Part shown: piece by piece, positions 1-64,000 of the stretch | How positions within the stretch are numbered: the stretch's first letter is position 1 | Layout: the number at the start of each line of letters is the position of its first letter | Origin: Candidatus Latescibacterota bacterium | GTDB taxonomy: Bacteria; Latescibacterota; CBDEFO01 | DNA: 64,000 nt | Assembly: GCA_965237525.1 (NCBI GenBank) | Contig: CBDEFO010000004.1 | Coordinates: forward strand, 384,001 to 448,000 | Direction: 5' to 3' | Program-made: the position numbers and the translations under genes | The notes under the pieces: model-generated | The model's database searches: none | The model's input: the letters and a program-made list of their open reading frames with translations, nothing else | Told to the model about the DNA's origin: nothing

Positions 1-72
1 CTCCGTCACTACAGGTAGGAGCTTGCCTTAAGGGATGAGGAGGAGACATATCAATCGCGCAAAAGATAAGGA

Positions 73-663
73 TTATATCCTCGGCAGAGTAATCGCCTTT
101 TGAGCCTGGTATTTTCCCTTCTTATCCGCATAGGATGTCTCGCACTCCTCGCCGCTTTCAAAGAACAATACTTGGGCTATACCCTCGTTGGCGTATATTT
201 TGGCTGGAAGAGGAGTCGTATTCGAAATCTCCAGGGTGGCATATCCCTCCCAGCCCGGTTCGAAAGGAGTCACGTTTGTTATTATACCGCACCTTGCGTA
301 AGTGGATTTCCCAAGGCACACAGTCAGGACGTTCCTCGGGATCCTGAAATACTCAACTGTCCTTGCAAGAGCGAACGAATTCGGGGGGATAATACACACA
401 TCCCCCTTGAAATCCACGAAAGATTGGGGATCGAAATTCTTGGGATCGACAATAGAGCTATTCACATTCGTGAATATCTTAAATTCATCTGCCACCCGAA
501 TGTCATATCCATAGCTGGAAAGACCGTAACTAATGACGCCATCCCTCTTTTGACTTTCCACAAAAGGCTCTATCATCGCTGCTTCGAAAGACAACTTTCT
601 TATCCATCTGTCGCTCTTCAATCCGAAATAAAATTCGTCGTTGTCAACCAATTTTCCCTCCAT
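73..663 (-). CDS. dcd: dCTP deaminase
   Basis: LKSDRWIR N-terminus, [36 protein letters not shown]-terminal motifs. Confidence 0.95.
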
Positions 664-989
664 CTGGGCTGATCTTATATTTTGTTCTACATCGCTCCGT
701 TGCGACGCTTCCAGTGGTTCTTAGGACTGTGGAACGCTAGGTGACCTGACTCCACGACGCTGCTCTCATTTGGATTGCTCTTTTCAAAGTCGTGATCGGT
801 ATTAGAATCGACGAGAGACACATCCTATTTGCTCAGGTCAAAGCTAATAAGCAATCTGAACTACCCGGCTGACTGAAGTATTTTCTGCCGAACCTGAATC
901 GGCAGCAACATTAACCCTCAAAAGATATATAAATGTAATTAAGTAGCTTGAGGGAACTTGCTTCGGATATAAGTGATTGGGACCTCTCT

Positions 990-1073
990 TGAGATTGCTT
1001 AGGGAAAAGCACCCCTCACAATGACTAAGGGGCTGGACAAGCAGCGTCATTGTGAGCGAAGCTATGCAATCTC
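990..1073. repeat. Pair of GAGATTGC...AATGAC / GTCATTG...GCAATCTC REP-like elements
   Basis: Same terminal motifs recur at ~16660-16760, 42840-42886, 50663-50746 and 60345-60485. Confidence 0.7.
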
Positions 1074-1075
1074 AT

Positions 1076-1153
1076 TTAGATTACCTCGCCCTGTATGATG
1101 CCCACTATTTCGGATCTCTATAAGCTTGTTCAGACTATTTTGACCCGACACTT
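1076..1153. repeat. ~80-bp dispersed repeat ending GACTATTTTGACC(C/T)(G/A)A(C/T)ACTT, copy 1 of 4
   Basis: Similar to 42889-42968, 60489-60566 and the reverse complement of 6058-6130. Confidence 0.7.
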
Positions 1154-3251
1154 AATAGACAACAGAGACAGAACCGCTCTCAAACTCCTCTAGCGAAGCC
1201 TCCACCGATATGCGATACAGATATATCCCGGGCGGAACCAGATTGTCGCCGCTGCCTCTGCCATCCCAACTACGGTCATATGCTCCTGCGGGATCAACTC
1301 CAGAATACACGTTCTTTATTAGGAGGCCGGATAGATCGTATATATCTACTGAGACCGGAACAGGAGCGGTCACCTTCAAAAGGCCATAAGATATCTTCAA
1401 CTTGTCGTTGATACCATCCCCATTGGGTGTGAAGGGATCTGGTGTAACCTCAACGGAGGTCAACAACGGTGCGTCCAAAGACGTAATTACAGAAAGAATA
1501 TCGCTATCTATCTCATCTGCCGCATTACCCTCCTTGATCCTCTGACGGACCTCGTGCGTCAGGTCGCTGTCAAACACCCTGCCGTTAAAAAAGGTATTGC
1601 GCACCACCAAAACAGGAGCGCTGAAGACGATTTCAATTAGAGATCCACTGTCTTCAATCTCCATCTTCCTCGGCAACTTAACCTCAAAGCCGTCTTCCCT
1701 TAGCATCAGGGTAAAATCTTCCCGCTTAATGTTGATGCCATCTATTCTGAGCGAATCGACCGAAGTAACCCCAAAAGGCGTTAAAATCTCCACGCTATCG
1801 AATCCTGTATCGCCAACTCTGATCTCCGAATTGATAAAATAAGTAAACTGTACCGGCTTTGCTATCTCGACCTCCACTGGGAATATCTCACCTACTAGGG
1901 TCGAAGCCGCAGGAGTCGGAGAGACTTTAAATTGTAAATAGTCTATCTTGCCCCCATCCTGCCCAAAAGAGACAAAATCCACCTTTATCTGAAAGAACTT
2001 GCGGGGGCCCGGAGAAAATATGTCTGTTCCCGGACTCTCAAAAACGTAAGGTTCTGACCAGAAGCTCCAGTTTTGCGTATCGTAAGTAACTCCACCTTGA
2101 ATATTGGGAGTCAGCTTATCGTATTTTTGTTTGTACTCCTTTGAACTGAGCTCTACTCCCTGCTGATTGGTCGAACGAATAACTGCCAACGTTTGCTGCG
2201 CACCTCTGATGTCCCAGTAGACGTCCGGTTGGGGATCTTTTCCGCTCCTTGTTCTGATCTGAACCCTAGCCTTGGGATCACGCCTCCCCGACCAGGTGAT
2301 CTCTCCCAAAGTGGCGCTCCTATCAAACTCAATCATGTCAGCTATATAAGAGGCATCAGGTACAAAGCCCGGTCCGAGGACTTCAATCTCGGCGATCTCT
2401 ATCGCCTTTTGCCCTTTGCGCCAGATGTACAGCCCCACATAAGAGACCCTCTCCCGTGGCTGAAAGGTGAAGCTAACTACAGGAGATAGAAAGTTATTTG
2501 GCACATGCACTACATTCAACCGTGCATCGTAACGGGGCAAATTTGGGAAGTCCGGGATGACCATTAATCCTCGACAAAGCATGAACCCGGGACTCGTATC
2601 ATCACTGAAACCGTCGAAATCCTCCGGGAGGCCCTGGCTGAGACCCAATTCGTAATCCGGCAAAAAGCGCTCCGTATGTTCCTCTCGAGTATAGAATTTT
2701 ACTTCATTTACGAGAAATAGTCCGCCTAAGTAAATAACCACACGCTCGCTTATCCTGTGACATCTTGCGCCACTTCCTTCACTACCCTGTGGCCACACAA
2801 AGGCCGTGGTAGGATCCCCATCTATCAGGTTATTCCCCACGTTGCCTTCGATGTCATATACCTCTTTTGAGCCTGGCAACTCGTCTCCTGGGGTACCTAC
2901 CTTCACCCATCCTCCTCTGTCCAGAGCCGTTATGGCTATGCTCTCACCCTCAGCAAAAAGCTTGGGTTGAATTGAGCTGGCATCCCCCGCCTTCAGGGAA
3001 TCCACGTCGAGGCTATTCACCGACTCATAATCTTTCGAGCTGATCTCCCTGACACCGAGCCCTATCTTCCCGCTCTCCAAGAGACTGTCGTTTATCTCCT
3101 GGATACTGTCCTTTTCTGCAGGTGAAAAGGGCTTTCCGATTCTATAGATAATCGCAGAGGATGCGTCACCTGAAAAGATGATGATGCCTATCCAAGCTAC
3201 CAGAATCAATCCTGTCAGCTTACATAAAATACTACCTACTGTTGATGCCAT
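1152..3251 (-). CDS. Large secreted protein with a C-terminal FlgD-Ig / gliding-motility-associated CTD
   Basis: Signal peptide; discoidin-like DGDPTTA segment; C-terminal PDPFTPNGDGIND...IYDLSG...WDGRG...PPGIYLY; GGAGG RBS. Confidence 0.8.
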   Translation of the reverse strand: MASTVGSILCKLTGLILVAWIGIIIFSGDASSAIIYRIGKPFSPAEKDSIQEINDSLLESGKIGLGVREISSKDYESVNSLDVDSLKAGDASSIQPKLFAEGESIAITALDRGGWVKVGTPGDELPGSKEVYDIEGNVGNNLIDGDPTTAFVWPQGSEGSGARCHRISERVVIYLGGLFLVNEVKFYTREEHTERFLPDYELGLSQGLPEDFDGFSDDTSPGFMLCRGLMVIPDFPNLPRYDARLNVVHVPNNFLSPVVSFTFQPRERVSYVGLYIWRKGQKAIEIAEIEVLGPGFVPDASYIADMIEFDRSATLGEITWSGRRDPKARVQIRTRSGKDPQPDVYWDIRGAQQTLAVIRSTNQQGVELSSKEYKQKYDKLTPNIQGGVTYDTQNWSFWSEPYVFESPGTDIFSPGPRKFFQIKVDFVSFGQDGGKIDYLQFKVSPTPAASTLVGEIFPVEVEIAKPVQFTYFINSEIRVGDTGFDSVEILTPFGVTSVDSLRIDGINIKREDFTLMLREDGFEVKLPRKMEIEDSGSLIEIVFSAPVLVVRNTFFNGRVFDSDLTHEVRQRIKEGNAADEIDSDILSVITSLDAPLLTSVEVTPDPFTPNGDGINDKLKISYGLLKVTAPVPVSVDIYDLSGLLIKNVYSGVDPAGAYDRSWDGRGSGDNLVPPGIYLYRISVEASLEEFESGSVSVVY

Positions 3252-3576
3252 GAACTTTCACCTCCCGGGTCTATTAACAGCTTCTTATATTCAAACGAAC
3301 CTCACACTCTATAAATACTAGATTTTAAAGATGGTTCTTTAGTTTCATTTTTGTGGCATGGCTACATGCGATATGGAAATAGATGAAGTGTAATATTACG
3401 TTACCCCACATATCACAGTTTTTCACGCTTTCATGCTGCAAATCAGTTCTAAATCCGAATAAACCAGAAGAATTACTTAGGTACACTATTATACTAAAGA
3501 ATAACTATGAGGTCAAGCAAAAAATGCCCCTTCTTCTAATCCTACTTTCGAATTAGCCGGCTGCAACCCTTTTTAT

Positions 3577-3605
3577 TTGACTATTCGACAAATAATTGTT
3601 ATATT
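3577..3605 (+). promoter_or_regulatory. sigma70-type promoter for the tRNA-Ser/gltX unit
   Basis: TTGACT-N17-TATATT. Confidence 0.55.
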
Positions 3606-3681
3606 TTAAAGTTCTTATTGGCAACATACGTAATCCCTATCTGCCACTAAATTAATAGATAGAGGGAAGAAGCCCTGTCTA

Positions 3682-3704
3682 CCCCCGATAGATTCAATCG
3701 GGGG
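3682..3704. repeat. CCCCCGAT...ATCGGGGG mini-hairpin element
   Basis: CCCCCGATAGATTCAATCGGGGG; about 10 related copies in the window. Confidence 0.8.
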
Positions 3705-3722
3705 CTGTTCTCCACCTGGATC

Positions 3723-3813
3723 GGCGGGGTGCCCGAGTGGTTTAAGGGAGCGGTCTTGAAAACCGTCGGCCTGTAGCCCAGGCCCGTGGGTTCGAATCCT
3801 ACCCCCGCCGCCA
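3723..3813 (+). tRNA. tRNA-Ser(TGA)
   Basis: GGCGGGG/CCCCGCC acceptor stem, CT-TGA-AA anticodon loop, long variable arm, GTTCGAATC, CCA. Confidence 0.97.
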
Positions 3814-3835
3814 AGATTCAAAGATGACAATTCCT

Positions 3836-3929
<94 letters not shown>

Positions 3930-3947
3930 ATTAACGCTTACAGACCA

Positions 3948-4325
3948 ATGAATTGTGAAATTAGCCGCATAGACGTCTGGTCAGTCGTCAAGATCACATT
4001 TTTTGTGGGACTCTTTATAGGGCTTCTGTACGGTTTCGTCTGGATCGCCGTTGTCTTACTCATCTCCGGCTTTTTTAGCGCCATCATCCCTGACGAGTTT
4101 GCACCCGAGGGTATTTCCACTGGGATGGCTCTGGTAGTGCCCTTCTTCCTTGCTCCCTTTATGGGTATCTTGTGGGCTACTATTTCGGCTGCAGGCGTCA
4201 TAGTCTATAACCTCATTTCCAAATGGGCTGGCGGAATACGCATCGACGTGGAGCAGGAACTACCGCAATCGCCGCTAGATTCAATCGGGGATCAAAACGC
4301 CGTCCAAATCGAAAGTATCAGATGA
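3948..4325 (+). CDS. DUF3566-like two-TM membrane protein; C-terminal tail contains a mini-hairpin copy (4272-4290)
   Basis: ISRIDVWSVVK...YNLISKWAGGIRIDV pattern; stop overlaps the gltX ATG (ATGA). Confidence 0.75.
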   Translation: MNCEISRIDVWSVVKITFFVGLFIGLLYGFVWIAVVLLISGFFSAIIPDEFAPEGISTGMALVVPFFLAPFMGILWATISAAGVIVYNLISKWAGGIRIDVEQELPQSPLDSIGDQNAVQIESIR

Positions 4326-5776
4326 AGGATGAAATACTCAGGTTCGCGCCGTCTCCTACGGGAGGATTCCACGTAGGCAACGTCAGAACCGCTGTGTTTA
4401 ACTGGATCTACGTCAAAAAGTACGGCGGCAAGTTGCTTCTAAGAATAGAAGACACAGATAAAGAACGCTCCTCTCAAGAATCTATCGATACCATTCTAGA
4501 CGGCTTTGCATGGATCGGCATAGATTTTGATAAAGAGCCTCTACTTCAGTCCCAAAACGTTGAGGCGCATAGAGAATGCGCATACAGACTCTTAGCAGAA
4601 GGCAAGACGTACTACTGCTACTGCACGCCTGAACTCTTGGATCAAAAGAGGAAAGAAGCTCAAGAGAATAAGATCCCCTGGAGATATGACGGAACCTGCC
4701 GCAACCTTTCCTCAGAACAGATTCAAAAGCACGAGGAACGAGGCGCGCCCAAAGTCATAAGATTTAAAGTCCCGCAGGGGAGGACATCTTTTGATGACCT
4801 GGTCCGCGGACATATTGAATTTGACAACGAGCAAATAGGCGATTTTGTCATCATTAGAGCCGATGGTTCTCCCCTTTACAATCTGGCTGTGGTTGTGGAC
4901 GACGCCCAGATGGGAATTTCCCTTGTTATGAGAGCGGCGGATCATATATCCAATACCCCAAAGCAGATTATGCTCTTTGAGGCCCTGGGATTTCCCCCAG
5001 CTAAATTTGTTCATCTGCCTTTGATATTAGGACCCGATAAAAGAAAACTTTCAAAAAGACACGCAGCTACCTCCATTTTAGAATATAAAAAGAAGGGATA
5101 TCTGCCAGAAGCCATCGTAAACTTTCTATCCCTTTTGGGCTGGTCTCCCGGCGATGACAGGGAGAAGATGGACATGGACGAACTTATTGAGGCCTTCTCC
5201 ATCGAGGGAATCAGCGTTAAAGACGCCGTATTTGACGAAGCTAAATTAGAATGGCTTAACAGTCAGTATATAAACGATACTCCCGCAGACAAGCTCTTCT
5301 ATGAGGTCGTAAGTCTCTTCAAATCCGATGGGTTAATTGATGATACCGACGTACAGAACAAAAGAGAGTGGTTGATTTCAGTCATTGACCTGCTCAAGAC
5401 AAGGGTACGCACTCTTAACGATTTTGTAAAACTGGGACGATACTTCTTTGTGGATCCGGAGAAATACGAGAGCAAGGGCGTCAAGAAGTACTGGAAGGAT
5501 GCACACGTCCCGGACAGATTAGAGATCCTTGCAGAGCGTATCGATAGACTCGATAAGTTCAATGAGAAGACAATTGAGACTACTATAAAGGCTTTAGCCG
5601 AGGAATTGAACGTATCCGCCGCAAAGATTATGCATCCCACAAGGCTTGCCCTTTCCGGTATGTCCTTCGGTCCGGGTTTATTCGAACTTATGTCGCTCCT
5701 TGAAAAAGAGACTGTAATAGGGAGGCTTACGAGGGCGGCATCTATTCTTAAAGATGGCAGTCTGCAGTTGCTGTAG
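4322..5776 (+). CDS. gltX: Glutamate--tRNA ligase
   Basis: RFAPSPTG-HVGN (HIGH motif), LRIEDTD, KLSKR (KMSKS motif). Confidence 0.97.
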   Translation: MKDEILRFAPSPTGGFHVGNVRTAVFNWIYVKKYGGKLLLRIEDTDKERSSQESIDTILDGFAWIGIDFDKEPLLQSQNVEAHRECAYRLLAEGKTYYCYCTPELLDQKRKEAQENKIPWRYDGTCRNLSSEQIQKHEERGAPKVIRFKVPQGRTSFDDLVRGHIEFDNEQIGDFVIIRADGSPLYNLAVVVDDAQMGISLVMRAADHISNTPKQIMLFEALGFPPAKFVHLPLILGPDKRKLSKRHAATSILEYKKKGYLPEAIVNFLSLLGWSPGDDREKMDMDELIEAFSIEGISVKDAVFDEAKLEWLNSQYINDTPADKLFYEVVSLFKSDGLIDDTDVQNKREWLISVIDLLKTRVRTLNDFVKLGRYFFVDPEKYESKGVKKYWKDAHVPDRLEILAERIDRLDKFNEKTIETTIKALAEELNVSAAKIMHPTRLALSGMSFGPGLFELMSLLEKETVIGRLTRAASILKDGSLQLL

Positions 5777-5809
5777 TTGACTCAGTGAAAAGAGAAGAAA
5801 CTTGAGCGC

Positions 5810-5883
5810 TGCGCCCTCGTCTAATGGCAGGACAGCGGACTCTGGATCCGTCAATTGGGGTTCGAATCCCTGGGGCGCAGCCA
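5810..5883 (+). tRNA. tRNA-Gln(CTG)
   Basis: TGCGCCC/GGGCGCA stem, CT-CTG-GA loop, GTTCGAATC, CCA. Confidence 0.95.
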
Positions 5884-5893
5884 AAACAATCGC

Positions 5894-5927
5894 AAGGTCC
5901 TTAAAGTATATGCTTCAAGGACCTTTT
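5894..5927 (+). terminator. Rho-independent terminator-like hairpin after tRNA-Gln
   Basis: AAGGTCCTT...AAGGACCTT followed by a T-run. Confidence 0.55.
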
Positions 5928-6057
5928 CTAATTTGTTTTGAGTCTATTTGCTGCTTGCACGATGTGGAAAGTCCCTGCCGAAGATGAAGATAGGTGTGGA
6001 TTTCAACTATATGACCCCGCTAATCCCTATCTCTTTCTACTATAGCAATGTTGGGAT

Positions 6058-6183
6058 TGAATATCAAGTCAAAATAGTCCGGACAAGATTGTGAAGATGC
6101 AAAATGGTGGGAATATTGCAGGCGAAGGGGTGCCCCGTCTACCCCCGATTGAATCCCCGATTACGTCTATCGGGGATCAGGGG
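6058..6183. repeat. 80-bp repeat (reverse copy) plus a self-nested mini-hairpin (6142-6183)
   Basis: GTCAAAATAGTC motif; CCCCCGATTGAAT[CCCCGATTACGTCTATCGGGG]ATCAGGGG. Confidence 0.7.
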
Positions 6184-6198
6184 CTACTGCCTACATAT

Positions 6199-8750
6199 TT
6201 AATAGACTTTTAGCTCTCGAACGCATGTTCTGTAGAACCCACCTTTCTTTCTGCCGGAATCGTTCCACTGGCTGTAAACGTACAGTCTGATTTTTTTGGT
6301 AAAGACCGGTCTGAACGCATGGGAGATTTCGGACTTTTTATTATTTCTGACTCTTGTTTTTGAAATGTCCTTCCACTTCTTGCCGCTCAAATACTGAAGG
6401 ACGTATTGGTCGGGGATGAAGGCTATTTTGCTTTTATCGTTTGAACACCCTGTGTAGGCAACGATCTTGGAGATCAACTTTGATTTTTCAAACTCCAGTC
6501 CGAACCACGCCCATTCAGCCTTTTTGGCTCTTCCTCTGCTAGAAGCTGTGAATTCCAATTTCCCGTTGAGCATCTCTCCGTCGTTTATCCTGTTCAGGTT
6601 CCTAATCGGACCTGTTTCGGATTTTCCGATGGGAAAGCCGTAAAGGGCCAGGTTACCTGTAATAACCCCCCCTTGGAGACTTTAAATACCCGGGCGATGT
6701 CATGTTTTTCGCCCGTCTCGAAGACAAGTTCGAAGTTAGGGTTATTCTTAAAAGTGTAATAGGGGCCCCATTTGTCCTTGAGGACGTACAGATCCCCATC
6801 TTCGTTTTTAGAAAACCCGAGTATGCTCTCCAGACCTTTCAGAACGGGAATGTTCAGATTGTCTTTTGACTTGACCATGTCAATGTTTTTTCTGAGATTG
6901 GTCAGGACAGTGCCGTTGTGCGTATAGCTTCGGACAAGATCGGCGGCGAACCAGTTAGTAGCTATCAGGGCGTTTTTAGGAAGGTTGTGTTTGATCCATT
7001 GGCAGGCTGCATATTCAGACGAGGTAAACGTCAGTCCCCATCTGCCCCACCCTCTGCTGTTGGCGACAAAGGAAAACAGGAAGATAATAAGGCCAGAGTA
7101 GACGCCAAAGTAGGGCAAGTAAGTGAGTTTTCTTGCAGCTACCGAGTATCTTCTGATGCTTCTTCCCCATCGGAACGTGACACTGCAGAGGGCTTCTCCT
7201 GTTTGATCCTTTTGTCTTTCGATCAGCGCCTCTATTCCTTGTCGAATCGGGGCAATGACGTTATCGGCGACAAGGATGAGGAAAAAGGAGGCAAGAAAAC
7301 AAAGAGGATAGGAAAGAGGGAGAAAATATCTATAATAAGCCCCTATGACGGTGGGGAGTCCGTAGCGCGTGCCCAGGATCAGAGCAAAAAAGAAGATAAT
7401 ATAAGCGGCTAAGAATATCTTCACAAAGATATACTCTCTCCCAAAAATCGGCAGGAACATCGTAACTTTGAGGCGGTTTTCGCCCTTTTTGTCTTGTCCG
7501 TCGGTGAGTCCTAACCGAAGCGGACTACCTGGGAAAAACCCTGCAATAAGACAGACCAATCCGAGGATGGACCCCCAGAGGACCGGATGGCCTATGTTCC
7601 TGGACAGCTCAAATAGGAAGTTGGCGTCTTTTCGAGCTATCATATCCGTAGCCTCGCGGCTCGATACGAAGAGGCCCTCCACAAGCGATGATCCAAGGAT
7701 GTTCACCGCCCATACAACGATCATTATAAGAAAAATGCTCAGGGCGACAAAAGAGCCGCGTATTATACTTCGGCTGGATTCTTTGTCCTTTTTCAGGGCA
7801 CACGCAACGGCTGTACCGACCGTAAAGAGAACCAAGAGAGGAGCTAACAATGCCCCATTAACTTGGTTGCTCATAACCATAGCGGTGTAGAAGATGCCAA
7901 GAATCGCTGCAAACTGAAGCCGGCGCGATTGTATGAAGAGCAAGAAAAAGAGCAGCAACAGGGCAAAGTAGGGCAGTGACCAGCTCTGACTGAAACCAAT
8001 ACTTGTCCTTACTATATGTACCGGACTGGCGGCGAGGACCGCCGCTGTTGTGACGCCTAAAAGGGTGCTCTTCTTAATGGCGTATTTTCCAAGGAAGTAG
8101 ACTGATATAACTGCCAGACATCCCATAAGGATGCTTCCAAATTTAACCACATCTTTCGGAGAAAATCCTGAGATCAAAGCTATAACCGCCGTTAGTACGT
8201 AGCTGCCCTGCATCTCAAAGATAGGGACCTTTCCCATAATCAAAGGATCCCATCTTGCAATGTCGCCAGTTTCGACTATATGTCTTACTCTGGGGTGGTG
8301 TCTATAAGGATCAGTAGTCAAGAGGAGATCAGGGTGCTTGAGCGTATCTGTGAGTCTGAGTTCCACGGATAAAAGAAAGATTACAAAGAGAGAAAGGAGA
8401 ATCAAAAGCTGACCGCGGGAGAAATTACCCCGCAAATCTATGCCCTTTTTAAGGTAATACACTCCACAGGCTAAAAGGACTATAAGAAATACAACATATA
8501 TGTTTATCAGGGATATTTCAAATTGGAAGAGGCCGTTGAAGAGCATGAAAAGGAATGAGTAGAAGGCCATGCCGAAATAAACGCTCAGAACGATCCTGTC
8601 GGACAGGTCCTCAAATTTCCTGCGGATTAGCGGGAACAGATTAGAGAGTAGGAATCCCGTGACAATAAAGACTCCAAGAGGCAGAAGCATCCTGAATATA
8701 GTCCCAATATTTACTCCGGAATTTATGATATTTGCAAAGGGTGGGTTCAT
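6199..8750 (-). CDS. GT-C-type (STT3/PMT-like) polytopic membrane protein with a C-terminal discoidin-like domain; split by a 1-bp frameshift in a G7 run at 6666-6672
   Basis: Many TM helices, TTDPYRH motif. Adding one G joins ...VSKGG to VITGNLALYGFP...INDGEMLNGK and the 6199-6573 ORF (discoidin-like WFGLEF...YVLQY...KKW...IRLYV). Confidence 0.7.
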
Positions 8751-8756
8751 ATTTCT

Positions 8757-9460
8757 TTAGAACCTCTCCAAAAGGGAGTGGATATCCTGCGTCTTGATAA
8801 ATCTCACAGTGGCCTTTCTCCTCTTAGTTTTGGGTACAAATATCCAGACTCTGCTCCTTGAGACATTTTCATCGATTACAAGGGTACTGGATAGACCTGT
8901 TCTACGATCTCGAACCATCCATAAGGGTCTTCGTTGCCAGGAACGCAGAGCACAACGCTATGGGAATCGGTTGAGAAACTATAGACTCCCGGATCTACGT
9001 AGAGATATTCGGAGTTGTCAGAAGGCCAAAGGTTCCCAAAGCCTTCCACTTTCAAGGTATGCACCTCCTTTCCCCTTTTAAAAGTCAGGTTTGCTTCGCC
9101 TGTGATATTATGTTCTAATTCGGGTATAAGGACTTTAACTCCTGTCTTCCCCCTTCTTGTGAGCGTCATTATTGTGGGAAGGCCTTCCTGGACCTTCCAG
9201 AAGGTTCGACCTTTGGAGTTGGCAAAGATCACGACTTCTTTGACAGGAAACTCCCAGCTTTCCATCTGGGAGTTCAAGGTGACGGTATAAGTGCCGGCCT
9301 TCAGGAGTAGATCAAAAGGTCTTGGAATTTTTGAGCCGTCGATTGTTGGGGTTACAACTTTCACGCCGCTGTCTTCTCCCTGACCCATAGTGTCTGAAAC
9401 GGCCAGAAGGAGGAATAAAAGGACACGCACAGTTAAAGACATAGCATATGCTCCCTTCAT
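8757..9460 (-). CDS. Secreted hypothetical protein; probable 1-bp frameshift at ~8900 (given ORF stops at 8876)
   Basis: Signal peptide. One extra A extends the frame (TGLSSTLVIDENVSRSRVWIFVPK..., resembling an earlier internal segment) to a stop just before the next ATG at 8750. Confidence 0.6.
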
Positions 9461-10909
9461 TTACCAGTAAGTTTCATACATCACTTCCATAGCCAAAGTC
9501 TGGATGAAGAGCATCCCGACTATGACATATACTATAACATTGCTATCTGATGTCACTTTTTCAACAAAGTTAGCTATGGATATAAACAATACCGGAGAAG
9601 CAAAGAGCCATATTCTACCTGCTTCTCCCCGTATTATCCCAGAAATATCAATTAAAAGCAAAGCGGCCACAATGCTTATAAAGGGGATGTTTTCTCTTCG
9701 GAGAACCTTTCCTTTTATATCTTGAAGGATTTGAAGGCAGTAATGGACGACGAACCCTGCAACGGGAATCCCCAAAAAGGTGAAGAAGTCGGCCCAATTT
9801 CCAAAAATCCAATATCCGTAGGGTCTGTAGGGGGCTTTGAGTTGTCGATTATATTCATTCGCCTTAAAAAATACCTCAGCTATGTTATAGTTGAACAGTG
9901 CCAATAGCACAATATGAATCAGCAACACAAACCAACCCATAAGAAAGAGGGAGCGATAAATATCTACTTTATCCTGCACGTCAGAACGATTCAAAGTCAG
10001 CCAGACAACCATAAGGAAGAATATTACAAGAAGACCATTGGTAAAGGTCATAAAAAGGCTTGTCGAGTATAAGAGGGCAAAAACAAGGCAATTTAGTAAC
10101 TTGAATTTCTCCAGACATTTAAAGAAATAAAGCGCAGATAGCGCCGCTGTAAACATGAACATTACGTCCATAGACGTTACAGAGTATAGAACGACATTTG
10201 GTGAGAGTATATAGAGAACACAGATTAAATCGGCTCCCTTTTCTCCGTATAGTCTTCTGGTTATCCTATAGATAGGAACCACGGTTAGACTTCCGAAGAT
10301 AGCGACGAATAGGGAGGACCAGAATGCGTCTAATCCCAGCCTTGACAGACACCATAAGAACAAAATTGGTCCGGGAGGATGCGTAGATGAATGGAGGGAA
10401 AGATCTTTTAATCGGGACTCGTAATCGAAAATAAACTCTCCGTTTACCTTTCCTACATCTCCATAGTACTCTAATTTATCTCGCTGGAAGGTCTTCGTTA
10501 TAACTTGGACAAAATCTCCGTCAACAGAGGCGACGCATAAGTTCAGAAGAAAGGATGACAATACCAAGAGAGCTAATATAAGGTTGCTGTTTTTGATGCC
10601 TCTTTTTAAGACTGTGTGTATGACGTAGAATAAAAGGGGAGCAAATAGAAAAGGCAAGATGATCTTTGAAGTGATATTAGGATCATACATTGCGTATAGA
10701 GGATAGGCATTTATATTTTTACCCTTCAGTTCAAGCAATAGAGACTTTAGCCTATATGTATCAATCAAATAAGAGGTAAGAATCCTAAAACCAACGATAA
10801 AAAGACCCGCAAACAGAATCGAAAGGATGACGGAAATGTATTTTACCCGTATAGGGAGGGTAAACGATACGGATGCTGTGGTTATGTCTCTTTTCAAGCC
10901 TGACTGCAT
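9461..10909 (-). CDS. GT-C (family 39 / PMT-like) membrane glycosyltransferase
   Basis: STHPPGP motif, multiple TMs, GEAGRIWLF. Confidence 0.7.
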   Translation of the reverse strand: MQSGLKRDITTASVSFTLPIRVKYISVILSILFAGLFIVGFRILTSYLIDTYRLKSLLLELKGKNINAYPLYAMYDPNITSKIILPFLFAPLLFYVIHTVLKRGIKNSNLILALLVLSSFLLNLCVASVDGDFVQVITKTFQRDKLEYYGDVGKVNGEFIFDYESRLKDLSLHSSTHPPGPILFLWCLSRLGLDAFWSSLFVAIFGSLTVVPIYRITRRLYGEKGADLICVLYILSPNVVLYSVTSMDVMFMFTAALSALYFFKCLEKFKLLNCLVFALLYSTSLFMTFTNGLLVIFFLMVVWLTLNRSDVQDKVDIYRSLFLMGWFVLLIHIVLLALFNYNIAEVFFKANEYNRQLKAPYRPYGYWIFGNWADFFTFLGIPVAGFVVHYCLQILQDIKGKVLRRENIPFISIVAALLLIDISGIIRGEAGRIWLFASPVLFISIANFVEKVTSDSNVIVYVIVGMLFIQTLAMEVMYETYW

Positions 10910-10950
10910 AGTGACCTATCTTTGGTCCATTTTCCCTGCAAAAATGCTAT

Positions 10951-11748
10951 CTATCTTCTGAAGCCATCTTTTGAGTTGAGCCATTTGATCTTGTAGACGA
11001 CTATCTTGGGATAGGCGTTTCCTGTCGCTAGCCAGTGTGGCCGATACTCATGCATTGGAATCTCAGCGTTGTGCAAGGGGGTCAATTTGAACTTTTTTCC
11101 ATTTTGTCTGTAGATTCCCATTCGGTCCCCCAACGATACCCTTTTCAGTCTGGACTCAACCATAGCTAGGTGCGTCGCCTTTTTCTTTCGCATAAACTCG
11201 GGGGCGTTACCGGAAAAAAGGTAGCGAATGCTGGACGGATCCACCAAGCCACCTAGATCTACGATTTCCCTTTGAGAATAATAACCTATAGCTCCAATGT
11301 CATAAGCGGCAAGTACAGCATCCTTGCGTATGTTTTCGTTTATCCACTTGCCCGTCGAGACGTGCACTCTATTTATATGAAGCACACTGGCAGTATATAA
11401 ATCCCTCCACTGGATAGCGCTTCCCACGTATGTCGCTGTCCCCAGAAAGATTGCAATATAGTAAACAGAATTCAATAATATGGCCGATCTGAGACTCTTC
11501 GTATTCTTTATCTTTTTATAGACAAGGACAATTCCCGCAATCAAGAAGAACGTCACTAAGATCAGATTTATGGCCTGGTATCTTCCGGCGTGTCCTTTCC
11601 ACGGTATTAACACCGCATACATAAAATTATGCAAAATAAACCATGCAGACATTACAGTGCCTATTTTGGAAATAGAAACAACGTCTGGGGCAAAGGCGCG
11701 CAAGAAGCAGAGTTGAAAGAACAGATACAATACTATTACCGTTATTAA
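10951..11748 (-). pseudogene. 5'-truncated GT-C-like membrane protein, cut by the IS
   Basis: C-terminal DIGAIGYY...IVDLGGLVDP motif; the ORF's upstream part lies inside the IS, beyond the TTAA junction. Confidence 0.7.
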
Positions 11749-13268
11749 AAGCCTTGTGAAATAGTTATGTCCCAGGCAGCGTCTGAAGCGCCGATTATGG
11801 GTCAAAGAGTAGCATATCGTATCGTTTTGCTGTGGAATAAGCAAAATAGTCTTATCAGAGTTCTGGTCAGCAAGGAACAGGAGCTGTTTGAAGAACAGGA
11901 TGCACTGTCTTTGACAGACAGGGCACACATAGACGCTTTCCCCCTTCTTATGAAAGATACAAGCCTCTTGAGATTCTGTACTGTTGCAACAAGATTCAAC
12001 TGTTCATTCAGTGAGGCTAGTCCTCTATAAGGGGCTCGTCCCATACCGTGTTGTTGCCTGGCTTCAGCAAAGATATGTTCACTGCGTTTACGGAGTCTCC
12101 GGGAGAGTTTGTAGTCAGCTGTTAATGAGATAGACCGTGCATGATTTCTGGCTTTCGCCTCTCGCACTTTTCTATCCCGTTCGGCCTGAATATGTGCTGA
12201 ATTTGTCTTGTTTTTCCATGTAGGAATCGGTTCAATCTTCTCATCGGCTCGCAGAGGAATATGGGGTATGATTCCCCGGTCAAGTACATCCGCGATAAAA
12301 TTACCAGAACCGTAACCGGTATCGGCACTAAGTGTCTGAATATCTTTGGGCATGGTGTATGTTTCAAGGTCATCTACCATCTTAAGGGCACTTTCGGGCT
12401 CTGCTGTCCCTGTCGCCTGCGTGCCCTGAGTCTCAAGGATTACTCTGCTTTTTGTGTCGATCAGATCATGGCCCATAAACGAGAGAAAAGCCCCTTTGCC
12501 CTTCGATTTGCTGTATAAGCGCGCGTCGGGGTCTGTAGTCGAACGGTGTGTTTGGTGTCGTCCACTTTTCACCATGAAAGTCTTTATCCTGAGGATGCCC
12601 GGACCTACCCTTTGTCTTATCACCTTCAAAACCGATTCCCTTGAGATAATCATCAAGAGAAACAGGGGGTTCTATCGGCTCAATACTTTTCACTGAAGCA
12701 TCAGCTTGTATCTGAGTGCCGTCGACACTAAGGTGTTTACCGCTCACAAGACCGACATCTATGCAACACTGGACTACCTGACGCATTATCCGTTCAAACA
12801 ACCCACTGGATGCCCACTTGTGATTGCGAAGCTTGTTGATCGTGCTCCTATCCGGAACCGCATCATCAAATGTCTGATGACAAAACAACCGATATGCCGC
12901 ATGCATCCCCACTTCCTGACAGAGCCGATTCTCACTCAAATTATACAGATAGCCAATAAGGATCATTCGAACAACTAATTCAGGATCAATACCGGGTCTG
13001 CCATTGTCAGGGCAATAACAATCTGATACAACGTCTCGTATAAATGAAAAATCAACTGCCTCATCAATCTGACGAAGGATATGATCCTCGGGAACTAAAT
13101 CCTCCATCTGAAAATAGTGAAACATCGGATTTGTCTGTTCCTGCTTTTGTGGGGTCATTGTTTCCTCCATGTATAATATTATCAATAACATAATATAATA
13201 CATCGGAACTGCTTTATCAATGCTTGTTCTATACTACTTTCTGAATCTAAGGGTTTTTCACAAGGCTT
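11749..13268 (-). mobile_element. IS1182-family insertion sequence (~1.52 kb)
   Basis: Terminal IRs AAGCCTTGTGAAA / TTTCACAAGGCTT, flanked by TTAA at 11745-48 and 13269-72. Confidence 0.85.
11802..13158 (-). pseudogene. IS1182-family DDE transposase, frameshifted near 12555
   Basis: LVPEDHILRQID, GRPGIDP, VDGTQIQADAS in one frame; THRSTTDPDARL, ADTGYG, EHIFAEA in the next frame. Confidence 0.85.
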
Positions 13269-14539
13269 TTAAATCTGAAGAAGAGGAGATCTTATCTGCA
13301 TCGGACATAACTACTCCCTACGATCTGCCCTCCCAGGAGGAATTTGAGCTCTTTAACATAGACGATCTGCGCTACGAAAAGTACGACGCCACAATCATAC
13401 GGGACCCTGATAACAAAAGGAAGCTTGCAGGTTACTTCAAGATGGCTGTCGTCCACTTTAGAAATCAAGAGGGAGGACTGTCCTTTACGAACGTACGGGT
13501 CGAGAACCTACTGCGCTATGTGAGGGGCTACACAAATATCGGCATGGAGATAAAGGGTGTCGGCACTCGGTTGAGTTCCCGTTCTATCTTTTCGGCTCCG
13601 CTTATATATATGAGTGGCGGCTCGGTCAAGCTGAGTCAGTTTGAGATTGAGAACTTGGGTATCTACCTCAGAGGCGGCGGCACGCTCTTTGTAGATTCAG
13701 GCGGAGGATTCTATCAGAGTACGTTTGTCAGACAAATGAAGATGTATCTCAAAGAGGCCTTGAGGGACTCGCTGGGCAGGGAGCCTGAATTCCGAAGAAT
13801 TTCTAATGCTCATCCCCTCTTTCATGCCTTCTACGACTTTGACAACGGTCCACCGATCCCGAACCCCGACTCTACGAATGATTATCTGGCAGGAGTCTGG
13901 ATAGATGACAGGCTTGCAGTTCTCTTAAGCGCAGCCGGTATCTCCGCTCACTGGACTGACACCGGAGAGATATTTCTCCAGTTCGGCGTGAACCTCATCG
14001 TCTACACCCTTACACACGCCCCACCATCCCTGGTTAAAACGAGACCTATGCCCGCGTGGCTGAAGCGTCCACCGCGAGTGGCTAAGTTTGAGCAAAAGGA
14101 GGAAAACCCCTTTGCGGGCACAGGAGGTTACCTTGCCCTTTTGAGAACGCCCTTTCACAAGACCATTGAGAAGGATCAGTTCAACGTCTATCTGGACGGT
14201 GTAAACTTGGACATCTCCGAACTTGGAGATGCCAGCAACGGCGTTATGTTCAGCAGACTTCAACCGGGAGACCATGTGCTCAGGGTGGAATACAATGGAA
14301 AATCCAAAGAGCTCGATTTATCCCTGATAGATGGGGAGGTTCTCACCGTCAAATTCGGCATCGACAAGATATTCCTCGTAAATAGGTTCAGGCTCATTCG
14401 CGACGATCCCCACTTGGAATATGCCGATTGGATCCAACAGCACGCTGATCTGAAGATAGCCGGAATCTACGAAGATTATCAGCAACCGCCAGATGCGCGT
14501 TCCGCAGAGACCGAAGATCCGGTGTACACTGATCGCTGA
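13269..14539 (+). pseudogene. 5'-truncated paralog of the DUF4159-like gene
   Basis: From TTAAATCTGAAG onward it matches 15215-16527; the first ~16 codons of the listed ORF come from IS sequence. Confidence 0.8.
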
Positions 14540-14698
14540 TTCTTCTTCTCACCTTCCTCAAACTGCAAAATAGCCTCCACAGATACCCTAAAATTTTTCT
14601 GCTTTTATCAAGATTAACGTTGAAACGATCTTGCAGGATGAAACTGCTTCGGGGTTTGGCATCTCGGAATGACTGAAGGCCTCAGGAGGTAATAAGAT

Positions 14699-14727
14699 TT
14701 GACTCTCGCATAGTTTTGCTCTATATT
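14699..14727 (+). promoter_or_regulatory. sigma70-type promoter
   Basis: TTGACT-N17-TATATT. Confidence 0.5.
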
Positions 14728-14856
14728 ACAGACGTCGCATTAGAGTAACCGTGCTCCCTTCCGGGCGTTACACTACTTAATAGACATGTTTCTCGCTATA
14801 CAATATTACCGATCGCAACCTGAAGGTGCAAGCAATTTTTGCCAGGACGCTTGAAC

Positions 14857-16527
14857 ATGTCCCGCAAGAGTCATAAGAACCTTGTACTATCACTTACTAC
14901 CTCTGTGATCTTACACTCTTTTCTGTTTTTTCTCGCCTATATATTGAAAAGCGACGGGGAGGAACAGGTATATAAAGTGCTGTTCAGACCTTATAGGCCT
15001 GCTCCTGCAAAGCCTCTATATCCTGCGGAAAGACCTTCAATTCCCAGAGCGGTTATGGAGATGCTCCCTAAAGAGGGAAAACCCCAACTGCCCCCGGAGG
15101 GATTTGCGGCTATTGATGATACGAGCAGATGGGTGGATGAACTTCGGAAAAGTGCGTTGCGAGCTACTTTTCCTGAGAGTCTTGAAGAGACCGCAGGCTC
15201 AAAAACAGGGGTCATTAAATCTGAAGAAGAGGAGATCTTATCTGCATCGGACATAACTACTCCCTACGATCTGCCCTCCCAGGAGGAATTTGAACTCTTT
15301 AGTATAGATGATCTGCGCTACGAAAAGTACGACGCCACAATCATACGCGACCCTGATAACAAGAGGAACATAACAGGTTACTTCAAGATGGCTGTCGTCC
15401 ACTTTAGAAATCAAGAGGGAGGACTCTCCTTTACAAGCGGAGGAGTCGATAACCTCCTGCGCTATGTGAGGGACTACACAAATATCAGCACCCAGATAAA
15501 GGGTGTCAGCACTCGACTTCGCTCCGGTGCTATCTTCTCGGCTCCGCTTATATATATGGGTGGCAGCTCAGTCCAGTTGAATCAGTCTGAGATTGAGAAC
15601 TTGGGTATCTACCTCAGAGCCAGCGGCTTCCTCTTCGTGGACGACATGACCGGCAAGGGTTTCAACCAGGGTCCCTTTATCAGACAGATGAAGATGTATC
15701 TCAAAGAGGCCTTGAGGGACTCGCTGGGCAGGGAGCCTGAATTCCGAAGAATTTCTAATGCTCATCCCCTCTTTCATGCCTTCTACGACTTTGACGACGG
15801 TCCGCCGATCCCTAGCCCCAACTATACGAATGATTATCTGGAAGGAGTCTGGATAGATGACAGGCTTGCAGTTCTCTTAAGCGCGGCAGGTATCTCCGGT
15901 GGTTGGGGGGCCGGTGGCGGTAGATATCTCCAGTTCGGCGCGAACCTTATCGTCTACACCCTTACACACGCCCCACCTTCCCTTGTGAAGACGAGACCTA
16001 TGCCCGCGTGGGTGAAGCGTCCACCGCGAGTCGCTGATCTCGAGGGAGAAGAGAAAAACAAGGTGTCTGCCACAGAAGCATACCTTGCCCTTTTGAGAGT
16101 CCCTTCCTACAAGAGCATTGAGCCAGATAGGCTTTCCGTCTATCTGAACGGCGTAAAGTTAGACGTCTCTGAGATTCCAGATACCAGCAACGGTATTATG
16201 TTCAAAGGCCTTAAGCCCGGAGATTATGTACTTAAGGTTCAATATAGGTGCATTAGGATGCGAAGGGGTCGGGAAGTACATCATGCCACAAAGTCCGAGA
16301 GAGTAGATCTGTTGTTGATAGATGGGAAGGTGGTCACAGTTAAGTTTGGTATCAACGAGATATTCTTCAGAGACCCGTGGCTCGTTTGCAACGATCCCTA
16401 CTTGGAATATCCCCATTGGGTACAACAGCACGCTGATCTGAAGATAGCCGGAATCCACGAAGATTATCAGCAGCCGTCAGATGCCCGTCCCGTGAAAACT
16501 ACAGACCCAATGTACACTGATCGTTGA
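14857..16527 (+). CDS. Membrane-anchored DUF4159-domain protein
   Basis: N-terminal TM (SVILH); PLIYM..., EIENLGIYL..GFLFVDD, HPLFHAFYDF, GVWIDDRLAV, GANLIVY. Confidence 0.75.
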   Translation: MSRKSHKNLVLSLTTSVILHSFLFFLAYILKSDGEEQVYKVLFRPYRPAPAKPLYPAERPSIPRAVMEMLPKEGKPQLPPEGFAAIDDTSRWVDELRKSALRATFPESLEETAGSKTGVIKSEEEEILSASDITTPYDLPSQEEFELFSIDDLRYEKYDATIIRDPDNKRNITGYFKMAVVHFRNQEGGLSFTSGGVDNLLRYVRDYTNISTQIKGVSTRLRSGAIFSAPLIYMGGSSVQLNQSEIENLGIYLRASGFLFVDDMTGKGFNQGPFIRQMKMYLKEALRDSLGREPEFRRISNAHPLFHAFYDFDDGPPIPSPNYTNDYLEGVWIDDRLAVLLSAAGISGGWGAGGGRYLQFGANLIVYTLTHAPPSLVKTRPMPAWVKRPPRVADLEGEEKNKVSATEAYLALLRVPSYKSIEPDRLSVYLNGVKLDVSEIPDTSNGIMFKGLKPGDYVLKVQYRCIRMRRGREVHHATKSERVDLLLIDGKVVTVKFGINEIFFRDPWLVCNDPYLEYPHWVQQHADLKIAGIHEDYQQPSDARPVKTTDPMYTDR

Positions 16528-16659
16528 TTTTTTCTTCGCACCTTCCTGAAACTGCAAAATAGCCCCCCAACGATGCCTTAAGATCTTCAACTTTCAGCGT
16601 CAAATCCTCCTGTGGTTCGAAAAGATCGTATTTCTTAAGAATTTGTCACATTTTCTTTT

Positions 16660-16760
16660 GAGATTGCTTCAGAACTTTGCAACTCAGAATGACGTTGCTT
16701 CTTTTTACTCAGTCATTGCGACCCCTGATTGAATCTATCGGGGGCAGCGAAGCGATCTCG
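16660..16760. repeat. REP-like pair, with a mini-hairpin (16722-16744) inside the second element
   Basis: GAGATTGC...AATGAC and GTCATTGCGA[CCCCTGATTGAATCTATCGGGGG]CAGCGAAGCGATCTC. Confidence 0.7.
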
Positions 16761-16913
16761 ATCTTCATCTTTCCGAACTTGGAGTCAATTCCCAAAAATC
16801 AGTTGATTTTGAGCCTTAAATTTGTTATTATTAAAAGCTTGGAAAGTTATTGTATCGTTTCTGTCGAACTGTCAACAGCGCCGGACATTTCTCATTTTCA
16901 GACGATCAATGCC

Positions 16914-19352
16914 ATGATCGATGAACATACCTTGCAGGTTTTAGAGTTCGAGAAGGTCAAAGCGATGATCTCCTCCTACGCCGTATCGGCTCTGGGAGAA
17001 GATGAGATAGAAGGCATGCATCCTTTGGAGGATCTTGGCGAGATAAGGGGTAGACTCAAGACGGTATCGGAGCTTGTCGATCTCATAGCGTTCGATGATC
17101 CCGTGCCTATGGGTGGGATTAGGGATGTGCGCGAAGCTATAGATAAATCATCCATCGAAGGCTCGATGCTGAACACCGATGACTTTCTGAACATAAAGGA
17201 GACGCTTTCGGCTTCGAGGCATCTCAAACGTTATCTTGAGAAGCGAAAAGAAACTTGTCCGTCCCTGTTTGATCTTGCACGTAGGTTGATAGACTCACAG
17301 GTACTAGAAAATGAGATAGATAGAGTAATAGATGAGAAGGGCCTCGTAAGGACCTCAGCCAGCAGACGGCTAAAAGAGATCAGGAGGAGGATATCGCAAG
17401 TAGGGGACGATATAAGGGGGGCGCTGGACAAGATGATAGAGAGACTTCCAAGCTCAGTGATTCAGGAGAGGTTGGTGACAATAAGGGACGATAGATTTGT
17501 GATCCCCATAAGGGAGAGGCAAAGGGGCAAAGTCGAGGGGATCATCCACGATCAGTCCGCAAGCGGAGCGACGGTGTTTGTAGAACCATTAGAAACTCTG
17601 GAACTTAACAACGAACTCCGTCAGCTGCAGATCGAGGAAAAAAGGGAAGTCGAAAGGATACTAAGAGAGCTTACGCAGGAAGTGAGAAAGGTAAAAGATG
17701 ATATTTCCCGGTCCTTGGGAGCTTTAGGGAAGTTAGACGGTTTCTTCTCTAAAGCGAGTTTTTCCTTGGACTTCAAAGGGACAGAGCCACTACTCAACGA
17801 TGAAGGAAAGATCGTCCTCAGGGGTGCAAGGCATCCTATCCTGGAAAGGAGATTAAGGCAGAAAACAGTAGAAGATCCACAGAAAATGGTCCCTCTGGAT
17901 ATAAGCTTAGGAGATAAGGTCAATACACTGATTATAACAGGTCCGAACGCAGGCGGGAAGACGGTGGCCTTAAAAACAGTTGGACTCTTGACCCTGATGG
18001 CTCAATGCGGTGTACACATCCCGGCAAATCCGAAATCTGAGCTGTGCGTCTTTAAGAAGGTCTATGCAGACGTAGGGGACGAGCAGTCGATTGAGGACGA
18101 TCTTTCCACATTCTCGTCTCACGTCCGACAGTTAGTAAAGGTTTGCAACGAGTCGGACAGGGATAGCTTAGTGCTCCTCGACGAGATAGGTGCAAGCACC
18201 GACCCCGACGAAGGGGCATCCCTGGCAATGGCTGTCCTTGAAACTCTGTCCCGAAAGCGTGCAAAGACAGTAGCTACAACCCATCATGGAACTTTGAAGC
18301 TCTTTGCACATCAAAAGGACAACATGGAGAACGCTTCGATGGTGTTCGATCCTGAGACGATAGAGCCGACGTTCGTTCTGAGGATTGGAACTCCGGGGAG
18401 CAGCTATGCGTTCGAGATAGCCAGAAGACTGGGAATGCCGGAGGATGTGGTGGAAGAAGCCGCCTCAATTACAGGCGGCGTGGCCAGGAGTATGGAGGAC
18501 TTAATCGTCGAGCTGGACCGTCAAAGACTCGATTACCAGAGAAATAACATAGAGTTACAAAAGGCTCTAAGCGAATCCAAAAGGATGGAGTCCGAGTACG
18601 AAGATAAGCTGGTGGATGTGAAGAAGGAGAGCAGAAGGATCCAGAAGGAAGCTCTTGAGGAATCCAGAAGAATTTTGAATCAGGCTAAGGCTTTGGTGGA
18701 AAGGACTGTAGCCGAGATAAGATCCCAAAAGGCCAGCACACAGGCGATAAAGGAAGCCAGAGGGGTCATAAAAGATGCAGTTGAGCAGGTGGACAAAAGT
18801 TTGAAGGACTATGCCAGTCCCAGGAGCGACAGAGGAAAGGTCCAGGTTGGAGATACTGTGTGGGTTGACAGTTTTGAAAGAGAAGGGGTAGTTGTATCCT
18901 TAACAGACTCTGATAAGGCGAACGTTGATGTAGGTAAAGTCAGAGTTGAAATCCCTACTTCACAGTTGAAGGTTTTGTCAAAAGGCGACGGCGGCAAGGT
19001 CGACCCCCGATTGATCCCCGATAGAAGCAATCGGGAAGGACGACTCCGTGAGCAGAATGTGTCTAAATCCGCTCCTGCTAGAGTGAAGCTGGTAGCTTCA
19101 TCGAATATCTCGGACAAAGTAACAGTCAGACGTATGACCTTCGACGAGGCGTCGGAGGTAGTGGATAAGTATCTGGACGATGCATTTCTAAAAGGATTAA
19201 GGCAAGTATCGATCATTCACGGGAAGGGGACAGGCGCATTGCGGACCAAGTTGAACGCTTTCTTGCAAAAGCATCCGAGAGTAAAGTCCAAAAGGCCCGG
19301 AGCATGGGAAGAAGGCGGGGACGGCGTGACTATTGTTCAGCTAGATTTATGA
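16914..19352 (+). CDS. mutS2: Endonuclease MutS2
   Basis: ITGPNAGGKT, DEQSIEDDLSTFSSH, LLDEIGASTDP, C-terminal Smr domain IIHGKGTGALR; promoter-like TTGATT-N17-TATTAT at 16803-16831. Confidence 0.95.
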   Translation: MIDEHTLQVLEFEKVKAMISSYAVSALGEDEIEGMHPLEDLGEIRGRLKTVSELVDLIAFDDPVPMGGIRDVREAIDKSSIEGSMLNTDDFLNIKETLSASRHLKRYLEKRKETCPSLFDLARRLIDSQVLENEIDRVIDEKGLVRTSASRRLKEIRRRISQVGDDIRGALDKMIERLPSSVIQERLVTIRDDRFVIPIRERQRGKVEGIIHDQSASGATVFVEPLETLELNNELRQLQIEEKREVERILRELTQEVRKVKDDISRSLGALGKLDGFFSKASFSLDFKGTEPLLNDEGKIVLRGARHPILERRLRQKTVEDPQKMVPLDISLGDKVNTLIITGPNAGGKTVALKTVGLLTLMAQCGVHIPANPKSELCVFKKVYADVGDEQSIEDDLSTFSSHVRQLVKVCNESDRDSLVLLDEIGASTDPDEGASLAMAVLETLSRKRAKTVATTHHGTLKLFAHQKDNMENASMVFDPETIEPTFVLRIGTPGSSYAFEIARRLGMPEDVVEEAASITGGVARSMEDLIVELDRQRLDYQRNNIELQKALSESKRMESEYEDKLVDVKKESRRIQKEALEESRRILNQAKALVERTVAEIRSQKASTQAIKEARGVIKDAVEQVDKSLKDYASPRSDRGKVQVGDTVWVDSFEREGVVVSLTDSDKANVDVGKVRVEIPTSQLKVLSKGDGGKVDPRLIPDRSNREGRLREQNVSKSAPARVKLVASSNISDKVTVRRMTFDEASEVVDKYLDDAFLKGLRQVSIIHGKGTGALRTKLNAFLQKHPRVKSKRPGAWEEGGDGVTIVQLDL

Positions 19353-19507
19353 AAAGTGGCAAAAGGGAGTTGTCACTAACCAAGAAGATGTTGTTGTGGA
19401 TTCTCCGCAAGAGCGACAATTGGGAAGGTTTGGCCTACCGTCTATTGGGACGCGTTCGATACGACGCCATCAAGGCTTTCGCGTGGCGGATCTATTTGAG
19501 GCGGTGA
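19349..19507 (+). CDS. Small basic hypothetical protein (52 aa)
   Basis: ATGA overlap with the mutS2 stop; fills the gap to the next gene. Confidence 0.4.
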   Translation: MKSGKRELSLTKKMLLWILRKSDNWEGLAYRLLGRVRYDAIKAFAWRIYLRR

Positions 19508-19512
19508 GGATA

Positions 19513-20505
19513 CTACAGCACGAAGATAATCAGTGCAAGTGCCAGATAGACTACATAGATTCCGAGAAGTACTCCCCCTTCCGTTTTCGTCAATCTGTGA
19601 CCTGTCCGCATCATCAGAAGCATAATTAAGACGATAAAGATCATTATGGGGAAGGAGAAATGGATGGCCTTCTTACTTACCACAAGGGGATTTGCCATCG
19701 CCGAGGCGCCCGCGATCCAGCAGATATTCAGAATATCAGCCCCGACTATATTCCCTACAGCTATCGCCAGCGCCCCCTGACCCGAACGCGCGGCTGTAAT
19801 ACAGGTGGCTATTTCCGGCAGAGATGTGCCGATAGCCACTATGGTCAGACCAATTATAGCTTCAGATACCCCTAAAAACTGTGCCATAAATACGGCAGAT
19901 ATTTCGATGCCTTTGCTGGAGATTATCACTGCGAGAAGGCCGATTAAGAACCATAAGATCAGAGATCCCAAGCCGCGTCCTGCGATTTTATCTTCTATCT
20001 CTTTTAATTCTCCAGTTGTTTGTACTGTGACCTCAGCCTGCGCCGATTGTCTGCGTGTAAAGTAGAGAAATACCATATACAGAACGAAGAAGAGCACCAG
20101 CACCGATCCTTCTATTCGCCCTAGCGTCCCGTCGAAGACCATGGCATAAGCTAAAAGATCTATCACGATCAGGAAGATACCGGACGTGCGAAGGATGTAA
20201 GGATTGATGCCGATAGGAGTAACGGCTAACAGACCTGCCAGGGCGATGGCTACGCCGTCGTCACATATCACAGATCCTACGGCATTTCCCAAAGCGATCT
20301 CAGGGTGCCCGTCCAGTGCTGACTGGACGGATACGGCTAATTCCGGTGCGGTAGTCGCTACACTCACAAGGACTAGTCCGATCAGCATCTTGGGAATATT
20401 CAACCGCTCGGCGATGCCCACAGCGCCCTCTACGAACCATTTGGCTGCCTTGATCAGGATCGCAAAGCAGACCAGAAATATGGCCACGGCTAAGTAAATA
20501 TTCAC
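19513..20505 (-). CDS. Calcium/sodium antiporter (YrbG/CaCA family)
   Basis: Two alpha repeats: ATTAPE...GNAVGS and GTSLPE...GNIVGA. Confidence 0.9.
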   Translation of the reverse strand: MNIYLAVAIFLVCFAILIKAAKWFVEGAVGIAERLNIPKMLIGLVLVSVATTAPELAVSVQSALDGHPEIALGNAVGSVICDDGVAIALAGLLAVTPIGINPYILRTSGIFLIVIDLLAYAMVFDGTLGRIEGSVLVLFFVLYMVFLYFTRRQSAQAEVTVQTTGELKEIEDKIAGRGLGSLILWFLIGLLAVIISSKGIEISAVFMAQFLGVSEAIIGLTIVAIGTSLPEIATCITAARSGQGALAIAVGNIVGADILNICWIAGASAMANPLVVSKKAIHFSFPIMIFIVLIMLLMMRTGHRLTKTEGGVLLGIYVVYLALALIIFVL

Positions 20506-20517
20506 ATTTCTGTCCGT

Positions 20518-21396
20518 TTAGGCCATTTCTGTCTTATGTGTGACAAACCTGCTCTCAAGCTCCCTGTATCTTGGCACTCCGATAATCTCCTCAAATTCGT
20601 GGAAGGAGACCATAGGTTCAAATCCTGCTGTCGTTCCATCGTCCTTCAACTTCTGAAACACATCTGCCATAGCCTTTGTCGCAGCAAAAAGGGCGGACAG
20701 AGGATAGACCACAAGCTTGTAGCCTAAATCTTCCAGCTCCACTCTGGAGAGAAACGGGGTCTTGCCTCCTTCTATCATATTGGCAAATAGAGGCGCATCT
20801 ATTTTCTCTGATATTCTTTTCAGTTCATCCACAGACTGCGGAGCTTCGATGAAGACCACGTCGACCCCCGCCTTGAAGTAGGCGATGCCCCTCTCTACAG
20901 CTTCGTCCAGACCGAGCGGGGCGCGGGCGTCGGTGCGTCCTATGATCACAAGGTCTTTATCCCCTCTGGCTTCTACAGCCGCTTTGACCTTCTGTATCTG
21001 CTCGTCACACGGGATTACGCGTTTGCCCTCAAAGTGGCCGCACTTCTTGGGCCATTCCTGGTCTTCCAGTATAATTCCTGCTACCCCCATCTCAACACAT
21101 TCCCTAACTGTCCGCATAACGTTTAAGGGATTGCCATAGCCTGTGTCCACATCCGCCACTAAAGGCAGGTCCACAGCTCCAACGATCTTCCTGACGCGCT
21201 CCAGGGTCTCCGTCATCGTCAGAAGACCCATGTCCGGCATCCCTAAGGTAGTCCCTGAAATTCCGAACCCACTCGTGAAAACTACCTCAAAACCGATCTG
21301 TTCCACTAACTTGGCTGAGACTGCGTCGAAGACGCCCGGCAGGATGGTCGTCCCCGGACGTTCGATCAATTCTCTGAGCTTTGATGCTCGGTCCAT
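20518..21396 (-). CDS. Isocitrate lyase / PEP mutase family enzyme (PrpB-like)
   Basis: DVDTGYG, LEDQEWPKKCGH, GRTDA, ANMIEGGKTP. Confidence 0.9.
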   Translation of the reverse strand: MDRASKLRELIERPGTTILPGVFDAVSAKLVEQIGFEVVFTSGFGISGTTLGMPDMGLLTMTETLERVRKIVGAVDLPLVADVDTGYGNPLNVMRTVRECVEMGVAGIILEDQEWPKKCGHFEGKRVIPCDEQIQKVKAAVEARGDKDLVIIGRTDARAPLGLDEAVERGIAYFKAGVDVVFIEAPQSVDELKRISEKIDAPLFANMIEGGKTPFLSRVELEDLGYKLVVYPLSALFAATKAMADVFQKLKDDGTTAGFEPMVSFHEFEEIIGVPRYRELESRFVTHKTEMA

Positions 21397-21582
21397 TTGG
21401 CCTCCGATTAAGTGAGATTTGTAATTATGCTATACTTACCTGCTTCTGTCAGCAACTCTTTACCTGTAAGACATGCCGAAACGACTCGATTCGACTTGAA
21501 ATATAATATAAATAACGATATACTTTTATACAAACTCTTTTCGCAAAAGGGATGCTTTTCAAAGCGCTTGAGAATTTTTTTC

Positions 21583-21611
21583 TTGACTACTAACACTATA
21601 TATTGTATATT
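21583..21611 (+). promoter_or_regulatory. sigma70-type promoter for smc
   Basis: TTGACT-N17-TATATT. Confidence 0.5.
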
Positions 21612-21694
21612 ACGTTTCAGCATACAAGATATTGACATAGTAAGGACAGATCTCTTTTCTGCCAAAAGGGGAGAAATAGAAAGGGAAACGTTTA

Positions 21695-24600
21695 GTGTAT
21701 CTACACCGTCTTGAAATATTCGGCTTTAAGTCCTTTGCTGATAAGATCACTTTGGACTTAGGAGACGGAATCACGTCTATCGTTGGCCCCAATGGGTGCG
21801 GCAAGACAAACGTGGTGGATGCCATAAGGTGGGCTTTAGGCGAGCAGAGACCGAGCTTGCTAAGGAGCGATAGGATGGAGGACGTAATATTCTGCGGCAG
21901 TAGGACCAGAAAACCGCTGGGAATGTCGGAAGTTACGCTTACCATCCAGAACACCAAGAATATATTGCCAATAGAGTTTAGCGAAGTTCAGATCACACGC
22001 AGGATCTTCGGGTCAGGTCAGAGCGATTATCTGCTTAATAAGGTCCCGTGCAGGTTGATGGACGTAAATAACCTCTTTATGGATACAGGGATGGGTCCAC
22101 ACGCCTACACCGTTATGGAGCAGAACATGGTTGAGGCCATTATCGGAGACAGCACGGAGGACAGGAGACGTCTGTTTGAGGAGGTAGCGGGCATAACAAA
22201 GTACAAGGTGCGCCGCAAGGCGACCTGGAACAAGCTGACATCCACACAGCAGGACGTTCTAAGGATAGGAGACATCATAGCGGAGGTGGAAAATCAGGTA
22301 GCCTATCTTCGAAGACAGGTCGGCAAAGCCAGAAGATATCAGGCGTATCAGGAAAAGTTAAAGGAATCAGAGATCTCGTTAGGCCGGCATAATTACTACC
22401 ATCTGGAGGCAAGGATACGTCCCTTGGCAGATCAGATAGAAAAACTTAGAGTGGAGATAGAGGAAGACTTGTCTGGACTTTCCCTGATGGAGTCCCAGAT
22501 TGAGAGAATAAGACTCAATCTTATCCAGAAGGACAAAGAGCGCTCTCTAACAGCACAAGTTCTCAACAGCCAGATCGAGCTTATCCAACGAAAAAGCGAA
22601 GAGGTGATAAAGGCCCAAGGAAGGATGGAGAGCCTGACAAAGGACATCGAGCGGCTTGGGCTGGAGGTCGCCGAGGCTACTCGGAAGTTAGATCAAACCA
22701 GAAGAGAAAGGGAAAAAGCCGAAGAGAGTATAACAAGAGTCAAGGCGGATAATCTATCGATCAAAGATAGCCTCAATGTCCAAGAGGAGGAACTGGAAAG
22801 GCTGGTTCGCTCCGTCTCCGAAAAGAGGTATGAACTCGAGGTTCACAAAGAAAAACTGATCCAGCTTTTCCGCTCTGAGTCCCAAAACAGGGGAGCCATT
22901 GAAAGGGATAAAGCCCACATGGACAATATCCTCTCTCGTCTGGAGAAACTGCGCGAAGAGGAGTGTGGCGCTCAATCAGAGCTTAAAGATGCCTTAAAAA
23001 GAGAGCAGGATGCCCTTGAAGCTAATCGAGAAACTCACGAGGCTATCCAAAAGATCAGCCGTGAAAAAGTGACTCTTGAAGAGGAACTTGAGGGGGAGAG
23101 GAAAAGATTAGATTCGATCAGGGAGCAGCTATCAGATGTTAAAGGGAAGATAGAGGCCAAAAGGGCCGCTCTGGCGCTCCTGGAAAAGATAAGGGAGTCG
23201 TATGAGGGATATTCAGAGAGCGTAAGGACCCTGATATTAAGCTCTCCCTATAAAGACCAGATAAGGGGAACTTTAGCAGACCTGCTTCACACACAGGAGA
23301 GATACGCCAAGGCTATAGAGGCGGCTTTGGGGCAGTCACTGGAGTATCTGGTGACGGACAAGATGGAGACAGCCACAGGTTCGATCTCGTTTTTGAAGGA
23401 ACAGGAGGGAGGGAGAGCCACGTTCCTTCCGATGGACAGATGCAAGAATGGCAGGGATAAAAACGAGTCGAACGAAAAGGACCCAATGAACATGGGATCC
23501 GACGAAAAGGTCGACCCCCGATTTAACCCACGATCTAGTCGGGGGGGGGACTCCGTAAAGCCGTCGATCTTGTCAGGTTCGATGATGAACTTGCCCCCAT
23601 TGTCCGCCTCCTGTTGGGAAAAACAGTTGTGGTGGAAGACCTGAAGACGGCCCTTTCCTGCTCCTTAGAGAACGGGAACTCCACAAGATTCGTTACGCTT
23701 GAGGGAGATATAGTCGAACCGTCGGGCCAGATAACAGGAGGTAATTCGACAGAGGTAGATATGAGCCTTATAGGCAGGACGGAGCAGATAGAGGCCCTCC
23801 GGGAACAGATTGAGGAGGAGGGCATAAACCTAAATTGCCTCTCACAGCAGATGACGGGATCGGAGGCTCGTATCTCGGCAATCTCAGTTAGCCTGTCGAA
23901 TGCCGAGGATACCCTATTAGAGCTCAGAGATAAGCTGTCCGAGTTCAAACAACAGGAGGCTCAAAGTAGATCTGACATAAAAAGGTTGCAGGCCAGGTTG
24001 GAGTCCATTTCAAAGGAGACCTTAGAGCTTAAAGAAAGATCCGAACAGCTTCTGGAGGATATAGAAAATCAAGAATTGGAGATAAAAAGACTCGAAGGGA
24101 AAAAAGAGGAACTGAGTCAATCCTCAGGTGAGTACGAACGGGCTTTGCGCACTCTGGAGGAGAACAGGAACCAAAAGGCCGAGGGAGTCCACGAACTGAG
24201 ACGAAAGATGACCTCGCTTGAGGAGCGTTTGCGGGGATTCTCGTCGGATGTGAAGAGATGTAACATACAGATAGCCGAACTTGAGAAGGCCGTTTCGGAC
24301 TCCAGATCCCAATCCGAAAAGGCCGGTGAGGAACTCGATAGGCTCAAAGCTCAAAAGGACAGGGACGAAGATGAGCTTGAAAAGCTCTATTCCCAAAGAT
24401 CCCAGATAGAAAAGGACAGGGACACAAAAGATTCGGAATATCACGAACTAGAGGTCAAAGAAAGAGAATTAGAGAATGAGATACGGGCTAAGAGGAGAGT
24501 GCAGGACGAGCGCAGGGAAAACCTTTCAGATGTCCAGTTTGAGCATTCACAGCTTACGTCCAGAGCCGGCATAGTAAGAGAGAACTTAAGAGACAGATAC

Positions 24601-25317
24601 GGCGTTGACGTGGTGGAGGTAGAACCTTTGGAGGAAGCGTTCAACCCTGAACTTGCCCAGATGCAAATAGAGGAGACACAGGGGAGGATAAGGAGCCTCG
24701 GACCAGTCAATATAGGAGCTATTGAGGAATATGAAAGAGGAACGGAGCGGTATGAATTCCTCTCTGGTCAAAGAGACGATCTACTGGAGGCGGAGGATGA
24801 TCTGAAAAAGACTATTGCCAAGATAGACAGAACCGCAAGGAGCATGTTTACCGAGACGTTTTCAAAGGTGGCAGCCAATTTTCGAAAGACGTTCGTGGAG
24901 TTCTTCGAAGGGGGCCAGGCCGATTTGATCCTATCCGAAGGAGATGATCCCCTGGAGTCCGAGATTAATATCGTTGCCCGCCCACAGGGCAAGAGGCTCC
25001 AGTCTATAAATCTTATGTCAGGCGGTGAGAAGACACTGACCGCCATAGCCCTCCTCTTTTCCATCTACCTGGTCAAGCCGAGTCCGTTCTGCATACTCGA
25101 CGAGGTGGACGCTCCATTAGATGACGCTAATATCGAAAGGTTCATTAAGGTCATACGCAAATTCTCAGACAGAACGCAATTTGTAATCGTGACTCATAAC
25201 AAACGCACCATGGAGGCGTCGGACTGTCTGCACGGCGTGACTATGGAAGAACCGGGAGTGTCTCAGCTCGTCTCCGTCAGACTCGACCTCAATAGAGATG
25301 GGGTGAATGCTGCCTGA
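21695..25317 (+). CDS. smc: Chromosome segregation protein SMC; apparent frameshift in a G9 run at 23541-23549
   Basis: GFKSF, GPNGCGKTN; hinge GRATFLP continuing after the shift as LRKAVDLV...LLGKTVVV; MSGGEK, LDEVDAPLDD. Confidence 0.93.
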
Positions 25318-25504
25318 AAGGCATCTTTTACCTTTCTGTGACATTATCTTCTTCAAAACCTTCCCGAACGGGTTTTATCTCCGCGCTATCCATCTAACTT
25401 GTCCTTCCCGGCTAAATAAAATGCTTGACTTTCGCACCCTCATTTAATATCATTGCCACCAAATAGATCTGTCCACAACCGATCTTAAGACTCTGGAGTC
25501 CCGG

Positions 25505-25655
25505 GTGGACAAGCTGAAAGCGGCTGTCATCGGAGCGGGCGGGCAAGCCACTCGCACTTTAAGATGGCCAAAGCGCAAAATGAAGTACACCCTGCCGCGG
25601 TGGCTGAAAGCGACCCGGAGAGTTAGAAAAGGCCAAGGCGGAGCATAATCCTGAC
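25505..25655 (+). pseudogene. Degraded N-terminus of a Gfo/Idh/MocA oxidoreductase
   Basis: MDKLKAAVIGAGGQA, then across frameshifts HFKMAK...AAVAESDPE / LEKAKAEH; upstream TTGACT-N17-TATCAT at 25425-25453. Confidence 0.6.
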
Positions 25656-25689
25656 AACTGCTTGCAGTCCTGATTTGGTTCAAGGGTCC

Positions 25690-25905
25690 ATCACCCTTCC
25701 CGAGCGTCCGGGCATCTACGTAGAGTTGAGGTTCAGGAGTTCTTGTCGCAGCCGATGGCACGGGAACGCTTGTCATAGATGATCAGGAGCGTTCTATCCG
25801 GGATGGCGACAGTAATTTCGTCCCCTGGTATTGGGTGCACTGTCATCAACAATGGAGACATCTCCTTGGAGCGCTCATTTTGGTGGCCTGTCTTCCGCTA
25901 ACCCT
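25690..25905 (+). pseudogene. Degraded cupin-domain gene
   Basis: DGTGTLVIDDQERSIRDGDSNFVP...H followed by shifted TVINNGDISL. Confidence 0.5.
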
Positions 25906-26110
25906 AATCGCTTGCCAGAGACTCAATCTCAGGCTCTTTGTAGACGTAGTCCACAACGATGGTTTTCTGGTCCCTGTACGGCAGGCTCACAAAGTGATGT
26001 AGAGCTGCGTTCACTACTACCGTCTTGTTGATAGCGTTTGTGACGAGCTTTTCAAGGGAGCTATTAGTCTCATCTTTAAGTCTTATAGTTACAGATGTCG
26101 TAGCCATCAT
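25904..26110 (-). CDS. Small ribbon-helix-helix (CopG-like) protein
   Basis: TSVTIRL beta strand plus two helices; AAGGAG RBS; divergent from the BMC operon. Confidence 0.6.
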   Translation of the reverse strand: MMATTSVTIRLKDETNSSLEKLVTNAINKTVVVNAALHHFVSLPYRDQKTIVVDYVYKEPEIESLASD

Positions 26111-26292
26111 ATTCTCCTTTGACAGTTGATTGATCATTCGATTTGATAGTTAAATGTAGCTACTCGTGTGCATTTTATCAAGTCTGAACGGATAGATTTC
26201 AAAATCTATCCGCTTTTTATTTGTCGCTTCTCCTTGGAGTCTAATGGGACATCCAGGGCGATCAACGCAGTGATCCGTGTGATTTTTTATGC

Positions 26293-26321
26293 TTGACTTT
26301 ACGGTCGGATAGTGGTATTTT
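26293..26321 (+). promoter_or_regulatory. Probable BMC operon promoter
   Basis: TTGACT-N17-TATTTT with a TG extension. Confidence 0.45.
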
Positions 26322-26374
26322 CACTTTTTAACAGGGCTTCAGGCATTGGCAATAAAAGTCAAGGAGGTGCAAAA

Positions 26375-26647
26375 GTGGAAGGAACTGCGCTTGGGATGGT
26401 TGAAACGAAGGGTTTGGTGGGGATGATAGAGGCGTCTGACGCTATGGTCAAGGCGGCTAAGGTGACCCTCCAAAGGTATGAGGCGATAGGCGCGGCTTAC
26501 GTTACGACCTTTGTAAGGGGCGACGTGGGCGCGGTGCAGGCGGCGGTGCAGGCAGGTGTGGAAGCCGCTGGGAAAGTCGGGGAGTTAGTGTCGTCTCACG
26601 TGATCCCTAATCCGCATTCGGATCTGGACGAGGTGATCCTTAAGTGA
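26375..26647 (+). CDS. BMC shell hexamer (BMC-H)
   Basis: [11 protein letters not shown]...DAMVKAA...RGDVGAV...HVIPNPH; AAGGAGG RBS, GTG start. Confidence 0.95.
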
Positions 26648-26714
26648 TCTGTAAAGCTTGAGCTTGCGTTGAGGACGGACTTTCCATAAACTTTGTTAGA
26701 AAGGAGAAAATGTA

Positions 26715-26999
26715 ATGGGTGAGGCTCTGGGAATGATAGAGACTCGCGGGCTTGTGGCGATGATTGAGGCCGCTGACGCCATGGTCAAGGCGGCAAACGT
26801 TCAGCTTGTGAATTGGGAGAAGATCGGCGGGGGATACGTAACAGCGCTTGTGAGGGGTGACGTGGCGGCTGTGAAGGCCGCTACCGATGCAGGTGCTGCA
26901 GCCGGCCAGAAGGTGGGAGAGCTTGTTTCTGTGCACGTGATACCGCGCCCGCATGCGAGCCTGGACGAAGTGCTGCCTATAAGTAAGCCGGGAAAGTAA
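26715..26999 (+). CDS. BMC shell hexamer (BMC-H, EutM/PduA-like)
   Basis: [15 protein letters not shown] pore motif, [16 protein letters not shown]. Confidence 0.97.
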
Positions 27000-27080
27000 A
27001 CGATTTGAAAGGAGATAGATGGTAGAGAGAACCGATTAGATAGTAGGCGGCGGGGGCAGATGCCCTGTCTACTGTGTACG

Positions 27081-27120
27081 CCCGATTGAATCCCTGATTG
27101 AGTCTATCGGGGAGCGGGGG
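27081..27120. repeat. Self-nested mini-hairpin
   Basis: CCCGATTGAAT[CCCTGATTGAGTCTATCGGGG]AGCGGGGG within CTGTCTAC-type repeats. Confidence 0.7.
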
Positions 27121-27140
27121 TTACTGTCTACTGAAGTTAA

Positions 27141-27434
27141 ATGATAATGGGCAAGGTCGTGGGCACTGTTGTGGCCACACAAAAAAATGAGAGGCTCAAA
27201 GGGACGAAGCTTCAGATAGTCCAGCCTGTGGATATGGATGTCGTGCCTGTGGATTCGTACCTTGTGGCGGTGGATTCTGTAGGAGCGGGATACGGTGAGA
27301 TAGTCCTGTGTGCGAGCGGAAGCTCGGCTCGACAGACGAGCATAACGGAGAACGCGCCTGTAGATGCGGTTATCATGGCGATTGTGGATTCCTTTGAGAT
27401 TGAGGGCAGAGTGGTTTATCGCAAAGATGGCTAA
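27141..27434 (+). CDS. BMC vertex pentamer (EutN/CcmL)
   Basis: GKVVGTVVATQK, VAVDSVGAGYGE, GSSAR, PVDAVIMAIVD. Confidence 0.96.
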   Translation: MIMGKVVGTVVATQKNERLKGTKLQIVQPVDMDVVPVDSYLVAVDSVGAGYGEIVLCASGSSARQTSITENAPVDAVIMAIVDSFEIEGRVVYRKDG

Positions 27435-28905
27435 CGGAAAAAAGATAGCAAGCAATATCAAGCTAGATGAGGCGAAGATAAGGACGATTGTGGAGGAGGT
27501 GGTAAGGGAGTTTTCCCGGTCGAAATCGGCGTTGGACTCGGGCGATGGACGCAGATCTGAGATAGCGTCCGATATGGAGACAGGGGACGGTCTCTTTGAA
27601 AATATAGAGGACGCTATTTGCGCTGCCGAGATAGCTCAAAAGGAGCTATCTGATCTTTCGCTGGAAAAGAGGAAAGATATCGTTGAGGCGATAAGGAAGG
27701 TGGGGACAGAAAACGCCGAGGACCTTTCGAGGATGACCCTTGAGGAGACGGGCATGGGGAGGTTTGAGGATAAGGTGAAAAAGCACCTTATGGTGTCTCA
27801 GCTGACACCGGGAGTGGAGGATTTAAAGACGGATTCCTGGTCGGGCGACAGGGGACTTACGATTGTGGAGATGGCGCCTTACGGAGTGATAGGAGTCGCC
27901 ACGCCATCAACGCATCCTGTTCCGACGACGATCAACAACGCTATCTCTATAATCGCCGCGGGAAATTCGGCGGTGTTCAATCCTCATCCGGGGGCAAAGA
28001 GGGTCTCGGCGTGCGGGATAGCCAGGATAAATAAGGGTATAGTCGAGGCAGGAGGACCGCCGAATCTCCTGACAACTGTGACCGATCCGACCATAGAGAC
28101 GGCGAAGGTGCTGTTTAGCCATCCGAAGATAAGGTTGCTTTTAGTGACCGGAGGTCCGGGCGTTGTGAAGGCAGTGATGGAGTCCAACAAGAAGGCTATC
28201 ACAGCAGGTCCGGGTAATCCTCCCGTGGTCGTGGACGAGACCGCAGATCTCGAAAGGGCGGCAAAGGATACTGTACAGGGGGCCAGCTTCGAGAATAATA
28301 TTATATGCACAGCCGAAAAAGAGGTCTTCGTAGTGGAATCTGTGGCGGATGAGTTTAAAGAACATGTGAAGAATAACAACTGTCACGAGCTTACGGCGAT
28401 TCAGATAGAACAGCTCGCCAAGATAGCCTTTGTGAAGGATGAGAAGACTGGTCACCTTATGGTAAACAAGCAGTTGGTGGGGAGGGATGCCTCTGTCTTG
28501 GCCGAGAAGATCGGCGTTTCTGTTCCGAATGAGACGAGGCTCCTTATCGGCGAGACTTCCCCCGAGCATGTGTTTGTACAGGAGGAGCAGATGATGCCGT
28601 TTCTGCCTATCGTGAGAGTCTCCGATGTCCATAAGGCAATAGACCTTGCGGTGCAGGCCGAGCACGGCTACGGACATACGGCAGTGATGCACTCCAGGAG
28701 CGTGGAGAATATGACCGAGATGGCGAGGAAGTGCAACACTGCCATCTTTGTGAAAAACGGGCCTTCGATAGCGGGTCTTGGAGTGGGCGGCGAAGGGCAC
28801 CTCTCATTTTCGATAGCAGGTCCGACAGGTGAGGGGCTGACTTCACCACGCACGTTCACAAGGCAGAGACGATGCACGCTTGTGGATTATTTTAGGATTA
28901 TTTGA
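27427..28905 (+). CDS. Acylating aldehyde dehydrogenase (EutE/PduP-like) with an N-terminal encapsulation peptide
   Basis: APYGVIG, TGGPGVV, GPGNPP, NIICTAEKE, EQMMP, TGEGLTS; EP-like LDEAKIRTIVEEVVREF. Confidence 0.95.
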   Translation: MANGKKIASNIKLDEAKIRTIVEEVVREFSRSKSALDSGDGRRSEIASDMETGDGLFENIEDAICAAEIAQKELSDLSLEKRKDIVEAIRKVGTENAEDLSRMTLEETGMGRFEDKVKKHLMVSQLTPGVEDLKTDSWSGDRGLTIVEMAPYGVIGVATPSTHPVPTTINNAISIIAAGNSAVFNPHPGAKRVSACGIARINKGIVEAGGPPNLLTTVTDPTIETAKVLFSHPKIRLLLVTGGPGVVKAVMESNKKAITAGPGNPPVVVDETADLERAAKDTVQGASFENNIICTAEKEVFVVESVADEFKEHVKNNNCHELTAIQIEQLAKIAFVKDEKTGHLMVNKQLVGRDASVLAEKIGVSVPNETRLLIGETSPEHVFVQEEQMMPFLPIVRVSDVHKAIDLAVQAEHGYGHTAVMHSRSVENMTEMARKCNTAIFVKNGPSIAGLGVGGEGHLSFSIAGPTGEGLTSPRTFTRQRRCTLVDYFRII

Positions 28906-28920
28906 TAAAGTGGAGATATT

Positions 28921-29163
28921 GTGAGACCGCTATCGATCTTACTCAACATTGCCGTTGTTACTGCAATGATTTTTCTAATTGCATCTGAAGGTATACCGGA
29001 TGAAGGAAAGTACATGCTGTTGTTTGTACTTCTTATATTCACTCCAATAGTCAATCTTTATGTATTACTCGGAAAAAATGGGGACTGGGTTAGTCTTTAC
29101 TTTAAGAGAAAGGCCATGGAAGAAAAAAGTAGGATCGAGGAATTACAGAACAAAAAGCAATAA
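28921..29163 (+). CDS. Small two-TM hypothetical protein (cargo)
   Basis: GGAG RBS; AT-rich; two hydrophobic stretches. Confidence 0.7.
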   Translation: MRPLSILLNIAVVTAMIFLIASEGIPDEGKYMLLFVLLIFTPIVNLYVLLGKNGDWVSLYFKRKAMEEKSRIEELQNKKQ

Positions 29164-29253
29164 TTACTGCGCACAATGGCTTGTAGACAGTTGAACTCAA
29201 GAAAAGATTTCCACCTTTCCGATAGTCTGCTGGAAATGCATATAATAACAGAC

Positions 29254-29370
29254 GAAGATAATTAGCGAATGCGGTTGGTGAACATAATAGACTCTGTAGT
29301 AGCCACAAGGTAAAAACTGAAAAGCTGGATGCCCCAGAGTAATGTATATTTGTAATAGTTCGGATATACT
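29254..29370 (+). repeat. Degenerate copy of the BMC-P 5' end plus a shared ~65-bp tail
   Basis: ATGCGGTTGGTGAACATAATAGACTCTGTAGTAGCCAC resembles the gene start at 32766; tail matches 30837-30899. Confidence 0.75.
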
Positions 29371-29411
29371 GCCGGGAGGTTTCCGGTTTTTAACTTAGGA
29401 AGACCCACAGA

Positions 29412-30734
29412 ATGTCCCAGTGGATAGAAAGAATTGATAGCCATCCTCTACATGAACAGATGAGGACACTTGATTCAGTATTGGACGAACTGGATGAATT
29501 TGAGGACCCTTCGGAAGAGGGGACTCACGGCTTTGAAAGGCTAAGACAAATCAACGCTTTAGTTCAATCTAGAATATCCAGTTTGGATCCATTCCTTTTC
29601 CCTTTGCATATTCTTGACAGTCTTAGCTCTTCCATTCAAGAGATAACATCACAAGTTAAGCAGTACACGTCAAACCGGGACCTGGGCCACTTGAATAACG
29701 CGAACCAGGAAGCGGACACCGTGTTAGTTAATATTTCTAACTTACCTGTAATTAGAGGGCTTGAAGATGTCCAGGGACTCAGGGAAGCAGCTACTTCCTT
29801 TCGAAGATCCGTTGCACAGTATCAGAGATATGTGGAGGATGAACAAAAAGGGCTACAGGCTCCAATTCAGAGCTCACAGCAAAGGCTGGAACAATTAAAC
29901 ACAGAAATAGAAAACCAGAGAGGACGACTTGACTCTGCAATCGCTGAGTTTCAAAAACAGTTCTCTGAGGCAGAGGAGCGTCGGAGAAACGAACACGGGC
30001 AAGAAGAGAAACAGAGAGCCTCAGGATATGTGCAGGCGCAAACTGAGCGCGCAGAAACTTTCAGGGCGAATAGTGAAGAATGGCAGAAAACTTACCAGAA
30101 TCTGAAAGACGAAATCGCCAAAGCCCATGAAACTTTAACAGAAAAATATGACAGCAGCATACAAGAACTTGAGAGCAATTTCACCCAAAGCGCCGAAGTA
30201 TATATGCAAGAATTGGAATCTCACAAGGAACGGGCACAAGAACTTGTCTACGTAATAGCAAATACAGGTATGGTTGGTGGGTACCAGAAGATTGCCAATG
30301 AGGAGCGTCGGTCAGCAAATCGGTGGCATGTCATTACAATTGTTTCGTTGATCTGTCTAATAGGGTTCGCAATCTATGCTTTTGCTTCAACCATAGGTGA
30401 AGAAGTCAAAATTGCGACTTTTCTTGGTCGTGCATTTGTGGCAGTCACTTTTGGTATTTTGGCTGCGTATGCCGCGCGACAAGCAGACAGACACCAGGAA
30501 ATTGAACGAAATAGTAGAAGAGTTGAACTAGCGCTAGCATCCATCGACCCATATTTGGCTGGTCTCCCTGATGACACATTACAGGAGGTTAAAAAGGATC
30601 TTGCTCAAAGGTTTTTTGGTCAGCAGGATTCTGAACGGGCAAAGCGTAAGGAGAAGTTTAGTGGTAACGCTGCCGACCTGCTCCGCATGACAGTCGAAGC
30701 ACTTGTTGATATAGCGAAGAAATCTGGCAAGTAA
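29412..30734 (+). CDS. Coiled-coil protein with two C-terminal TM helices (cargo)
   Basis: 440-aa ORF, AGGAAG RBS, heptad-rich middle region. Confidence 0.8.
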   Translation: MSQWIERIDSHPLHEQMRTLDSVLDELDEFEDPSEEGTHGFERLRQINALVQSRISSLDPFLFPLHILDSLSSSIQEITSQVKQYTSNRDLGHLNNANQEADTVLVNISNLPVIRGLEDVQGLREAATSFRRSVAQYQRYVEDEQKGLQAPIQSSQQRLEQLNTEIENQRGRLDSAIAEFQKQFSEAEERRRNEHGQEEKQRASGYVQAQTERAETFRANSEEWQKTYQNLKDEIAKAHETLTEKYDSSIQELESNFTQSAEVYMQELESHKERAQELVYVIANTGMVGGYQKIANEERRSANRWHVITIVSLICLIGFAIYAFASTIGEEVKIATFLGRAFVAVTFGILAAYAARQADRHQEIERNSRRVELALASIDPYLAGLPDDTLQEVKKDLAQRFFGQQDSERAKRKEKFSGNAADLLRMTVEALVDIAKKSGK

Positions 30735-30778
30735 TCAAACAAGACCCTCTGATCTGGGAAATGATTCTGGACAACATG

Positions 30779-30969
30779 AAGGATATTTACTCCAAGGCAC
30801 TTAGGGAAAGTAATAGGCTCTGTCGTAGCCACATGGTTAAAACTGGACGCCACAGAGTTCACCCAGAGTAACGTATATCTGCAATAGTGCGTATATACCG
30901 CCAAATTGAAAAGATATCTGAAATAATGTGGACATGAACGAGGATTATTTTAGGATTATTTGAGAAAGT
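30779..30969 (+). repeat. Second degenerate BMC-P 5' copy and tail, then a copy of the aldehyde dehydrogenase 3' end (30942-30969)
   Basis: GGCACTTAGGGAAAGTAATAGGCTCTGTCGTAGCCAC; GGATTATTTTAGGATTATTTGA(G/T)AAAGT matches 28884-28911. Confidence 0.8.
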
Positions 30970-31010
30970 ACGATCATTATGCGTAATTGGCATCACCTAT
31001 GGAGGTTGCT

Positions 31011-31535
31011 ATGTGGTTCGTACGCTGTTTTAGCTGTTTACTGTCTCTGGTCGTGATACTGATCATGCCAGCAAATTCTGTATCCGAAGAGGATGAATGG
31101 TGGAAGTTAAAGGCAGATGATAGGGCATTCAGTTTCACAGAATTCAGAAAGAGAGCTGAGCGCGTAGGTAGTAGCCTGAACAACTTCGCTGATTTCACGG
31201 AAGTGCTTATTCGAAACAGCAATCTCAATCAAGCTGTTCTTAATCTTAGTGAAATATCGGATGATCAAGTTATCATCTTCAAAATTAAAGGCAAAGATCT
31301 TAAGCGATTTAGCATGGATTTACTCTGGGAAGCGCAATATATAGGTTTCAAGAACCGTATGACAACGATAAAAAGATATGGTTATATTAGCCAGAACGAA
31401 ATTCTTGAGTTAAGACTGGAGAATCTGAAGCTCAAGGGCGCTTCCCAGAAGGAGATCGAACAAATACAAGTCTCTTTGGACGAACAACAAAAGCAATTGC
31501 AGGACTTTCTATCTAAGGGGATCTGGGTTGACTGA
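31011..31535 (+). CDS. Secreted hypothetical protein (cargo)
   Basis: GGAGG RBS before MWFVRC; signal peptide. Confidence 0.7.
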   Translation: MWFVRCFSCLLSLVVILIMPANSVSEEDEWWKLKADDRAFSFTEFRKRAERVGSSLNNFADFTEVLIRNSNLNQAVLNLSEISDDQVIIFKIKGKDLKRFSMDLLWEAQYIGFKNRMTTIKRYGYISQNEILELRLENLKLKGASQKEIEQIQVSLDEQQKQLQDFLSKGIWVD

Positions 31536-31589
31536 AGTCTGAGTGGGTATTAGCAAGTTATCTGAATCTATTTAAGCAGGAAGAATTAG

Positions 31590-32141
31590 ATGAAAGCGTC
31601 CGCTATATTATCTCTCAGTATGAGACTTATTGCCTTACTGTTGGGGGTCCACGCCAATGTTTACGTACCGATGATTGGCTGGAGTATGGCGCGACTCCTG
31701 TCTGATGAACCCTACCAGTGGCCCAATATCGCATCTCAAGCGTCAGCTTTTATTCTGAGCCTTGTCGCAGCCTGTCTTCTTTTCAGATATGCGGATCTGC
31801 TGACCGCAAAATTTGTCTCCTCCGATGAAGAGATTGATATAAGAGGATTGGATGATCTCTCCAAGAGTCAGGATATGTTCCAGTTTGCGTTGAAAGTTGT
31901 CGGCGCTGTCTGCGTTGCCTTCTCGATCCCTCAGATTGTGGGACAGGGGATTATGAGGATAATGCTCAATCCTTCTTTTCAGATGCAGTTGTGGTCTTAC
32001 ATTGTGCCTGGAATCATACTTCTTGGGGTTGCTATCTACCTATTGAAAGACGGTCGTTTCCTAATGGATTTGGCCTACGGGCAAAGGATAAGAGGATCAG
32101 TTTCAGATAATACATCGGAGTCTTCAACTCCTTTGATCTGA
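31590..32141 (+). CDS. Four-TM membrane protein with an internal two-helix repeat (cargo)
   Basis: 183-aa hydrophobic ORF. Confidence 0.75.
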   Translation: MKASAILSLSMRLIALLLGVHANVYVPMIGWSMARLLSDEPYQWPNIASQASAFILSLVAACLLFRYADLLTAKFVSSDEEIDIRGLDDLSKSQDMFQFALKVVGAVCVAFSIPQIVGQGIMRIMLNPSFQMQLWSYIVPGIILLGVAIYLLKDGRFLMDLAYGQRIRGSVSDNTSESSTPLI

Positions 32142-32191
32142 TCGTTCTCTCCAATTTATAAAGCGGGTAGTTTGGAGGATAATTCAATCCG

Positions 32192-32362
32192 ATGCGCTTA
32201 GGAAAAGTAATAGGCTCTGTCGTAGCCACGCGGAAAGACCCTAATTTAGAGAGCATCATGCTGAGGATAGTCCAGCCGCTGAATCATAGGGGTGACAAGA
32301 TCGAAGAGCCTCTGGTTGCCGTGGACATGGTCTGTGCGGCCCACAAGGAGACGGGAAAATGA
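32192..32362 (+). pseudogene. 3'-truncated BMC-P copy (56 aa); stop overlaps the ybjQ-family ATG
   Basis: MRLGKVIGSVVATRKDPNLESIMLRIVQPLNH...VAVDMV; leader GGAGGATAATTCAATCC identical to that of the 32766 gene. Confidence 0.9.
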
Positions 32363-32673
32363 TTGTAACGAACACAGAAACAGTTCCCGGCAGAGAGATT
32401 GCAGAAATATTGGGCGTTGTTCGTGGCAATACGGTACGGGCAAAGCATGTTGGTAGAGATATTCTGGCTGGCTTAAAGAGCATCATTGGCGGTGAGATTG
32501 GCCAATACACACATCTCCTTATTGAGGCTCGCGAAGAGGCGTTCGAGCGTATGGTTCAAGAAGGACAGAAGCTGGGTGCAGATGCTATCGTGAATGTGCG
32601 CTTTGTTACCAGCATGATTGCCTCGAGTATGTCAGAATTGCTAGTTTATGGGACCGCGGTAAAACTTAAATAA
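32359..32673 (+). CDS. YbjQ / UPF0145 family protein (cargo)
   Basis: GRDILAGLKSIIGGEI...AREEA...GADAIVNVRF...YGTAVK. Confidence 0.92.
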   Translation: MIVTNTETVPGREIAEILGVVRGNTVRAKHVGRDILAGLKSIIGGEIGQYTHLLIEAREEAFERMVQEGQKLGADAIVNVRFVTSMIASSMSELLVYGTAVKLK

Positions 32674-32765
32674 CAGGAACGAGGCGACTTCACATAACTC
32701 GGGCTTTACGGCTCACTACGTTTGACTCAAATTGCCTTCGATAGTCTGGAGGATAATTCAATCCA

Positions 32766-33053
32766 ATGCACCTGGGAAAAGTAATAGGCTCTGTGGTAGC
32801 CACGTGGAAAGACCCCAATTTGGAGAGCATCAAGCTGAGGATAGTCCAGCCGTTGAATCATCGGCGCGAGGAGGTCCAGGAGCCTTTGGTGGCTGTGGAT
32901 ATGGTGGGTGCGGACTATAAGGAGACGGTATTTTATGTGACGAGCCGGGACGCTACGCACGCTCTCCCGAACGTATATGGGCCTGTGGACGCGGCTGTGG
33001 TAGGAATCGTGGACAGAATTGATGTAATGCAGAAAGGTAATGAATCGCTATGA
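32766..33053 (+). CDS. BMC vertex pentamer (EutN/CcmL), intact
   Basis: GKVIGSVVAT, VAVDMVGA, PVDAAVVGIVD. Confidence 0.95.
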   Translation: MHLGKVIGSVVATWKDPNLESIKLRIVQPLNHRREEVQEPLVAVDMVGADYKETVFYVTSRDATHALPNVYGPVDAAVVGIVDRIDVMQKGNESL

Positions 33054-33520
33054 TAAGAGCGCTAGACTTGATGTCAATTGCTCTGATTTTCTCCATGCTG
33101 ACTGGCTGTGGGAGTTCTCCGGCTCTGAAAAAGAGGGTAGATGACCTGACAGCGGAAGTGGAAAGGGCGCAGATAGAGAACACGATTTGGAAGGAGCAGA
33201 TAGCGGATCTGGAAGGAGAAATAGAGAGTCTGCGGTCGGCAAATAAACAGTTGAAGGAGAGTCTAACTGAGGCAAAGGCTGAGGTAGAAGCGCCTAAGTT
33301 GGAAGGTGAGCAGGATTTGTTGGAGATCGAATTGGGGGAAAAGTCCGCTATTGTAAAGCCGGCTGCCAAGTCTGAGGCGGATGCTTTGAGGGAGAAGCTC
33401 CTGAAGGAACGGGAGCAGAGGCTCAAATCCGATATACAGAAGGAGATGGAGAAGTTGGAGCAGAAGGTAAAGGGAGTCAAAGAGCCTGAGAAGGAAGAAA
33501 AAGAGGAGAAGAAAGAGTAG
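33050..33520 (+). CDS. Coiled-coil lipoprotein
   Basis: Lipobox LTGC; ATGA overlap with the BMC-P stop. Confidence 0.75.
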   Translation: MIRALDLMSIALIFSMLTGCGSSPALKKRVDDLTAEVERAQIENTIWKEQIADLEGEIESLRSANKQLKESLTEAKAEVEAPKLEGEQDLLEIELGEKSAIVKPAAKSEADALREKLLKEREQRLKSDIQKEMEKLEQKVKGVKEPEKEEKEEKKE

Positions 33521-33523
33521 ACT

Positions 33524-34450
33524 ATGATCCTAAGGCGTTATTTTACAGCTCTCAAGATCGCAGCATCGTTAGGAATTCTGGCTCTCATCGTCTTCAAGGT
33601 GCGTCCATCTGAGATCGTATCTGTGTTGGGGAACATGGATAGGGGTCTATTAGGTTGGGCGGCTCTTCTGTTGATCCCTAATCTGTTGATTCAGCTCTTA
33701 AAGTGGGGATATTTAGCCAAGACACTCAAGCCCAATGTGACAGTTGCGGAGATAGTTTCTTCTCTATTTGTGGGCATGTCCTTGGGGGCTGTGTCGCCCG
33801 CAAGGTCGGGGGAGCTTATGCGTGGATTGTGTATAAAGGATCAAAGCCCGGTCAGAATAGCGGGACTTGCCCTTATTGATAAGCTGTCGTCCTTCGCCGT
33901 GACTCTTATAGCGGCGATATTGGGCCTTATCATCCTCTATCCCTACATTATCGTCCTGCCGGGACTTGCGGTTATCAGCGTCGTAACGTGGGGGTGCTTC
34001 AACGTCGATCGCCTGGGGGACAGGTTAAAGGAAAAATTTCCAAATTTTCCCTTCAAGGAGAGGATATATCCACTTCTGGAGAGCTTTAACGTGCTGAACA
34101 ACAGGAGAATCTTATATATCCTGAGCTTGTCCGTTCTTTTCAACCTCACATTTTTTGCGCAATTCTACCTCTTGGTTCTCTCCTTTACAGATATATCGCT
34201 GAAAGCCGCTGCGTCTGTGATACCCTCCATATTTGTGATAAAGAGCCTTTTTCCTATAACTTTTGTAGATCTGGGAGTCAGGGAGGCCGTCTCTGTTCTG
34301 CTGCTTTCCAACTTTAACGTGGAGGGCGTCTACGCTTTTAACGCTGCCTTTATGCTGTTCCTTATAGATGTCGCAGCGCCGGGAATTGTGGGGAGTGTCC
34401 TGATCCTGACCCTCAAACCTGAGAGGACACACTATAGTGAAGATCGCTAA
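33524..34450 (+). CDS. Lysylphosphatidylglycerol synthase TM / flippase-like domain protein
   Basis: PARSGELMR, LIDKL, PITFVDLGVRE motifs. Confidence 0.85.
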   Translation: MILRRYFTALKIAASLGILALIVFKVRPSEIVSVLGNMDRGLLGWAALLLIPNLLIQLLKWGYLAKTLKPNVTVAEIVSSLFVGMSLGAVSPARSGELMRGLCIKDQSPVRIAGLALIDKLSSFAVTLIAAILGLIILYPYIIVLPGLAVISVVTWGCFNVDRLGDRLKEKFPNFPFKERIYPLLESFNVLNNRRILYILSLSVLFNLTFFAQFYLLVLSFTDISLKAAASVIPSIFVIKSLFPITFVDLGVREAVSVLLLSNFNVEGVYAFNAAFMLFLIDVAAPGIVGSVLILTLKPERTHYSEDR

Positions 34451-34709
34451 GGTCATTGGCAGCGTCGTATCTACGATAAAGAACAGAGCTTATTCGGGAA
34501 GGAAGTTGATGATCGTTCAGGCTCTGGACAGGGATCTTGAACCTCAAGAGGAGACGTTTCTGGCGGTGGATAGTGTAGGGGCAGGCGAAGGCGAGACGGT
34601 GCTTGTCATGAGTGAGGGGATCGGAGCGAGGCAAATATTGGATCTTGAAGTCGCGCCCCTGAGGTCGGTGATAGTTGGAGTGATAGATTCGGTAGATAGA
34701 GAAGCTTGA
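34437..34709 (+). CDS. BMC vertex pentamer (EutN/CcmL)
   Basis: AKVIGSVVSTIK, AVDSVGAGEGE, IVGVID. Confidence 0.95.
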   Translation: MKIAKVIGSVVSTIKNRAYSGRKLMIVQALDRDLEPQEETFLAVDSVGAGEGETVLVMSEGIGARQILDLEVAPLRSVIVGVIDSVDREA

Positions 34710-34712
34710 AAA

Positions 34713-35534
34713 ATGAATTCGGCTTACAGGATAAGAAAAGAGATTTTAGAGGTCTGCAAGAGGATGTATGAGCGGGGATATGTGGTGGCAAGCGAAGGCA
34801 ACGTGAGCGCAAAGATTTCTGACGATCGGATCTTATCGACTCCGAGCGGCTTTAGCAAGGGATTCCTAAGTGAGGATCAGTTGGTCCTCTGCGATCTGGA
34901 TGGGAGGGTAGTATCGGGCGGATTGAAGCCGTCGTCGGAGATCAAGATGCACCTTATGGTATACAAGGAGAGAGCAGATGTGGCTGGTGTGGTTCACGCT
35001 CATCCACCCTATGCGACAGGCTTTGCGGTAGCAGGTATCTCGATCAGAGAATGCGTTCTGCCTGAGGTTATTCTGCAGTTGGGCTCGATCCCATTGACCA
35101 GGTACGGCACTCCCTCTACGGAGGAGGTCCCTGAGTCCGTACGAAAGTACGTGCACGATTATGACGCTCTTTTGCTGGAGAACCATGGTGCTCTGACAGT
35201 GGGTAAGGACCTGATGGACGCCTACTACAAGATGGAGACTGTGGAGCATTCGGCTCAGATCATCTACATCGCCCGTCAGATGGGAAACGTAAACGTCCTT
35301 TCTTCGGAAAAGGTTCAGAGGCTTATCGAGACGAGCTACAGACCCGGAGAGAGACCCGCAGACCTTCTGTGTGAGACAGCGGAGGAGGGCTCTCAAGATT
35401 CCTGTGAAAGTGGCGATCAGGAGGTGGATCAGGAGACTATACGAGAGATAGTGCGGCGGGTGATGGACCAGCTAAGAGTAGTAGATAATAGTCAGCAGAC
35501 AGTAGTCATGGGCAAACACGCGCGTCGCCCGTAG
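34713..35534 (+). CDS. Class II aldolase (FucA-like) with a C-terminal encapsulation peptide
   Basis: EGNVS, TPSG, PSSEIKMH, HAHP, LENHG; DQETIREIVRRVMDQL. Confidence 0.92.
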   Translation: MNSAYRIRKEILEVCKRMYERGYVVASEGNVSAKISDDRILSTPSGFSKGFLSEDQLVLCDLDGRVVSGGLKPSSEIKMHLMVYKERADVAGVVHAHPPYATGFAVAGISIRECVLPEVILQLGSIPLTRYGTPSTEEVPESVRKYVHDYDALLLENHGALTVGKDLMDAYYKMETVEHSAQIIYIARQMGNVNVLSSEKVQRLIETSYRPGERPADLLCETAEEGSQDSCESGDQEVDQETIREIVRRVMDQLRVVDNSQQTVVMGKHARRP

Positions 35535-35579
35535 AGATGAATGTAGGGGGAAACCCACGAGTTCGCCCCCAGTAGACAG
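35508..35579. repeat. GTAG-type REP hairpins
   Basis: GGGCAAAC...CGCCCGTAG and GTAGGGGGAAAC...TTCGCCCCC; relatives at 54882 and 58594. Confidence 0.55.
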
Positions 35580-35738
35580 AGACACCCCTCCCCTCCTGTG
35601 AGATTCCTTCGGGATAGCACGCCTGGCAAGGACTAGACGTTTCAGAAGCTTCCACCGTGAGCAAAAAAAGCAATTTCGTAGACAGGAATTGCGAAGGAGT
35701 GGGGATGCCCTGTATGCTTTCTACTGTTTGAAATCTGC

Positions 35739-36998
35739 TTATATATTTGGGATAATGTCGAAGGTAAGAGTAATTCCAGACACCGATCTTTCGTAGGCTA
35801 TGGCCAAGAGTCCGGAACCTTTATAGAGGATCAGAACATCGCGTCCGACGAAATTGTCGTTTATCGCAGCCTGATTCCCCATGTTGGAGTACGGATAAGC
35901 TCTGGCGATTTCCGCCTCTTTGTCCGCAAGGCCCAGGACCATCTCTTTTAAATTCAGACGTCTGTCAATAGGGGCAAATTGCCTAAACCATACGACTTCC
36001 TGGACAGTGTACCCAGCTTCGACGTAGCGGTCTACGTCATAGTTCCTTCTATATCCTGTATCGAAAGATAAGACCTCTGTGTCGGGATAGAGTTTTCTCC
36101 ACATTCCCCACGTAGTCTGAACTATAGGAAGCATCGTAAGCTCCTTTTCGCCCATGCTTCCAGTCAGATTGGTAAACCCCATCTGAGTCCAGTAATCCCG
36201 ATTTTCTCTGTCATATATAACCACATTGTTGTTGAAGAGTGCTCCTGTGTTTCCGAACTCTGTCTCTGATGCGTCAAAGTTGACGCCTGATGCGGTCAAG
36301 GGACAGTAGGTCACGGATATCTTCTGTCCGCCGACCGAATGATTTACTATCTCGTGCCAGTTCATAATCCTTATGGGGTAAGCTTTGGCATCGCCATTGA
36401 TGGCTACTCCCAGGATTATGTCGTCGTCGAAGAGGCCGAACGATTCATCTGCATTCAGAAAGAGGGGGGAATCTAAAGGAGGGCTTGCATCTTTTGGGAG
36501 ATCCTGAAATATTTCGCCGGGGGAAACTTCTCTGAAGACCAGATTTTCTGAGGATGTTCCATCAGAACTCCATATCTGAGTGCCCTGCCAGAAAGATGCC
36601 CAGGCGAACCAATATGCACTGTAGGCTGCTATCTGTTCGAGCCGCGCTCCTTTAAGGGGGCCGCTTTCAGCTTCGCCTTTGATGTTCCAGACGGTTCCGG
36701 TCTCTTTATCTTTGATCCTGAAGGGAGAAAATGGGAGGACTGCAGATTCGCCAGTTCCACCGTCTTCAACAGGGATCTGATCTACAATATCTCCACCAGG
36801 CTGGGGAGCTTCTGAGTCAGAGGGAGTTTGATTGGTATTATCAGACTCAGGTCCTGGCGACAGGATATCAGTACCTGTGTCTGTGCTACTAACTCCGCAG
36901 GAGATGGAGAGAAAAATAACAGGTACACCTAATGCGGTCAAGAGTAATCTTAGGATCGTTATCCGCTCCTTTCGAGAAGCTACGATCACTCCCCCCAT
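35739..36998 (-). CDS. DUF3179-family lipoprotein, apparently circularly permuted
   Basis: KAYP..IMNWHEIVN, TYCPLT, YDRE...WTQ; lipobox-like SISC. Confidence 0.8.
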   Translation of the reverse strand: MGGVIVASRKERITILRLLLTALGVPVIFLSISCGVSSTDTGTDILSPGPESDNTNQTPSDSEAPQPGGDIVDQIPVEDGGTGESAVLPFSPFRIKDKETGTVWNIKGEAESGPLKGARLEQIAAYSAYWFAWASFWQGTQIWSSDGTSSENLVFREVSPGEIFQDLPKDASPPLDSPLFLNADESFGLFDDDIILGVAINGDAKAYPIRIMNWHEIVNHSVGGQKISVTYCPLTASGVNFDASETEFGNTGALFNNNVVIYDRENRDYWTQMGFTNLTGSMGEKELTMLPIVQTTWGMWRKLYPDTEVLSFDTGYRRNYDVDRYVEAGYTVQEVVWFRQFAPIDRRLNLKEMVLGLADKEAEIARAYPYSNMGNQAAINDNFVGRDVLILYKGSGLLAIAYERSVSGITLTFDIIPNI

Positions 36999-37026
36999 AA
37001 TCGCGCAATTTATGAGCTTTAAATTA

Positions 37027-37875
37027 TTACTCCTCTGCTAATCTATTCTTCAGCCACATTATAATCGCATTCCTAACCCCTTGGATTGCCAACGTTGCGA
37101 TGCCGTGGGCATTGGTATCGCTAATCCCTATGGATCCCCTCGGTTCTGATGTAAGCGGCAGCATGTTGTCGACCATAAATACAGAACCTGAATCATCTTG
37201 CGACGCTACAAAGAGAATAGAACGAGGATTGAAGCTCCCAGCGTCGGCTCCCACAAACCGGGGCGCGATCAGGATGGTCTCTCCTGTACTTGCGCTCTGC
37301 AAAGCTACAGGTGAAATTAAAACAGCGGTCTTGATCCCGCTGAAAGACCCTGAACTTACATAAGCGACATTGGCTCCTATATCCTCGCCGATAAGGGCGA
37401 TTTTGTCCGTATCTACCTCAGGTTTGCTAAAGAGCCAGTCTAAGGCTCCCTTAACATCCAGAGGCGTGTTTTCCAGATCCTGTATAGTCAGGGTGCAAGA
37501 TAAAAAATCACACGAACGACCGCCAGGATTTTGGCTTTCTCCGTGTCCTCGAAGATCTATCCGAAGCACAGCGTATCCGCCCTCGAGAAGCTCAGTCCAA
37601 AGAGAACTTAAGATCCAATTGTCGCGGTCGGAGCGGAGTGAGTGAAGGAGGATCACCGCCGGGAATTTGTCTTTCTCCATCTTGGGAAGGGTCCAGCCTC
37701 CAGATATTGTAAGATCATCGCTTGTGGAGAACCTGACGGTCTTTATAGAATATGCGCCCTCTATTGGAGTACCGCTGCCAGGTGTCAAGGGGCTTTCTTC
37801 ATCGTCTCCACAGCCCCATATGAATCCCATGCTTACGGAGAACAACGATAAGAAAACGAGCTTTCTGAATTTCAT
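37027..37875 (-). CDS. Alpha/beta-hydrolase fold lipoprotein
   Basis: IWGC lipobox, VILLH, DLRGHGES; nucleophile elbow reads GEDIG (Asp rather than Ser). Confidence 0.8.
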   Translation of the reverse strand: MKFRKLVFLSLFSVSMGFIWGCGDDEESPLTPGSGTPIEGAYSIKTVRFSTSDDLTISGGWTLPKMEKDKFPAVILLHSLRSDRDNWILSSLWTELLEGGYAVLRIDLRGHGESQNPGGRSCDFLSCTLTIQDLENTPLDVKGALDWLFSKPEVDTDKIALIGEDIGANVAYVSSGSFSGIKTAVLISPVALQSASTGETILIAPRFVGADAGSFNPRSILFVASQDDSGSVFMVDNMLPLTSEPRGSIGISDTNAHGIATLAIQGVRNAIIMWLKNRLAEE

Positions 37876-37988
37876 AATTAACATTCCTGCCGGTTGTGAG
37901 GAACAATTAAAAGCGGGAGACCCCAGACCCACATGGCTTTTTAAAGCAAGGTCCCTTCGGTAGAGCTTAAGATCTGTAGCTGAAGGTT

Positions 37989-38866
37989 CTACAGACTGAT
38001 GTTATAGGAAATTTCCCCTAAGAACTGAGCGCCCGCTGGAAAATTTAAGCCTTTTACAGGCAATTTCAAAGAAGTTTCTATATTCACTCCCATTACAGGA
38101 CCCAAGATTATCCCCTGCCCCATATATATTATCTGACGGCGAGCTCCGCTGGTGCTTATGCCTGAGTTTTCAGGATCCCTTCCAAATAGGCCTGAAGTTG
38201 TAGCTTTTAACCCTATCCCATGAAGTACGGTGTATCCTATCTCTGCAAGGAATACAAACTCATCTCCCGGTTTGAAGTTGTTAGTGTCGTTTTCCTGCCT
38301 GGACCTATAGCCGATGTCCAAATTTACATATCCGGGGATAGGATAGAGAGATCTTCCGATCTGGAGGAAATACCCCACATCCCATTGTCCTTCGCCCACA
38401 GGCAGTGCAAAGATGTCGTTGTCGAACTTTCCTACCGGGGCTTTGACCCCTATTTTGACCGTCACGACGGCTGGCTCAGACAGAACGTTATATCTTCCAA
38501 AGAATCTTATGTCTCCGAATCCAGCGCTAGATATATCTGTAACTGCTATGTTACGGAGGCTTTCCTCAAAATCCAACCTGAAGTAAGGTATCTGAGTCCC
38601 TATTTCTAACCTGTCGGTCAATGCATAGGATACATCCACTGATAGAGCAGTGGAGATGTTCTCAGCGTCATCGGTGAAAAGACTTAAAGGGACTTTCTCT
38701 CCGTCTTCACAGGTCTCTCTTTCGGGACAGAATCTCTCTTTGTCCGATTCGTGGAAGAAAGAGACTTTAGCCCAGAGACTCTTCTTCGGAAGGGTCCACG
38801 CCCCTGCAAACGAACTATCAGGCAGGAGTAAAAGCTTACAAGGATCGGAGCTATATGGAATCTCAT
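37989..38866 (-). CDS. Outer-membrane beta-barrel 'transporter' family protein; 1-bp frameshift at ~38830
   Basis: Adding one T gives the signal peptide MRFHIAPILVSFLLLPDSSFA-GAWTL; GFGDIR, KAPVG, GEGQWD. Confidence 0.7.
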
Positions 38867-39039
38867 TATGTTGTATTGGTCTTGGGAACTTATCCTTTAG
38901 GATCCCCTTCCACTACGGACAATCTATATTAGCTGACGCACAAGCTGATTCTTAGTTTCAGCAGAGCAGATTAGGCACGCGACCCTTACTCCATAGCGAC
39001 GAAAAGCCTTCCTCCTTTTGGATCTTCAAGAATGATCGG

Positions 39040-39699
39040 TTACTTAGCTCCTGACAGCACCTCCTTTCTCTTTTCCTCTATCTCCTTCATTTTGCTTTCT
39101 CTATCAGCCTTTGTCAATTGGGCCTCTCCCATTTTCTTGCGTATTTCCGTTATATGGCTTGTATCGCTTATTTCCTCTTTGTAGTCCTTCAGATCCTTCA
39201 TGGCTTCGTCTAACTTCTCAAGCTCATCCGTCAAGTCGTCAGGGAAGAGGTCAGCCAGGAATCCCGATCTGTCTATTATCCAGGGGGCGATTACTGAATC
39301 TCCTATGATCTGATCGGGATCATCCGCGTATGCGTTAATTAAAAATAGTGTCACAGCTACTAACATGATCACTTTAGCGAGTCCGACTACCCCTCCTAGA
39401 ACCTTGTCGATCGGCTTTGAGAGCACCCCAAGGATTCCTCTGAGTAGAGTTGTGACCGTCTTTAGGACGATGAATATAATGATGAAAGGGACTCCTAAAC
39501 TTAAAAGACGAATCCCGAGTCCCGGCTCTCCGAATAGCTCTTCTGCCCAGCCTTGAGGGATCTTCTGGATATAAGCCGCTATGATGATTGCAGCGATAAC
39601 GGATACGGCAGACATCAAGTCTTTGAGAAAGCCCCTGAAGAGGCTGTAGATGACGCTGATGACGATTGCTGCGACGATTATGGCGTCTATTTTCCCCAT
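39040..39699 (-). CDS. cvpA: CvpA (colicin V production) family protein
   Basis: SLFRGFLKD, IDKVLGGVVGLAK. Confidence 0.85.
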   Translation of the reverse strand: MGKIDAIIVAAIVISVIYSLFRGFLKDLMSAVSVIAAIIIAAYIQKIPQGWAEELFGEPGLGIRLLSLGVPFIIIFIVLKTVTTLLRGILGVLSKPIDKVLGGVVGLAKVIMLVAVTLFLINAYADDPDQIIGDSVIAPWIIDRSGFLADLFPDDLTDELEKLDEAMKDLKDYKEEISDTSHITEIRKKMGEAQLTKADRESKMKEIEEKRKEVLSGAK

Positions 39700-39847
39700 A
39701 GGATATGCCCTGTCCGTCTGTATATGAACCTGGTGGTTAAATGGGAACATGATACTTCTTTGCCAATATATCTATTCTATGGGCATTTGTCAAGGATTAA
39801 TCTCCACGATGTTACCAAATAACATCCTATTAAGAACGTATTTTGAC

Positions 39848-39876
39848 TTGACAAAAGCCAGGTTATCTAATAATAT
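39848..39876 (+). promoter_or_regulatory. sigma70 promoter of the hrcA operon
   Basis: TTGACA-N17-TAATAT. Confidence 0.7.
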
Positions 39877-39891
39877 ATGGTGTAGAGTATC

Positions 39892-39918
39892 TTAGCACGC
39901 AAGATGTGAAAGTGCTAA
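39892..39918 (+). promoter_or_regulatory. CIRCE operator
   Basis: TTAGCACGC-N9-AAGTGCTAA versus consensus TTAGCACTC-N9-GAGTGCTAA. Confidence 0.9.
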
Positions 39919-39961
39919 GGAGCCGAGCGCAAACACAAAAAGACCAAAAGAGGCATACCTT

Positions 39962-40991
39962 ATGGATGATGTATTATCAGGGCGGGAGAAAACTATCCTT
40001 CACTTTCTGGTCGACGAATATATAGACAGGGCTGAACCCATTGGATCGAGGGCGATATCTCAAACCGGTTCTCTTGGGGTGAGTCCAGCTACAATCAGGA
40101 ATTCTATGGCTGACCTGGAGGAAAAAGGCTACGTCCGCCAGCCTCATACGTCTGCGGGCCGGATCCCTACTGATAAAGGCTATCGGTGTTATGTGGATCA
40201 TCTTATGGGAGATGGGATATTAACAAGCACTGAGAAGTCTTTGATCAGTCAAGCGGTGCGTTCGCACATCAGGGAAGGTGATATCGAAAACATCCTGGAG
40301 CAGGTATCCAAAGCTATCGCAGATGTATCGAAACAGCTAGGTATCGCTCTGGCTCCCCGCTTTGAAAATGGCGTACTTGAGAAAGTTGAGTTAGTATCGT
40401 TCACAACTTATAAGCTCGTTTTAGTACTTAAGGTTGTGTCTGGCCCTATCAAGACGGTCATAGTGGAGTTAGATTCCAGCAATATCGTCCGATGAGCTTT
40501 TGGAGACCGCTGGAATATTAAACGACAGGCTCTCTGGACTTTCAATAGGTGAGATCAGAAGATCTATAAAGGACAGGTTCAAATCGGTATCCAGAGGAAA
40601 TCCTAAACTGATCCAAATAGTAGTTGAAGAGGTTAATGTCCTTTTTAATTTCGTTGGTCTAGGTAGACTCTACCTAGACGGAACCACCAATGTTTTTATG
40701 CAGCCTGAGTTTAGTGATAGCGAGAAAATATCAGACCTTATGAATCTTTTGGAGGACAGGGAGTCCGTTGTCTATATGCTCCACAAGAATACAGATGAAG
40801 AAGGAATCTCCATAACTATCGGTCATGAAAATAGGGCTGAGGGGATGGAGATGTGCAGTATGGTTAACTCTTCCTATGTTGTCGGCGGGAACGCCGGCAT
40901 TATAGGATTGATAGGCCCGACCAGGATGAAGTATAACAGATTGACAGCGTTGGTTAAATACGCGTGCGAACTGACGAGCAGTCTTCTATAG
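39962..40991 (+). CDS. hrcA: Heat-inducible repressor HrcA; apparent +1 frameshift at ~40475
   Basis: SPATIRN, PHTSAGRIPTDKGYR in frame 1; ISITIGHEN, IGPTRMKY in frame 2. Confidence 0.92.
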
Positions 40992-41023
40992 TAAGTTAAG
41001 ATATCGCGGAGGTTGGATGCAGA

Positions 41024-41617
41024 ATGGCAAAAGAGACCGATCTTCAAGAAGAGCAGGAACAGGATGAGGAGACGCAAACACGAAAGGTAAAATCAGACCT
41101 TGCTGACGATTCTGGGGACACGGTAGAAAACACAGAAGGAGAGCAGGAAAGTGAAAAAGATAAACTCAAAGAAGAATTAGATAAGATTAAGGCACAGGCA
41201 AATGGGCATTACGACAGATGGATTAGATTGAAAGCGGAGTTTGAGAATTACAAAAAGCGCACCCAAAAGGAGTTCGCAACGCTTATCAAGACGGCAAACG
41301 AGGATTTGATAGTGCAGTTGATCTCTGTTTTGGACAACATTGAAAGATCGCTAAATCACGTCGAAGATGATACGGATCCGCAGGCTCTCAAGAAGGGAAT
41401 CGAGATGATATTGGAACAGTTCAAGGGTGTCTTAAGCAAAGAGGGACTCCGGACGATAGAGTCTTTGGGTAAACCCTTCGATCCCGATTTCCATGAAGCC
41501 GTAATGCAGTTGGAGGAAGAAGGGCAGGATTCGAGCACCGTGATCGAAGAAGTTGAAAAGGGATATATGCTCAAGGATAAGGTAATCCGCCATGCAAAGG
41601 TCGTGGTAAACAAATAG
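41024..41617 (+). CDS. grpE: Nucleotide exchange factor GrpE
   Basis: AEFENYKKR, FDPDFHEAV, KGYML..VIRHAKVVV. Confidence 0.96.
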   Translation: MAKETDLQEEQEQDEETQTRKVKSDLADDSGDTVENTEGEQESEKDKLKEELDKIKAQANGHYDRWIRLKAEFENYKKRTQKEFATLIKTANEDLIVQLISVLDNIERSLNHVEDDTDPQALKKGIEMILEQFKGVLSKEGLRTIESLGKPFDPDFHEAVMQLEEEGQDSSTVIEEVEKGYMLKDKVIRHAKVVVNK

Positions 41618-41648
41618 CAGGAAGAACCTATTAAACGGACATAGTTGA

Positions 41649-42800
41649 ATGGCAAAACGCGATTATTACGAGATATTGGAAATAGACAAAGGCTCCTCTC
41701 TTGAGGAGATAAAGAAAGCTTACAGAAAACAGGCTCTCAAATTTCATCCGGACAGAAACCCTGGAGATAATGAGGCAGAGGAAAAGTTCAAAGAGGCATC
41801 CGAGGCCTACGAGGTTCTGACCGATTCTGAAAAGAGATCTGCCTACGACCGATTTGGGCACGAGGGTCTGGGTGGTTCGTTTGGAACGGGGAATTTCCAG
41901 TGGTCGGATTTTACGCACGCTGCGGATTTTGAGGATATATTAGGGAACCTTTTCGGCGGCAGCCTTTTTGAGGACTTCTTCGGTACGAGGAGACGCTCGA
42001 GGAGAGGCAGTCCTCGAAAGGGAAGGGATAGAAGGATCACTTTAAGGCTGACATTGGAGGAGATATCTACAGGCGTCCAGAAGAAGGTGAGGGTTTCACG
42101 GTTGGAGCGCTGCGATGTCTGTCAGGGGAGCGGAGCTGAGCCAGGAACGTCTCCAAAGACCTGTCCTACCTGTAGCGGGAGCGGAGAGGTAAGACAGGCA
42201 TCCAGGTCGCTGTTCGGTCAGTTCATCAACGTGACGACCTGTCCGACCTGTGGTGGGGAAGGACAGGCGATAGATAAGCAGTGCCACAAATGCTCGGGTG
42301 AGGGAAGAGTGCAAAGCTCAACTACTATCTCTGTAGATGTTCCGGCCGGTGTGGCTGCGGGAAACTATATTTCTATGCGCGAGCAGGGAGACGCCGGACC
42401 CAAAGGTGGACCCCGAGGTGACCTTCTGGTCTTCATAGAAGAAGAGGAACATGAGTATTTCGAAAGGCACGGAGACGATGTTCTTTACGAACATCTAATA
42501 GACGTCACCCAAGCTGCTTTGGGAGATGAAGTGGAGGTTCCAACTCTTTCGGGACGGGTCAAAATGACGATAAAACCAGGAACTCAGTCCGGTCAAATAT
42601 TTCGACTCAGAGGAAAGGCTATACCTAAGTTGAACGGATCGGGAAGGGGTGATCAATTGGTCAAAGTTACGGTTTGGACGCCAACTAAACTTAGTCAAGA
42701 AGAAAGAGAGCTCTTCAGAGAACTAGCCAAACACGAAAATATCTCTCCTCCCGAATCTGAAAAGGGATTCTTCCAAAAATTCAAAGACGCTTTTCAATAG
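41649..42800 (+). CDS. dnaJ: Chaperone DnaJ
   Basis: HPD motif, G/F region, four CxxCxGxG repeats. Confidence 0.98.
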   Translation: MAKRDYYEILEIDKGSSLEEIKKAYRKQALKFHPDRNPGDNEAEEKFKEASEAYEVLTDSEKRSAYDRFGHEGLGGSFGTGNFQWSDFTHAADFEDILGNLFGGSLFEDFFGTRRRSRRGSPRKGRDRRITLRLTLEEISTGVQKKVRVSRLERCDVCQGSGAEPGTSPKTCPTCSGSGEVRQASRSLFGQFINVTTCPTCGGEGQAIDKQCHKCSGEGRVQSSTTISVDVPAGVAAGNYISMREQGDAGPKGGPRGDLLVFIEEEEHEYFERHGDDVLYEHLIDVTQAALGDEVEVPTLSGRVKMTIKPGTQSGQIFRLRGKAIPKLNGSGRGDQLVKVTVWTPTKLSQEERELFRELAKHENISPPESEKGFFQKFKDAFQ

Positions 42801-42839
42801 TAAGACAGTAGACAGGGGGTACCGCCTCTCCTCCAAACC

Positions 42840-42968
42840 GTCATTGCGAGCACCCCCGATTGAATCTATCAGGGGGAAGCAATCTCACTTAAACTGCCTC
42901 GTCTACTATTTGCCGTCCACTATTTTGGATCTCTATAATCACCTCCAGACTATTTTGACCCGATACTT
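42840..42968. repeat. REP-like element containing a mini-hairpin (42853-42876), followed by the 80-bp repeat
   Basis: GTCATTGCGAGCA[CCCCCGATTGAATCTATCAGGGG]GAAGCAATCTC...GACTATTTTGACCCGATACTT. Confidence 0.75.
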
Positions 42969-43002
42969 AGTTGCGTTTAAAGTGACTATAGGGGCTGACA
43001 AT

Positions 43003-43923
43003 GTGACGGATGTAAAAGGACAGGCCTCTCAGGATAGAGATTGGTTTGAGTTAAAGACACAGGTATCATACCAATCTGCAGACTCGGTGGCTAACTTCCT
43101 GATGGAGATGGGAAGTTTGGGAATCCAGTTGGACGAGGCATCGTCTGACCCTTTCGTCAAATTGACCGCCTATTTTCACAGGACAACAGACCCCGAGAAG
43201 ATTCTATTCCGACTGGATAACTACCTTCGTTGTCTCTTAGACATCGGCTCTCTGACTTCGATCTTGCCTCCTTTGCTTCGTGATCTGAAAGGCTTGAATT
43301 GGGAGGCTAAAAGGCGGCTACACTTCCCTCCGGTTAGGATCTCCGAAAAGATTATTATTATCCCTCCTTGGGGGAAAAGTCCTTCCAAGACAGAAGTGAA
43401 CGCTCCACTTTTTATCGTTATCGATCCAAAGATGGCGTTCGGGACAGGTAAGCACGAGACCACACAGGTTGCGCTTCTGCTTTTGGAAAAAACGATTCGA
43501 AAAGGAGATTTTGTGCTCGATGTGGGGACAGGAACGGGAATACAGAGTATCGCGGCCGCCAAATTAGGGGCAGAAAGGATAGTGGGTGTTGACATAGATC
43601 CACAGGCGATAAGGGATGCAGGGGAGAATTTAACTTTGAACAACGTCTCCTCTAAAGTCCGCCTCCAGACCGGTACAGTAACAGATATAGCCGCCAGAGA
43701 TTTTGACCTTATTGTGGCTAACATAGAGACACAGGCTCTCCTTCCCTGTTTAGACAGATTCGAAGAGCTTCTCAAGCCCAGGGGAAGGGTTATTTTTTCT
43801 GGTATTCTGGCATCTGAGGAGGATCTATTCAGCTCAAAACTCAAAGAGAGGGGATTTGAGAATCCCTCGTCCGAGAAGATGGGCCAGTGGGTGGGAATAT
43901 CGGCCATCTCGAAAGGAACGTAA
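43003..43923 (+). CDS. prmA: Ribosomal protein L11 methyltransferase
   Basis: DPKMAFGTGKHETT, LDVGTGTG, VANI, SGIL. Confidence 0.93.
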   Translation: MTDVKGQASQDRDWFELKTQVSYQSADSVANFLMEMGSLGIQLDEASSDPFVKLTAYFHRTTDPEKILFRLDNYLRCLLDIGSLTSILPPLLRDLKGLNWEAKRRLHFPPVRISEKIIIIPPWGKSPSKTEVNAPLFIVIDPKMAFGTGKHETTQVALLLLEKTIRKGDFVLDVGTGTGIQSIAAAKLGAERIVGVDIDPQAIRDAGENLTLNNVSSKVRLQTGTVTDIAARDFDLIVANIETQALLPCLDRFEELLKPRGRVIFSGILASEEDLFSSKLKERGFENPSSEKMGQWVGISAISKGT

Positions 43924-44651
43924 TGTCCGGCTTCTACATCGCTCCGGATGACGTTTGTAAAGACCGCGCCATCCTCAGGGGCGAAGAATTTCATCACGCA
44001 ATTCACGTAAAGCGGACTAACATAGGAGATATCATAGACGCGGTAGATGGCATCGGAAATTTCTACCGGATCGAAATAGATTCTGTCGAGAGTGACAGAC
44101 TCGAAGGCCACATCGTCTTTTGCGATCAGAACGTCGGAGAGCCTGAATATAAGGTAACTTTGGCACAATCTCTGATAAGAGGAAACAGATTCGATCTGGT
44201 GGTTGAAAAGGCTGTGGAGGTCGGAATCTACAGGATAGTGCCGGTCATTTCCTGTAGAACCGTGCGCGCTTTGAAGGGGAAAACAGGGCGGTGGAGGAAG
44301 ATAGCAAAGTCGGCTATGAAACAGTCGGGAAGATCCCGTCTCCCCCAAATCTGTAATCCACTACCCCTTGACGATTCCCTCTGTCTGCTTAATAACGATA
44401 CGGACGTCCTTCTGATGGCCTGGGAGGGCGAAACGGATGGGACACTCAAAGATGCTCTTTCTGAATGTAAGGGAGTAGAATCTGTAGGAGTCGTTATCGG
44501 TCCTGAGGGAGGGTTCACAAAGGAGGAGGTCCAAATAGCTCGCAAATTCGGAGCATCCACCTTTTCTCTTGGACCCACAAAGCTTAAATCCGAGACCGCC
44601 GGAATAGTCTCGACAGCTCTCGTATTATACCAACTGCGACAGATAGTGTGA
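43923..44651 (+). CDS. rsmE: 16S rRNA m3U1498 methyltransferase
   Basis: KAVEVG, AMKQSGR, IGPEGGF, LKSETA. Confidence 0.93.
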   Translation: MSGFYIAPDDVCKDRAILRGEEFHHAIHVKRTNIGDIIDAVDGIGNFYRIEIDSVESDRLEGHIVFCDQNVGEPEYKVTLAQSLIRGNRFDLVVEKAVEVGIYRIVPVISCRTVRALKGKTGRWRKIAKSAMKQSGRSRLPQICNPLPLDDSLCLLNNDTDVLLMAWEGETDGTLKDALSECKGVESVGVVIGPEGGFTKEEVQIARKFGASTFSLGPTKLKSETAGIVSTALVLYQLRQIV

Positions 44652-44690
44652 TTAATAGACAGTAAGCAGGGGGTGGAGTGGCCCTGTCTA

Positions 44691-44732
44691 CCCCCGATTG
44701 AACCCCCGATTGACTCTATGGGGGGTCGGGGG
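44691..44732. repeat. Self-nested mini-hairpin
   Basis: CCCCCGATTGAA[CCCCCGATTGACTCTATGGGGG]GTCGGGGG. Confidence 0.7.
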
Positions 44733-44763
44733 CTACTGGCTACTTCTTTTGAGGAGGCCTTCT

Positions 44764-45108
44764 ATGCCCGACTGCATATTCTGCAAGATAGCTGATGGAG
44801 AAATCCAAAGCACTATAGTATACAGCGACGACGATCTTGTGGCTTTTGAGGATGTAAACCCACAAGCCCCAGTCCATATATTGGTCATTCCCAGAAGGCA
44901 CATTTCTACCTTGAACGATCTTTCAGTGGGTGATAGCGATACAATAGCCAAAATGATCATAGCAGCAGCCGAGATAGCCAAGGACAGAGGGATATCGGAT
45001 TCGGGCTACAGGCTCGTTTTTAACTGCAACCGCGGGGCGGGACAGTCGGTCTTTCATATACATATGCACCTTTTGGGAGGCAGGAGCATGAACTGGCCGC
45101 CCGGATGA
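44764..45108 (+). CDS. Histidine triad (HinT-like) protein
   Basis: DCIFCKI, GQSVFHIHMHLLGGR, WPPG. Confidence 0.95.
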   Translation: MPDCIFCKIADGEIQSTIVYSDDDLVAFEDVNPQAPVHILVIPRRHISTLNDLSVGDSDTIAKMIIAAAEIAKDRGISDSGYRLVFNCNRGAGQSVFHIHMHLLGGRSMNWPPG

Positions 45109-45275
45109 AGGGGTATCGAAGAACCTTTTGGGCAAAATAGAATTAACTTGACATGATGTGGACATTGTTGCAAATTTATAACTTCAAAGCGGAAAAAGTT
45201 GAATCCCACCGGCGGAAGAGATAGTCATATAGACTTAGTAGATGCTGCACAACATCTTCAAAAGGAGATGGAGTT

Positions 45276-46358
45276 GTGATGCGCATGATTGTAACATTTT
45301 CGTCGGGGATCGGCGCTATGCTCCTCATTCTTGGATGTGGTCGGGGACCAGCCGATAGTGTAATTGGATCGGATTACTCAGGCTCCACATCGGCAGATCA
45401 GGAGTCAACAGATAGACTTAAGAAAGCTGCAGGAGAGGACGACAGCGGTGATCTCGTGGTCGGTACGGAGGATTCAGGAGACATCAGGAACCTGATTGAC
45501 CTTGTGGCTGGCGCGGATCACGAGGGTCATGGTGGTTCTCATAGTGATCAGATAACTCATGACATAGAGCAAGACGGCGATAGTGATTCTCACAGCGATG
45601 AGGTGACTGATGACATAGAACGCGACGTTGATCGTGATACTCATAGTGATCAGATAACTCACGACATAGAGCAAGACGGCGATAGTGATTCTCATGGAGA
45701 CAATCTTGCTCGTGCCTTAGATCACGACAATGATAGTGATTCTCATAGCGATGAAGTGACTGATGACATAGAACGCGACGTTGATCGTGATACTCATAGT
45801 GATCAGATAACTCATGGCATAGAGCAAGACAGCGATAGTGATTCTCATGGAGACAATCTTGCTCGTGCCTTAGATCACGACAATGATAGTGATTCTCATA
45901 GCGATGAAGTGACTGATGACATAGAACGCGACGTTGATCGTGATACTCATAGTGATCAGATAACTCATGGCATAGAGCAAGACAGCGATAGTGATTCTCA
46001 TGGAGACAATCTTGCTCGTGCCTTAGATCACGACAATGATAGTGATTCTCATAGCGATGAAGTGACTGATGACATAGAACGCGACGTTGATCGTGATACT
46101 CATAGTGATCAGATAACTCATGGCATAGAGCAAGACAGCGATAGTGATTCTCATGGAGACAATCTTGCTCGTGCCTTAGATCACGACAATGATAGTGATT
46201 CTCATAGCGATGAAGTGACTGATGACATAGAACGCGACGTTGATCGTGATACTCATAGTGATCAGATAACTCATGACATAGAGCAAGACGGCGATAGTGA
46301 TTCTCATAGCGATGATGTTTCTGGTGATGAGGACGGGACGGACCACAGTCACGAATAG
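45276..46358 (+). CDS. His/Asp-rich repetitive lipoprotein
   Basis: AAGGAG RBS, ILGC lipobox, fifteen 17-aa repeats. Confidence 0.85.
   Translation: MMRMIVTFSSGIGAMLLILGCGRGPADSVIGSDYSGSTSADQESTDRLKKAAGEDDSGDLVVGTEDSGDIRNLIDLVAGADHEGHGGSHSDQITHDIEQDGDSDSHSDEVTDDIERDVDRDTHSDQITHDIEQDGDSDSHGDNLARALDHDNDSDSHSDEVTDDIERDVDRDTHSDQITHGIEQDSDSDSHGDNLARALDHDNDSDSHSDEVTDDIERDVDRDTHSDQITHGIEQDSDSDSHGDNLARALDHDNDSDSHSDEVTDDIERDVDRDTHSDQITHGIEQDSDSDSHGDNLARALDHDNDSDSHSDEVTDDIERDVDRDTHSDQITHDIEQDGDSDSHSDDVSGDEDGTDHSHE
45534..46298 (+). repeat. Coding higher-order tandem repeat: 51-bp subunits A/B/C forming 153-bp units
   Basis: Order B-(ABC)x4-AB, 765 bp, near-identical copies. Confidence 0.95.
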
Positions 46359-46383
46359 AAAGGCTATGTAGCAGCCGGCGACG

Positions 46384-46421
46384 GCGACATGCAGGGCGTC
46401 ATGCGACATGCAGGGCGTCAT
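46384..46421. repeat. Exact 19-bp tandem duplication
   Basis: GCGACATGCAGGGCGTCAT x2. Confidence 0.8.
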
Positions 46422-46599
46422 CAGGATGTCAAAGACCTATCATTCAAGATTAATCGAAGGTCCAAGGAGAAGTCTCCCGGCTTCATAGGACTAATAACCT
46501 GTACGCAGTGGGTAGGGGGGAAGTTCCGCTGTGTACTCATATCCGATAACTTTTGTCAAGATACTTAGTTTAGATTCTAATTGTTGGAAGGAAAGGGAA

Positions 46600-46773
46600 A
46601 TGTCTCTGAAAAAGGAACTTCTGGACATCCTTGCATGTCCTAAATGCAAGGGGGAGTTGGAATACGATCAAGAGAACGAAAAGCTTACCTGCTGGTCGTG
46701 CAAGCTGCGATATTCCATTGAGGATGACATACCTATTATGCTCATAGATGAGGCGGAAAAGATCGAAGATTGA
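46600..46773 (+). CDS. Trm112/YcaR family protein
   Basis: LLDILACPKCKG...C..C.LRYSIEDDIPIMLIDEA. Confidence 0.93.
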   Translation: MSLKKELLDILACPKCKGELEYDQENEKLTCWSCKLRYSIEDDIPIMLIDEAEKIED

Positions 46774-49700
46774 ACATCGGTGAAAAAATTCGCAAGGTGT
46801 CCGCAGAAGGCTTATATATGCATCGCTTCGCTCTGTTTGCCGCCTTACTTTTAGCCCTGTCGGCTTACAGTCACGCCGGAGAGATAGCAGTGACCAGTTC
46901 GGATCGTTCTGGAATAGGATTAGTTTACACGATAGATGAATTTGAAGGAGCCCGGTTAGAAAGAAACGTAAGGGAGGACGTAGCTCTTTTTATGGACGCG
47001 GATCAAGCGGAGACAGATAGAGGTTCGATAGTCTTCCCGTCAGAATCCTTCTTGATAGCGGTTCCACCTAATGGCGGGGCTATACTCAGACGGGTAGATA
47101 GTGATCTACTGCTTAACATTTTTCAGACTGAGTCCACAAAGGACTATCGTGACGCGCCAACACAACCGGTGGTTCTTTCAGAACCGGGCACTTTGAGGGA
47201 TCAAAGTGTCGTTACCCTCACCTTTTACCCAGCGGTGTACGATCCCTCAAAAGATCATATCGTCGCCTACAAGCAAATAGAAGCTAATATTGGGTTCTAC
47301 GGCGATTATGAAGGTCCCCTCTCCGTCTCTCACCGTGAATCGGAAATAGGTGAAGAAATATACAAAATCCTTCTCAACTATCAAGAGGGCAAGTACTGGA
47401 GGAAAGGTACAGATGACTCCAGTCCCAAGGTCATTTCTGATGGTCCCTTTGCTTCGGGAGAGTGGCTGAAGATTCACATCGAAGATGATGGAATATATGC
47501 CATAAGCGGTACGGATATCCAAAACGCCGGAGTGGACATATCAAGGATCGATCCGAACACCATAAAGATGTTTTACGGAGGGGGGGAACAACTCCCCGAG
47601 GGAATGTTCACCCCAAGAAGACAGAATATGGACAAGATAGCCATCCGTGTGGACGATGGAGGAGACGGAAGGCTGGATCCGGACGATTATATGCTCTTCT
47701 ACGGGAACAATATCTCCAGATGGCGTTACGTTTCGAGGAAGAAGGAATTTGCGTACTTCCTTAATGAATTTACCAGACAGAACGTATATTGGCTTACCTT
47801 CGGGAGTGGACAGGGCAAGAGGATGATCCCTCTGGACGGAAGTCTCAAGGATCCTGACCCTGTGCGTCCCTTAAGCTTTAGGGACAGGCTCCACGTTGAG
47901 CAGGAGCTCTTTTCGTTTGAGAAGGACTCGGGTAGACGGTGGTACTGGGAAGATTACTCAGGAAACAGGAGAGTCAAAAGGCGGTTGATCACCTCTCCTG
48001 CCGAAGGACCTACAAACGTTAAAGTCAGATTTCTAGGCAATCAAGACAACGTAAAGCACGAGTTTTCGTTCTCTTTCAACGGCTCTTCCCTTGGGAACGC
48101 TCAGTTCTACAACAGATCTACAGAGATCGTAGAGCTTGAGTCTCCCGAGCCTCCCAGGGACGGACTTAACGATTTAGAGATAAGACAGATAGGAAAGACA
48201 TCCGTCCGACTGGACTGGTACGAATTAGAGTATTCTAGAAAGTTCGTCATAGACGAGGGGGAACTCTTCTTCACCTCCCCTGTCGATTCCGGGAGCGCCC
48301 AATTTGAAATTTCCGGTGTTTTAAGTCCGGTCTTTGAAATTCTTGAGGTCTCAGATCCTTTCAATGTCTTAAGGGTTGTCAACTTTTCCTACGACAGTGG
48401 CAAGGAGTCCGTCACATTTCAGGGCCAAAGCAAAAAGAATCCTCCCATGCAGTATTGTATTGCGCTAGATTCTCAGTGGAAGTCTCCCGCTAGAATATCT
48501 TTGAAGGAAAACTCCAACCTCAGAAGCCCCGATAATGGCGCCGACTATCTGCTCATAACGCACAGGGACTTTATTGACGAGGCCAGAAGGCTTGCCGAAT
48601 GGAGGGAGACCGATGACCGCTTTGGACCGCCCCTATCTGTCGAGCTTATAGATGTTGAACACATCTACGATGAGTTTTCCTGGGGGGTCTTCGATCCTAC
48701 AGCCATAAGGGATTTTATAAAGCATACTTTCGGCAACTGGAGGATAAGGCCGACATTTGTCAATCTCTTCGGCGACGGGTCGTTCGATTACAAGAACAAC
48801 AGCGGCATCAGCCCGGGTAATTGGATACCTCCCTATGAGAAGAGCATAAGCAGTCTGGACGAGTGGTACGTCCTTGTCAGTGACGACAGAGACAGGCGTC
48901 CTGATATGGCTATAGGAAGGATCTCCGTTCAGACTAAAGAAGAGGCGAAGATTGTCTCGGATAAGATCATCGGCTACGACAGAGATCCCGAGATAGGAGA
49001 CTGGCAAAGCAAGATCATTATCGTAGCGGATGACGAAAGAAAGAGCAATCCTGCGAGTTTAGAGCCGGATTTTGCGCAAGATGCCGAAGATATATCCCTA
49101 AATTTTGTGCCGCAGGAGTTGGATCAGGTTAAGATATTCCTTATGGAATTTGACAAAATAGGAAGATTCAAACCCGATGCCAACAGGGTATTCATAGACG
49201 CTTTTAATAAAGGGGCGGTGCTTTTAAGCTACGTCGGGCACGGCAACTCAGATGTCCTTGCCCACGAGCATGTCTTTGTAGCCTCAAGCGACATGTCTAA
49301 GATAAACAACGGTAGGAGGCTTCCGCTGATGTATCTGGCGGCAAGCCAGACAGGCTGGTTCGACGACCCTGATTTTGAATCTTTGCCCGAGACGATGGTC
49401 AAATGGCCGGTGGGAGGGTGCATAGCCGTCATCGGAGCCACAAGAGTAGGCTTTCACGCTTCAAACATGGATCTGAACAGGAGATTCTACGACAGGCTCT
49501 TCCTTTCAAAAAGAGAAAGTGTACCCATAGGCCTGGCATTTTGGGAAGCAAAGCTACTGGTCGGAAGTGGCGGTATCTTTAACACCCGCAGATACACCAT
49601 CTTCGGCGACCCAGGCACAAGGCTTTCCCTCCCTCTACTTTCTGTTGACATCGCCATCTCAAAGAACATCAAGGCGTTAGAAGAGGTTAAGTTTGAAGGT

Positions 49701-50645
49701 TCCGTGCTATCACCTGATGGAGATCCTACAGACTTCCAGGGACAGGCCATTATAAAGGTCTTCGACTCGGGGATTCAAGTAATCAGGACTATTGAGTCTC
49801 CCAGAGACGTCAGATATTTTCTCCCCGGAGCTACTATATTCAAAGGCACCTTCCCCGTGGATAACGGTCACTTTGCGGGTGCTTTTAAGGTCCCCAAGGA
49901 CGTAACATACGGGGGACGCTTTGCCAGAATAAGCGCGTTTGTATGGAATGACAGGATCTCAGGCACAGGCGAAGTTGAGTCTATATCTATAACTGGAACT
50001 GCAGAAGCTTCCGTGCAAGATGAGACAGGACCTACTATCGAGATAGGATTCCAGGGACAAAAAGGCTTTCAAGACGGGGATTTTGTATCGCGCACTCCTA
50101 TTCTAGAGGCGACTATCCAGGACGAAAACGGAATAAACGTAACAGGAGAAATAGGGCACGAAATACAGATCAAAATAGATGACGAAAGGGTCTTTAAGGT
50201 TACGGAGAACTTTGTAAACCAAGACAGCTACCAGGTGGGGGTTCTGAAGTATCAACTCCCGCAGCTTTCAGAAGGAGAACATACTATAGTAGTTAAAGCC
50301 TGGGATACGTTCAACAATTCATCCAAGAAGGTTGTACAAGTCGTGGTAGCTTCCGAAAGGGAGTTTTCAATTTCAAACCTTTTGTGCTATCCGAATCCGA
50401 TGACGTCCCAAACGACCTTCACTTACGAACTCAGTCAACCAGCTTTGAGTGTAAAGATCAAAGTGTTCTCACCTTCAGGCAGACTTATAGACGATCTTGA
50501 GGGGGAGACTGGGAGGGGATACAACCAGACTGGTTGGATACCCGATGTCGAGTTAGCAAACGGCGTGTATCTCTACAAAATTGAGGTCCTAGGATCTGGA
50601 GGAGACAAAGATGAGAAGACGGATAAGATTGTAGTTATGAGATAG
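46770..50645 (+). CDS. porU: PorU-like C25 (gingipain-fold) T9SS sortase with CTD; alternative start at 46818
   Basis: IYDEFS.G..DPTAIRDF, LFGDGSFD, DMAIGRI, YVGHG, GDPG, DETGPTI, DENGIN, KAWDTFNNS, YPNP CTD. Confidence 0.85.
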   Translation: MNIGEKIRKVSAEGLYMHRFALFAALLLALSAYSHAGEIAVTSSDRSGIGLVYTIDEFEGARLERNVREDVALFMDADQAETDRGSIVFPSESFLIAVPPNGGAILRRVDSDLLLNIFQTESTKDYRDAPTQPVVLSEPGTLRDQSVVTLTFYPAVYDPSKDHIVAYKQIEANIGFYGDYEGPLSVSHRESEIGEEIYKILLNYQEGKYWRKGTDDSSPKVISDGPFASGEWLKIHIEDDGIYAISGTDIQNAGVDISRIDPNTIKMFYGGGEQLPEGMFTPRRQNMDKIAIRVDDGGDGRLDPDDYMLFYGNNISRWRYVSRKKEFAYFLNEFTRQNVYWLTFGSGQGKRMIPLDGSLKDPDPVRPLSFRDRLHVEQELFSFEKDSGRRWYWEDYSGNRRVKRRLITSPAEGPTNVKVRFLGNQDNVKHEFSFSFNGSSLGNAQFYNRSTEIVELESPEPPRDGLNDLEIRQIGKTSVRLDWYELEYSRKFVIDEGELFFTSPVDSGSAQFEISGVLSPVFEILEVSDPFNVLRVVNFSYDSGKESVTFQGQSKKNPPMQYCIALDSQWKSPARISLKENSNLRSPDNGADYLLITHRDFIDEARRLAEWRETDDRFGPPLSVELIDVEHIYDEFSWGVFDPTAIRDFIKHTFGNWRIRPTFVNLFGDGSFDYKNNSGISPGNWIPPYEKSISSLDEWYVLVSDDRDRRPDMAIGRISVQTKEEAKIVSDKIIGYDRDPEIGDWQSKIIIVADDERKSNPASLEPDFAQDAEDISLNFVPQELDQVKIFLMEFDKIGRFKPDANRVFIDAFNKGAVLLSYVGHGNSDVLAHEHVFVASSDMSKINNGRRLPLMYLAASQTGWFDDPDFESLPETMVKWPVGGCIAVIGATRVGFHASNMDLNRRFYDRLFLSKRESVPIGLAFWEAKLLVGSGGIFNTRRYTIFGDPGTRLSLPLLSVDIAISKNIKALEEVKFEGSVLSPDGDPTDFQGQAIIKVFDSGIQVIRTIESPRDVRYFLPGATIFKGTFPVDNGHFAGAFKVPKDVTYGGRFARISAFVWNDRISGTGEVESISITGTAEASVQDETGPTIEIGFQGQKGFQDGDFVSRTPILEATIQDENGINVTGEIGHEIQIKIDDERVFKVTENFVNQDSYQVGVLKYQLPQLSEGEHTIVVKAWDTFNNSSKKVVQVVVASEREFSISNLLCYPNPMTSQTTFTYELSQPALSVKIKVFSPSGRLIDDLEGETGRGYNQTGWIPDVELANGVYLYKIEVLGSGGDKDEKTDKIVVMR

Positions 50646-50662
50646 TCAACCAAGACAGAATT

Positions 50663-50746
50663 GAGATTGCTTCGCTTCGCGCGCAATGACAGTTTGCTTG
50701 GCGTTTGCCTTAGTCATTGCTAGGGCTGCAACCCCGAAGCAATCTC
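50663..50746. repeat. REP-like inverted pair
   Basis: GAGATTGCTTCGCTTCGCGCGCAATGAC and GTCATTGC...GAAGCAATCTC. Confidence 0.7.
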
Positions 50747-50786
50747 AAAGGAATTATTTTATTCCCTTTGTTAAAAGGAGGTAAAA

Positions 50787-51842
50787 ATGCAACTAGTCAT
50801 TCGTATCGTCATCTCAGCGATAATGTTCCTCTCTCTTGCTGCACCTTCAGAGGCTACGCCAGAAAGCCAGGCTGCTGTCCTCTTTCTGTTGATAGAGCCG
50901 GGGGCACGGGCCTCAGCCTTAGGCGACGCTTACGTTTCTATAGCGGACGACGCCACAGCCAGCTACTTTAATCCTGCTGGCTTAGCGGGACAGACAAAGA
51001 GGGATATGACCTTTACCCATACCAAGTGGCTTCCAGGACTGGCGGATGACCTGTTCTTCGAGTTTGTCGGATACTCTCAGCCTATTGAAGGATGGGGAAA
51101 CGTCGGGGTCAACCTTTCGTTCCTCACTTTGGGAACTCAGGAAAGGAGAGACGAGTTCAACAACGATTTAGGCACGTTCTCCAGCTACGATTTTGCCCTT
51201 TCACTTGCGTACGGAGCGTTTGTAACTAAAGAGAGTTCAGCGGGTCTTACGCTCAAGATAATCCGCAGCAATCTTGCAGATGTAGGCACCGGTAAGGAGA
51301 GAGGAGAAGGCGTCGGCACAACGTTCGCCACCGATCTTGGCTACCTGCGGCGCTCAGAAGACGGCATCAACTTCGGAGTCGCCCTTCGCAACCTGGGGCC
51401 CAAAATAAGCTTCGTGGATGCATCTCAGGCAGATCCACTACCTCAGCATATCGTAGTCGGAGCATCGTACAAGATCATCAACACCGAGTTCAACGACATA
51501 ATGCTGACGGCCGACTTCTATAAGCCCTTAATAACCAGGGACAGTAACTTCCTGGTAGCTCTGGTCAAGGCGTGGGGAGATGAATCCTTCAAAAATGAAA
51601 GAGGCGAAATTGACATCCACTTGGGAGGAGAGTATCAATACTTTCTGGATCCCAATCAGAACTCCTTTTTCGCTCTCAGAGCGGGTTATACCTACGACAA
51701 GGACGGGGAGATCAAAACCCCGACTTTCGGCGTAGGTCTCAAGTACGACTGGGTGAGATTCGATTTTGCCTACATCTCTGGCGGTTCGAAGGATTCTCCC
51801 CTCCAGGACAGCACGAAGTTTTCGGTAAACCTGAACTTCTAA
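50787..51842 (+). CDS. porV: PorV/PorQ family outer-membrane protein
   Basis: FLLIEPGARASALGDA...DDATASYFNPAGL, NLGPKI, terminal Phe; adjacent to porU. Confidence 0.85.
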   Translation: MQLVIRIVISAIMFLSLAAPSEATPESQAAVLFLLIEPGARASALGDAYVSIADDATASYFNPAGLAGQTKRDMTFTHTKWLPGLADDLFFEFVGYSQPIEGWGNVGVNLSFLTLGTQERRDEFNNDLGTFSSYDFALSLAYGAFVTKESSAGLTLKIIRSNLADVGTGKERGEGVGTTFATDLGYLRRSEDGINFGVALRNLGPKISFVDASQADPLPQHIVVGASYKIINTEFNDIMLTADFYKPLITRDSNFLVALVKAWGDESFKNERGEIDIHLGGEYQYFLDPNQNSFFALRAGYTYDKDGEIKTPTFGVGLKYDWVRFDFAYISGGSKDSPLQDSTKFSVNLNF

Positions 51843-51921
51843 GGCGGATCGTCCAGCTGTGAGGATGGCACAGCCTTCTTGCAACCTTCCTGAGGCAAGG
51901 GAACGTCCACACTACAGAAAG

Positions 51922-54885
51922 ATGAAGGGAAAGGCGAAGGAACTGCCTACCTGTCTTTGCCTTAGCGCATGTGCTCTTTACTTGGTGTTATCGTTTGACG
52001 CATCTTCGTCCTCGGCCCAAGAGAGGTCGACCCCCGATTTAATCGGGGGCGACTCCGTGTGGAACATTTTGGCACTAAGGGTTGAGTTCCCCGAAGAGGA
52101 GCCGGACGATCCTACAACCACGGGGGACGGTACATTTGATCTGAGGAGCTTCGAGGAAGCCCTCCCCTCGTATGAATTTCCCTACGACACACCCCCACAC
52201 AATCGCCAGTACTTCGAATGGCATCTTCAGGCCCTTGCCAACTACTACGATAAAGTCTCCGAGGGCAAGATAGACATCCGCTTCGATGTCTTCCCGGCAA
52301 AACAGGACTCCAGCTACAAGCTCCGACGAACAATGATAAGCTACGGAAACGGGAGGAATCAGGACGAGGTCGATCAAAGGTTGGTAGATCTGTTTAAGAA
52401 CGCCTTGGCCTTGGCCGATTCTGTGGAAGGGGACAACTTAGATTTTAAGCAGTACAACAGTTTCCTGATCATCCACGCAGGGATTGACGGCAGCACAGGA
52501 GCTTTGAACGACATCCCATCTGCCTATCTATCTCCTCGTGACTTTGATACTTTTGTGGGCGGTCCTGTCTTTGTGGAGGACGGATCTTTCGCCATAGATA
52601 ACGGTTGGATACTTCCGGAGTCTATAAGTCAAAATGGCGTAGGCGGCTTGAACGGGACGGCGGCGCGGATCTTTGGGAATCAACTGGGACTTCCGGGGCT
52701 ATCTAACTTTAAAGATAATCTCCCCGCCGTAGGTGGCTGGAGTTTGATGGATACCGGATTTATAAACGTGGGGGCTGGCCTTCTGGGATACGTTCCGAGC
52801 CACCCTATGGCGTGGTCGAAGATAGAACTCGGCTGGATAGAGCCCCTAAAAGTGACCAGAGACACGACTCTGACCATTGCAGCAACAGACATTTCGTCCC
52901 ACCATCCCAAAGCGGTTATGGTTCCCATAGACTCCGACGAATACTTTCTCCTGGAAAACAGACAGATGAGACGACGGGAGGATGAACTTCCCGATGTGGA
53001 GTATTCAACAGGGGACAGCGCGGGAGTGTGGCTCTCCCTCGACAGCTACGATGCCTATATCCCCGGATCGGGGATATTGATATGGCATATAGACGAGGCC
53101 GTTATAAGTGGAAAAAGAGCTACAGGAAGTATAAATGATGATCCCGTTGACAGCGGCATCGACCTTGAAGAGGCAGACGGCTATGAGGACATCGGCAATC
53201 CTATTTTCGATAGGATCGCCGGGATCGCCGGATCAAAGGAAGATCCTTTTTTTGTGGGCGGAACGACGGCCTTTTCGCCCTCTACTGTCCCGAGTTCAGA
53301 CAGCAAGTTCGGGGCAGTGACGGGTATTACGATAGTTGTGAAGGACTCCCTGCAAGATGAAATGACGGTGGAGATTACGTTTAACGCAAATAAGGAAGGA
53401 TGGCCGCTGTCCAGACCTTCCGGATTCATAGCGTCTCCAAAGACCGTTGATGTAAATGGAGATGGGGAAAAAGAGATAATAGCCGTCTCGCGCGATGGCA
53501 ATGTGCATATCTGGAGGTCGGATGGGACGACTCTTTCTGCCTTTGAGACGGATTCTGGTGTCCTCCTCGACCCTGCGGTAGGCGATGTAGATGGAGATTT
53601 GAAGCCGGATGTCCTGCTGGTTCACGAAAACGGAGACGTATCTGCATGGAACTCTGAGTCCACTTCTCTGCTGTGGAGAATGGAGGGGATAGGTGCCTCG
53701 ACGGCTCCAATTATCTCTAACGTGGATGCGGATGCGGCAGGAGAAGTTATAGTAGGCTTAGACGACGGTTCGATTGCTATTTTAAATGGCCAGGATGGGA
53801 GCCTCCTTCGCAAAGTGGAGACAGGAAGGTCAAAGATAGTCGGTATAGCAATAAAGGGCAAGGATATAATTGCTGTCAACGAAGAGGGAGAACTATTTAT
53901 CGTAGGAGAGGACGGAAGCGGAGAGCAGGTTCCGGTCGGCAATATCGAAGGTCGTCCCTCAGGTTCTCCCGTGCTTGGGGATACAGACGGAGACGGTAAA
54001 GTTGAAATTATCCTCCTGTCAGAAGATGGGATTTTAACTGTCCTGAGAGAGGATGTGCAGCGTCCTCTGTTCAGCGCTGACATCGGAGATGATATTCGGT
54101 CGTCCCCTATTTTGACCGATCTGGATGGAGACGGTTCTTTGGAGGTGGTATTTACGGGAGAGGGAAAGGTGCACGCCTGGAGGTTTAACGGCATCCCAGA
54201 GGCCAATTTCCCCCTCATTTTGCCTCTGAAGGATAAGGTCGGAGGGATCGCATCTTCGCCTATCGCGGCTGACATAGATGGCGACGGGGATCAGGAGATA
54301 ATTTTCGGGACATCGCAAGATCTGGTCTACGCCATCCGTTCTGACGGTCAAATAGCCTCCGGATTTCCTCTAACCTCGATCGGAGAAATCGTCTCATCGC
54401 TTGCAATAGATGATTTAGATGGCGACAACCGCCTCGAACTGTGCGCTCTGACCGCCTCGGGTACGGCTCATGTCTGGGACATATCCAAGATAGCTTCATC
54501 CTACACGGGAACCGATATAACGTGGGGTCAGTCAAACGCAGGTCCGGCTAATTCAGGAGTCTATCCGGGCGTTATATCGCCTCGCCCGCAATCTGTACGT
54601 CTTCTGCCTTCGGACAGGGCTTACTGTTATCCCAATCCCATAGATGGTGATTCGGCTCATTTAAGGTTCTTCCTGGGAGGAGAAGCCAGGATAAACGTCA
54701 AAATGTTCAACGGAGCGGGAGAACTTGTGGGAGAGGTGTCAAAGGACGATTTAGAACCCAGAACGGATAATGAGATCGTTCTGGATATGAGAGATTACAG
54801 TAGCGGTCTTTACATCTTTCGTCTTGAGGCTACAGGTAACGGGAAAAAGGAGGAGGTCTTCATAAGGGCGGCTGTGAGTAAGTAG
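51922..54885 (+). CDS. M6-peptidase-like domain (zinc motif degenerate) with FG-GAP repeats and CTD
   Basis: ILALRVEF, IIHAG, WSLMD.G, EYFLLENR, GILIWHID, DLEEADG; DxDGDG repeats; YPNP. Confidence 0.8.
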   Translation: MKGKAKELPTCLCLSACALYLVLSFDASSSSAQERSTPDLIGGDSVWNILALRVEFPEEEPDDPTTTGDGTFDLRSFEEALPSYEFPYDTPPHNRQYFEWHLQALANYYDKVSEGKIDIRFDVFPAKQDSSYKLRRTMISYGNGRNQDEVDQRLVDLFKNALALADSVEGDNLDFKQYNSFLIIHAGIDGSTGALNDIPSAYLSPRDFDTFVGGPVFVEDGSFAIDNGWILPESISQNGVGGLNGTAARIFGNQLGLPGLSNFKDNLPAVGGWSLMDTGFINVGAGLLGYVPSHPMAWSKIELGWIEPLKVTRDTTLTIAATDISSHHPKAVMVPIDSDEYFLLENRQMRRREDELPDVEYSTGDSAGVWLSLDSYDAYIPGSGILIWHIDEAVISGKRATGSINDDPVDSGIDLEEADGYEDIGNPIFDRIAGIAGSKEDPFFVGGTTAFSPSTVPSSDSKFGAVTGITIVVKDSLQDEMTVEITFNANKEGWPLSRPSGFIASPKTVDVNGDGEKEIIAVSRDGNVHIWRSDGTTLSAFETDSGVLLDPAVGDVDGDLKPDVLLVHENGDVSAWNSESTSLLWRMEGIGASTAPIISNVDADAAGEVIVGLDDGSIAILNGQDGSLLRKVETGRSKIVGIAIKGKDIIAVNEEGELFIVGEDGSGEQVPVGNIEGRPSGSPVLGDTDGDGKVEIILLSEDGILTVLREDVQRPLFSADIGDDIRSSPILTDLDGDGSLEVVFTGEGKVHAWRFNGIPEANFPLILPLKDKVGGIASSPIAADIDGDGDQEIIFGTSQDLVYAIRSDGQIASGFPLTSIGEIVSSLAIDDLDGDNRLELCALTASGTAHVWDISKIASSYTGTDITWGQSNAGPANSGVYPGVISPRPQSVRLLPSDRAYCYPNPIDGDSAHLRFFLGGEARINVKMFNGAGELVGEVSKDDLEPRTDNEIVLDMRDYSSGLYIFRLEATGNGKKEEVFIRAAVSK

Positions 54886-54908
54886 GGGCAGACCCGTGTG
54901 TCTGCCCC
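54882..54908. repeat. GTAG-type REP
   Basis: GTAGGGGCAGAC-CCGTGT-GTCTGCCCC. Confidence 0.7.
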
Positions 54909-55009
54909 AGAGTAGACAGGGGAAAGGAAAGGCAGCGAGGTATCAGGTACTGGTCAAGGTCGTAGTTATCTTTGAAAATGATACAACTAAGCTTCTGGAG
55001 GTTAAGGAT

Positions 55010-55243
55010 ATGAAAAGCAAAGATAAGAGGCTTACCGCCCTCATCACCAAGGAGGCCACTTCGTGGTTTGTTGCTCATTGTATAGAATTGGGCGTTACAA
55101 GTCAAGGCAAGACGATTGAGGAAGCTCAGGTAAACCTTAAGGAGACGGTAGAACTCTACGTTGAAAGTTTCGGGACGGAGGACCTTCCTGAAAGTATGGG
55201 CGAGGTAGTTTTATATCCCCTCGAGGTCGCTGTAAGTGGCTAA
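55010..55243 (+). CDS. hicB: HicB-family antitoxin
   Basis: VAHCIELGVTSQGKTIEEAQVNLKETVELY; GGAGG RBS. Confidence 0.85.
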   Translation: MKSKDKRLTALITKEATSWFVAHCIELGVTSQGKTIEEAQVNLKETVELYVESFGTEDLPESMGEVVLYPLEVAVSG

Positions 55244-55433
55244 ACTCCCGGTTCTCTCTGGGGTGGATCTGATTAGCATCCTCAAGAAGAATGGGTTCCA
55301 GGTGGTCCTACAAAAGGGAACTTACAGAACTGTTGTGCCTCTCCACGATGAACTTGCTAAGAGAACACTCTTAAGCATCCTGAAACAGTGTGGACTATCA
55401 AGGGAAGACCTGATTGACCTGATAAAGAAGTAA
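55236..55433 (+). CDS. hicA: HicA-family toxin lacking the GSH segment
   Basis: KLPVLSG..LISILKKNGF...VVPLHDEL..TLLSILKQCG. Confidence 0.8.
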   Translation: MAKLPVLSGVDLISILKKNGFQVVLQKGTYRTVVPLHDELAKRTLLSILKQCGLSREDLIDLIKK

Positions 55434-55563
55434 CAGATGGCAACAATTGAGGGCGGGTATTCTCCCCAAACAAGTGAGCAGATCCCGAAATTGCGATAGG
55501 ATGACTTTCTCCGATAAATTGGAGAACCCTCTGCCGCGCTTTTCTTTAGGTCCTGAAGCATTT

Positions 55564-58500
55564 ATGACTATGAAAGATAGATTACCCAAAAGATTGATCA
55601 GAGCGATATTCATAGCTTGCCTTTTGGCAATCCTTCCGGTCGCGGTAGCAAAGGCTCAGAATCATCCTGAGCTGGACTGGAAGACGTTTGAAACGGATCA
55701 TTTCAAGATATACTATCATCAGGGGCTGGAAAAGACCGCGGGGCTGGCTGCGGCTATCGCGGAGGAGGCTTACGGACCCATAACATCTCTTTACGATTAT
55801 GAGCCGGGAACGAAGGTGAGACTAATAATAAAAGATATGGAGGATTACTCGAACGGAGCTGCCTATTTCTACGATAATAAGATCGAGATATGGGCGACGA
55901 GTTTAGACTACGAGTTTAGGGGGACCAGAGATTGGCTTTCTGACGTCATAACCCATGAGTTTACTCACATAGTCTCTCTTCAGGCCTCTTTTAAGGCTTC
56001 CAGAAGGGTCCCGGCTGCGTTTCTACAATTTTTCGGCTATCAGCAGGAGGACGACAGGGACGATATACTCACGGGCTACCCCGATGTTTTAGTGTCGTAT
56101 GCCCTTCCAATGTTAGTCATGCCTCCGTGGTTTGCAGAGGGGGTTGCTCAGTATCAAGCTGAAGGCGTCAAGCACGATTACTGGGATTCTCACAGGGACA
56201 TGATCCTTCGGACGGCGGCGCTGAACGGAGGCGTCTTGAATTACTCAGACTTAAGCGTGTTCGAAAAGGACGGCAGAGGAAATGAGATGGTCTATGATCA
56301 CGGCTATTCTCTGGTAAGCTTTATAGCCCAGAATTTCGGGGAGGATAAGCTCAAGAAGATTGCCAAGAATATGTCCGCATGGTGGCGGATGAGCTTCAGC
56401 TCGGCGATAGAGGACGCTATCGGAATATCGGGAGAAAAACTTCACAGGGAATGGAAGCAAAGCCTCCTTCAGAATTACCAGGTTCAGGCTGAGGAGATAA
56501 AGAAAGGCATAATTGAAGGGGAAAAGCTGAAGGACGGTGGATACTCCAACAGGCATCCCACCTGGTCGCCCGACGGGCAGAAGCTGGCATATCTCTCCAA
56601 TAAGGGACGAGACTACAGTCTGTATGCTCTTTATATCTTTTCTGTAGAGGAGGATGTGGAAAAGGCTATAGCAGGAGGTGTCGTCTCATCCGTAAGTTGG
56701 TCACCAGACGAGGAAAAGATAATCTATTCTAAGAGAAGCAAGCCTGATAAATACGGGTCCCGGTTCTGGGACATCTATGAGTACGGCTTCAAGAGGAAAA
56801 AGGAAAAGAGGTTGACGCACGGACTGAGAGCGATCTATCCTGATCATTCTCCGGACGGGACCAGCATCACTTTTGTAAGGAACGCCGGAGGGACTAACAA
56901 CCTTGGGGTTATGAACTCGGACGGCACAGGTGTAAGATATCTAACTAATTTCGACGATTGGACGCAGTTATACAACCCGAAATGGTCATCCGATGGAAGT
57001 AAGATACTCTTTTCCATATCCAACGGTAGGAAAAGGGACATAGCTTTCATCCCAGCCGACGCCACAGCAGATAGAAAGATAACATACGTAGCCCGTTCGG
57101 AAAGTTCGGACGAGCGAGATGCGTGCTGGACTCCGAACGGAGATGGGATAATCTTTACATCTGATATAACGGGGATCTTCAATCTCTACTATATAGATCT
57201 TGAGGCTCAGAAGATGCACAGGATCACCAACGTGATAGGCGGTGCCTTCGACCCCTGTATCGCGTCCGATGGCAAAAAGCTGGCTTTCTCTGTCTACGGA
57301 GAAGATGGGTACGAAATACGGAGTCTATCTTTTGAGGACAAAGGGGATCCGATAGATCCCGATCCATTTTCAAGCCCCAGCGGACATTCCGCTTCAAATA
57401 ACGTTGCCTCACGCAACGGAAATTCCGCACAGATTCGGGAGAATAATACACTTGATGTAGGCTCCATATCGGAACCCTATGGGAGCGAATTTTCGGGCTT
57501 TTTGATTATGCCGAGGTTAGCCCTTGATGATGGTAAGTTCAAGTTAGGAACTTATCTGTCTTCAAGCGACGTTTTAGATAAACAGTCCATCCTTGGGGGG
57601 GTGCTCTTAGGAGGAAATTTAGATTCGGACATCTTTGTGCTCTACGATTACAAAAGGTTCAGGCCCACTTTCTTTTTGGAGTTTTACCGCCAGACGCGCC
57701 ACGTGGACGATAAGATATTCGACAGGGACAACGATGTAATCCTCTATGAGAGAGTATTCGATCTAAACGAGGCAAATCTGGGCCTAAGAGGCAAGTTTCT
57801 CGGGGACGATGAATTGCGAGCCGCTTTAGTTTTGAGCAGATATACGGAAAAACAGGAGGTATCTGCCTTCAAACAGAGCGACCGTAACAGGAGATTCTTC
57901 CCCTCGGCGACGTATTTCAACGGTATAGACCTCTCTTTGCGGTACAGATACAGATCGATTCCAAGAACAAGGGATAGGGACATAAATCCCAGAGGAGGCA
58001 GAGAGATCGCCTTCCACTACTCCCGCACCTTTAACCTTCTTTTAAAGGGATTCAGAGAAGATACGTCTGTGTTGGCGGAGCGATATAATAAGTTTTTCTA
58101 CAATCAGTTTACCTTAGATTGGAGGGAATACAGGGCTATTCCCTGGAACAGGAGCACACTCGCTTTGAGGTTCTATTTGGGCGTAATAGACGAGGAGGTT
58201 GACGACTTCTTCGATTACCACATAGGCGGGATCAACTATATGAAGGGATACACCTTCTACGGCCTTGAGGGCAGGAAGGCCGTTATGGCTAAGGCGATCT
58301 ATCGATTCCCGATATTTAAGAACATACGGAAACGCTTTTTGCACCTTTATCTTGACAAGATATACGGAGCTGTCTATGGGGACATAGGGAGGGCGTGGGA
58401 CAAAAGCTCTATAGATTTTAGGACTGAAGGATACAAAAAAGACATAGGGGGTCAACTGAGATTGGATTTAGTGTCTTTCTACGGAGTTCCCACAAGGATC

Positions 58501-58590
58501 GCATTTGACGCTGCTTACGGATTCGATGAAGTCAATTCTAAAGACCCTCTGAAATTTTACTTTTCGCTCCTGTTTGGATATTTGAACTGA
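55564..58590 (+). CDS. Gluzincin-like domain + PD40/TolB-like propeller + BamA/TamA-like barrel protein
   Basis: HEFTH...WFAEG; WSPDG repeats; C-terminal GDIGRAW...DAAYGFD. Confidence 0.8.
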   Translation: MTMKDRLPKRLIRAIFIACLLAILPVAVAKAQNHPELDWKTFETDHFKIYYHQGLEKTAGLAAAIAEEAYGPITSLYDYEPGTKVRLIIKDMEDYSNGAAYFYDNKIEIWATSLDYEFRGTRDWLSDVITHEFTHIVSLQASFKASRRVPAAFLQFFGYQQEDDRDDILTGYPDVLVSYALPMLVMPPWFAEGVAQYQAEGVKHDYWDSHRDMILRTAALNGGVLNYSDLSVFEKDGRGNEMVYDHGYSLVSFIAQNFGEDKLKKIAKNMSAWWRMSFSSAIEDAIGISGEKLHREWKQSLLQNYQVQAEEIKKGIIEGEKLKDGGYSNRHPTWSPDGQKLAYLSNKGRDYSLYALYIFSVEEDVEKAIAGGVVSSVSWSPDEEKIIYSKRSKPDKYGSRFWDIYEYGFKRKKEKRLTHGLRAIYPDHSPDGTSITFVRNAGGTNNLGVMNSDGTGVRYLTNFDDWTQLYNPKWSSDGSKILFSISNGRKRDIAFIPADATADRKITYVARSESSDERDACWTPNGDGIIFTSDITGIFNLYYIDLEAQKMHRITNVIGGAFDPCIASDGKKLAFSVYGEDGYEIRSLSFEDKGDPIDPDPFSSPSGHSASNNVASRNGNSAQIRENNTLDVGSISEPYGSEFSGFLIMPRLALDDGKFKLGTYLSSSDVLDKQSILGGVLLGGNLDSDIFVLYDYKRFRPTFFLEFYRQTRHVDDKIFDRDNDVILYERVFDLNEANLGLRGKFLGDDELRAALVLSRYTEKQEVSAFKQSDRNRRFFPSATYFNGIDLSLRYRYRSIPRTRDRDINPRGGREIAFHYSRTFNLLLKGFREDTSVLAERYNKFFYNQFTLDWREYRAIPWNRSTLALRFYLGVIDEEVDDFFDYHIGGINYMKGYTFYGLEGRKAVMAKAIYRFPIFKNIRKRFLHLYLDKIYGAVYGDIGRAWDKSSIDFRTEGYKKDIGGQLRLDLVSFYGVPTRIAFDAAYGFDEVNSKDPLKFYFSLLFGYLN

Positions 58591-58593
58591 GAT

Positions 58594-58641
58594 GTAGGGG
58601 CTGGGTTTCCCAGCCCTTGGGCGAGCAGACCTCGCGCCTAC
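58594..58641. repeat. GTAG-type REP pair
   Basis: GTAGGGGCTGGG-TTT-CCCAGCCC...GCCTACA. Confidence 0.65.
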
Positions 58642-58720
58642 ATATTTTTGATCATTAACCTCGGCCTATGAAAACGCACGTTAGAAACAATCGTTCCTTT
58701 TGTATTGCTGAACGGAGAAG

Positions 58721-59584
58721 ATGGACATGAAGGTTATCCTGTTGATACTCACTATGGCTCTTTTGTCTGGAGCTTCCGCTAGAATTTACGGCGCGCAGAA
58801 CGACGCTGAAACTGCACGATCGTTTCTGATTGTGGATAAGAATAGCCAGAGCCGATTTGAGTTGTCCGAGAAAATCGATCCGGATAGGTTTGACAATGCA
58901 GATCGTCCGACACAATTTGCGGGTATATCTGATCCTATAAAGATGAATTACAGTCCCAAGTCTCCTAAGAAGGCGTTTTTATTTTCTCTGCTTGTGCCGG
59001 GACTGGGGGAACTATACAGCGGAGCGAAAAAAAGGGGTATAGCTTTTCTGGGAATTGAGATTGCCTCCTGGACATCGTACGGAATATTTAGAGACAGGGG
59101 AAATGACATAGAAAAGGAGTTTCGGGCCTTTGCCGATCAAAACTGGGATAGAGAAAAATATTTAGAATGGCTCACCTCAGGATCTACCCGCGGAAATACT
59201 ACCCACGTTCTGCCTTCCAAAGAAGACGATATTCAGCAGTACTACGAACTAATAGGCAAGTACGATCAGTTCGTCTATGGATGGGAGGATAGGGACAAGG
59301 GTCCAAATAGCCACGGTTCTTTCGACCCAACATACACTGTCACGTCCGAAATGCGAGAACAATACGAAGATAGAAGAGACGACAGCAACAGAAATCTCAA
59401 AAGGGCGTCCTTCAGCGCGGGCGTGGTTCTGTTCAACCATGTAGTAAGCGCTGTGGATGCTGCTCTGCATGCAAAGTCCCTGAAGGGAAACGCGTTATTA
59501 GAAAGAAAGACCAAGTTCACAGCGAGAATGGAGAACAGTGACGGCCGCGATGTGTTGATGGTATATGTGTCCAGGAGGTTCTAA
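58721..59584 (+). CDS. DUF5683-like secreted/outer-membrane protein
   Basis: KSPKKAFLFSLLVPGLGELY, QQYYELIGKYDQF, NHVVSAVDA. Confidence 0.7.
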   Translation: MDMKVILLILTMALLSGASARIYGAQNDAETARSFLIVDKNSQSRFELSEKIDPDRFDNADRPTQFAGISDPIKMNYSPKSPKKAFLFSLLVPGLGELYSGAKKRGIAFLGIEIASWTSYGIFRDRGNDIEKEFRAFADQNWDREKYLEWLTSGSTRGNTTHVLPSKEDDIQQYYELIGKYDQFVYGWEDRDKGPNSHGSFDPTYTVTSEMREQYEDRRDDSNRNLKRASFSAGVVLFNHVVSAVDAALHAKSLKGNALLERKTKFTARMENSDGRDVLMVYVSRRF

Positions 59585-59596
59585 TTGTTCCCGACA

Positions 59597-59623
59597 CTGG
59601 ATTCCCGCTTTCGCGGGAATGAC
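59597..59623. repeat. GGATTCCCGC-TTTC-GCGGGAATGAC palindromic REP
   Basis: Perfect ATTCCCGC/GCGGGAAT stem. Confidence 0.7.
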
Positions 59624-59629
59624 AGACGG

Positions 59630-60298
59630 ATGAGACAGATGAGAAGGCTCTTGCAGATTGCAATTCTTTTAGGTTTAATTGGCGGAATGCTGTTCACACC
59701 GCAAGCTTGTGCCGAGACGAAATCCTCAAAAGGCTCTTTCGTTTTGTCATTGATCGTTCCCGGTCTTGGGGAATACTACGTCCAGGGCATGAACAAAACG
59801 ACGAAGTTCTTCTGGAGTACTGAGGCAGCAGTCTGGGCCAGTTTCGCGGCTTTCAGGAAGTACGGGAACATAAGGGAAGAGGACTATAAAACCTTTGCTG
59901 CTGTGCACGCTAAAGCGTCGCCTGGGGGAAAGTCGCAAGAGTTCTTCGACGACCTCGGATTTTACTCCAGCGTGTACGAGCACAACAGCACAGCCCGCGC
60001 AGATGAGGGTCCCGGCGGATTCGTCTACTCTGAGGACGATCCGGCTTCTGTGTGGGAATGGAACTCTAGAGAATCCAGAAAAAGATATAGAGAGCTCAAA
60101 AACAGCAGTGAAGTTGCCCGGCGAAGATCGCTCTTTGCCATAGGTGCTGGTGTTCTGACCAGGACCATAAGCGCGATCAACGCTTCAAGAGTAGCAAAGG
60201 ATCTTGATAGAAGTCTTCCCTCGGATCGAGACTTAAGTTTCCGCGTAGAGACGGACTATGTATCCCACATTCACATCAGACTATCGAAGCACTTCTAA
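59630..60298 (+). CDS. DUF5683-like protein, paralog of the previous gene
   Basis: SLIVPGLGEYY, RTISAINA. Confidence 0.7.
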   Translation: MRQMRRLLQIAILLGLIGGMLFTPQACAETKSSKGSFVLSLIVPGLGEYYVQGMNKTTKFFWSTEAAVWASFAAFRKYGNIREEDYKTFAAVHAKASPGGKSQEFFDDLGFYSSVYEHNSTARADEGPGGFVYSEDDPASVWEWNSRESRKRYRELKNSSEVARRRSLFAIGAGVLTRTISAINASRVAKDLDRSLPSDRDLSFRVETDYVSHIHIRLSKHF

Positions 60299-60344
60299 AC
60301 AAGTAGATAGCAGTCAGCAGACAGTAGACGGGCCTACCTCCCTT

Positions 60345-60566
60345 GAGATTGTTTCGCTGACCCTTCGGCTCGTCCTTGGCAAAACGCTCTGGGCTTCGGC
60401 TCGCGATGACATTACTTGTCTTTTCTCTTCCGTTATTGTCCGCTCCTGCCTTAGTCATTGAAAGGGACGAAGCCAGAAACAATCTTAATTAGACTACCTC
60501 TCCTTGTACGCTGTCCATTATTTCAGAACTTCATAATCCTGTCGGGACTATTTTGACCTAATACTT
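60345..60566. repeat. REP-like pair followed by the 80-bp repeat (60489-60566)
   Basis: GAGATTG...GCGATGAC, GTCATTG...CAATCT, GACTATTTTGACCTAATACTT. Confidence 0.65.
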
Positions 60567-60569
60567 GAA

Positions 60570-62219
60570 ATGTTTCTTATCCTTCTTTTTGTGCTTTTAA
60601 CAACTTTCCCCGCCAGTCCCAGAGCCGAAGAATGCTTTTCAAAAGGGATATGCGGGACGTCCCGTATCCGGGATAGATCACCTGATCCACCTCCAAAGCC
60701 TTTGTCTTTGCCCTCATCTAAGCCCATATCCCTGGGGAAGTCTGAGATGTTTAAAGCCTACAATTTCCTGACATTTGAGCGCTACGATATAGAGACGACC
60801 TTACGAATTGTCGGAGATAATTGCTACGTCTTTGTGGAGGATTCTCAGTGGCAGTTGAATGTGACCCAGGAAGACGTGGAGCTTATGGCACATATCTTCG
60901 ACGAGTCTACAGACGCCGATCCGGGAAAAGGGGTATTCCAAATCGAAACCTCTGCTTTTGGCGATCCTCCCGACGTGGACGCTGATCCCCGAATATACAT
61001 AGTCCTTTTGGACATTCAGGACGGTCACGTGCCGGGAACTTCGACCAACTTTGTAGCTGGTTACTTCGATTTCAACAATCAGGTACCATCCAGGGGCAGA
61101 GAGATAGTCTATTTAGACAGCAATCCACTGGATCTGGAAGGTCGATTGGCCAAGGCTACGCTGGCGCATGAATTCCAGCATCTGATACATTGGGCACACG
61201 ATATTGATGAGGACGACTGGATCAACGAAGGACTGTCCGGCTATGCTGAGGATATATGTGGCTACGCTGACGAACGCTACGGGGCCCTCTTCCCAGCTAA
61301 TCCCAACAACAGTCTGACATTTTTCTCCCTCCCGATAGCCACAGAGGCGGACTACGACAAGACCTTCCTCTTTGTATCGTATTTTGCGGAACACTACGGA
61401 GGCCTTCCCACTGTAAGGGAACTTGTGGATACCAAAGAGAACGGTATTTTGGGGATAGATAGGACTCTTCAGAAGCTGGCATTGGCCGCTCAATTCAAGG
61501 ATGTCTTCTCAGACTGGACAGTCGCCAATTACCTGGATGACAACGGCAAGTACGGCTACAGCGGACTCGACATAGACAAACCTGAAACGTCCCTGGAAAA
61601 TTTACTGCCAGTTGAGACGTCCTCCGGTCGAGTCCAAGGATGGGCGGCTCAATATATAGAGTTTGTAACTGGAGAGAACCTCAAAATCACGTTCACAGGG
61701 GAGGGCTTTACTCCACGTTTGATATTGAGGAGGAACGGAAAAGCTCAGATTCTGGACTTTCCTGCTTCGGATGAGGACTTAAACTCCACCTTGGAAGCTA
61801 TAGAGGCAGATACGGTAACGCTTGTTGTAGCAAAGACCTCTGATTTTGGCGGCAACTATCGATACTCTGCTCAAGCGAGTACCATCTCGCTGGTGCAGGA
61901 AGAAGAGACAGATTTTGGCCTTCTGCCTTCGAACTGGGAGCTGGAAGGCAACTTTCCGAATCCTTTTAATCCCACAACTTTTATTACCTTCCTCGTTCCT
62001 CCCGAAGGAGATGGCGCACAGGTCGAACTTGATATATACAATTCTTCGGGACAAAGAATTACCAGCCTTGTAAATGAGATAATCCGAGCGGGGAGCTATC
62101 GTCTCAACTGGGACGGTAGGGATAAAAACGGCGATCCGGTCTCAAGCGGGGTCTATTTTGCGCTCCTCAGAACTTCACAGAGCGGCGTCTTCCAAAAGAA
62201 GATGACGCTTCTAAAATAG
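60570..62219 (+). CDS. Secreted zinc metallopeptidase with FlgD/T9SS-type CTD
   Basis: AHEFQH...WINEGLS; NFPNPFNP...WDGRD...SGVYF. Confidence 0.85.
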   Translation: MFLILLFVLLTTFPASPRAEECFSKGICGTSRIRDRSPDPPPKPLSLPSSKPISLGKSEMFKAYNFLTFERYDIETTLRIVGDNCYVFVEDSQWQLNVTQEDVELMAHIFDESTDADPGKGVFQIETSAFGDPPDVDADPRIYIVLLDIQDGHVPGTSTNFVAGYFDFNNQVPSRGREIVYLDSNPLDLEGRLAKATLAHEFQHLIHWAHDIDEDDWINEGLSGYAEDICGYADERYGALFPANPNNSLTFFSLPIATEADYDKTFLFVSYFAEHYGGLPTVRELVDTKENGILGIDRTLQKLALAAQFKDVFSDWTVANYLDDNGKYGYSGLDIDKPETSLENLLPVETSSGRVQGWAAQYIEFVTGENLKITFTGEGFTPRLILRRNGKAQILDFPASDEDLNSTLEAIEADTVTLVVAKTSDFGGNYRYSAQASTISLVQEEETDFGLLPSNWELEGNFPNPFNPTTFITFLVPPEGDGAQVELDIYNSSGQRITSLVNEIIRAGSYRLNWDGRDKNGDPVSSGVYFALLRTSQSGVFQKKMTLLK

Positions 62220-62341
62220 ATCTTACCTTTTCCACAAGAAGTCGTTGGATACACCCTATCCAGGCGATAAATTACCTTGTGTTCCACGATGGCTTTTCCA
62301 ACAGTTTAAAGAAATCGGGTGTTGTCGGGCGAAAATATATA

Positions 62342-62370
62342 TTGACAAGAACGTCGAAAAAGCCTATCTT
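62342..62370 (+). promoter_or_regulatory. sigma70-type promoter
   Basis: TTGACA-N17-TATCTT. Confidence 0.6.
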
Positions 62371-62508
62371 GTTATCCATTGGCAATAACATGCAGTTAGT
62401 CGTTGGGTTGAGCAAAGCTCGTAGCCCTCCTTTTGCTCGCTGTCCTGTGTTACGGTGCGGCACAATACACTCGACAGTGTTGAGGCCTCATAACCGAGGA
62501 GGCGAGTA

Positions 62509-62676
62509 ATGTCTGTGACTTCAAAACTTTTTTGGATGGCTCGAAGAAGCGCCGTTCTTCGGGGCTTGACGTCGGGAAATCCGGTGAGGATTCTACGCAG
62601 GATCATCAACAAGTTCATCGGTCGTAAACTCGTAAGCCGGGAATATTTACATGAGAGGCGACGTGGAAGGCGATAG
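62509..62676 (+). CDS. Small basic protein (55 aa, MSVTSKLFWMARRS...)
   Basis: GAGGAGG RBS; too short for the ORF track. Confidence 0.6.
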   Translation: MSVTSKLFWMARRSAVLRGLTSGNPVRILRRIINKFIGRKLVSREYLHERRRGRR

Positions 62677-62702
62677 TCCAATAGGATTTTAGAGTAAGAC
62701 TT

Positions 62703-62879
62703 ATGCATAGAACTTTGATGATAATCAAGCCTGATGCTACGTCTCAAAACCATATAGGAGAGATAATAGACAGAGTCGAAAAAGAAGGCTTCAGAGTTCT
62801 TGCTATGGAGATGACAACTCTGAGGAGGGAAGAAGCAGCAAGGTTCTTTGAAACCAGAAGATATATCATGATGATATAA
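62703..62879 (+). pseudogene. ndk: 3'-truncated copy of ndk (first 50 codons plus 8 unrelated codons)
   Basis: MHRTLMIIKPDA...EAARFFE; 9 mismatches in 150 nt versus 63614-63763. Confidence 0.92.
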
Positions 62880-62966
62880 GTATTCGCACTGCACATAACA
62901 CAGCATATACACTTTGGGCTGACGCCCTTGCCTTTCGGGACATTGCTTAAGAGGGAAGGAAAATAT

Positions 62967-63350
62967 ATGGAAGACATTGAGAATGTTAGGAAATATAGAA
63001 AAGATATTTGCCAAGCCTTAGGTGTTGAGTTTAAAGAAGAGGATATGAATACCGATTATTTCCTCGGTAGGTTTCTGGGGGAACAAAGGGATTATCTTGA
63101 TTCTTTAGGCCTGATTAATCGTGGTTTTTGTCCCCTTTGTGGTGAGAAGCCAATAGGTAATGAATATTACAGAGGTATGGCATTTTCAAAGGCCCCCCAA
63201 TACTTGTGCAAGGATTGTTATGAGAGAACTGACCCACACTCGGCTGTCCCTGGATATACACGAAGGTACTACACTGTAAAATTTGTTATGTGGGCTGTTG
63301 GTCTTGGTATATTGATAGGAGCATTCTTATTGATTAGGGGGTGTTTTTGA
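62967..63350 (+). CDS. Zinc-finger (CxxC...CxxC) protein with a C-terminal TM (cargo)
   Basis: CPLC, CKDC; AT-rich; purine-rich RBS. Confidence 0.75.
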   Translation: MEDIENVRKYRKDICQALGVEFKEEDMNTDYFLGRFLGEQRDYLDSLGLINRGFCPLCGEKPIGNEYYRGMAFSKAPQYLCKDCYERTDPHSAVPGYTRRYYTVKFVMWAVGLGILIGAFLLIRGCF

Positions 63351-63379
63351 CTTTGTTCTAGTTGGAGGTGTTAAAATCT

Positions 63380-63589
63380 ATGACTAATGATGAACGACAT
63401 CATACTTTTCTTTTCAAATATTGTGGCTATATCATCTATCTTGTTTTCTTGGTTGGGTTATTTCGAAATGGGGGTGTGGCTACTTTACATTTCAAAAACG
63501 GCAGATGGTTATTCGCTATTTGGGCCCTATTTTCAATTATCCTTTTGCCTAAGGCTACGTTGGACCTCATTCTACTATTGGGTCGATAG
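63380..63589 (+). CDS. Small two-TM protein (cargo)
   Basis: GGAGGTG RBS; its stop lies inside the duplicated segment. Confidence 0.55.
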   Translation: MTNDERHHTFLFKYCGYIIYLVFLVGLFRNGGVATLHFKNGRWLFAIWALFSIILLPKATLDLILLLGR

Positions 63590-63613
63590 GTCTAAGGTTT
63601 TAGGGTATGTCTT

Positions 63614-64000
63614 ATGCAAAAAACTTTGATGATAATCAAGCCTGACGCTGCGTCTCAAAACCATACAGGAGAGATAATAGCCAAAGTCGAAAAAGAAGGC
63701 TTCAGAGTTCTTGCTATGGAGATGACAACTCTGAGGAGGGAAGAAGCAGCAAGGTTCTACGAAGTGCATAAAGGTAAGGATTTCTACGAAAGTCTTTTGG
63801 ATTTTATGACGTCGGGTAGGATCGTTCCGATGGTGTTAGAGCGGGAGGATGCCGTCGAGTATTTAAGAAAGGTCATCGGAGCCACTAACCCCGAAGAGGC
63901 TGAACCTGAAACTATCAGAAGCGACTTTGCCACGGATGTTCAAAATAACGCTGTCCACGCATCCGATTCTCCCCAAAACGCTGAGGTTGAAATAGCATTC
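63614..64000 (+). CDS. ndk: Nucleoside diphosphate kinase (runs off the window)
   Basis: IIKPDA, FYEVHKGK, FMTSG, GATNP, NAVHASDS. Confidence 0.97.
   Translation, partial: MQKTLMIIKPDAASQNHTGEIIAKVEKEGFRVLAMEMTTLRREEAARFYEVHKGKDFYESLLDFMTSGRIVPMVLEREDAVEYLRKVIGATNPEEAEPETIRSDFATDVQNNAVHASDSPQNAEVEIAF

Follow-up and report, generated by a model that had tools for sequence, protein, structure and literature searches.

The window analysed here, a stretch of 64,000 nt from the genome of a Candidatus Latescibacterota bacterium (G000), carries a short palindromic element both between and inside its genes, among them mutS2, smc, an M6-like gene and a DUF3566 gene (Table 1). The family unit is a 23-nt DNA hairpin, Y-CCCCGATTGAATCTATCGGGG-R, which also exists as a 17/19-nt variant; copies of the unit measure 19 to 23 nt (17 nt in the variant) and those of a longer subtype 35 to 53 nt. 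All four coding copies reported in the original prediction are real and lie at the predicted places in open frames. An Rfam scan of the window returned 3 tRNAs and nothing else.

Table 1. Copies of the hairpin element and their host genes in the window.
Feature	Position	Strand	Remarks
Long (53-nt) subtype copy in mutS2, linker before Smr	18997..19049	+	Inner 23-nt unit 19015-19037
Subtype copy, SMC hinge loop	23508..23556	+	3' end over conserved 'GVIG' strand position
G9 run, one base short in assembly	23541..23549	+	4/4 runs, 3 studies; G001 frame 1216 aa
Short (35-nt) subtype copy near N-terminus of M6-like gene	52024..52058	+	z -4.4
Degenerate plain 23-nt unit, DUF3566 gene tail, past Pfam domain	4269..4291	+	SPLDSIGD
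Plain unit in GTCATTGCG..GAAGCAATC-type repeat upstream of mutS2 ATG	16722..16744	+	Absent in G001
Plain unit replacing centre of GTCATTGCGAG..GAAGCAATCTC repeat before prmA	42853..42875	+	Absent in G001 (+19 nt)
Unit nested within older copy	27091..27113	+	G001 has older copy only (+19 nt)
Nested intergenic copy	44703..44725	+	12 nt longer than G001
Nested intergenic copy	6154..6176	+	
Perfect unit between genes, upstream of two tRNA genes	3682..3704	+	
Host gene mutS2	16914..19352	+	TIGR01069, 856 bits, over cut-off
Host gene smc, interrupted through assembly error only	21695..25317	+	
Host ORF, T9SS-type M6-like inactive metalloprotease	51859..54885	+	Start codon uncertain

The mutS2 copy translates as KVDPRLIPDRSNREGRLR and lies between an SH3-like domain (aa 724-764 of the 891-aa ORF) and the Smr domain (817-889); as DNA it folds into a hairpin of -12 kcal/mol (z -3.4). 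The smc copy, translated as KVDPRFNPRSSRGG.., lies in the hinge, where its 3' end falls, in the alignment, on the conserved strand that precedes AVDLV. At the orthologous sites of a congener (the sister species, G001), mutS2 holds a form that is 18 nt shorter in the same frame, and smc holds a 35-nt form, also in frame. The original prediction had expected extra length at both sites, and the alignments agree: the MutS2 linker is longer than in 12 aligned outgroups, and the SMC hinge loop has 49 aa in G001 versus 20 to 34 aa in 13 outgroups. The element nevertheless explains only part of this extra length, the net addition of the short form to the SMC loop being likely ~5 aa. Neither equal-length linkers nor a lack of other coding copies, the two outcomes named as speaking against the prediction, was observed.

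The M6-like copy translates as RSTPDLIGGDSV, in a different frame from the mutS2 and smc copies, and is 3 nt longer in G001 with the frame kept. The protein has a putative signal peptide, recognized by eye, and is without HExxH; its best model is 'inactivated metalloprotease' (NF052323), at 397 bits against a cut-off of 600 bits. The DUF3566 copy is present as predicted but is a plain 23-nt unit rather than a member of the AGGTCGA/GACTCCGT subtype to which it had been assigned. It is common to G000 and G001 (361 versus 363 nt, 98%), and the homologue search returned 1 match, 98% identical, which carries little outgroup information. Intact copies of the element fold with z scores of -2.8 to -4.6; for the assembled smc and DUF3566 copies, the fold shows no gain over shuffled sequences (z 0.6 and -1.1).

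The element does supply the G-run at which smc is interrupted, but the interruption is an assembly error and not biological, and the gene is intact in the organism. This follows from an extra G after 23540 in contigs from all four runs examined (three studies) and from the intact 1216-aa open frame of the G001 gene, which together also rule out smc as a pseudogene or a programmed frameshift. Run X1 is possibly the source sample, so that the extra base is better supported by X2, X4 and X5; G23548C, the consensus base, was also found in contigs of three runs. The assembled halves match SMC_prok_B 1-594 and 625-1181.

Genome-wide, we observe 624 loci (~600 copies) in G000 (completeness 96.6%; 4150 genes, 83% coding, called with a custom script), a census from which the smc copy is absent, being too degenerate for the pattern. 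The majority (459) are intergenic, 35 overlap a gene end, 38 lie in the first 30 codons and 22 in the last 30 codons of a gene, and 70 are ORF-internal; no copy overlaps the 47 tRNA/tmRNA calls or the single 16S located. The family is not a product of chance, since the reversed consensus has 1 match in G000 and a loose pattern matched 62 times in contig C3, versus 8 to 14 times in three Markov simulations. Across 444 G000 copies, conservation of the flanks is limited to the ±1 bases, which co-vary (T..A in 215, C..G in 142), and nothing further out is conserved. Repeat-type flanks (GTCATTGCG/GAAGCAATC or GTAGACAG-type) accompany 268 of the 624 loci, and 92 more are self-nested only. The exact 21-nt pattern CCCCGAT-N7-ATCGGGG matches 268 times in G000 and 237 times in G001 (98% complete, one contig); among 59 other genomes of the phylum it occurs once each in two and is absent from 57. 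In a collection scan, the matches listed were mostly to loci titled Candidatus Latescibacterota, the remaining listed carriers being Deltaproteobacteria, Thermodesulfobacteriota and a Nanoarchaeia record with 1 to 19 copies each.

The 70 ORF-internal copies (11% of the loci) are spread over 65 genes, with 54 of them in strong genes of at least 250 aa. Copies are nevertheless far sparser inside genes than between them (23 versus 593 copies/Mb, a 26-fold depletion). Nearly all internal 21-mers (59/61) use one of the four frames without stops, which encode PIDSIG, PIESIG, PRLNLSG and PDRFNRG. The hosts include SecA, an AcrB-family transporter, Fmt, a FabF-like synthase, phosphoglucomutase, an ABC transporter and a subtilase (27 G001 orthologues scanned), as well as an RNase_T/helicase gene, and several copies lie between Pfam domains or beyond them. 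Together with a clean 7-aa gain in phosphoglucomutase relative to PDB 1WQA, these counts bear out the proposal that an independent and much shorter family of palindromes contributes in-frame peptides to housekeeping proteins; the label 'RPE-like' (after the Rickettsia palindromic elements) fits its behaviour but not its family membership. The inserted peptides are likely passengers that the proteins tolerate in their loops, linkers and termini, and selection has likely retained coding copies only where the frame is preserved.

Comparison of G000 with 2.8 of the 4.54 Mb of G001 (~95% identical) shows recent gains in both species. An orthologous site could be resolved for 254 of the 624 G000 loci, with 64 of these empty in G001, and for 231 of 344 G001 loci, with 34 empty in G000. 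After four duplicates were dropped and only length differences of 10 to 45 nt kept, 63 events remained. Outside genes, the lengths have modes at +19/+20 and +27. Multiples of three account for 13/18 events inside genes of the empty genome versus 18/45 outside (P = 0.027), and the five out-of-frame genic exceptions are in IS transposase ORFs (three) and small hypothetical ORFs (two). This classification on the empty genome replaces a first frame test (13/13 versus 18/50), which was discarded as biased because its genes had been called with the insert present. Where polarity could be checked, in three genes only, the empty state is ancestral. One of the three is the phosphoglucomutase compared with 1WQA; for a dehydrogenase, the empty allele gives an almost gap-free alignment with 4H3V, and the shared peptide of g4080 is absent from P0002. 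The homologue search for g4080, with 2 matches, holds little outgroup information, and one dehydrogenase had no PDB match at 1e-20.

With respect to the junctions, 51 of the 63 events had ungapped anchors and were kept for the flank tests (12 were left out), and 28 of the 51 replace 2 to 5 target bases, typically ~4 nt. The replaced bases are often N-C-G-N, resembling the unit's own ends, with a central CG in 9 of 15 replaced 4-mers. Read by eye, about 4 of the 51 events show a 3- to 4-nt duplication, and there is no regular target-site duplication. Beside the 28 new copies, mismatches between the two genomes amount to 30/112 (27%) at 1 to 2 nt, 25/168 at 3 to 5 nt and 29/280 at 6 to 10 nt, and fall to ~5% beyond 10 nt, versus 7%, 5%, 3.6% and 4% in the same distance bins around 97 unchanged shared copies. 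The filled flanks of these 28 events match other copies better than the empty ones do in 17 cases, equally in 8 and worse in 3 (Wilcoxon, P = 0.0009). Empty flanks already score 10.0 against other copies versus 6.0 for random sites (8.7 versus 5.7 for 12 coding events). All these flank-match statistics are inflated by the many targets that already consist of repeats, and several coding gains have a best donor match scoring 5 to 7, no better than random (null mean 6).

The clearest case is a long form in a DUF4340 gene (G001:2947787), which is flanked by AGGTC and CGACTCCGTGT. Its empty G000 counterpart already has both arms (5 and 11 nt), with 6 unrelated bases between them, and the 11-mer occurs 8 times in G000. 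Given this gain between pre-existing arms, the subtype ends AGGTC and CGACTCCGT likely act as homing arms. Net gains of the subtype keep the frame (+33 observed, and probably +15 for the short form), and copies with the 3' arm are found in ORFs in 7 of 13 cases versus 130/624 overall (P = 0.008). The long form with the same junction is seen in mutS2, at C8:1933902 and at G001:2947807, always with the loop AGAAGCA, which is found in 8 of 446 G000 loops. Three sites with the long form in G000 (mutS2, C8:1933920 and C1:48694) carry the short form in G001 or in contigs of the sister population, and two of the three share that loop. Donor copying explains the shared long form more easily than independent events would.

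No RAYT/Y1 transposase (PF01797) was found in G000 or G001, with a positive control in 6 of 14 genomes; among distant carriers of the exact 21-mer, three genomes have 1 to 10 Y1/HUH genes. A reverse transcriptase profile had no match in G000 and two in G001. GIY-YIG frames comprise a 608-aa frame common to both genomes and a stand-alone 107-aa frame in G000 only, flanked by other inverted repeats and without the hairpin element. The most abundant IS (~140 copies, IS1182-family), the only one inspected, has ends unrelated to the element. Loss of recJ as a driver was ruled out, the gene scoring over the cut-off in both genomes. Copy orientation in G001 showed no clear difference between GC-skew classes, an observation that is uninformative on a single-stranded donor.

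In-frame palindromes are established for Rickettsia RPEs, given as ~150 bp in PMC10969869 and tabulated at ~105 to 150 bp, along with further in-frame cases, in PMC3184786. The element resembles them in placing a palindrome in frame in unrelated protein genes, with recurrent peptides, and the accessible text of the same two papers names no dedicated RPE transposase. It differs in length (17 to 53 nt versus ~105 to 150 nt), in being gene-internal in 11% of cases versus nearly half in some RPE families, in its host (a Latescibacterota genus rather than Rickettsia) and in inserting into itself and other repeats. They are likewise established for REPs of 20 to 40 bp, many of which lie in DNA repair genes and are probably neutral in linkers (PMC3733652). 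With GTAG/CGTC-tagged REPs the element shares a hairpin of 20 to 40 bp, hundreds of copies and a mostly intergenic location (459/624); unlike them, it has no terminal tag, conservation stopping one base outside the 21-mer, and it has no RAYT in either genome (PF01797, 0/2). REP-type repeats here are often its target, their centre replaced by the hairpin unit. The separation from intragenic REPs is drawn from the main text of PMC3733652, whose supplementary table could list a related family. The element is also like a MITE in being non-autonomous and hairpin-forming, with filled and empty sites between relatives (PMC10969869, PMC3184786), but it is far shorter, loses target bases, is without a regular target-site duplication and has no IS with matching ends, as far as the most abundant IS (~140 copies) goes.

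The closest mechanistic likeness is to SPDIR (short-patch double illegitimate recombination), in which single strands from the same genome replace a target under the guidance of microhomology (bioRxiv 2023.11.22.568220), with an intragenomic donor, two-sided microhomology and replacement microindels of 3 to 100 bp with clustered base changes (bioRxiv 10.1101/2023.11.22.568220). Here, two-sided donor-target microhomology is seen statistically and in one clear case, confounded by the repeat targets, and replacement comes with clustered flanking substitutions (27% to 5% over ~10 nt versus a flat control). However, SPDIR as described there yields rare one-off variable indels, whereas the present genome holds hundreds of recurrences of a single sequence, and a single-stranded intermediate would have to be assumed. 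SPDIR-type events are raised by loss of ssDNA exonucleases or of RecA loading; of the genes for these functions, the analysis covered recJ, which is intact. In sum, the element works like an RPE or an intragenic REP, lacks the RPE length, the REP tag, a RAYT and the MITE duplication, and bears two SPDIR signatures. Our literature search found nothing on this hairpin family or on a link between SPDIR and palindromes, but most subscription papers could not be searched, so that absence from print is not established.

On balance, we lean towards the notion that this is a selfish 23-nt hairpin which has recently gained sites in the genus, is copied from donors onto short matches in an SPDIR-like manner without a transposase of its own, and persists in coding sequence where the frame is kept. 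A single-stranded piece containing the folded hairpin would bring its two flanks together, could anneal, at a fork or gap of replicating DNA, to a site that resembles it, and would be built in with a few target bases overwritten. As the flanks would travel with the unit, a variant born in coding sequence (net +15/+33, AGGTC...CGACTCCGT arms) could reach further genes by homing, with older copies overwritten on the way, and this would account for the recurrence of one long form at mutS2, in an RdgB-like gene and at C1:48694. Since recJ is present and SPDIR is rare in wild-type Acinetobacter (below ~1e-12; bioRxiv 2023.11.22.568220), copies in the hundreds call for a source of donors, or a boost, that is so far unexplained. 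A stronger version is more speculative, and we put it forward tentatively: a minimal selfish hairpin without any enzyme, in which folding makes homing arms of chance flanks, which is copied through microhomology and jumps phyla, and whose coding-adapted sub-lineages (net +15/+33 nt) home from gene to gene, overwriting earlier copies.

The main rival, which we regard as rather unlikely, is a trans-acting nuclease of the HUH/RAYT or GIY-YIG type, transient, lost or diverged beyond detection. It would recognize the hairpin, cut single donor strands at varying distances from it and insert them at sites that contain CG, and the carried-over flanks would result from where the cuts fall. TnpA-REP is reported to cleave 5' or 3' of the REP at C|T, to carry out strand transfer and to be able to cut at variable distance from the REP (PMC8266576). 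Such an enzyme would also suit the favoured central CG in the replaced 4-mers and the strong conservation of the 21-mer, which is found as well in unrelated phyla with Y1 genes in their genomes. Both genomes have gained copies, though, without PF01797 and without a fixed GTAG/CGTC tag, and empty sites already match the flanks of other copies; the stand-alone 107-aa GIY-YIG frame could be a candidate, but no copy lies at its locus and no G001 counterpart was found.

It is improbable that the element is ancient and no longer spreading, the species differences being mostly hairpin-induced deletions and ectopic gene conversion. Some empty 4-mers (TCGA, CCGA) do fit a jump across the stem, and the short-to-long exchange at occupied sites needs conversion only, but the majority of the empty 4-mers (ACGA, ACGT, AAGC, GCAG...) do not correspond to stem ends, the empty state agrees with distant homologues, and the exact core is missing from 57 of the 59 other genomes of the phylum. 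We give least credence to functional coding copies, whether as selected peptide tags, as DNA or RNA signals in genome-maintenance genes or as inserts removed at the RNA level. The presence of copies in mutS2, smc, secA, fmt and the RNase_T/helicase gene might suggest this, as might the intragenic REPs in repair genes noted by Di Nocera et al. (PMC3733652); yet the hosts are functionally mixed, the four frames give unrelated peptides, copies are depleted 26-fold in genes, length and sequence vary freely between the sister species at mutS2 and smc, and the smc and DUF3566 copies as assembled do not fold beyond shuffles. Frame preservation, moreover, implies translation rather than removal.

In-frame palindromes are already known in bacteria, and their presence in MutS2 or SMC is unsurprising. 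For annotation, the recurrent peptides SPIDSIGD, SPIESIGD, PRLNLSG, PDRFNRG and PDLIGG are markers of insertion in predicted proteins, and G-rich element ends can produce false pseudogene calls, as in smc here. What the 63 de-duplicated filled/empty pairs from two near-complete sister genomes provide is a readable signature (bases replaced, flanks co-converted, arms pre-existing), which points to a specific and testable mechanism for the spread of palindromes without a transposase. The dissemination of REPs has been called poorly understood (PMC8266576), and for CGTC REPs the main text of PMC3733652 reports that no transposase was found. If the enzyme-less hairpin reading is true, the transposase-free spread of RPE- and CGTC-type palindromes would have a general explanation that can be put to the test.

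The hairpin-derived peptide of MutS2 has a near-identical counterpart in a second protein of the source genome (G000), as KVDPRLIPDRSNRGGRLR in a 213-aa protein encoded on contig C8, a putative RdgB/HAM1 judging from its motif. At the counterpart of this gene in the congener genome (G001), we observe the short form of the hairpin.

Locations of features in the window and on contigs C4 and C8 of G000
Feature	Location	Strand	Remarks
IS1182-family element, split copy	window 11802-13203		
DUF4159 genes, duplicated in tandem	window 13220-16527		84-92% alike
Small repeated ORFs	window 25904-35534		clustered with aldehyde dehydrogenase and class II aldolase
hrcA	window 39962-40991		two ORFs instead of one
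51-nt tandem repeat	window 45458-46420		within 360-aa ORF 45276-46358
M6-like ORF	window 51859-54885		matches NF052323 'inactivated metalloprotease', score under cut-off
213-aa protein	G000:C8:1933296-1933937	(-)	N-terminus MEKGK-KVDPRLIPDRSNRGGRLR-LVLAT..
Stand-alone GIY-YIG frame (L237), 107 aa	G000:C4:479893-480114		inverted GTCATTCCC..GGGAATCCAG repeats on its flanks

With respect to the other repeats in the window, the IS1182-family element is present in about 140 genome copies (269 end matches), and the cluster of small repeated ORFs may represent a bacterial microcompartment locus, which it resembles. The 360-aa ORF containing the 51-nt tandem repeat has no Pfam match. The split of hrcA is possibly a further assembly error. 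At window position 19765, 6 bases of the Na/Ca exchanger gene are missing from the contigs of sequencing runs X1 and X2.

The M6-like ORF is adjoined by C25 peptidase and PorV genes, and the expected HExxH position of its M6-like domain reads ARIFGNQLGL. In the sister-population contigs, its ATG at window position 51922 is changed.

When G000 and G001 are compared, the stand-alone GIY-YIG frame is found in G000 only. The exact 21-mer, the strict core pattern of the hairpin, also extends beyond Latescibacterota: the matches listed include entries whose titles name Deltaproteobacteria, Thermodesulfobacteriota and Nanoarchaeia, and these non-Latescibacterota genomes carry 1-19 copies each. At two of these non-Latescibacterota loci, the exact 21-mer falls within open frames, which appear RelA/SpoT-like (L198) and similar to a LuxR-type HTH (L230).

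Follow-up and report, generated by a model that had tools for sequence, protein, structure and literature searches.

A probable gene-gain hotspot between two microcompartment genes of a Latescibacterota bacterium, with cargo likely to stem in part from broken integrons

In the 64,000-nucleotide stretch analysed (the window), which belongs to the Candidatus Latescibacterota genome G000, five foreign-looking cargo genes lie between two microcompartment genes that normally adjoin, and they are spaced by remnant gene ends (Table 1). The reading favoured here, with moderate confidence, is that this junction is a hotspot of gene gain, likely fed by host recombination with the DNA of relatives, and that part of its cargo is likely broken integron DNA. 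The evidence consists of the repeats, an empty site in a relative, the recurrence of the design elsewhere in the genome, the allele-like divergence of the repeat copies, and a family of tail sequences with integrase stubs.

Table 1. Features of the array and of the second unit at ndk (window coordinates)
Feature	Position	Strand	Basis or remark
Aldehyde dehydrogenase, left host gene, intact	27427..28905	+	Pfam Aldedh; microcompartment operon
Left copy of 28-bp dehydrogenase 3' end	28884..28911	+	27/28 identical to 30942-30969
Cargo 1: 80-aa membrane protein, no named family	28921..29163	+	GC3 0.38
Remnant 1: leader and initial ~40 nt of BMC-P, longer leader type	29221..29306	+	self-BLAST
Tail 1: truncated member of likely attI family	29307..29374	+	model R1 positions 37-75/130, E 0.017
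Cargo 2: 440-aa all-helical protein, defence candidate	29412..30734	+	predicted structure, homologues
Remnant 2: leader and initial ~40 nt of BMC-P	30777..30836	+	83.6% to intact copy
Tail 2: near-complete likely attI family member	30837..30942	+	R1 positions 6-119 (tail 2 was in the R1 training set)
Right copy of 28-bp dehydrogenase 3' end	30942..30969	+	right border of 2,058-bp block
Cargo 3: 174-aa protein, likely signal peptide, no named family	31011..31535	+	ORF call
Cargo 4: 183-aa membrane protein	31590..32141	+	ORF call
Remnant 3: leader and 55 codons, diverged BMC-P allele	32168..32362	+	stop overlaps ybjQ start
Cargo 5: YbjQ (UPF0145) family gene	32359..32673	+	PF01906, E 7e-39
attC-like hairpin, left arm and loop, cut before right arm	32679..32741	+	follows ybjQ, joins BMC-P leader
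Leader and intact BMC-P (EutN/CcmL), right host gene	32740..33053	+	PF03319
Second unit: ndk 5' remnant 62687-62847, 750 bp cargo, intact ndk from 63614	62687..64000	+	absent from G001

All repeats reported in the preliminary description were recovered by self-BLAST at the same places, and its five co-oriented, unrelated genes were confirmed in the list of open reading frames (ORFs). Compared with intact BMC-P, remnant 1 is 74.5% identical over 55 nt (29254-29306), remnant 2 83.6% over 61 nt (30777-30836), and remnant 3 85.0% over 187 nt (32168-32354, E 4e-56). The dehydrogenase 3' end at 28884-28911 matches 30942-30969 at 27/28 positions (E 3e-6). The two distal remnants share a tail, as had been noted before: 29285-29373 aligns with 30811-30902 over 92 nt at 76% identity (E 3e-12). 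Judged by this alignment, remnants 1 and 2 each reproduce a remnant-plus-tail unit and not the native junction. No separate duplication accompanies the cargo genes at 31011 and 31590. In view of these two points and of the allele-like state of the copies described below, the earlier proposal that each event duplicates its target is not supported in that form. At E <= 0.01, the repeat pieces have no further BLAST match in the 4.58-Mb genome; relatives of the tail, missed by BLAST, were found later by profile search.

No tyrosine or serine recombinase was found by Pfam among the 56 window ORFs scanned, in agreement with the earlier statement that none is nearby. The sole mobility genes of the window are those of a split DDE transposase (11802-13203), about 16 kb from the array. 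The cargo may join the operon transcript, as the preliminary description proposed, but the evidence is divided. A consensus scan alone places a terminator-like hairpin with a T run at 29371-29387 (+), upstream of the 440-aa gene; five such hairpins were found, against 2.9 expected in shuffles, and the promoter scan was near chance (11 vs 7.9). The start codon of ybjQ, on the other hand, overlaps the stop codon of remnant 3 (ATGA), and an AAGGAG derived from this remnant lies 8 nt upstream of ybjQ.

Misassembly of the array was considered and rejected. One Logan contig from run X3 equals 28710-32221 with 0 differences; X3 is possibly the source sample, and this contig is therefore not independent support. 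Independent support comes from G001, the second genome of the same genus, which carries 30942-36000 in one block, and from sample S3, which carries 29043-30968 in one block.

The same two sources show the junction in other states. G001 lacks exactly 28912-30969, the 2,058-bp block, and keeps a single 28-bp copy identical to the right-hand copy of the window. Cargo genes 3-5 are common to both genomes, and the intact BMC-P protein is 94% identical to its G001 counterpart. In S3 (X5 record 8), position 30968 is joined to 32749 via 2,012 other bases, which precede BMC-P. Left of the block, S3 departs from the window at 5 of 1,240 positions (99.6% identity), and from BMC-P onward it differs at 113/1,752 positions; 13 of the 19 differences in and just past BMC-P agree with G001. 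In a second S3 allele, the 3' end of the dehydrogenase gene is diverged (22 differences in 201 nt). In sequence, the S3 pattern is a mosaic of the kind expected after recombination. The leader of remnant 1 carries a GTCTG..CAGAC insert, which also precedes intact BMC-P in S3 and S1 (contig loose ends) and is absent from the intact BMC-P of G000 and G001. Coverage by runs X1, X2 and X6 was slight or absent, and only one X1 loose end was used.

There are thus at least three cargo states at this junction. In 16 other genomes of the phylum it is empty, the dehydrogenase being followed by BMC-P at a distance of 3-101 bp. G001, S3 and these 16 genomes agree with the earlier expectation that relatives would have empty sites and different cargo, and the repeats, G001 and S3 bear out the proposed serial gain at one junction with the host genes left intact. 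Among metagenome contigs, 18 related loci were found, all 34-54% identical and none of the same genus; in seven of them, 610-1,887 bp separate the dehydrogenase and the next BMC-P. An extra ~900 bp in G007 and G017 was rejected as a junction insert, as it lies upstream of the dehydrogenase. For the 187-bp BMC-P repeat, the genomes compared contain no close empty site.

The design recurs at the gene at 63614, presumably ndk, named from direct reading of the sequence. As had been proposed, remnant, cargo and intact gene follow one another here; the repeat is 160 bp, the insert 910 bp and the cargo GC 0.39. A genome-wide scan, as had been suggested, yielded about 44 host-preserving pairs: in 44 of 61 labelled pairs, the orientation leaves the host gene whole (p 0.0007 if the pairs are independent). 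A dedicated, undescribed capture system encoded elsewhere, with a recombinase, reverse transcriptase or nuclease that targets gene ends, might produce so many units in one genome, yet it is very improbable. The repeats range from 28 to >300 bp across units, no shared end motif was found among the repeat-flanked units, 149 of 190 indels between G000 and G001 have an overlap under 15 bp, and the same footprint has been reported in unrelated taxa.

The relationship between the repeat copies bears on their origin. Over 17 remnant/intact pairs (741 codons), the differences at codon positions 1:2:3 number 80:52:136. This pooled pattern is near that of orthologues (25:18:57%; p 0.076) and departs from that of a rough model of duplication followed by decay (31:29:40%; p 0.0005). 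The decay model is an approximation, and the 20 pairs were hand-picked, three of them contributing no codons. In codons 28-55 of remnant 3, 19/84 nt differ from the intact gene, only two of them at codon position 2; this second half is 23% diverged and free of gaps. Between G000 and G001, the same stretch differs at 3/84 nt from remnant to remnant and at 3/84 nt from intact copy to intact copy; the G001 counterpart of remnant 3 has a one-base frameshift. In nine events with an empty site (714 nt), private changes number 41 in the intact copy, 36 in the remnant and 14 in the empty site, and in two of the nine the remnant is the more diverged (8 vs 0, 10 vs 4). These nine come from 24 polymorphic repeat-flanked events, 15 having been left out (6 with internal repeat changes, 3 in tandem paralogue arrays, 6 with long or unclear repeats). 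The differences between remnant and intact copies thus resemble those between working alleles that have diverged, and a one-sided homologous recombination with DNA of relatives is favoured over self-duplication.

Self-duplication, in which both copies derive from the recipient's own target by insertion with long target duplication, is an unlikely explanation, although several features fit it. Such insertion was reportedly also treated by Nobusato et al. in 2000. The 2,058-bp block has 27/28 identical ends and an empty site, and the remnants are shorter and more decayed with distance from the intact gene. Among small indels, 103/475 are true tandem duplications, against 0-2% in controls, and the lineage therefore also makes self-duplications. 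The repeats span starts and stops, as described in the available part of the survey PMC2853133. The origin of both copies from the recipient agrees with the block ends, but the pooled codon pattern and the polarised counts, with their excess of intact-only changes, speak against it for most pairs. It is further opposed by the leader type of another strain in remnant 1, the gap-free divergence in the second half of remnant 3 and the lack of a restriction-modification gene among the cargo.

The polarised counts are equally compatible with deletion in the empty genome between older repeats. A longer array might accordingly be ancestral for the genus, built by one or two old tandem duplications and by captures, with relatives having lost parts via the repeats. 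The few changes private to the empty site, the left/right mosaic patterns of some events that fit deletion, the copying between remnants 1 and 2, and the cargo shared with G001 agree with this quite improbable history. It leaves unexplained the unrelated S3 cargo, the diverged dehydrogenase patch and the five unrelated genes; moreover, gains must have occurred, because the junction is empty in the 16 other genomes.

Under the favoured reading of host recombination, donor DNA from a relative would pair via the host gene on one side, while the other side would be joined at short or absent homology, by one-ended break repair or by homology-facilitated illegitimate recombination, a mechanism summarised in the available parts of PMC5361080 and PMC2884548. 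Such one-sided joining would strand the old gene end as a remnant, and joints that spare the host gene, as in the 44/61 labelled pairs, would be retained by selection. Homologous exchange on both sides could then swap whole cargo sets among strains, and recombination between repeats could remove them. Uptake may proceed through natural transformation: ComEC is present in 2/2 genomes of this uncultured lineage (G000 and G001) and Ku in 0/2. ComEC is common, however (10/14 control genomes), which weakens it as support for uptake. No donor or intermediate was identified in the contigs examined.

Part of the cargo has a distinct signature. From the two tails alone, siblings were found with a best E of 0.0014, and a profile search with the seed included matches tail 1 at E 5e-7. 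The family has about 15 copies in G000 and 0 in the reversed genome. It is restricted to the genus, with 14 copies each in G000 and G001 and 0/148 in other genomes of the phylum, and it is absent from the viral contigs, the plasmids and the L196 genome searched. Integrase C-termini lie directly upstream of 2/15 copies in G000 and 1/13 in G001. GTTR stands at the end of 14/28 copies, one of these 14 lying past the core, against 20% of random windows. Tail 2 ends where its siblings have a GTT core, and both window tails lack the core. The integrase 3' stubs are related to NF040815/TIGR02249 and score below both cut-offs; a complete integron integrase above the TIGR02249 cut-off is found in 0/2 genomes (G000, G001), and the genomes, viral contigs, plasmids and stub searches gave no intact integrase beside the tail family. 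The stub searches returned relatives without context, or nothing. In G059, an array of two co-oriented cassettes begins with a related integrase, and model R1 has no match to the site there; another relative, in G078, has no array. A by-eye comparison with consensus motifs led to a dif/pdif or LexA reading of the tail being dropped.

A second scrap follows ybjQ. In locus L196, two co-oriented ORFs enclose a complete 74-nt version of the half attC-like hairpin. Two pattern scans gave no match and a third gave G001 and L196; as about one chance match was expected for the searched 21-mer alone, its flanks were tested, and they also match (0/20,000 shuffles). The half site in the window does not fold (z +0.38), and the strict scan finds no intact attC on this contig. 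In that scan, five intact attC-like hairpins, some of them by chance, stand against about 15 attI-like copies. The first cassette is followed by a closing attC in 1/15 copies in the strict test (control 3/60, hence no enrichment) and in 1-2/15 in a relaxed test adopted after the strict one (controls 1/150 and 4/150). One tail copy has a closed, ORF-less cassette, and a second family at G000 C7:460346-461240 consists of an IntI stub, GTTAGGC, an ORF and an attC with matching GCCTAAC.

On these sequence features, the tail family is likely, if provisionally, a set of orphan attI sites, and integrons are the likely source of part of the cargo. Integron derivatives (In0, CALIN, SALIN, attG insertions and inverted-integrase integrons) are treated in the accessible portions of PMC4889954, 10.1101/2022.09.11.507474 and 10.1101/2022.02.06.479319. 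An attC-like hairpin after a short gene is a shared feature, and archaeal integrons likewise have attI-like sites that follow the 3' end of the integrase gene directly; the GTTR cores are a further likeness to integrons as described there. In contrast to integrons in these texts, the sites are broken or orphaned, the integrase persists only as 3' stubs, and attI-like copies outnumber intact attC-like hairpins. Unlike an integron, CALIN or SALIN, the window has neither an integrase gene nor an intact attC, only a half site. A literature search that covered few subscription papers found no description of a solitary attI with a truncated integrase, nothing relevant linking Latescibacterota to integrons and, in titles and abstracts, nothing on this integrase type.

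In the array, the attC-like element is severed within its loop and tail 1 midway, not at an integrase crossover point. The earlier label of an integrase-free array stands for the joints; part of the cargo, by contrast, is likely integron-derived. Against random joining counts that tail 2 ends <=1 base from the core, a rare outcome for a random joint. A transient integron integrase acting in trans, for which the tails would be working landing sites or crossover partners, could have built part of the array by site-specific recombination, a distinctly improbable course. In its favour, the end of tail 2 coincides with the core position and adjoins the dehydrogenase copy; the GAT of this copy agrees with the consensus GWT given for genomic integrase targets in the available part of 10.1101/2022.09.11.507474; the number of tail sites per genome, the closed cassette and the second IntI stub family also agree. 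Against it, neither G000 nor G001 has an IntI above cut-off, the joint of tail 2 misses a strict crossover by one base, the cuts in tail 1 and in the half attC lie away from the crossover points, cassette closure is rare, and integrase reactions leave host gene remnants of 40-187 nt unexplained. It is likewise rather unlikely, though conceivable, that about 15 orphan attI sites, seeded into housekeeping operons of this genus from an inverted integron of non-canonical type, act as a scattered integrase-less integron, which visiting integrases would load with cassettes while host-gene recombination would spread and stack the loaded sites.

The cargo differs from its hosts in composition (GC3 0.38-0.50 vs 0.57-0.62 in three host genes), and YbjQ alone of the five has a Pfam name. 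Cargo 1 has no Pfam, PADLOC or NCBIfam match and, with the window protein as query, is confined to G000 among 151 genomes of the phylum. Cargo 2, predicted to consist of an N-terminal bundle, a long coiled coil and C-terminal membrane helices (model pLDDT 84, no PDB fold match at E <= 0.001), has 92 homologues scattered over phyla, one of them within a type I restriction-modification operon, and no viral relative was found. Its nearest named cluster, DUF6161 (0.89), is a lead only, and its PADLOC matches are weak coiled-coil ones; it is a candidate defence gene by sequence. Cargo 3, with no match in Pfam, PADLOC, NCBIfam or Atlas, is about 86% identical to its G001 copy, against 93-97% for cargo 4 and ybjQ. 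Homologues of cargo 4 occur in 6/151 phylum genomes, G000 included, and an attC-like site is absent beside the four distant homologues examined. Pfam, PADLOC and NCBIfam reveal no restriction-modification family in the cargo.

The preliminary description considered the array the best candidate for an undescribed system in the window, a view that is not supported. Its footprint, with repeats lying across start or stop codons and inserts placed in operons, is described in the available part of Furuta et al. 2010 (PMC2853133), which still treats the mechanism of insertion with long target duplication as hypothetical. Both there and here, inserts below 20 kb (here 2,058 and 910 bp) lie between direct repeats of variable length without a mobile element, and a relative's empty site holds a single repeat copy (here G001, for the block and for ndk). 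Restriction-modification genes were the screening criterion in that text and the repeat cut-off was >30 bp, which the 28-bp block repeat misses and the 160-bp ndk repeat exceeds. The present insertions are nested and serial at one junction, and their copies resemble diverged alleles, in contrast to the near-identical duplicates reported there.

The Vibrio T6SS immunity arrays, as far as the accessible text of Kirchberger et al. 2017 (PMC5361080) describes them, share the conserved anchor, additive gain, stranded gene ends and whole-set replacement through ordinary homologous recombination. Their copies are closer to those of other strains than to one another, which the remnant 1 leader and the codon pattern would suggest here as well, from two genomes. 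Unlike them, the present array and its kind have housekeeping or metabolic genes as hosts, carry cargo with no relation to the host gene, and include remnants of 5' as well as 3' ends. Hotspots of transfer that lack mobile elements (Oliveira et al. 2017, PMC5635113, available part) resemble the junction in core-gene flanks, high turnover, lack of an integrase and possibly in signs of recombination in flanking genes, here the mosaic dehydrogenase end and the diverged downstream part of S3; this comparison covers two genomes and a few metagenome alleles. Gene-end remnants, a feature here, are not described in that part.

This array likely grew by an already known route of gene gain and not through a novel machinery of capture; no new enzymatic or programmable system is at hand. 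Counts by codon position and the three-way comparison offer a simple test for insertion with long target duplication, and they suggest that the "duplicate" is often a second allele imported from a relative. If so, the target-duplication footprint would be tied to ordinary one-sided recombination. The analysis also yields a candidate attI family, a type of site for which integron finders cannot search, according to the available part of PMC4889954. Finally, the locus suggests an integrase-free route by which integron genes may enter core operons.

The aldehyde dehydrogenase–BMC-P junction contains each repeat where the preliminary description had named it. The BMC-P leader and 5' end occurs in three partial copies of 55, 61 and 187 nt (remnants 1 to 3), which are 74.5, 83.6 and 85.0% identical to the intact gene, the dehydrogenase 3' end is present in a second copy (27 of 28 positions identical), and the two distal remnants, 1 and 2, have one tail in common. 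The five cargo genes enclosed by the junction are all oriented in the same direction, and their GC3 is 0.38–0.50 compared with 0.57–0.62 in the host genes. A family name, YbjQ, was found only for cargo 5. This gene (ybjQ) takes a putative ribosome site and a stop/start overlap from remnant 3, and a terminator-like hairpin lies ahead of cargo 2. Cargo 2 belongs to a helical family that is widespread but patchy; one homologue is located within a type I restriction operon, a lead that might point to a role in defence.

Of 27 loci examined in further genomes of the phylum, 16 include the dehydrogenase end, and in each of these BMC-P follows 3–101 bp downstream; the ancestral state of the junction is thus empty. 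The genus has one more genome, G001, which aligns with G000, the genome of the window, over 2.16 Mb at 95.1% identity. It lacks exactly the 2,058-bp block, carries a single 28-bp copy there, and retains cargo 3–5 and remnant 3. A third cargo state was found in contigs assembled from public runs, in sample S3 (X4 and X5 are runs of a single sample, whereas the window itself may come from X3): record 8 of X5 links position 30968 to 32749 via 2,012 other bases. Also among the S3 contigs are the 2,058-bp block itself and a second dehydrogenase end, which has diverged (22 differences in 201 nt), and their identity to the window is 99.6% in the left flank and 93.6% in the right. Judged from contig overlaps of 30 nt, both dehydrogenase-side variants appear to lead into the 2,012-base cargo, so that presence or absence of the block would pair with either cargo set. 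The empty sites and the differing cargo set that had been expected in relatives were thus found, and identical, fixed content, the outcome set against the initial reading, was not observed, as G001 and S3 differ at the junction.

It had been proposed that each event duplicates its target. Over codons 28–55, remnant 3 and the intact BMC-P differ without gaps at 19 of 84 nt, two of them at codon position 2; between G000 and G001, three differences separate the remnants and three the intact genes. Pooled over 741 codons (17 of 20 hand-picked pairs), remnant/intact differences are distributed over the codon positions as 80:52:136. The corresponding shares are 25:18:57% for orthologues (p 0.076) and 31:29:40% under a rough duplicate-then-decay model, from which the counts deviate (p 0.0005). 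In its longer leader, remnant 1 is of the type that S3 has ahead of its intact gene. For most pairs, the copies therefore appear to differ like alleles, against the proposed duplication; the 27 of 28 identical positions at the 2,058-bp block would fit it. Plain tandem duplications account for 103 of 475 small indels, which speaks for self-duplication. Self-duplication of the target after the split of the two genomes predicts the fewest private changes in the intact copy, and in nine gene-boundary events 41 were counted there, 36 in the remnant and 14 at the empty site. In two of the nine, the remnant is the more diverged copy. A deletion in the empty genome between older repeats would also fit, and likewise predicts few changes at the empty site.

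The tail that remnants 1 and 2 have in common is a member of a family whose copies measure about 110 bp. G000 has 15 of them, and its reversed sequence has none; in a scan across genomes, there are 14 in G000, 14 in G001 and none in 148 other genomes of the phylum. Three copies, two of them in G000 and one in G001, are directly preceded by the C-terminus of a broken tyrosine recombinase. GTTR stands at the end of 14 of 28 copies, compared with 20% of random windows. A relative of this recombinase in G059, a further genome, matches NF040815 best, under the cut-offs of both NF040815 and TIGR02249. Behind it, in the same direction, come GTTAACC and an ORF, then GGTTAAC, which has a hairpin (z -2.98), and a second cassette; the locus is a candidate non-canonical inverted integron. 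A study of archaeal integrons reports putative attI sites immediately behind the integrase (10.1101/2022.02.06.479319). In a second G000 family, 3' stubs of canonical IntI lead into a common spacer of about 170 nt that ends in GTTAGG. Because of the integrase stubs ahead of them, the GTTR ends, the G059 array, the archaeal precedent and this second family, the tails are probably orphan attI sites. G000 and G001 were found to have no full IntI. Against the attI reading, no intact integrase was found with a tail-family site, the tail profile has no match at the G059 site, and a second relative of the tail-adjacent recombinase occurs without an array. Closure by attC is rare, at 1 of 15 tail-family copies versus 3 of 60 controls (relaxed, 1–2 of 15 versus 1–4 of 150).

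In an Anaerolineae contig, a 74-nt hairpin lies between two co-oriented ORFs; it has matching AAC/GTT ends and folds modestly (z -1.57), and its left arm and loop are matched by the spacer that follows ybjQ. The match extends outside the searched pattern (0 of 20,000 shuffles), and the window copy, half of an attC-like element, is cut ahead of the right arm. Testing found no integron link for cargo 4, and cargo 1 and 3 have no tested link. The description of the array as integrase-free is therefore only partly upheld: no site-specific recombinase occurs among 56 scanned ORFs of the window, but the probable attI-like tails and the half attC are integron-like traces.

Comparison of G000 with 2.8 of the 4.54 Mb of G001 yielded 190 clean indels of at least 150 bp, 41 of them with overlaps of at least 15 bp. 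In 24, a repeat of 25–450 bp surrounds at least 100 bp of cargo, and nine of these, classed by hand, are gene-boundary events, ndk and the 2,058-bp block included. Within G000, the host-preserving orientation (a 5' remnant ahead of the intact gene or a 3' remnant behind it) was seen in 44 of 61 labelled pairs, with non-independent labels and crude ORF calls. From their translations, we take the host genes of such pairs to include tpiA, nrdR, apt, acs, rlmN and glyA. The design of remnant, cargo and intact gene thus recurs, at ndk and genome-wide, yet it explains a minority of gains and losses.

Further features of the window and of G000 are listed in the table. The splits of smc, hrcA and the DDE transposase may be real frameshifts or assembly errors; in G001, the downstream part of smc is open and the dehydrogenase is split.

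Coordinates of the junction, of related units and of other features
Feature	Location	Observation
Block	window 28912-30969	2,058 bp
Remnant 1	window 29221-29306	
Remnant 2	window 30777-30836	
Remnant 3	window 32168-32362	
ndk unit	window 62687-62847; from 63614	remnant; intact gene
Short tandem duplications	window 29055, 29127, 31560	18, 21, 16 nt, in relatives
Genes between BMC-P genes two and three	window 33050-34450	lipoprotein-like gene (diverges strongly from G001; 82% within a single 300-nt bin) and lysylphosphatidylglycerol-synthase membrane gene
Tandem duplication	window 13220-16605	about 1.95 kb, two DUF4159 genes, 84-92% identical
smc	window 21695-25317	two ORFs
hrcA	window 39962-40991	two ORFs
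DDE transposase	window 11802-13203	two ORFs
360-aa gene	window 45458-46420	internal 51-bp tandem repeat; 663 bp copy-number difference from G001
Short dispersed palindromes, ATCCCCGAT type	window 3680, 4267, 6137, 16721, 27074, 42852, 44686	
Second IntI-stub family	G000 C7:460346-461240	IntI stub, GTTAGGC, ORF, attC-like hairpin opening with GCCTAAC: complete first cassette
Second IntI-stub family	G000 C7:547864-548055	
Second IntI-stub family	G000 C6:283089-283187	
attI-like copy	G000 C6:47338 and downstream	GAT core, 30-nt ORF-less cassette, attC-like hairpin, more genes
Second large array	G000 C8:1793000-1803200	behind aroC/aroK-like genes; host 3' ends repeated; two attI-like element copies and IS
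Candidate inverted integron	G059 L209:317-2990	

The junction array is not an integron. Its footprint is that of insertion with long target duplication (PMC2853133), although it departs from the restriction-gene criterion of that work; the junction is a hotspot without mobile elements (PMC5635113), and the array model of PMC5361080 fits. The idea of an undescribed system accordingly gives way to a known footprint at a known kind of site. Two things are new: the signal of diverged alleles in the copies, and the dispersed family of attI-like sites, for which literature searches found no earlier description.

Most likely, foreign DNA would first have entered the junction spacer in some strains. 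DNA of such relatives would then have used the dehydrogenase or BMC-P gene as a homologous anchor, while its opposite end was joined with scant homology or none, which would strand the old gene end and leave the new allele whole. ComEC is present, and no Ku was found. The tail 1 and half-attC joints lie away from integrase crossover points. Tail 2 stops where the core would be, a single base away from a strict crossover with GAT in the dehydrogenase copy, so that an integrase step is possible at this joint. Repeated rounds of such joining would stack cargo and remnants, and two-sided exchange would swap whole sets.

Follow-up and report, generated by a model that had tools for sequence, protein, structure and literature searches.

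The closest described counterpart of the unit reported here is the insertion with long target duplication (Furuta 2010, PMC2853133). In the accessible part of that report, the inserts are shorter than 20 kb and lie between imperfect direct repeats of about 25-420 bp, which often cover a translation start or stop and leave the target gene intact. For the release and reinfection of such units, the same text notes a lack of experimental evidence. The mechanism behind the footprint has mostly been guessed so far.

Other systems share single traits with it, as far as the accessible parts of the respective reports describe them. In E. coli, after a single crossover of a recircularised linear fragment, a duplicate of 109-950 bp of the target flanked the foreign DNA (PMC3240628). 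As in our unit, the foreign DNA lay between partial duplicates of the target gene, and host functions were sufficient there, but the substrate was a laboratory plasmid. Classical HFIR, treated in the same source, gives a deletion at 3-10 bp of microhomology, whereas the unit described here has a duplication and an imperfect tract of 30 nt. In transformation-induced merodiploids, a donor fragment bridging two sister chromatids likewise duplicates the target, but through long repeats and with a homologous donor, and the duplications span kilobases to hundreds of kilobases and hold no foreign cargo (PMC3784515). The minimal mobile elements of Neisseria likewise comprise one to three accessory genes between conserved genes, which vary by strain at a syntenic site (PMC1797815). 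SALIN/attG single cassettes are similar in that cassette-like DNA is found in core operons without an intact integrase (bioRxiv 10.1101/2022.09.11.507474). Unlike them, our unit has a complete attC at neither end, and its duplication measures 175 bp instead of a few. As for the minimal mobile elements, the concept does not, to our knowledge, include a target duplication.

The unit at ndk is a new and clean example of the known gene-gain footprint. It shares with the class of Furuta 2010, as described in the accessible text, a unique repeat of more than 30 bp, an insert below 20 kb (736 bp), a relative with an empty site and the absence of any mobile-element gene. It differs from the subclass with restriction-modification genes, which are missing here. 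Since its cargo consists of two small genes of no named family, it has the same footprint without being a restriction-modification element. It goes beyond the class in two respects: one joint can be traced to a homeologous tract of a donor relative, and exchange inside the stub has taken place between strains. Unlike most examples, the locus adds an intact donor relative, which bears on the cut site and the resemblance, and several strains, which bear on the later fate of the stub. The literature searched, mostly without subscription papers, yielded no publication on the lineage or on these terms in combination.

The ndk locus and its empty counterpart

The window, i.e., the whole stretch of 64,000 nt that was analysed, belongs to a genome of 4.58 Mb (G000). 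The only other genome of the genus (G001) served for comparison. The parts of the ndk locus named below lie on the + strand. At the right end of the window, ndk carries an insertion with a target duplication of roughly 175 bp; the site is empty in G001, and the right end of the insert is cut inside a cargo gene.

The leader and the start of ndk are present as two direct copies, 911 nt apart from start to start. Their local alignment runs from a CGATAG at 62671 and 63584 to about 62852 and 63763, and coding identity stops at 62847 and 63758, after codon 48. The original prediction of a segment of about 180 bp on both sides of a cargo was thus confirmed by alignment, and the segment (a direct repeat of 161-177 bp, above 30 bp) occurs nowhere else in the 4.58 Mb. 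Copy 1, the stub (62671..62847), comprises the leader and ndk codons 1-48 (NDK, E 2e-14), and its ORF (62703-62879) extends ten codons into the cargo. Copy 2 (63584..63758, delimited by alignment) has a diverged leader and the same codons. It opens the intact ndk of 139 aa (63614..64000; Pfam NDK, E 3e-50), which ends just beyond the window. The genes 3' of ndk are presumably a yceD-like gene, rpmF and plsX. Nine differences in 150 coding nt, mostly non-synonymous, had been counted between the copies. The count is correct, but two of them (codon 49) lie beyond the breakpoint at 62847, so that seven remain inside the repeat, six non-synonymous and one synonymous, all in codons 2-24. Identity increases toward the 3' end of the repeat, where a perfect core of 74 nt (62774..62847, equal to 63685-63758) follows the differences.

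The cargo between the copies measures 736 bp and has 39% GC, against 49% for the genome. It consists of a non-coding left end (62848..62966), ORF1 (62967..63350, 127 aa) and ORF2 (63380..63589, 69 aa), which stops on the TAG of the second CGATAG, as predicted. No integrase, transposase, IS or phage match was found when the 736 bp were compared with the repeats of the genome, Pfam and PHROGs. The joints showed neither IS ends nor a transposase remnant, and they resemble none of the repeats in this IS-rich genome. An IS or phage remnant, named beforehand as a possible refutation, was not found in the cargo.

G001 can be aligned at about 95% as far as 62847, and then again from 63598. It has a single ndk, i.e., the empty-site genome that the original prediction had called for, and the two flank alignments overlap on it by 160 nt. 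In sequencing run X1, which may be the sample of the assembly itself, contig depths were 11.3 and 13.4 for the flanks, 11.5 for the cargo and 22.7 for the shared core, which forms a separate contig there. The core also had twice the flank depth in runs X3 and X4. Run X2 additionally contains an empty allele with difference counts equal to those of G001.

Upstream of the whole unit, a sigma-70-like promoter is predicted at 62342..62370 (10 of 12 consensus positions); both hexamers are also present in G001. Since no terminator-like site was detected in the cargo, its co-transcription from this host promoter would be expected. A basic ORF of 55 aa (62509..62676), which has no Pfam or PHROG family above cut-off, belongs to the ancestral locus and not to the cargo. 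Its stop codon is the TAG of the first CGATAG and a TAA in G001. The patch from 62400 to 62700, which contains this ORF and the DNA upstream of it, differs from G001 at about 10% of positions versus 2.4% just upstream, and has likely been recombined. An Rfam scan of 60000-64000 gave a single chance match only.

Cargo genes and the right joint

ORF1 represents a rare family, in which two CxxC pairs are invariant and the C-terminus is hydrophobic. Its relatives in 22 other clusters share 53-81% identity, and most of them are a few residues longer. Neither ORF1 nor ORF2 belongs to a named family of Pfam or PHROGs, and the Atlas returned unnamed clusters only. A metagenome scan with the ORF1 sequence alone gave no match, whereas a scan with an ORF1 alignment gave 23 loci; one partial match was found in a genome collection. 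None of the best 15 of these 23 loci adjoins ndk. In one of the 15 (L190), a relative of ORF2 directly follows the relative of ORF1.

The relatives of ORF2 measure 130 aa (L190) and 139 aa, while ORF2 of the window is broken at about codon 68. In correction of the earlier description of two genes, the second ORF is not a whole gene. It is the N-terminal half of a hydrophobic protein of 130-139 aa. With this query, no relative of ORF2 was found in the other genomes among 168 of the phylum or in viral contigs. These lengths and the intact pair in L190 show that the cargo ends on the right in a broken gene and not at an att site. The cargo looks partly decayed.

At the right joint (63581..63610), the intact ORF2 relative resembles the leader of ndk. 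Nucleotides 201-230 of ORF2 in L190 and the ndk leader of G001, neither of which carries the insertion, are identical at 21 of 30 positions in an ungapped alignment. No diagonal between L190 and 1.2 kb of the G001 locus scores higher than this tract, which shares the top rank. A match of this quality was reached by none of 5000 random L190 windows and by 3 of 10,000 dinucleotide shuffles. L190, the sole donor relative behind this homeology, is 73% identical to ORF2 over the first 201 nt. In sequence, the leader of copy 2 looks like a patchwork of the L190 ORF2 and the G001 ndk leader. These similarities point to a homeologous joint of ORF2 with the ndk leader. A search for homeology at other junctions of the genome-wide census described below revealed no general excess, most matches being orthologous copies or at background level.

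Origin of the two copies and strain mosaics

Over the first 72 coding nt, the stub differs from G001 at 3 positions and copy 2 at 6; over the next 72, both show the same 3 differences. The stub had been described as closer to the NDK consensus. This applies to R3, I18 and R24, which are the states of G001 and the commonest ones in 15 relatives (10, 7 and 10 of them), but not to H2, T13 and D23, which occur in 0, 1 and 0 of the 15 and are absent from G001. In a tree of the 144-nt copies, the two cluster to the exclusion of G001 (93/89, not starred), a topology that does not give the order of events.

The stub had also been proposed as the original 5' end. In every strain examined, the stub's leader and codon 3 are indeed resident-like, and the leader and codons 2-3 of copy 2 differ from all resident-type leaders seen. 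In contrast, T18, A23 and K24 are no mark of an incoming 5' end, although T18 and K24 had been read in this way, since they also occur in the stub of other strains with the cargo.

This is seen in X3 and X4, where a leader similar to that of G001 (depth 13.6 and 14.3) continues into a core of 136 nt (29.7 and 33.2) that has the sequence of copy 2. Depth there is 18.1 and 19.3 for the cargo, 15.5 and 17.4 for the 3' part of ndk, and 4.7 for the window-type upstream allele. According to these depths, the cargo is part of the dominant strain, whose two copies both have T18, A23 and K24; the phasing uses contig depth in one sample (X3 = X4) and the same graph shape in X8, and no read or contig spans the unit. 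The cargo contig of X3/X4 and the window disagree at 5 of 835 nt. For the dominant upstream allele the count is 26 of 339, and this allele has 24 of the 34 listed variants in common with G001. Between strains, codons 1-24 of the stub differ at 6 of 72 nt, far above the rate in the cargo (Poisson 6e-6), which argues that recombination and not mutation shaped the 5' part of the stub. The strain with the G001-like leader shows no difference from the window over 63623-63758 and one over 63729-64000, as compared with 7 and 12 for G001.

The apparent crossover points vary by strain (codons 4-10 and codons 25-48). Both strains are most simply accounted for by a double crossover whose left exchange fell at different positions of the stub. 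Gene conversion from copy 2 to the stub could also be the source of the X3 pattern.

Proposed mechanism and alternatives

The unit probably arose when a foreign fragment of 736 bp was joined to the chromosome by illegitimate and homologous recombination of the host, with no dedicated enzyme, and was later passed between strains by allelic exchange. In a first step, the middle of ORF2 would have been fused to the ndk leader at the 30-nt tract of chance resemblance. Because the leader of copy 2 is unusually diverged, this fusion possibly took place earlier, in a relative. In a second step, another illegitimate joint at codon 49, together with one RecA-type crossover in the shared sequence, would have duplicated the gene start, either through a recircularised fragment or through a joint between sister chromatids. 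With its start codon inside the duplication, ndk stayed whole, so that the event would be tolerated and its product kept by selection. In a third step, the stub would serve as the left homology arm, and the block of stub, cargo and ndk would be swapped with an empty allele by double crossover. The exchange may have brought in either the cargo block or the upstream region. With a double crossover within the stub, strain-specific 5' parts would remain in it. comEC and dprA are present, but these genes are common and only permissive.

Taken alone, the locus amounts to a small and partly decayed insert of no known function. Should the homeologous joint and the allelic exchange be borne out elsewhere, gene gain beside essential operons would require neither restriction genes nor integrases. 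A broader reading is that stub-flanked inserts form an enzyme-free mobile unit, whose cargo loops out and re-enters or swaps into relatives without harming the target, with chance homeology of about 30 nt as its birth rule. We regard this generalisation as rather unlikely. If true, the strain mosaics at ndk would be natural evidence for release and reinfection, in a lineage with about 40 such units.

A small circle could have been the origin of the unit, since the single crossover of a recircularised fragment yields such duplications in the accessible account (PMC3240628). A repeated cycle, in which stub and cargo loop out between the copies and re-enter other strains by single crossover, each time providing the intact gene with its 5' end, is unlikely. 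The E. coli duplications, the crossover points differing between strains and the copy-2 leader and codons 2-3 that match no resident-type leader would agree with it. Copy 2 to the right of a single crossover should, however, be resident, and the 0 and 1 differences seen there exclude a resident of the G001 type, though not a mosaic one. Moreover, the depth of the cargo in X1 is close to that of its flanks, which speaks against an abundant circle. No joint of an excised circle or a collapsed allele was present among the contigs listed; contigs cannot show rare ones.

Compared with this cycle, a decayed integrative element is a still weaker candidate. It would have inserted at the 5' end of ndk with a replacement start and lost its integrase by internal deletions. 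Elements that replace the 5' end of their target are represented by SXT at prfC and the dusA islands. The repeat, whose identity rises toward its 3' end as around an att core, and the AT-rich accessory nature of the cargo would suit such an element. Its right end, however, is a cut gene abutting the repeat, and the cargo shows no integrase, IS or phage match, with no recombinase or element arms within the repeats. In 30 other genomes, no second ndk match was a stub near an intact gene (three had some second match), and similar units are found at many unrelated genes.

As for integrons, the left end of the cargo contains a candidate attC-like stretch (about 62891-62950), which by eye we take to resemble a left half-site. 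This resemblance may be due to chance, and the stretch has no folding signal (z of -0.06 and +0.18). A complete relative of this stretch was found in none of 23 motif-matched loci (18 viral, the others from 5 of the 168 phylum genomes, its own included). None of these loci had a complementary right half, and reversed-pattern controls matched at least as often. The central motif had no viral match, and the plasmid matches obtained in these searches were weak. A custom strict attC scanner, insensitive in that it missed two sites seen by eye, gave seven matches in G000, one of them convincing and none at the half-site. At the 3' end of the cargo no complete attC was detected; the coding sequence of ORF2 reaches the joint without a hairpin signal. 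An integron integrase (TIGR02249) above cut-off was found in neither of the two genomes, which had only partial, mostly C-terminal matches. Short C-terminal matches without an intact gene lie in G000 at C6:60691, C7:547864, C7:372756, C7:460346, C6:136831 and C6:283089.

That an integron integrase made the unit, with cassette entry at an attG site (GWT) and an attC x attG event duplicating the gene start, is very improbable. Both joints have GWT triplets at or close to them. Some 1.4 kb downstream of the ndk start, the DNA between rpmF and plsX contains a convincing single cassette, complete attC-like hairpin included. By eye, the census unit at C3:448-449 kb terminates in an attC-like hairpin, and the ORF1 relatives in L195 and L199 have attC-like neighbours. 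Against this, the second CGATAG is preceded by coding sequence of ORF2 and not by an attC hairpin, the first bases of the cargo do not pair with the putative R'' box, and neither genome yields the integrase above cut-off. Furthermore, the attG report describes deletions after imprecise excision, and the word 'duplication' is absent from the main text, as far as it is accessible (bioRxiv 10.1101/2022.09.11.507474). The attG model fits the rpmF-plsX cassette and not the ndk unit. Last, an assembly or haplotype artefact is practically out of the question given the empty site in G001 and the doubled core depth: no listed contig covers the whole unit, but contigs joining the cargo to the stub and to copy 2 are present in runs of three studies (X1; X2; X3/X4), and ORF1 is also recorded on other contigs of 64, 106 and 484 kb.

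Similar units elsewhere in the genome

The host-recombination origin favoured here for the ndk unit can be set beside a census of low-copy direct repeats in G000, with automatic classes, its own gene caller and 19 candidates inspected. Its 104 rows comprise 26 5' stubs, 21 3' stubs, 26 intergenic, 19 paralogous and 12 other repeats. After redundant rows were merged, about 25 loci with 5' stubs and 17 with 3' stubs remained; some rows may be decayed tandem paralogues. In G001, of which 2.4 of 4.54 Mb were covered, 12 of 55 rows were 5' stubs and 7 were 3' stubs. When 85 G000 rows were compared with the covered G001 DNA, 58 had no flank there, and for 8 the site was single-copy and empty (six 5' stubs, one 3' stub and one intergenic repeat).

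A dedicated capture site specific for 5' ends had been suggested. It finds no support: 3' stubs are about as common as 5' stubs (26 vs 21 rows, p 0.56), no motif is common to the 94 junction windows, and no intact integron integrase was found. The motif CG[AT]TAG occurred in 4 of the 94 windows versus about 1.9 expected, and two of these four are the same eutN junction. The likeness to the BMC array, in contrast, was upheld. The eutN unit there has the same architecture, with a stub, a cargo of the YbjQ family and an intact eutN. It is older than the ndk insertion since it is common to G001. Upstream of this shared unit, the eutN start recurs as two additional fragments in a more decayed state (29259-29310 and 30785-30836), and a 2-kb stretch (28912-30942) is absent from G001, where the overlap is only 28 nt.

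Several further observations were made along the way. At G000:C6:36213-37845, a stub unit whose site is empty in G001 has a repeat that starts at a REP-like palindrome, which is missing there in G001. At G000:C3:448153-449243, an aminotransferase gene forms a unit of stub, cargo and intact copy. By eye, both copies start at an attC-type right core, and a complete attC-like hairpin precedes the intact copy. This unit is the best candidate in G000 for a role of an integrase in a long duplication. Just past the window, at G000:C4:448990-449540, a GNAT gene with a complete attC-like hairpin lies between rpmF and plsX. The site is empty in G001, with a 5-nt overlap (GATAG), and the insert has the appearance of a genuine single integron cassette in an attG site. 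G001 has an insert of its own between the yceD-like gene and rpmF (L021:4880-5587). It encodes 235 aa that resemble an Mrr-type nuclease domain. With the ndk cargo, the GNAT cassette and this insert, the stretch from ndk to plsX holds at least three separate inserts in the two genomes. Finally, the window carries at about 11750-13270 a 1.5-kb IS with DUF772 and DDE domains, presumably IS1182-like. G000 has 135 copies of at least 1200 nt and the covered 53% of G001 has 6, which indicates a large recent burst in G000.
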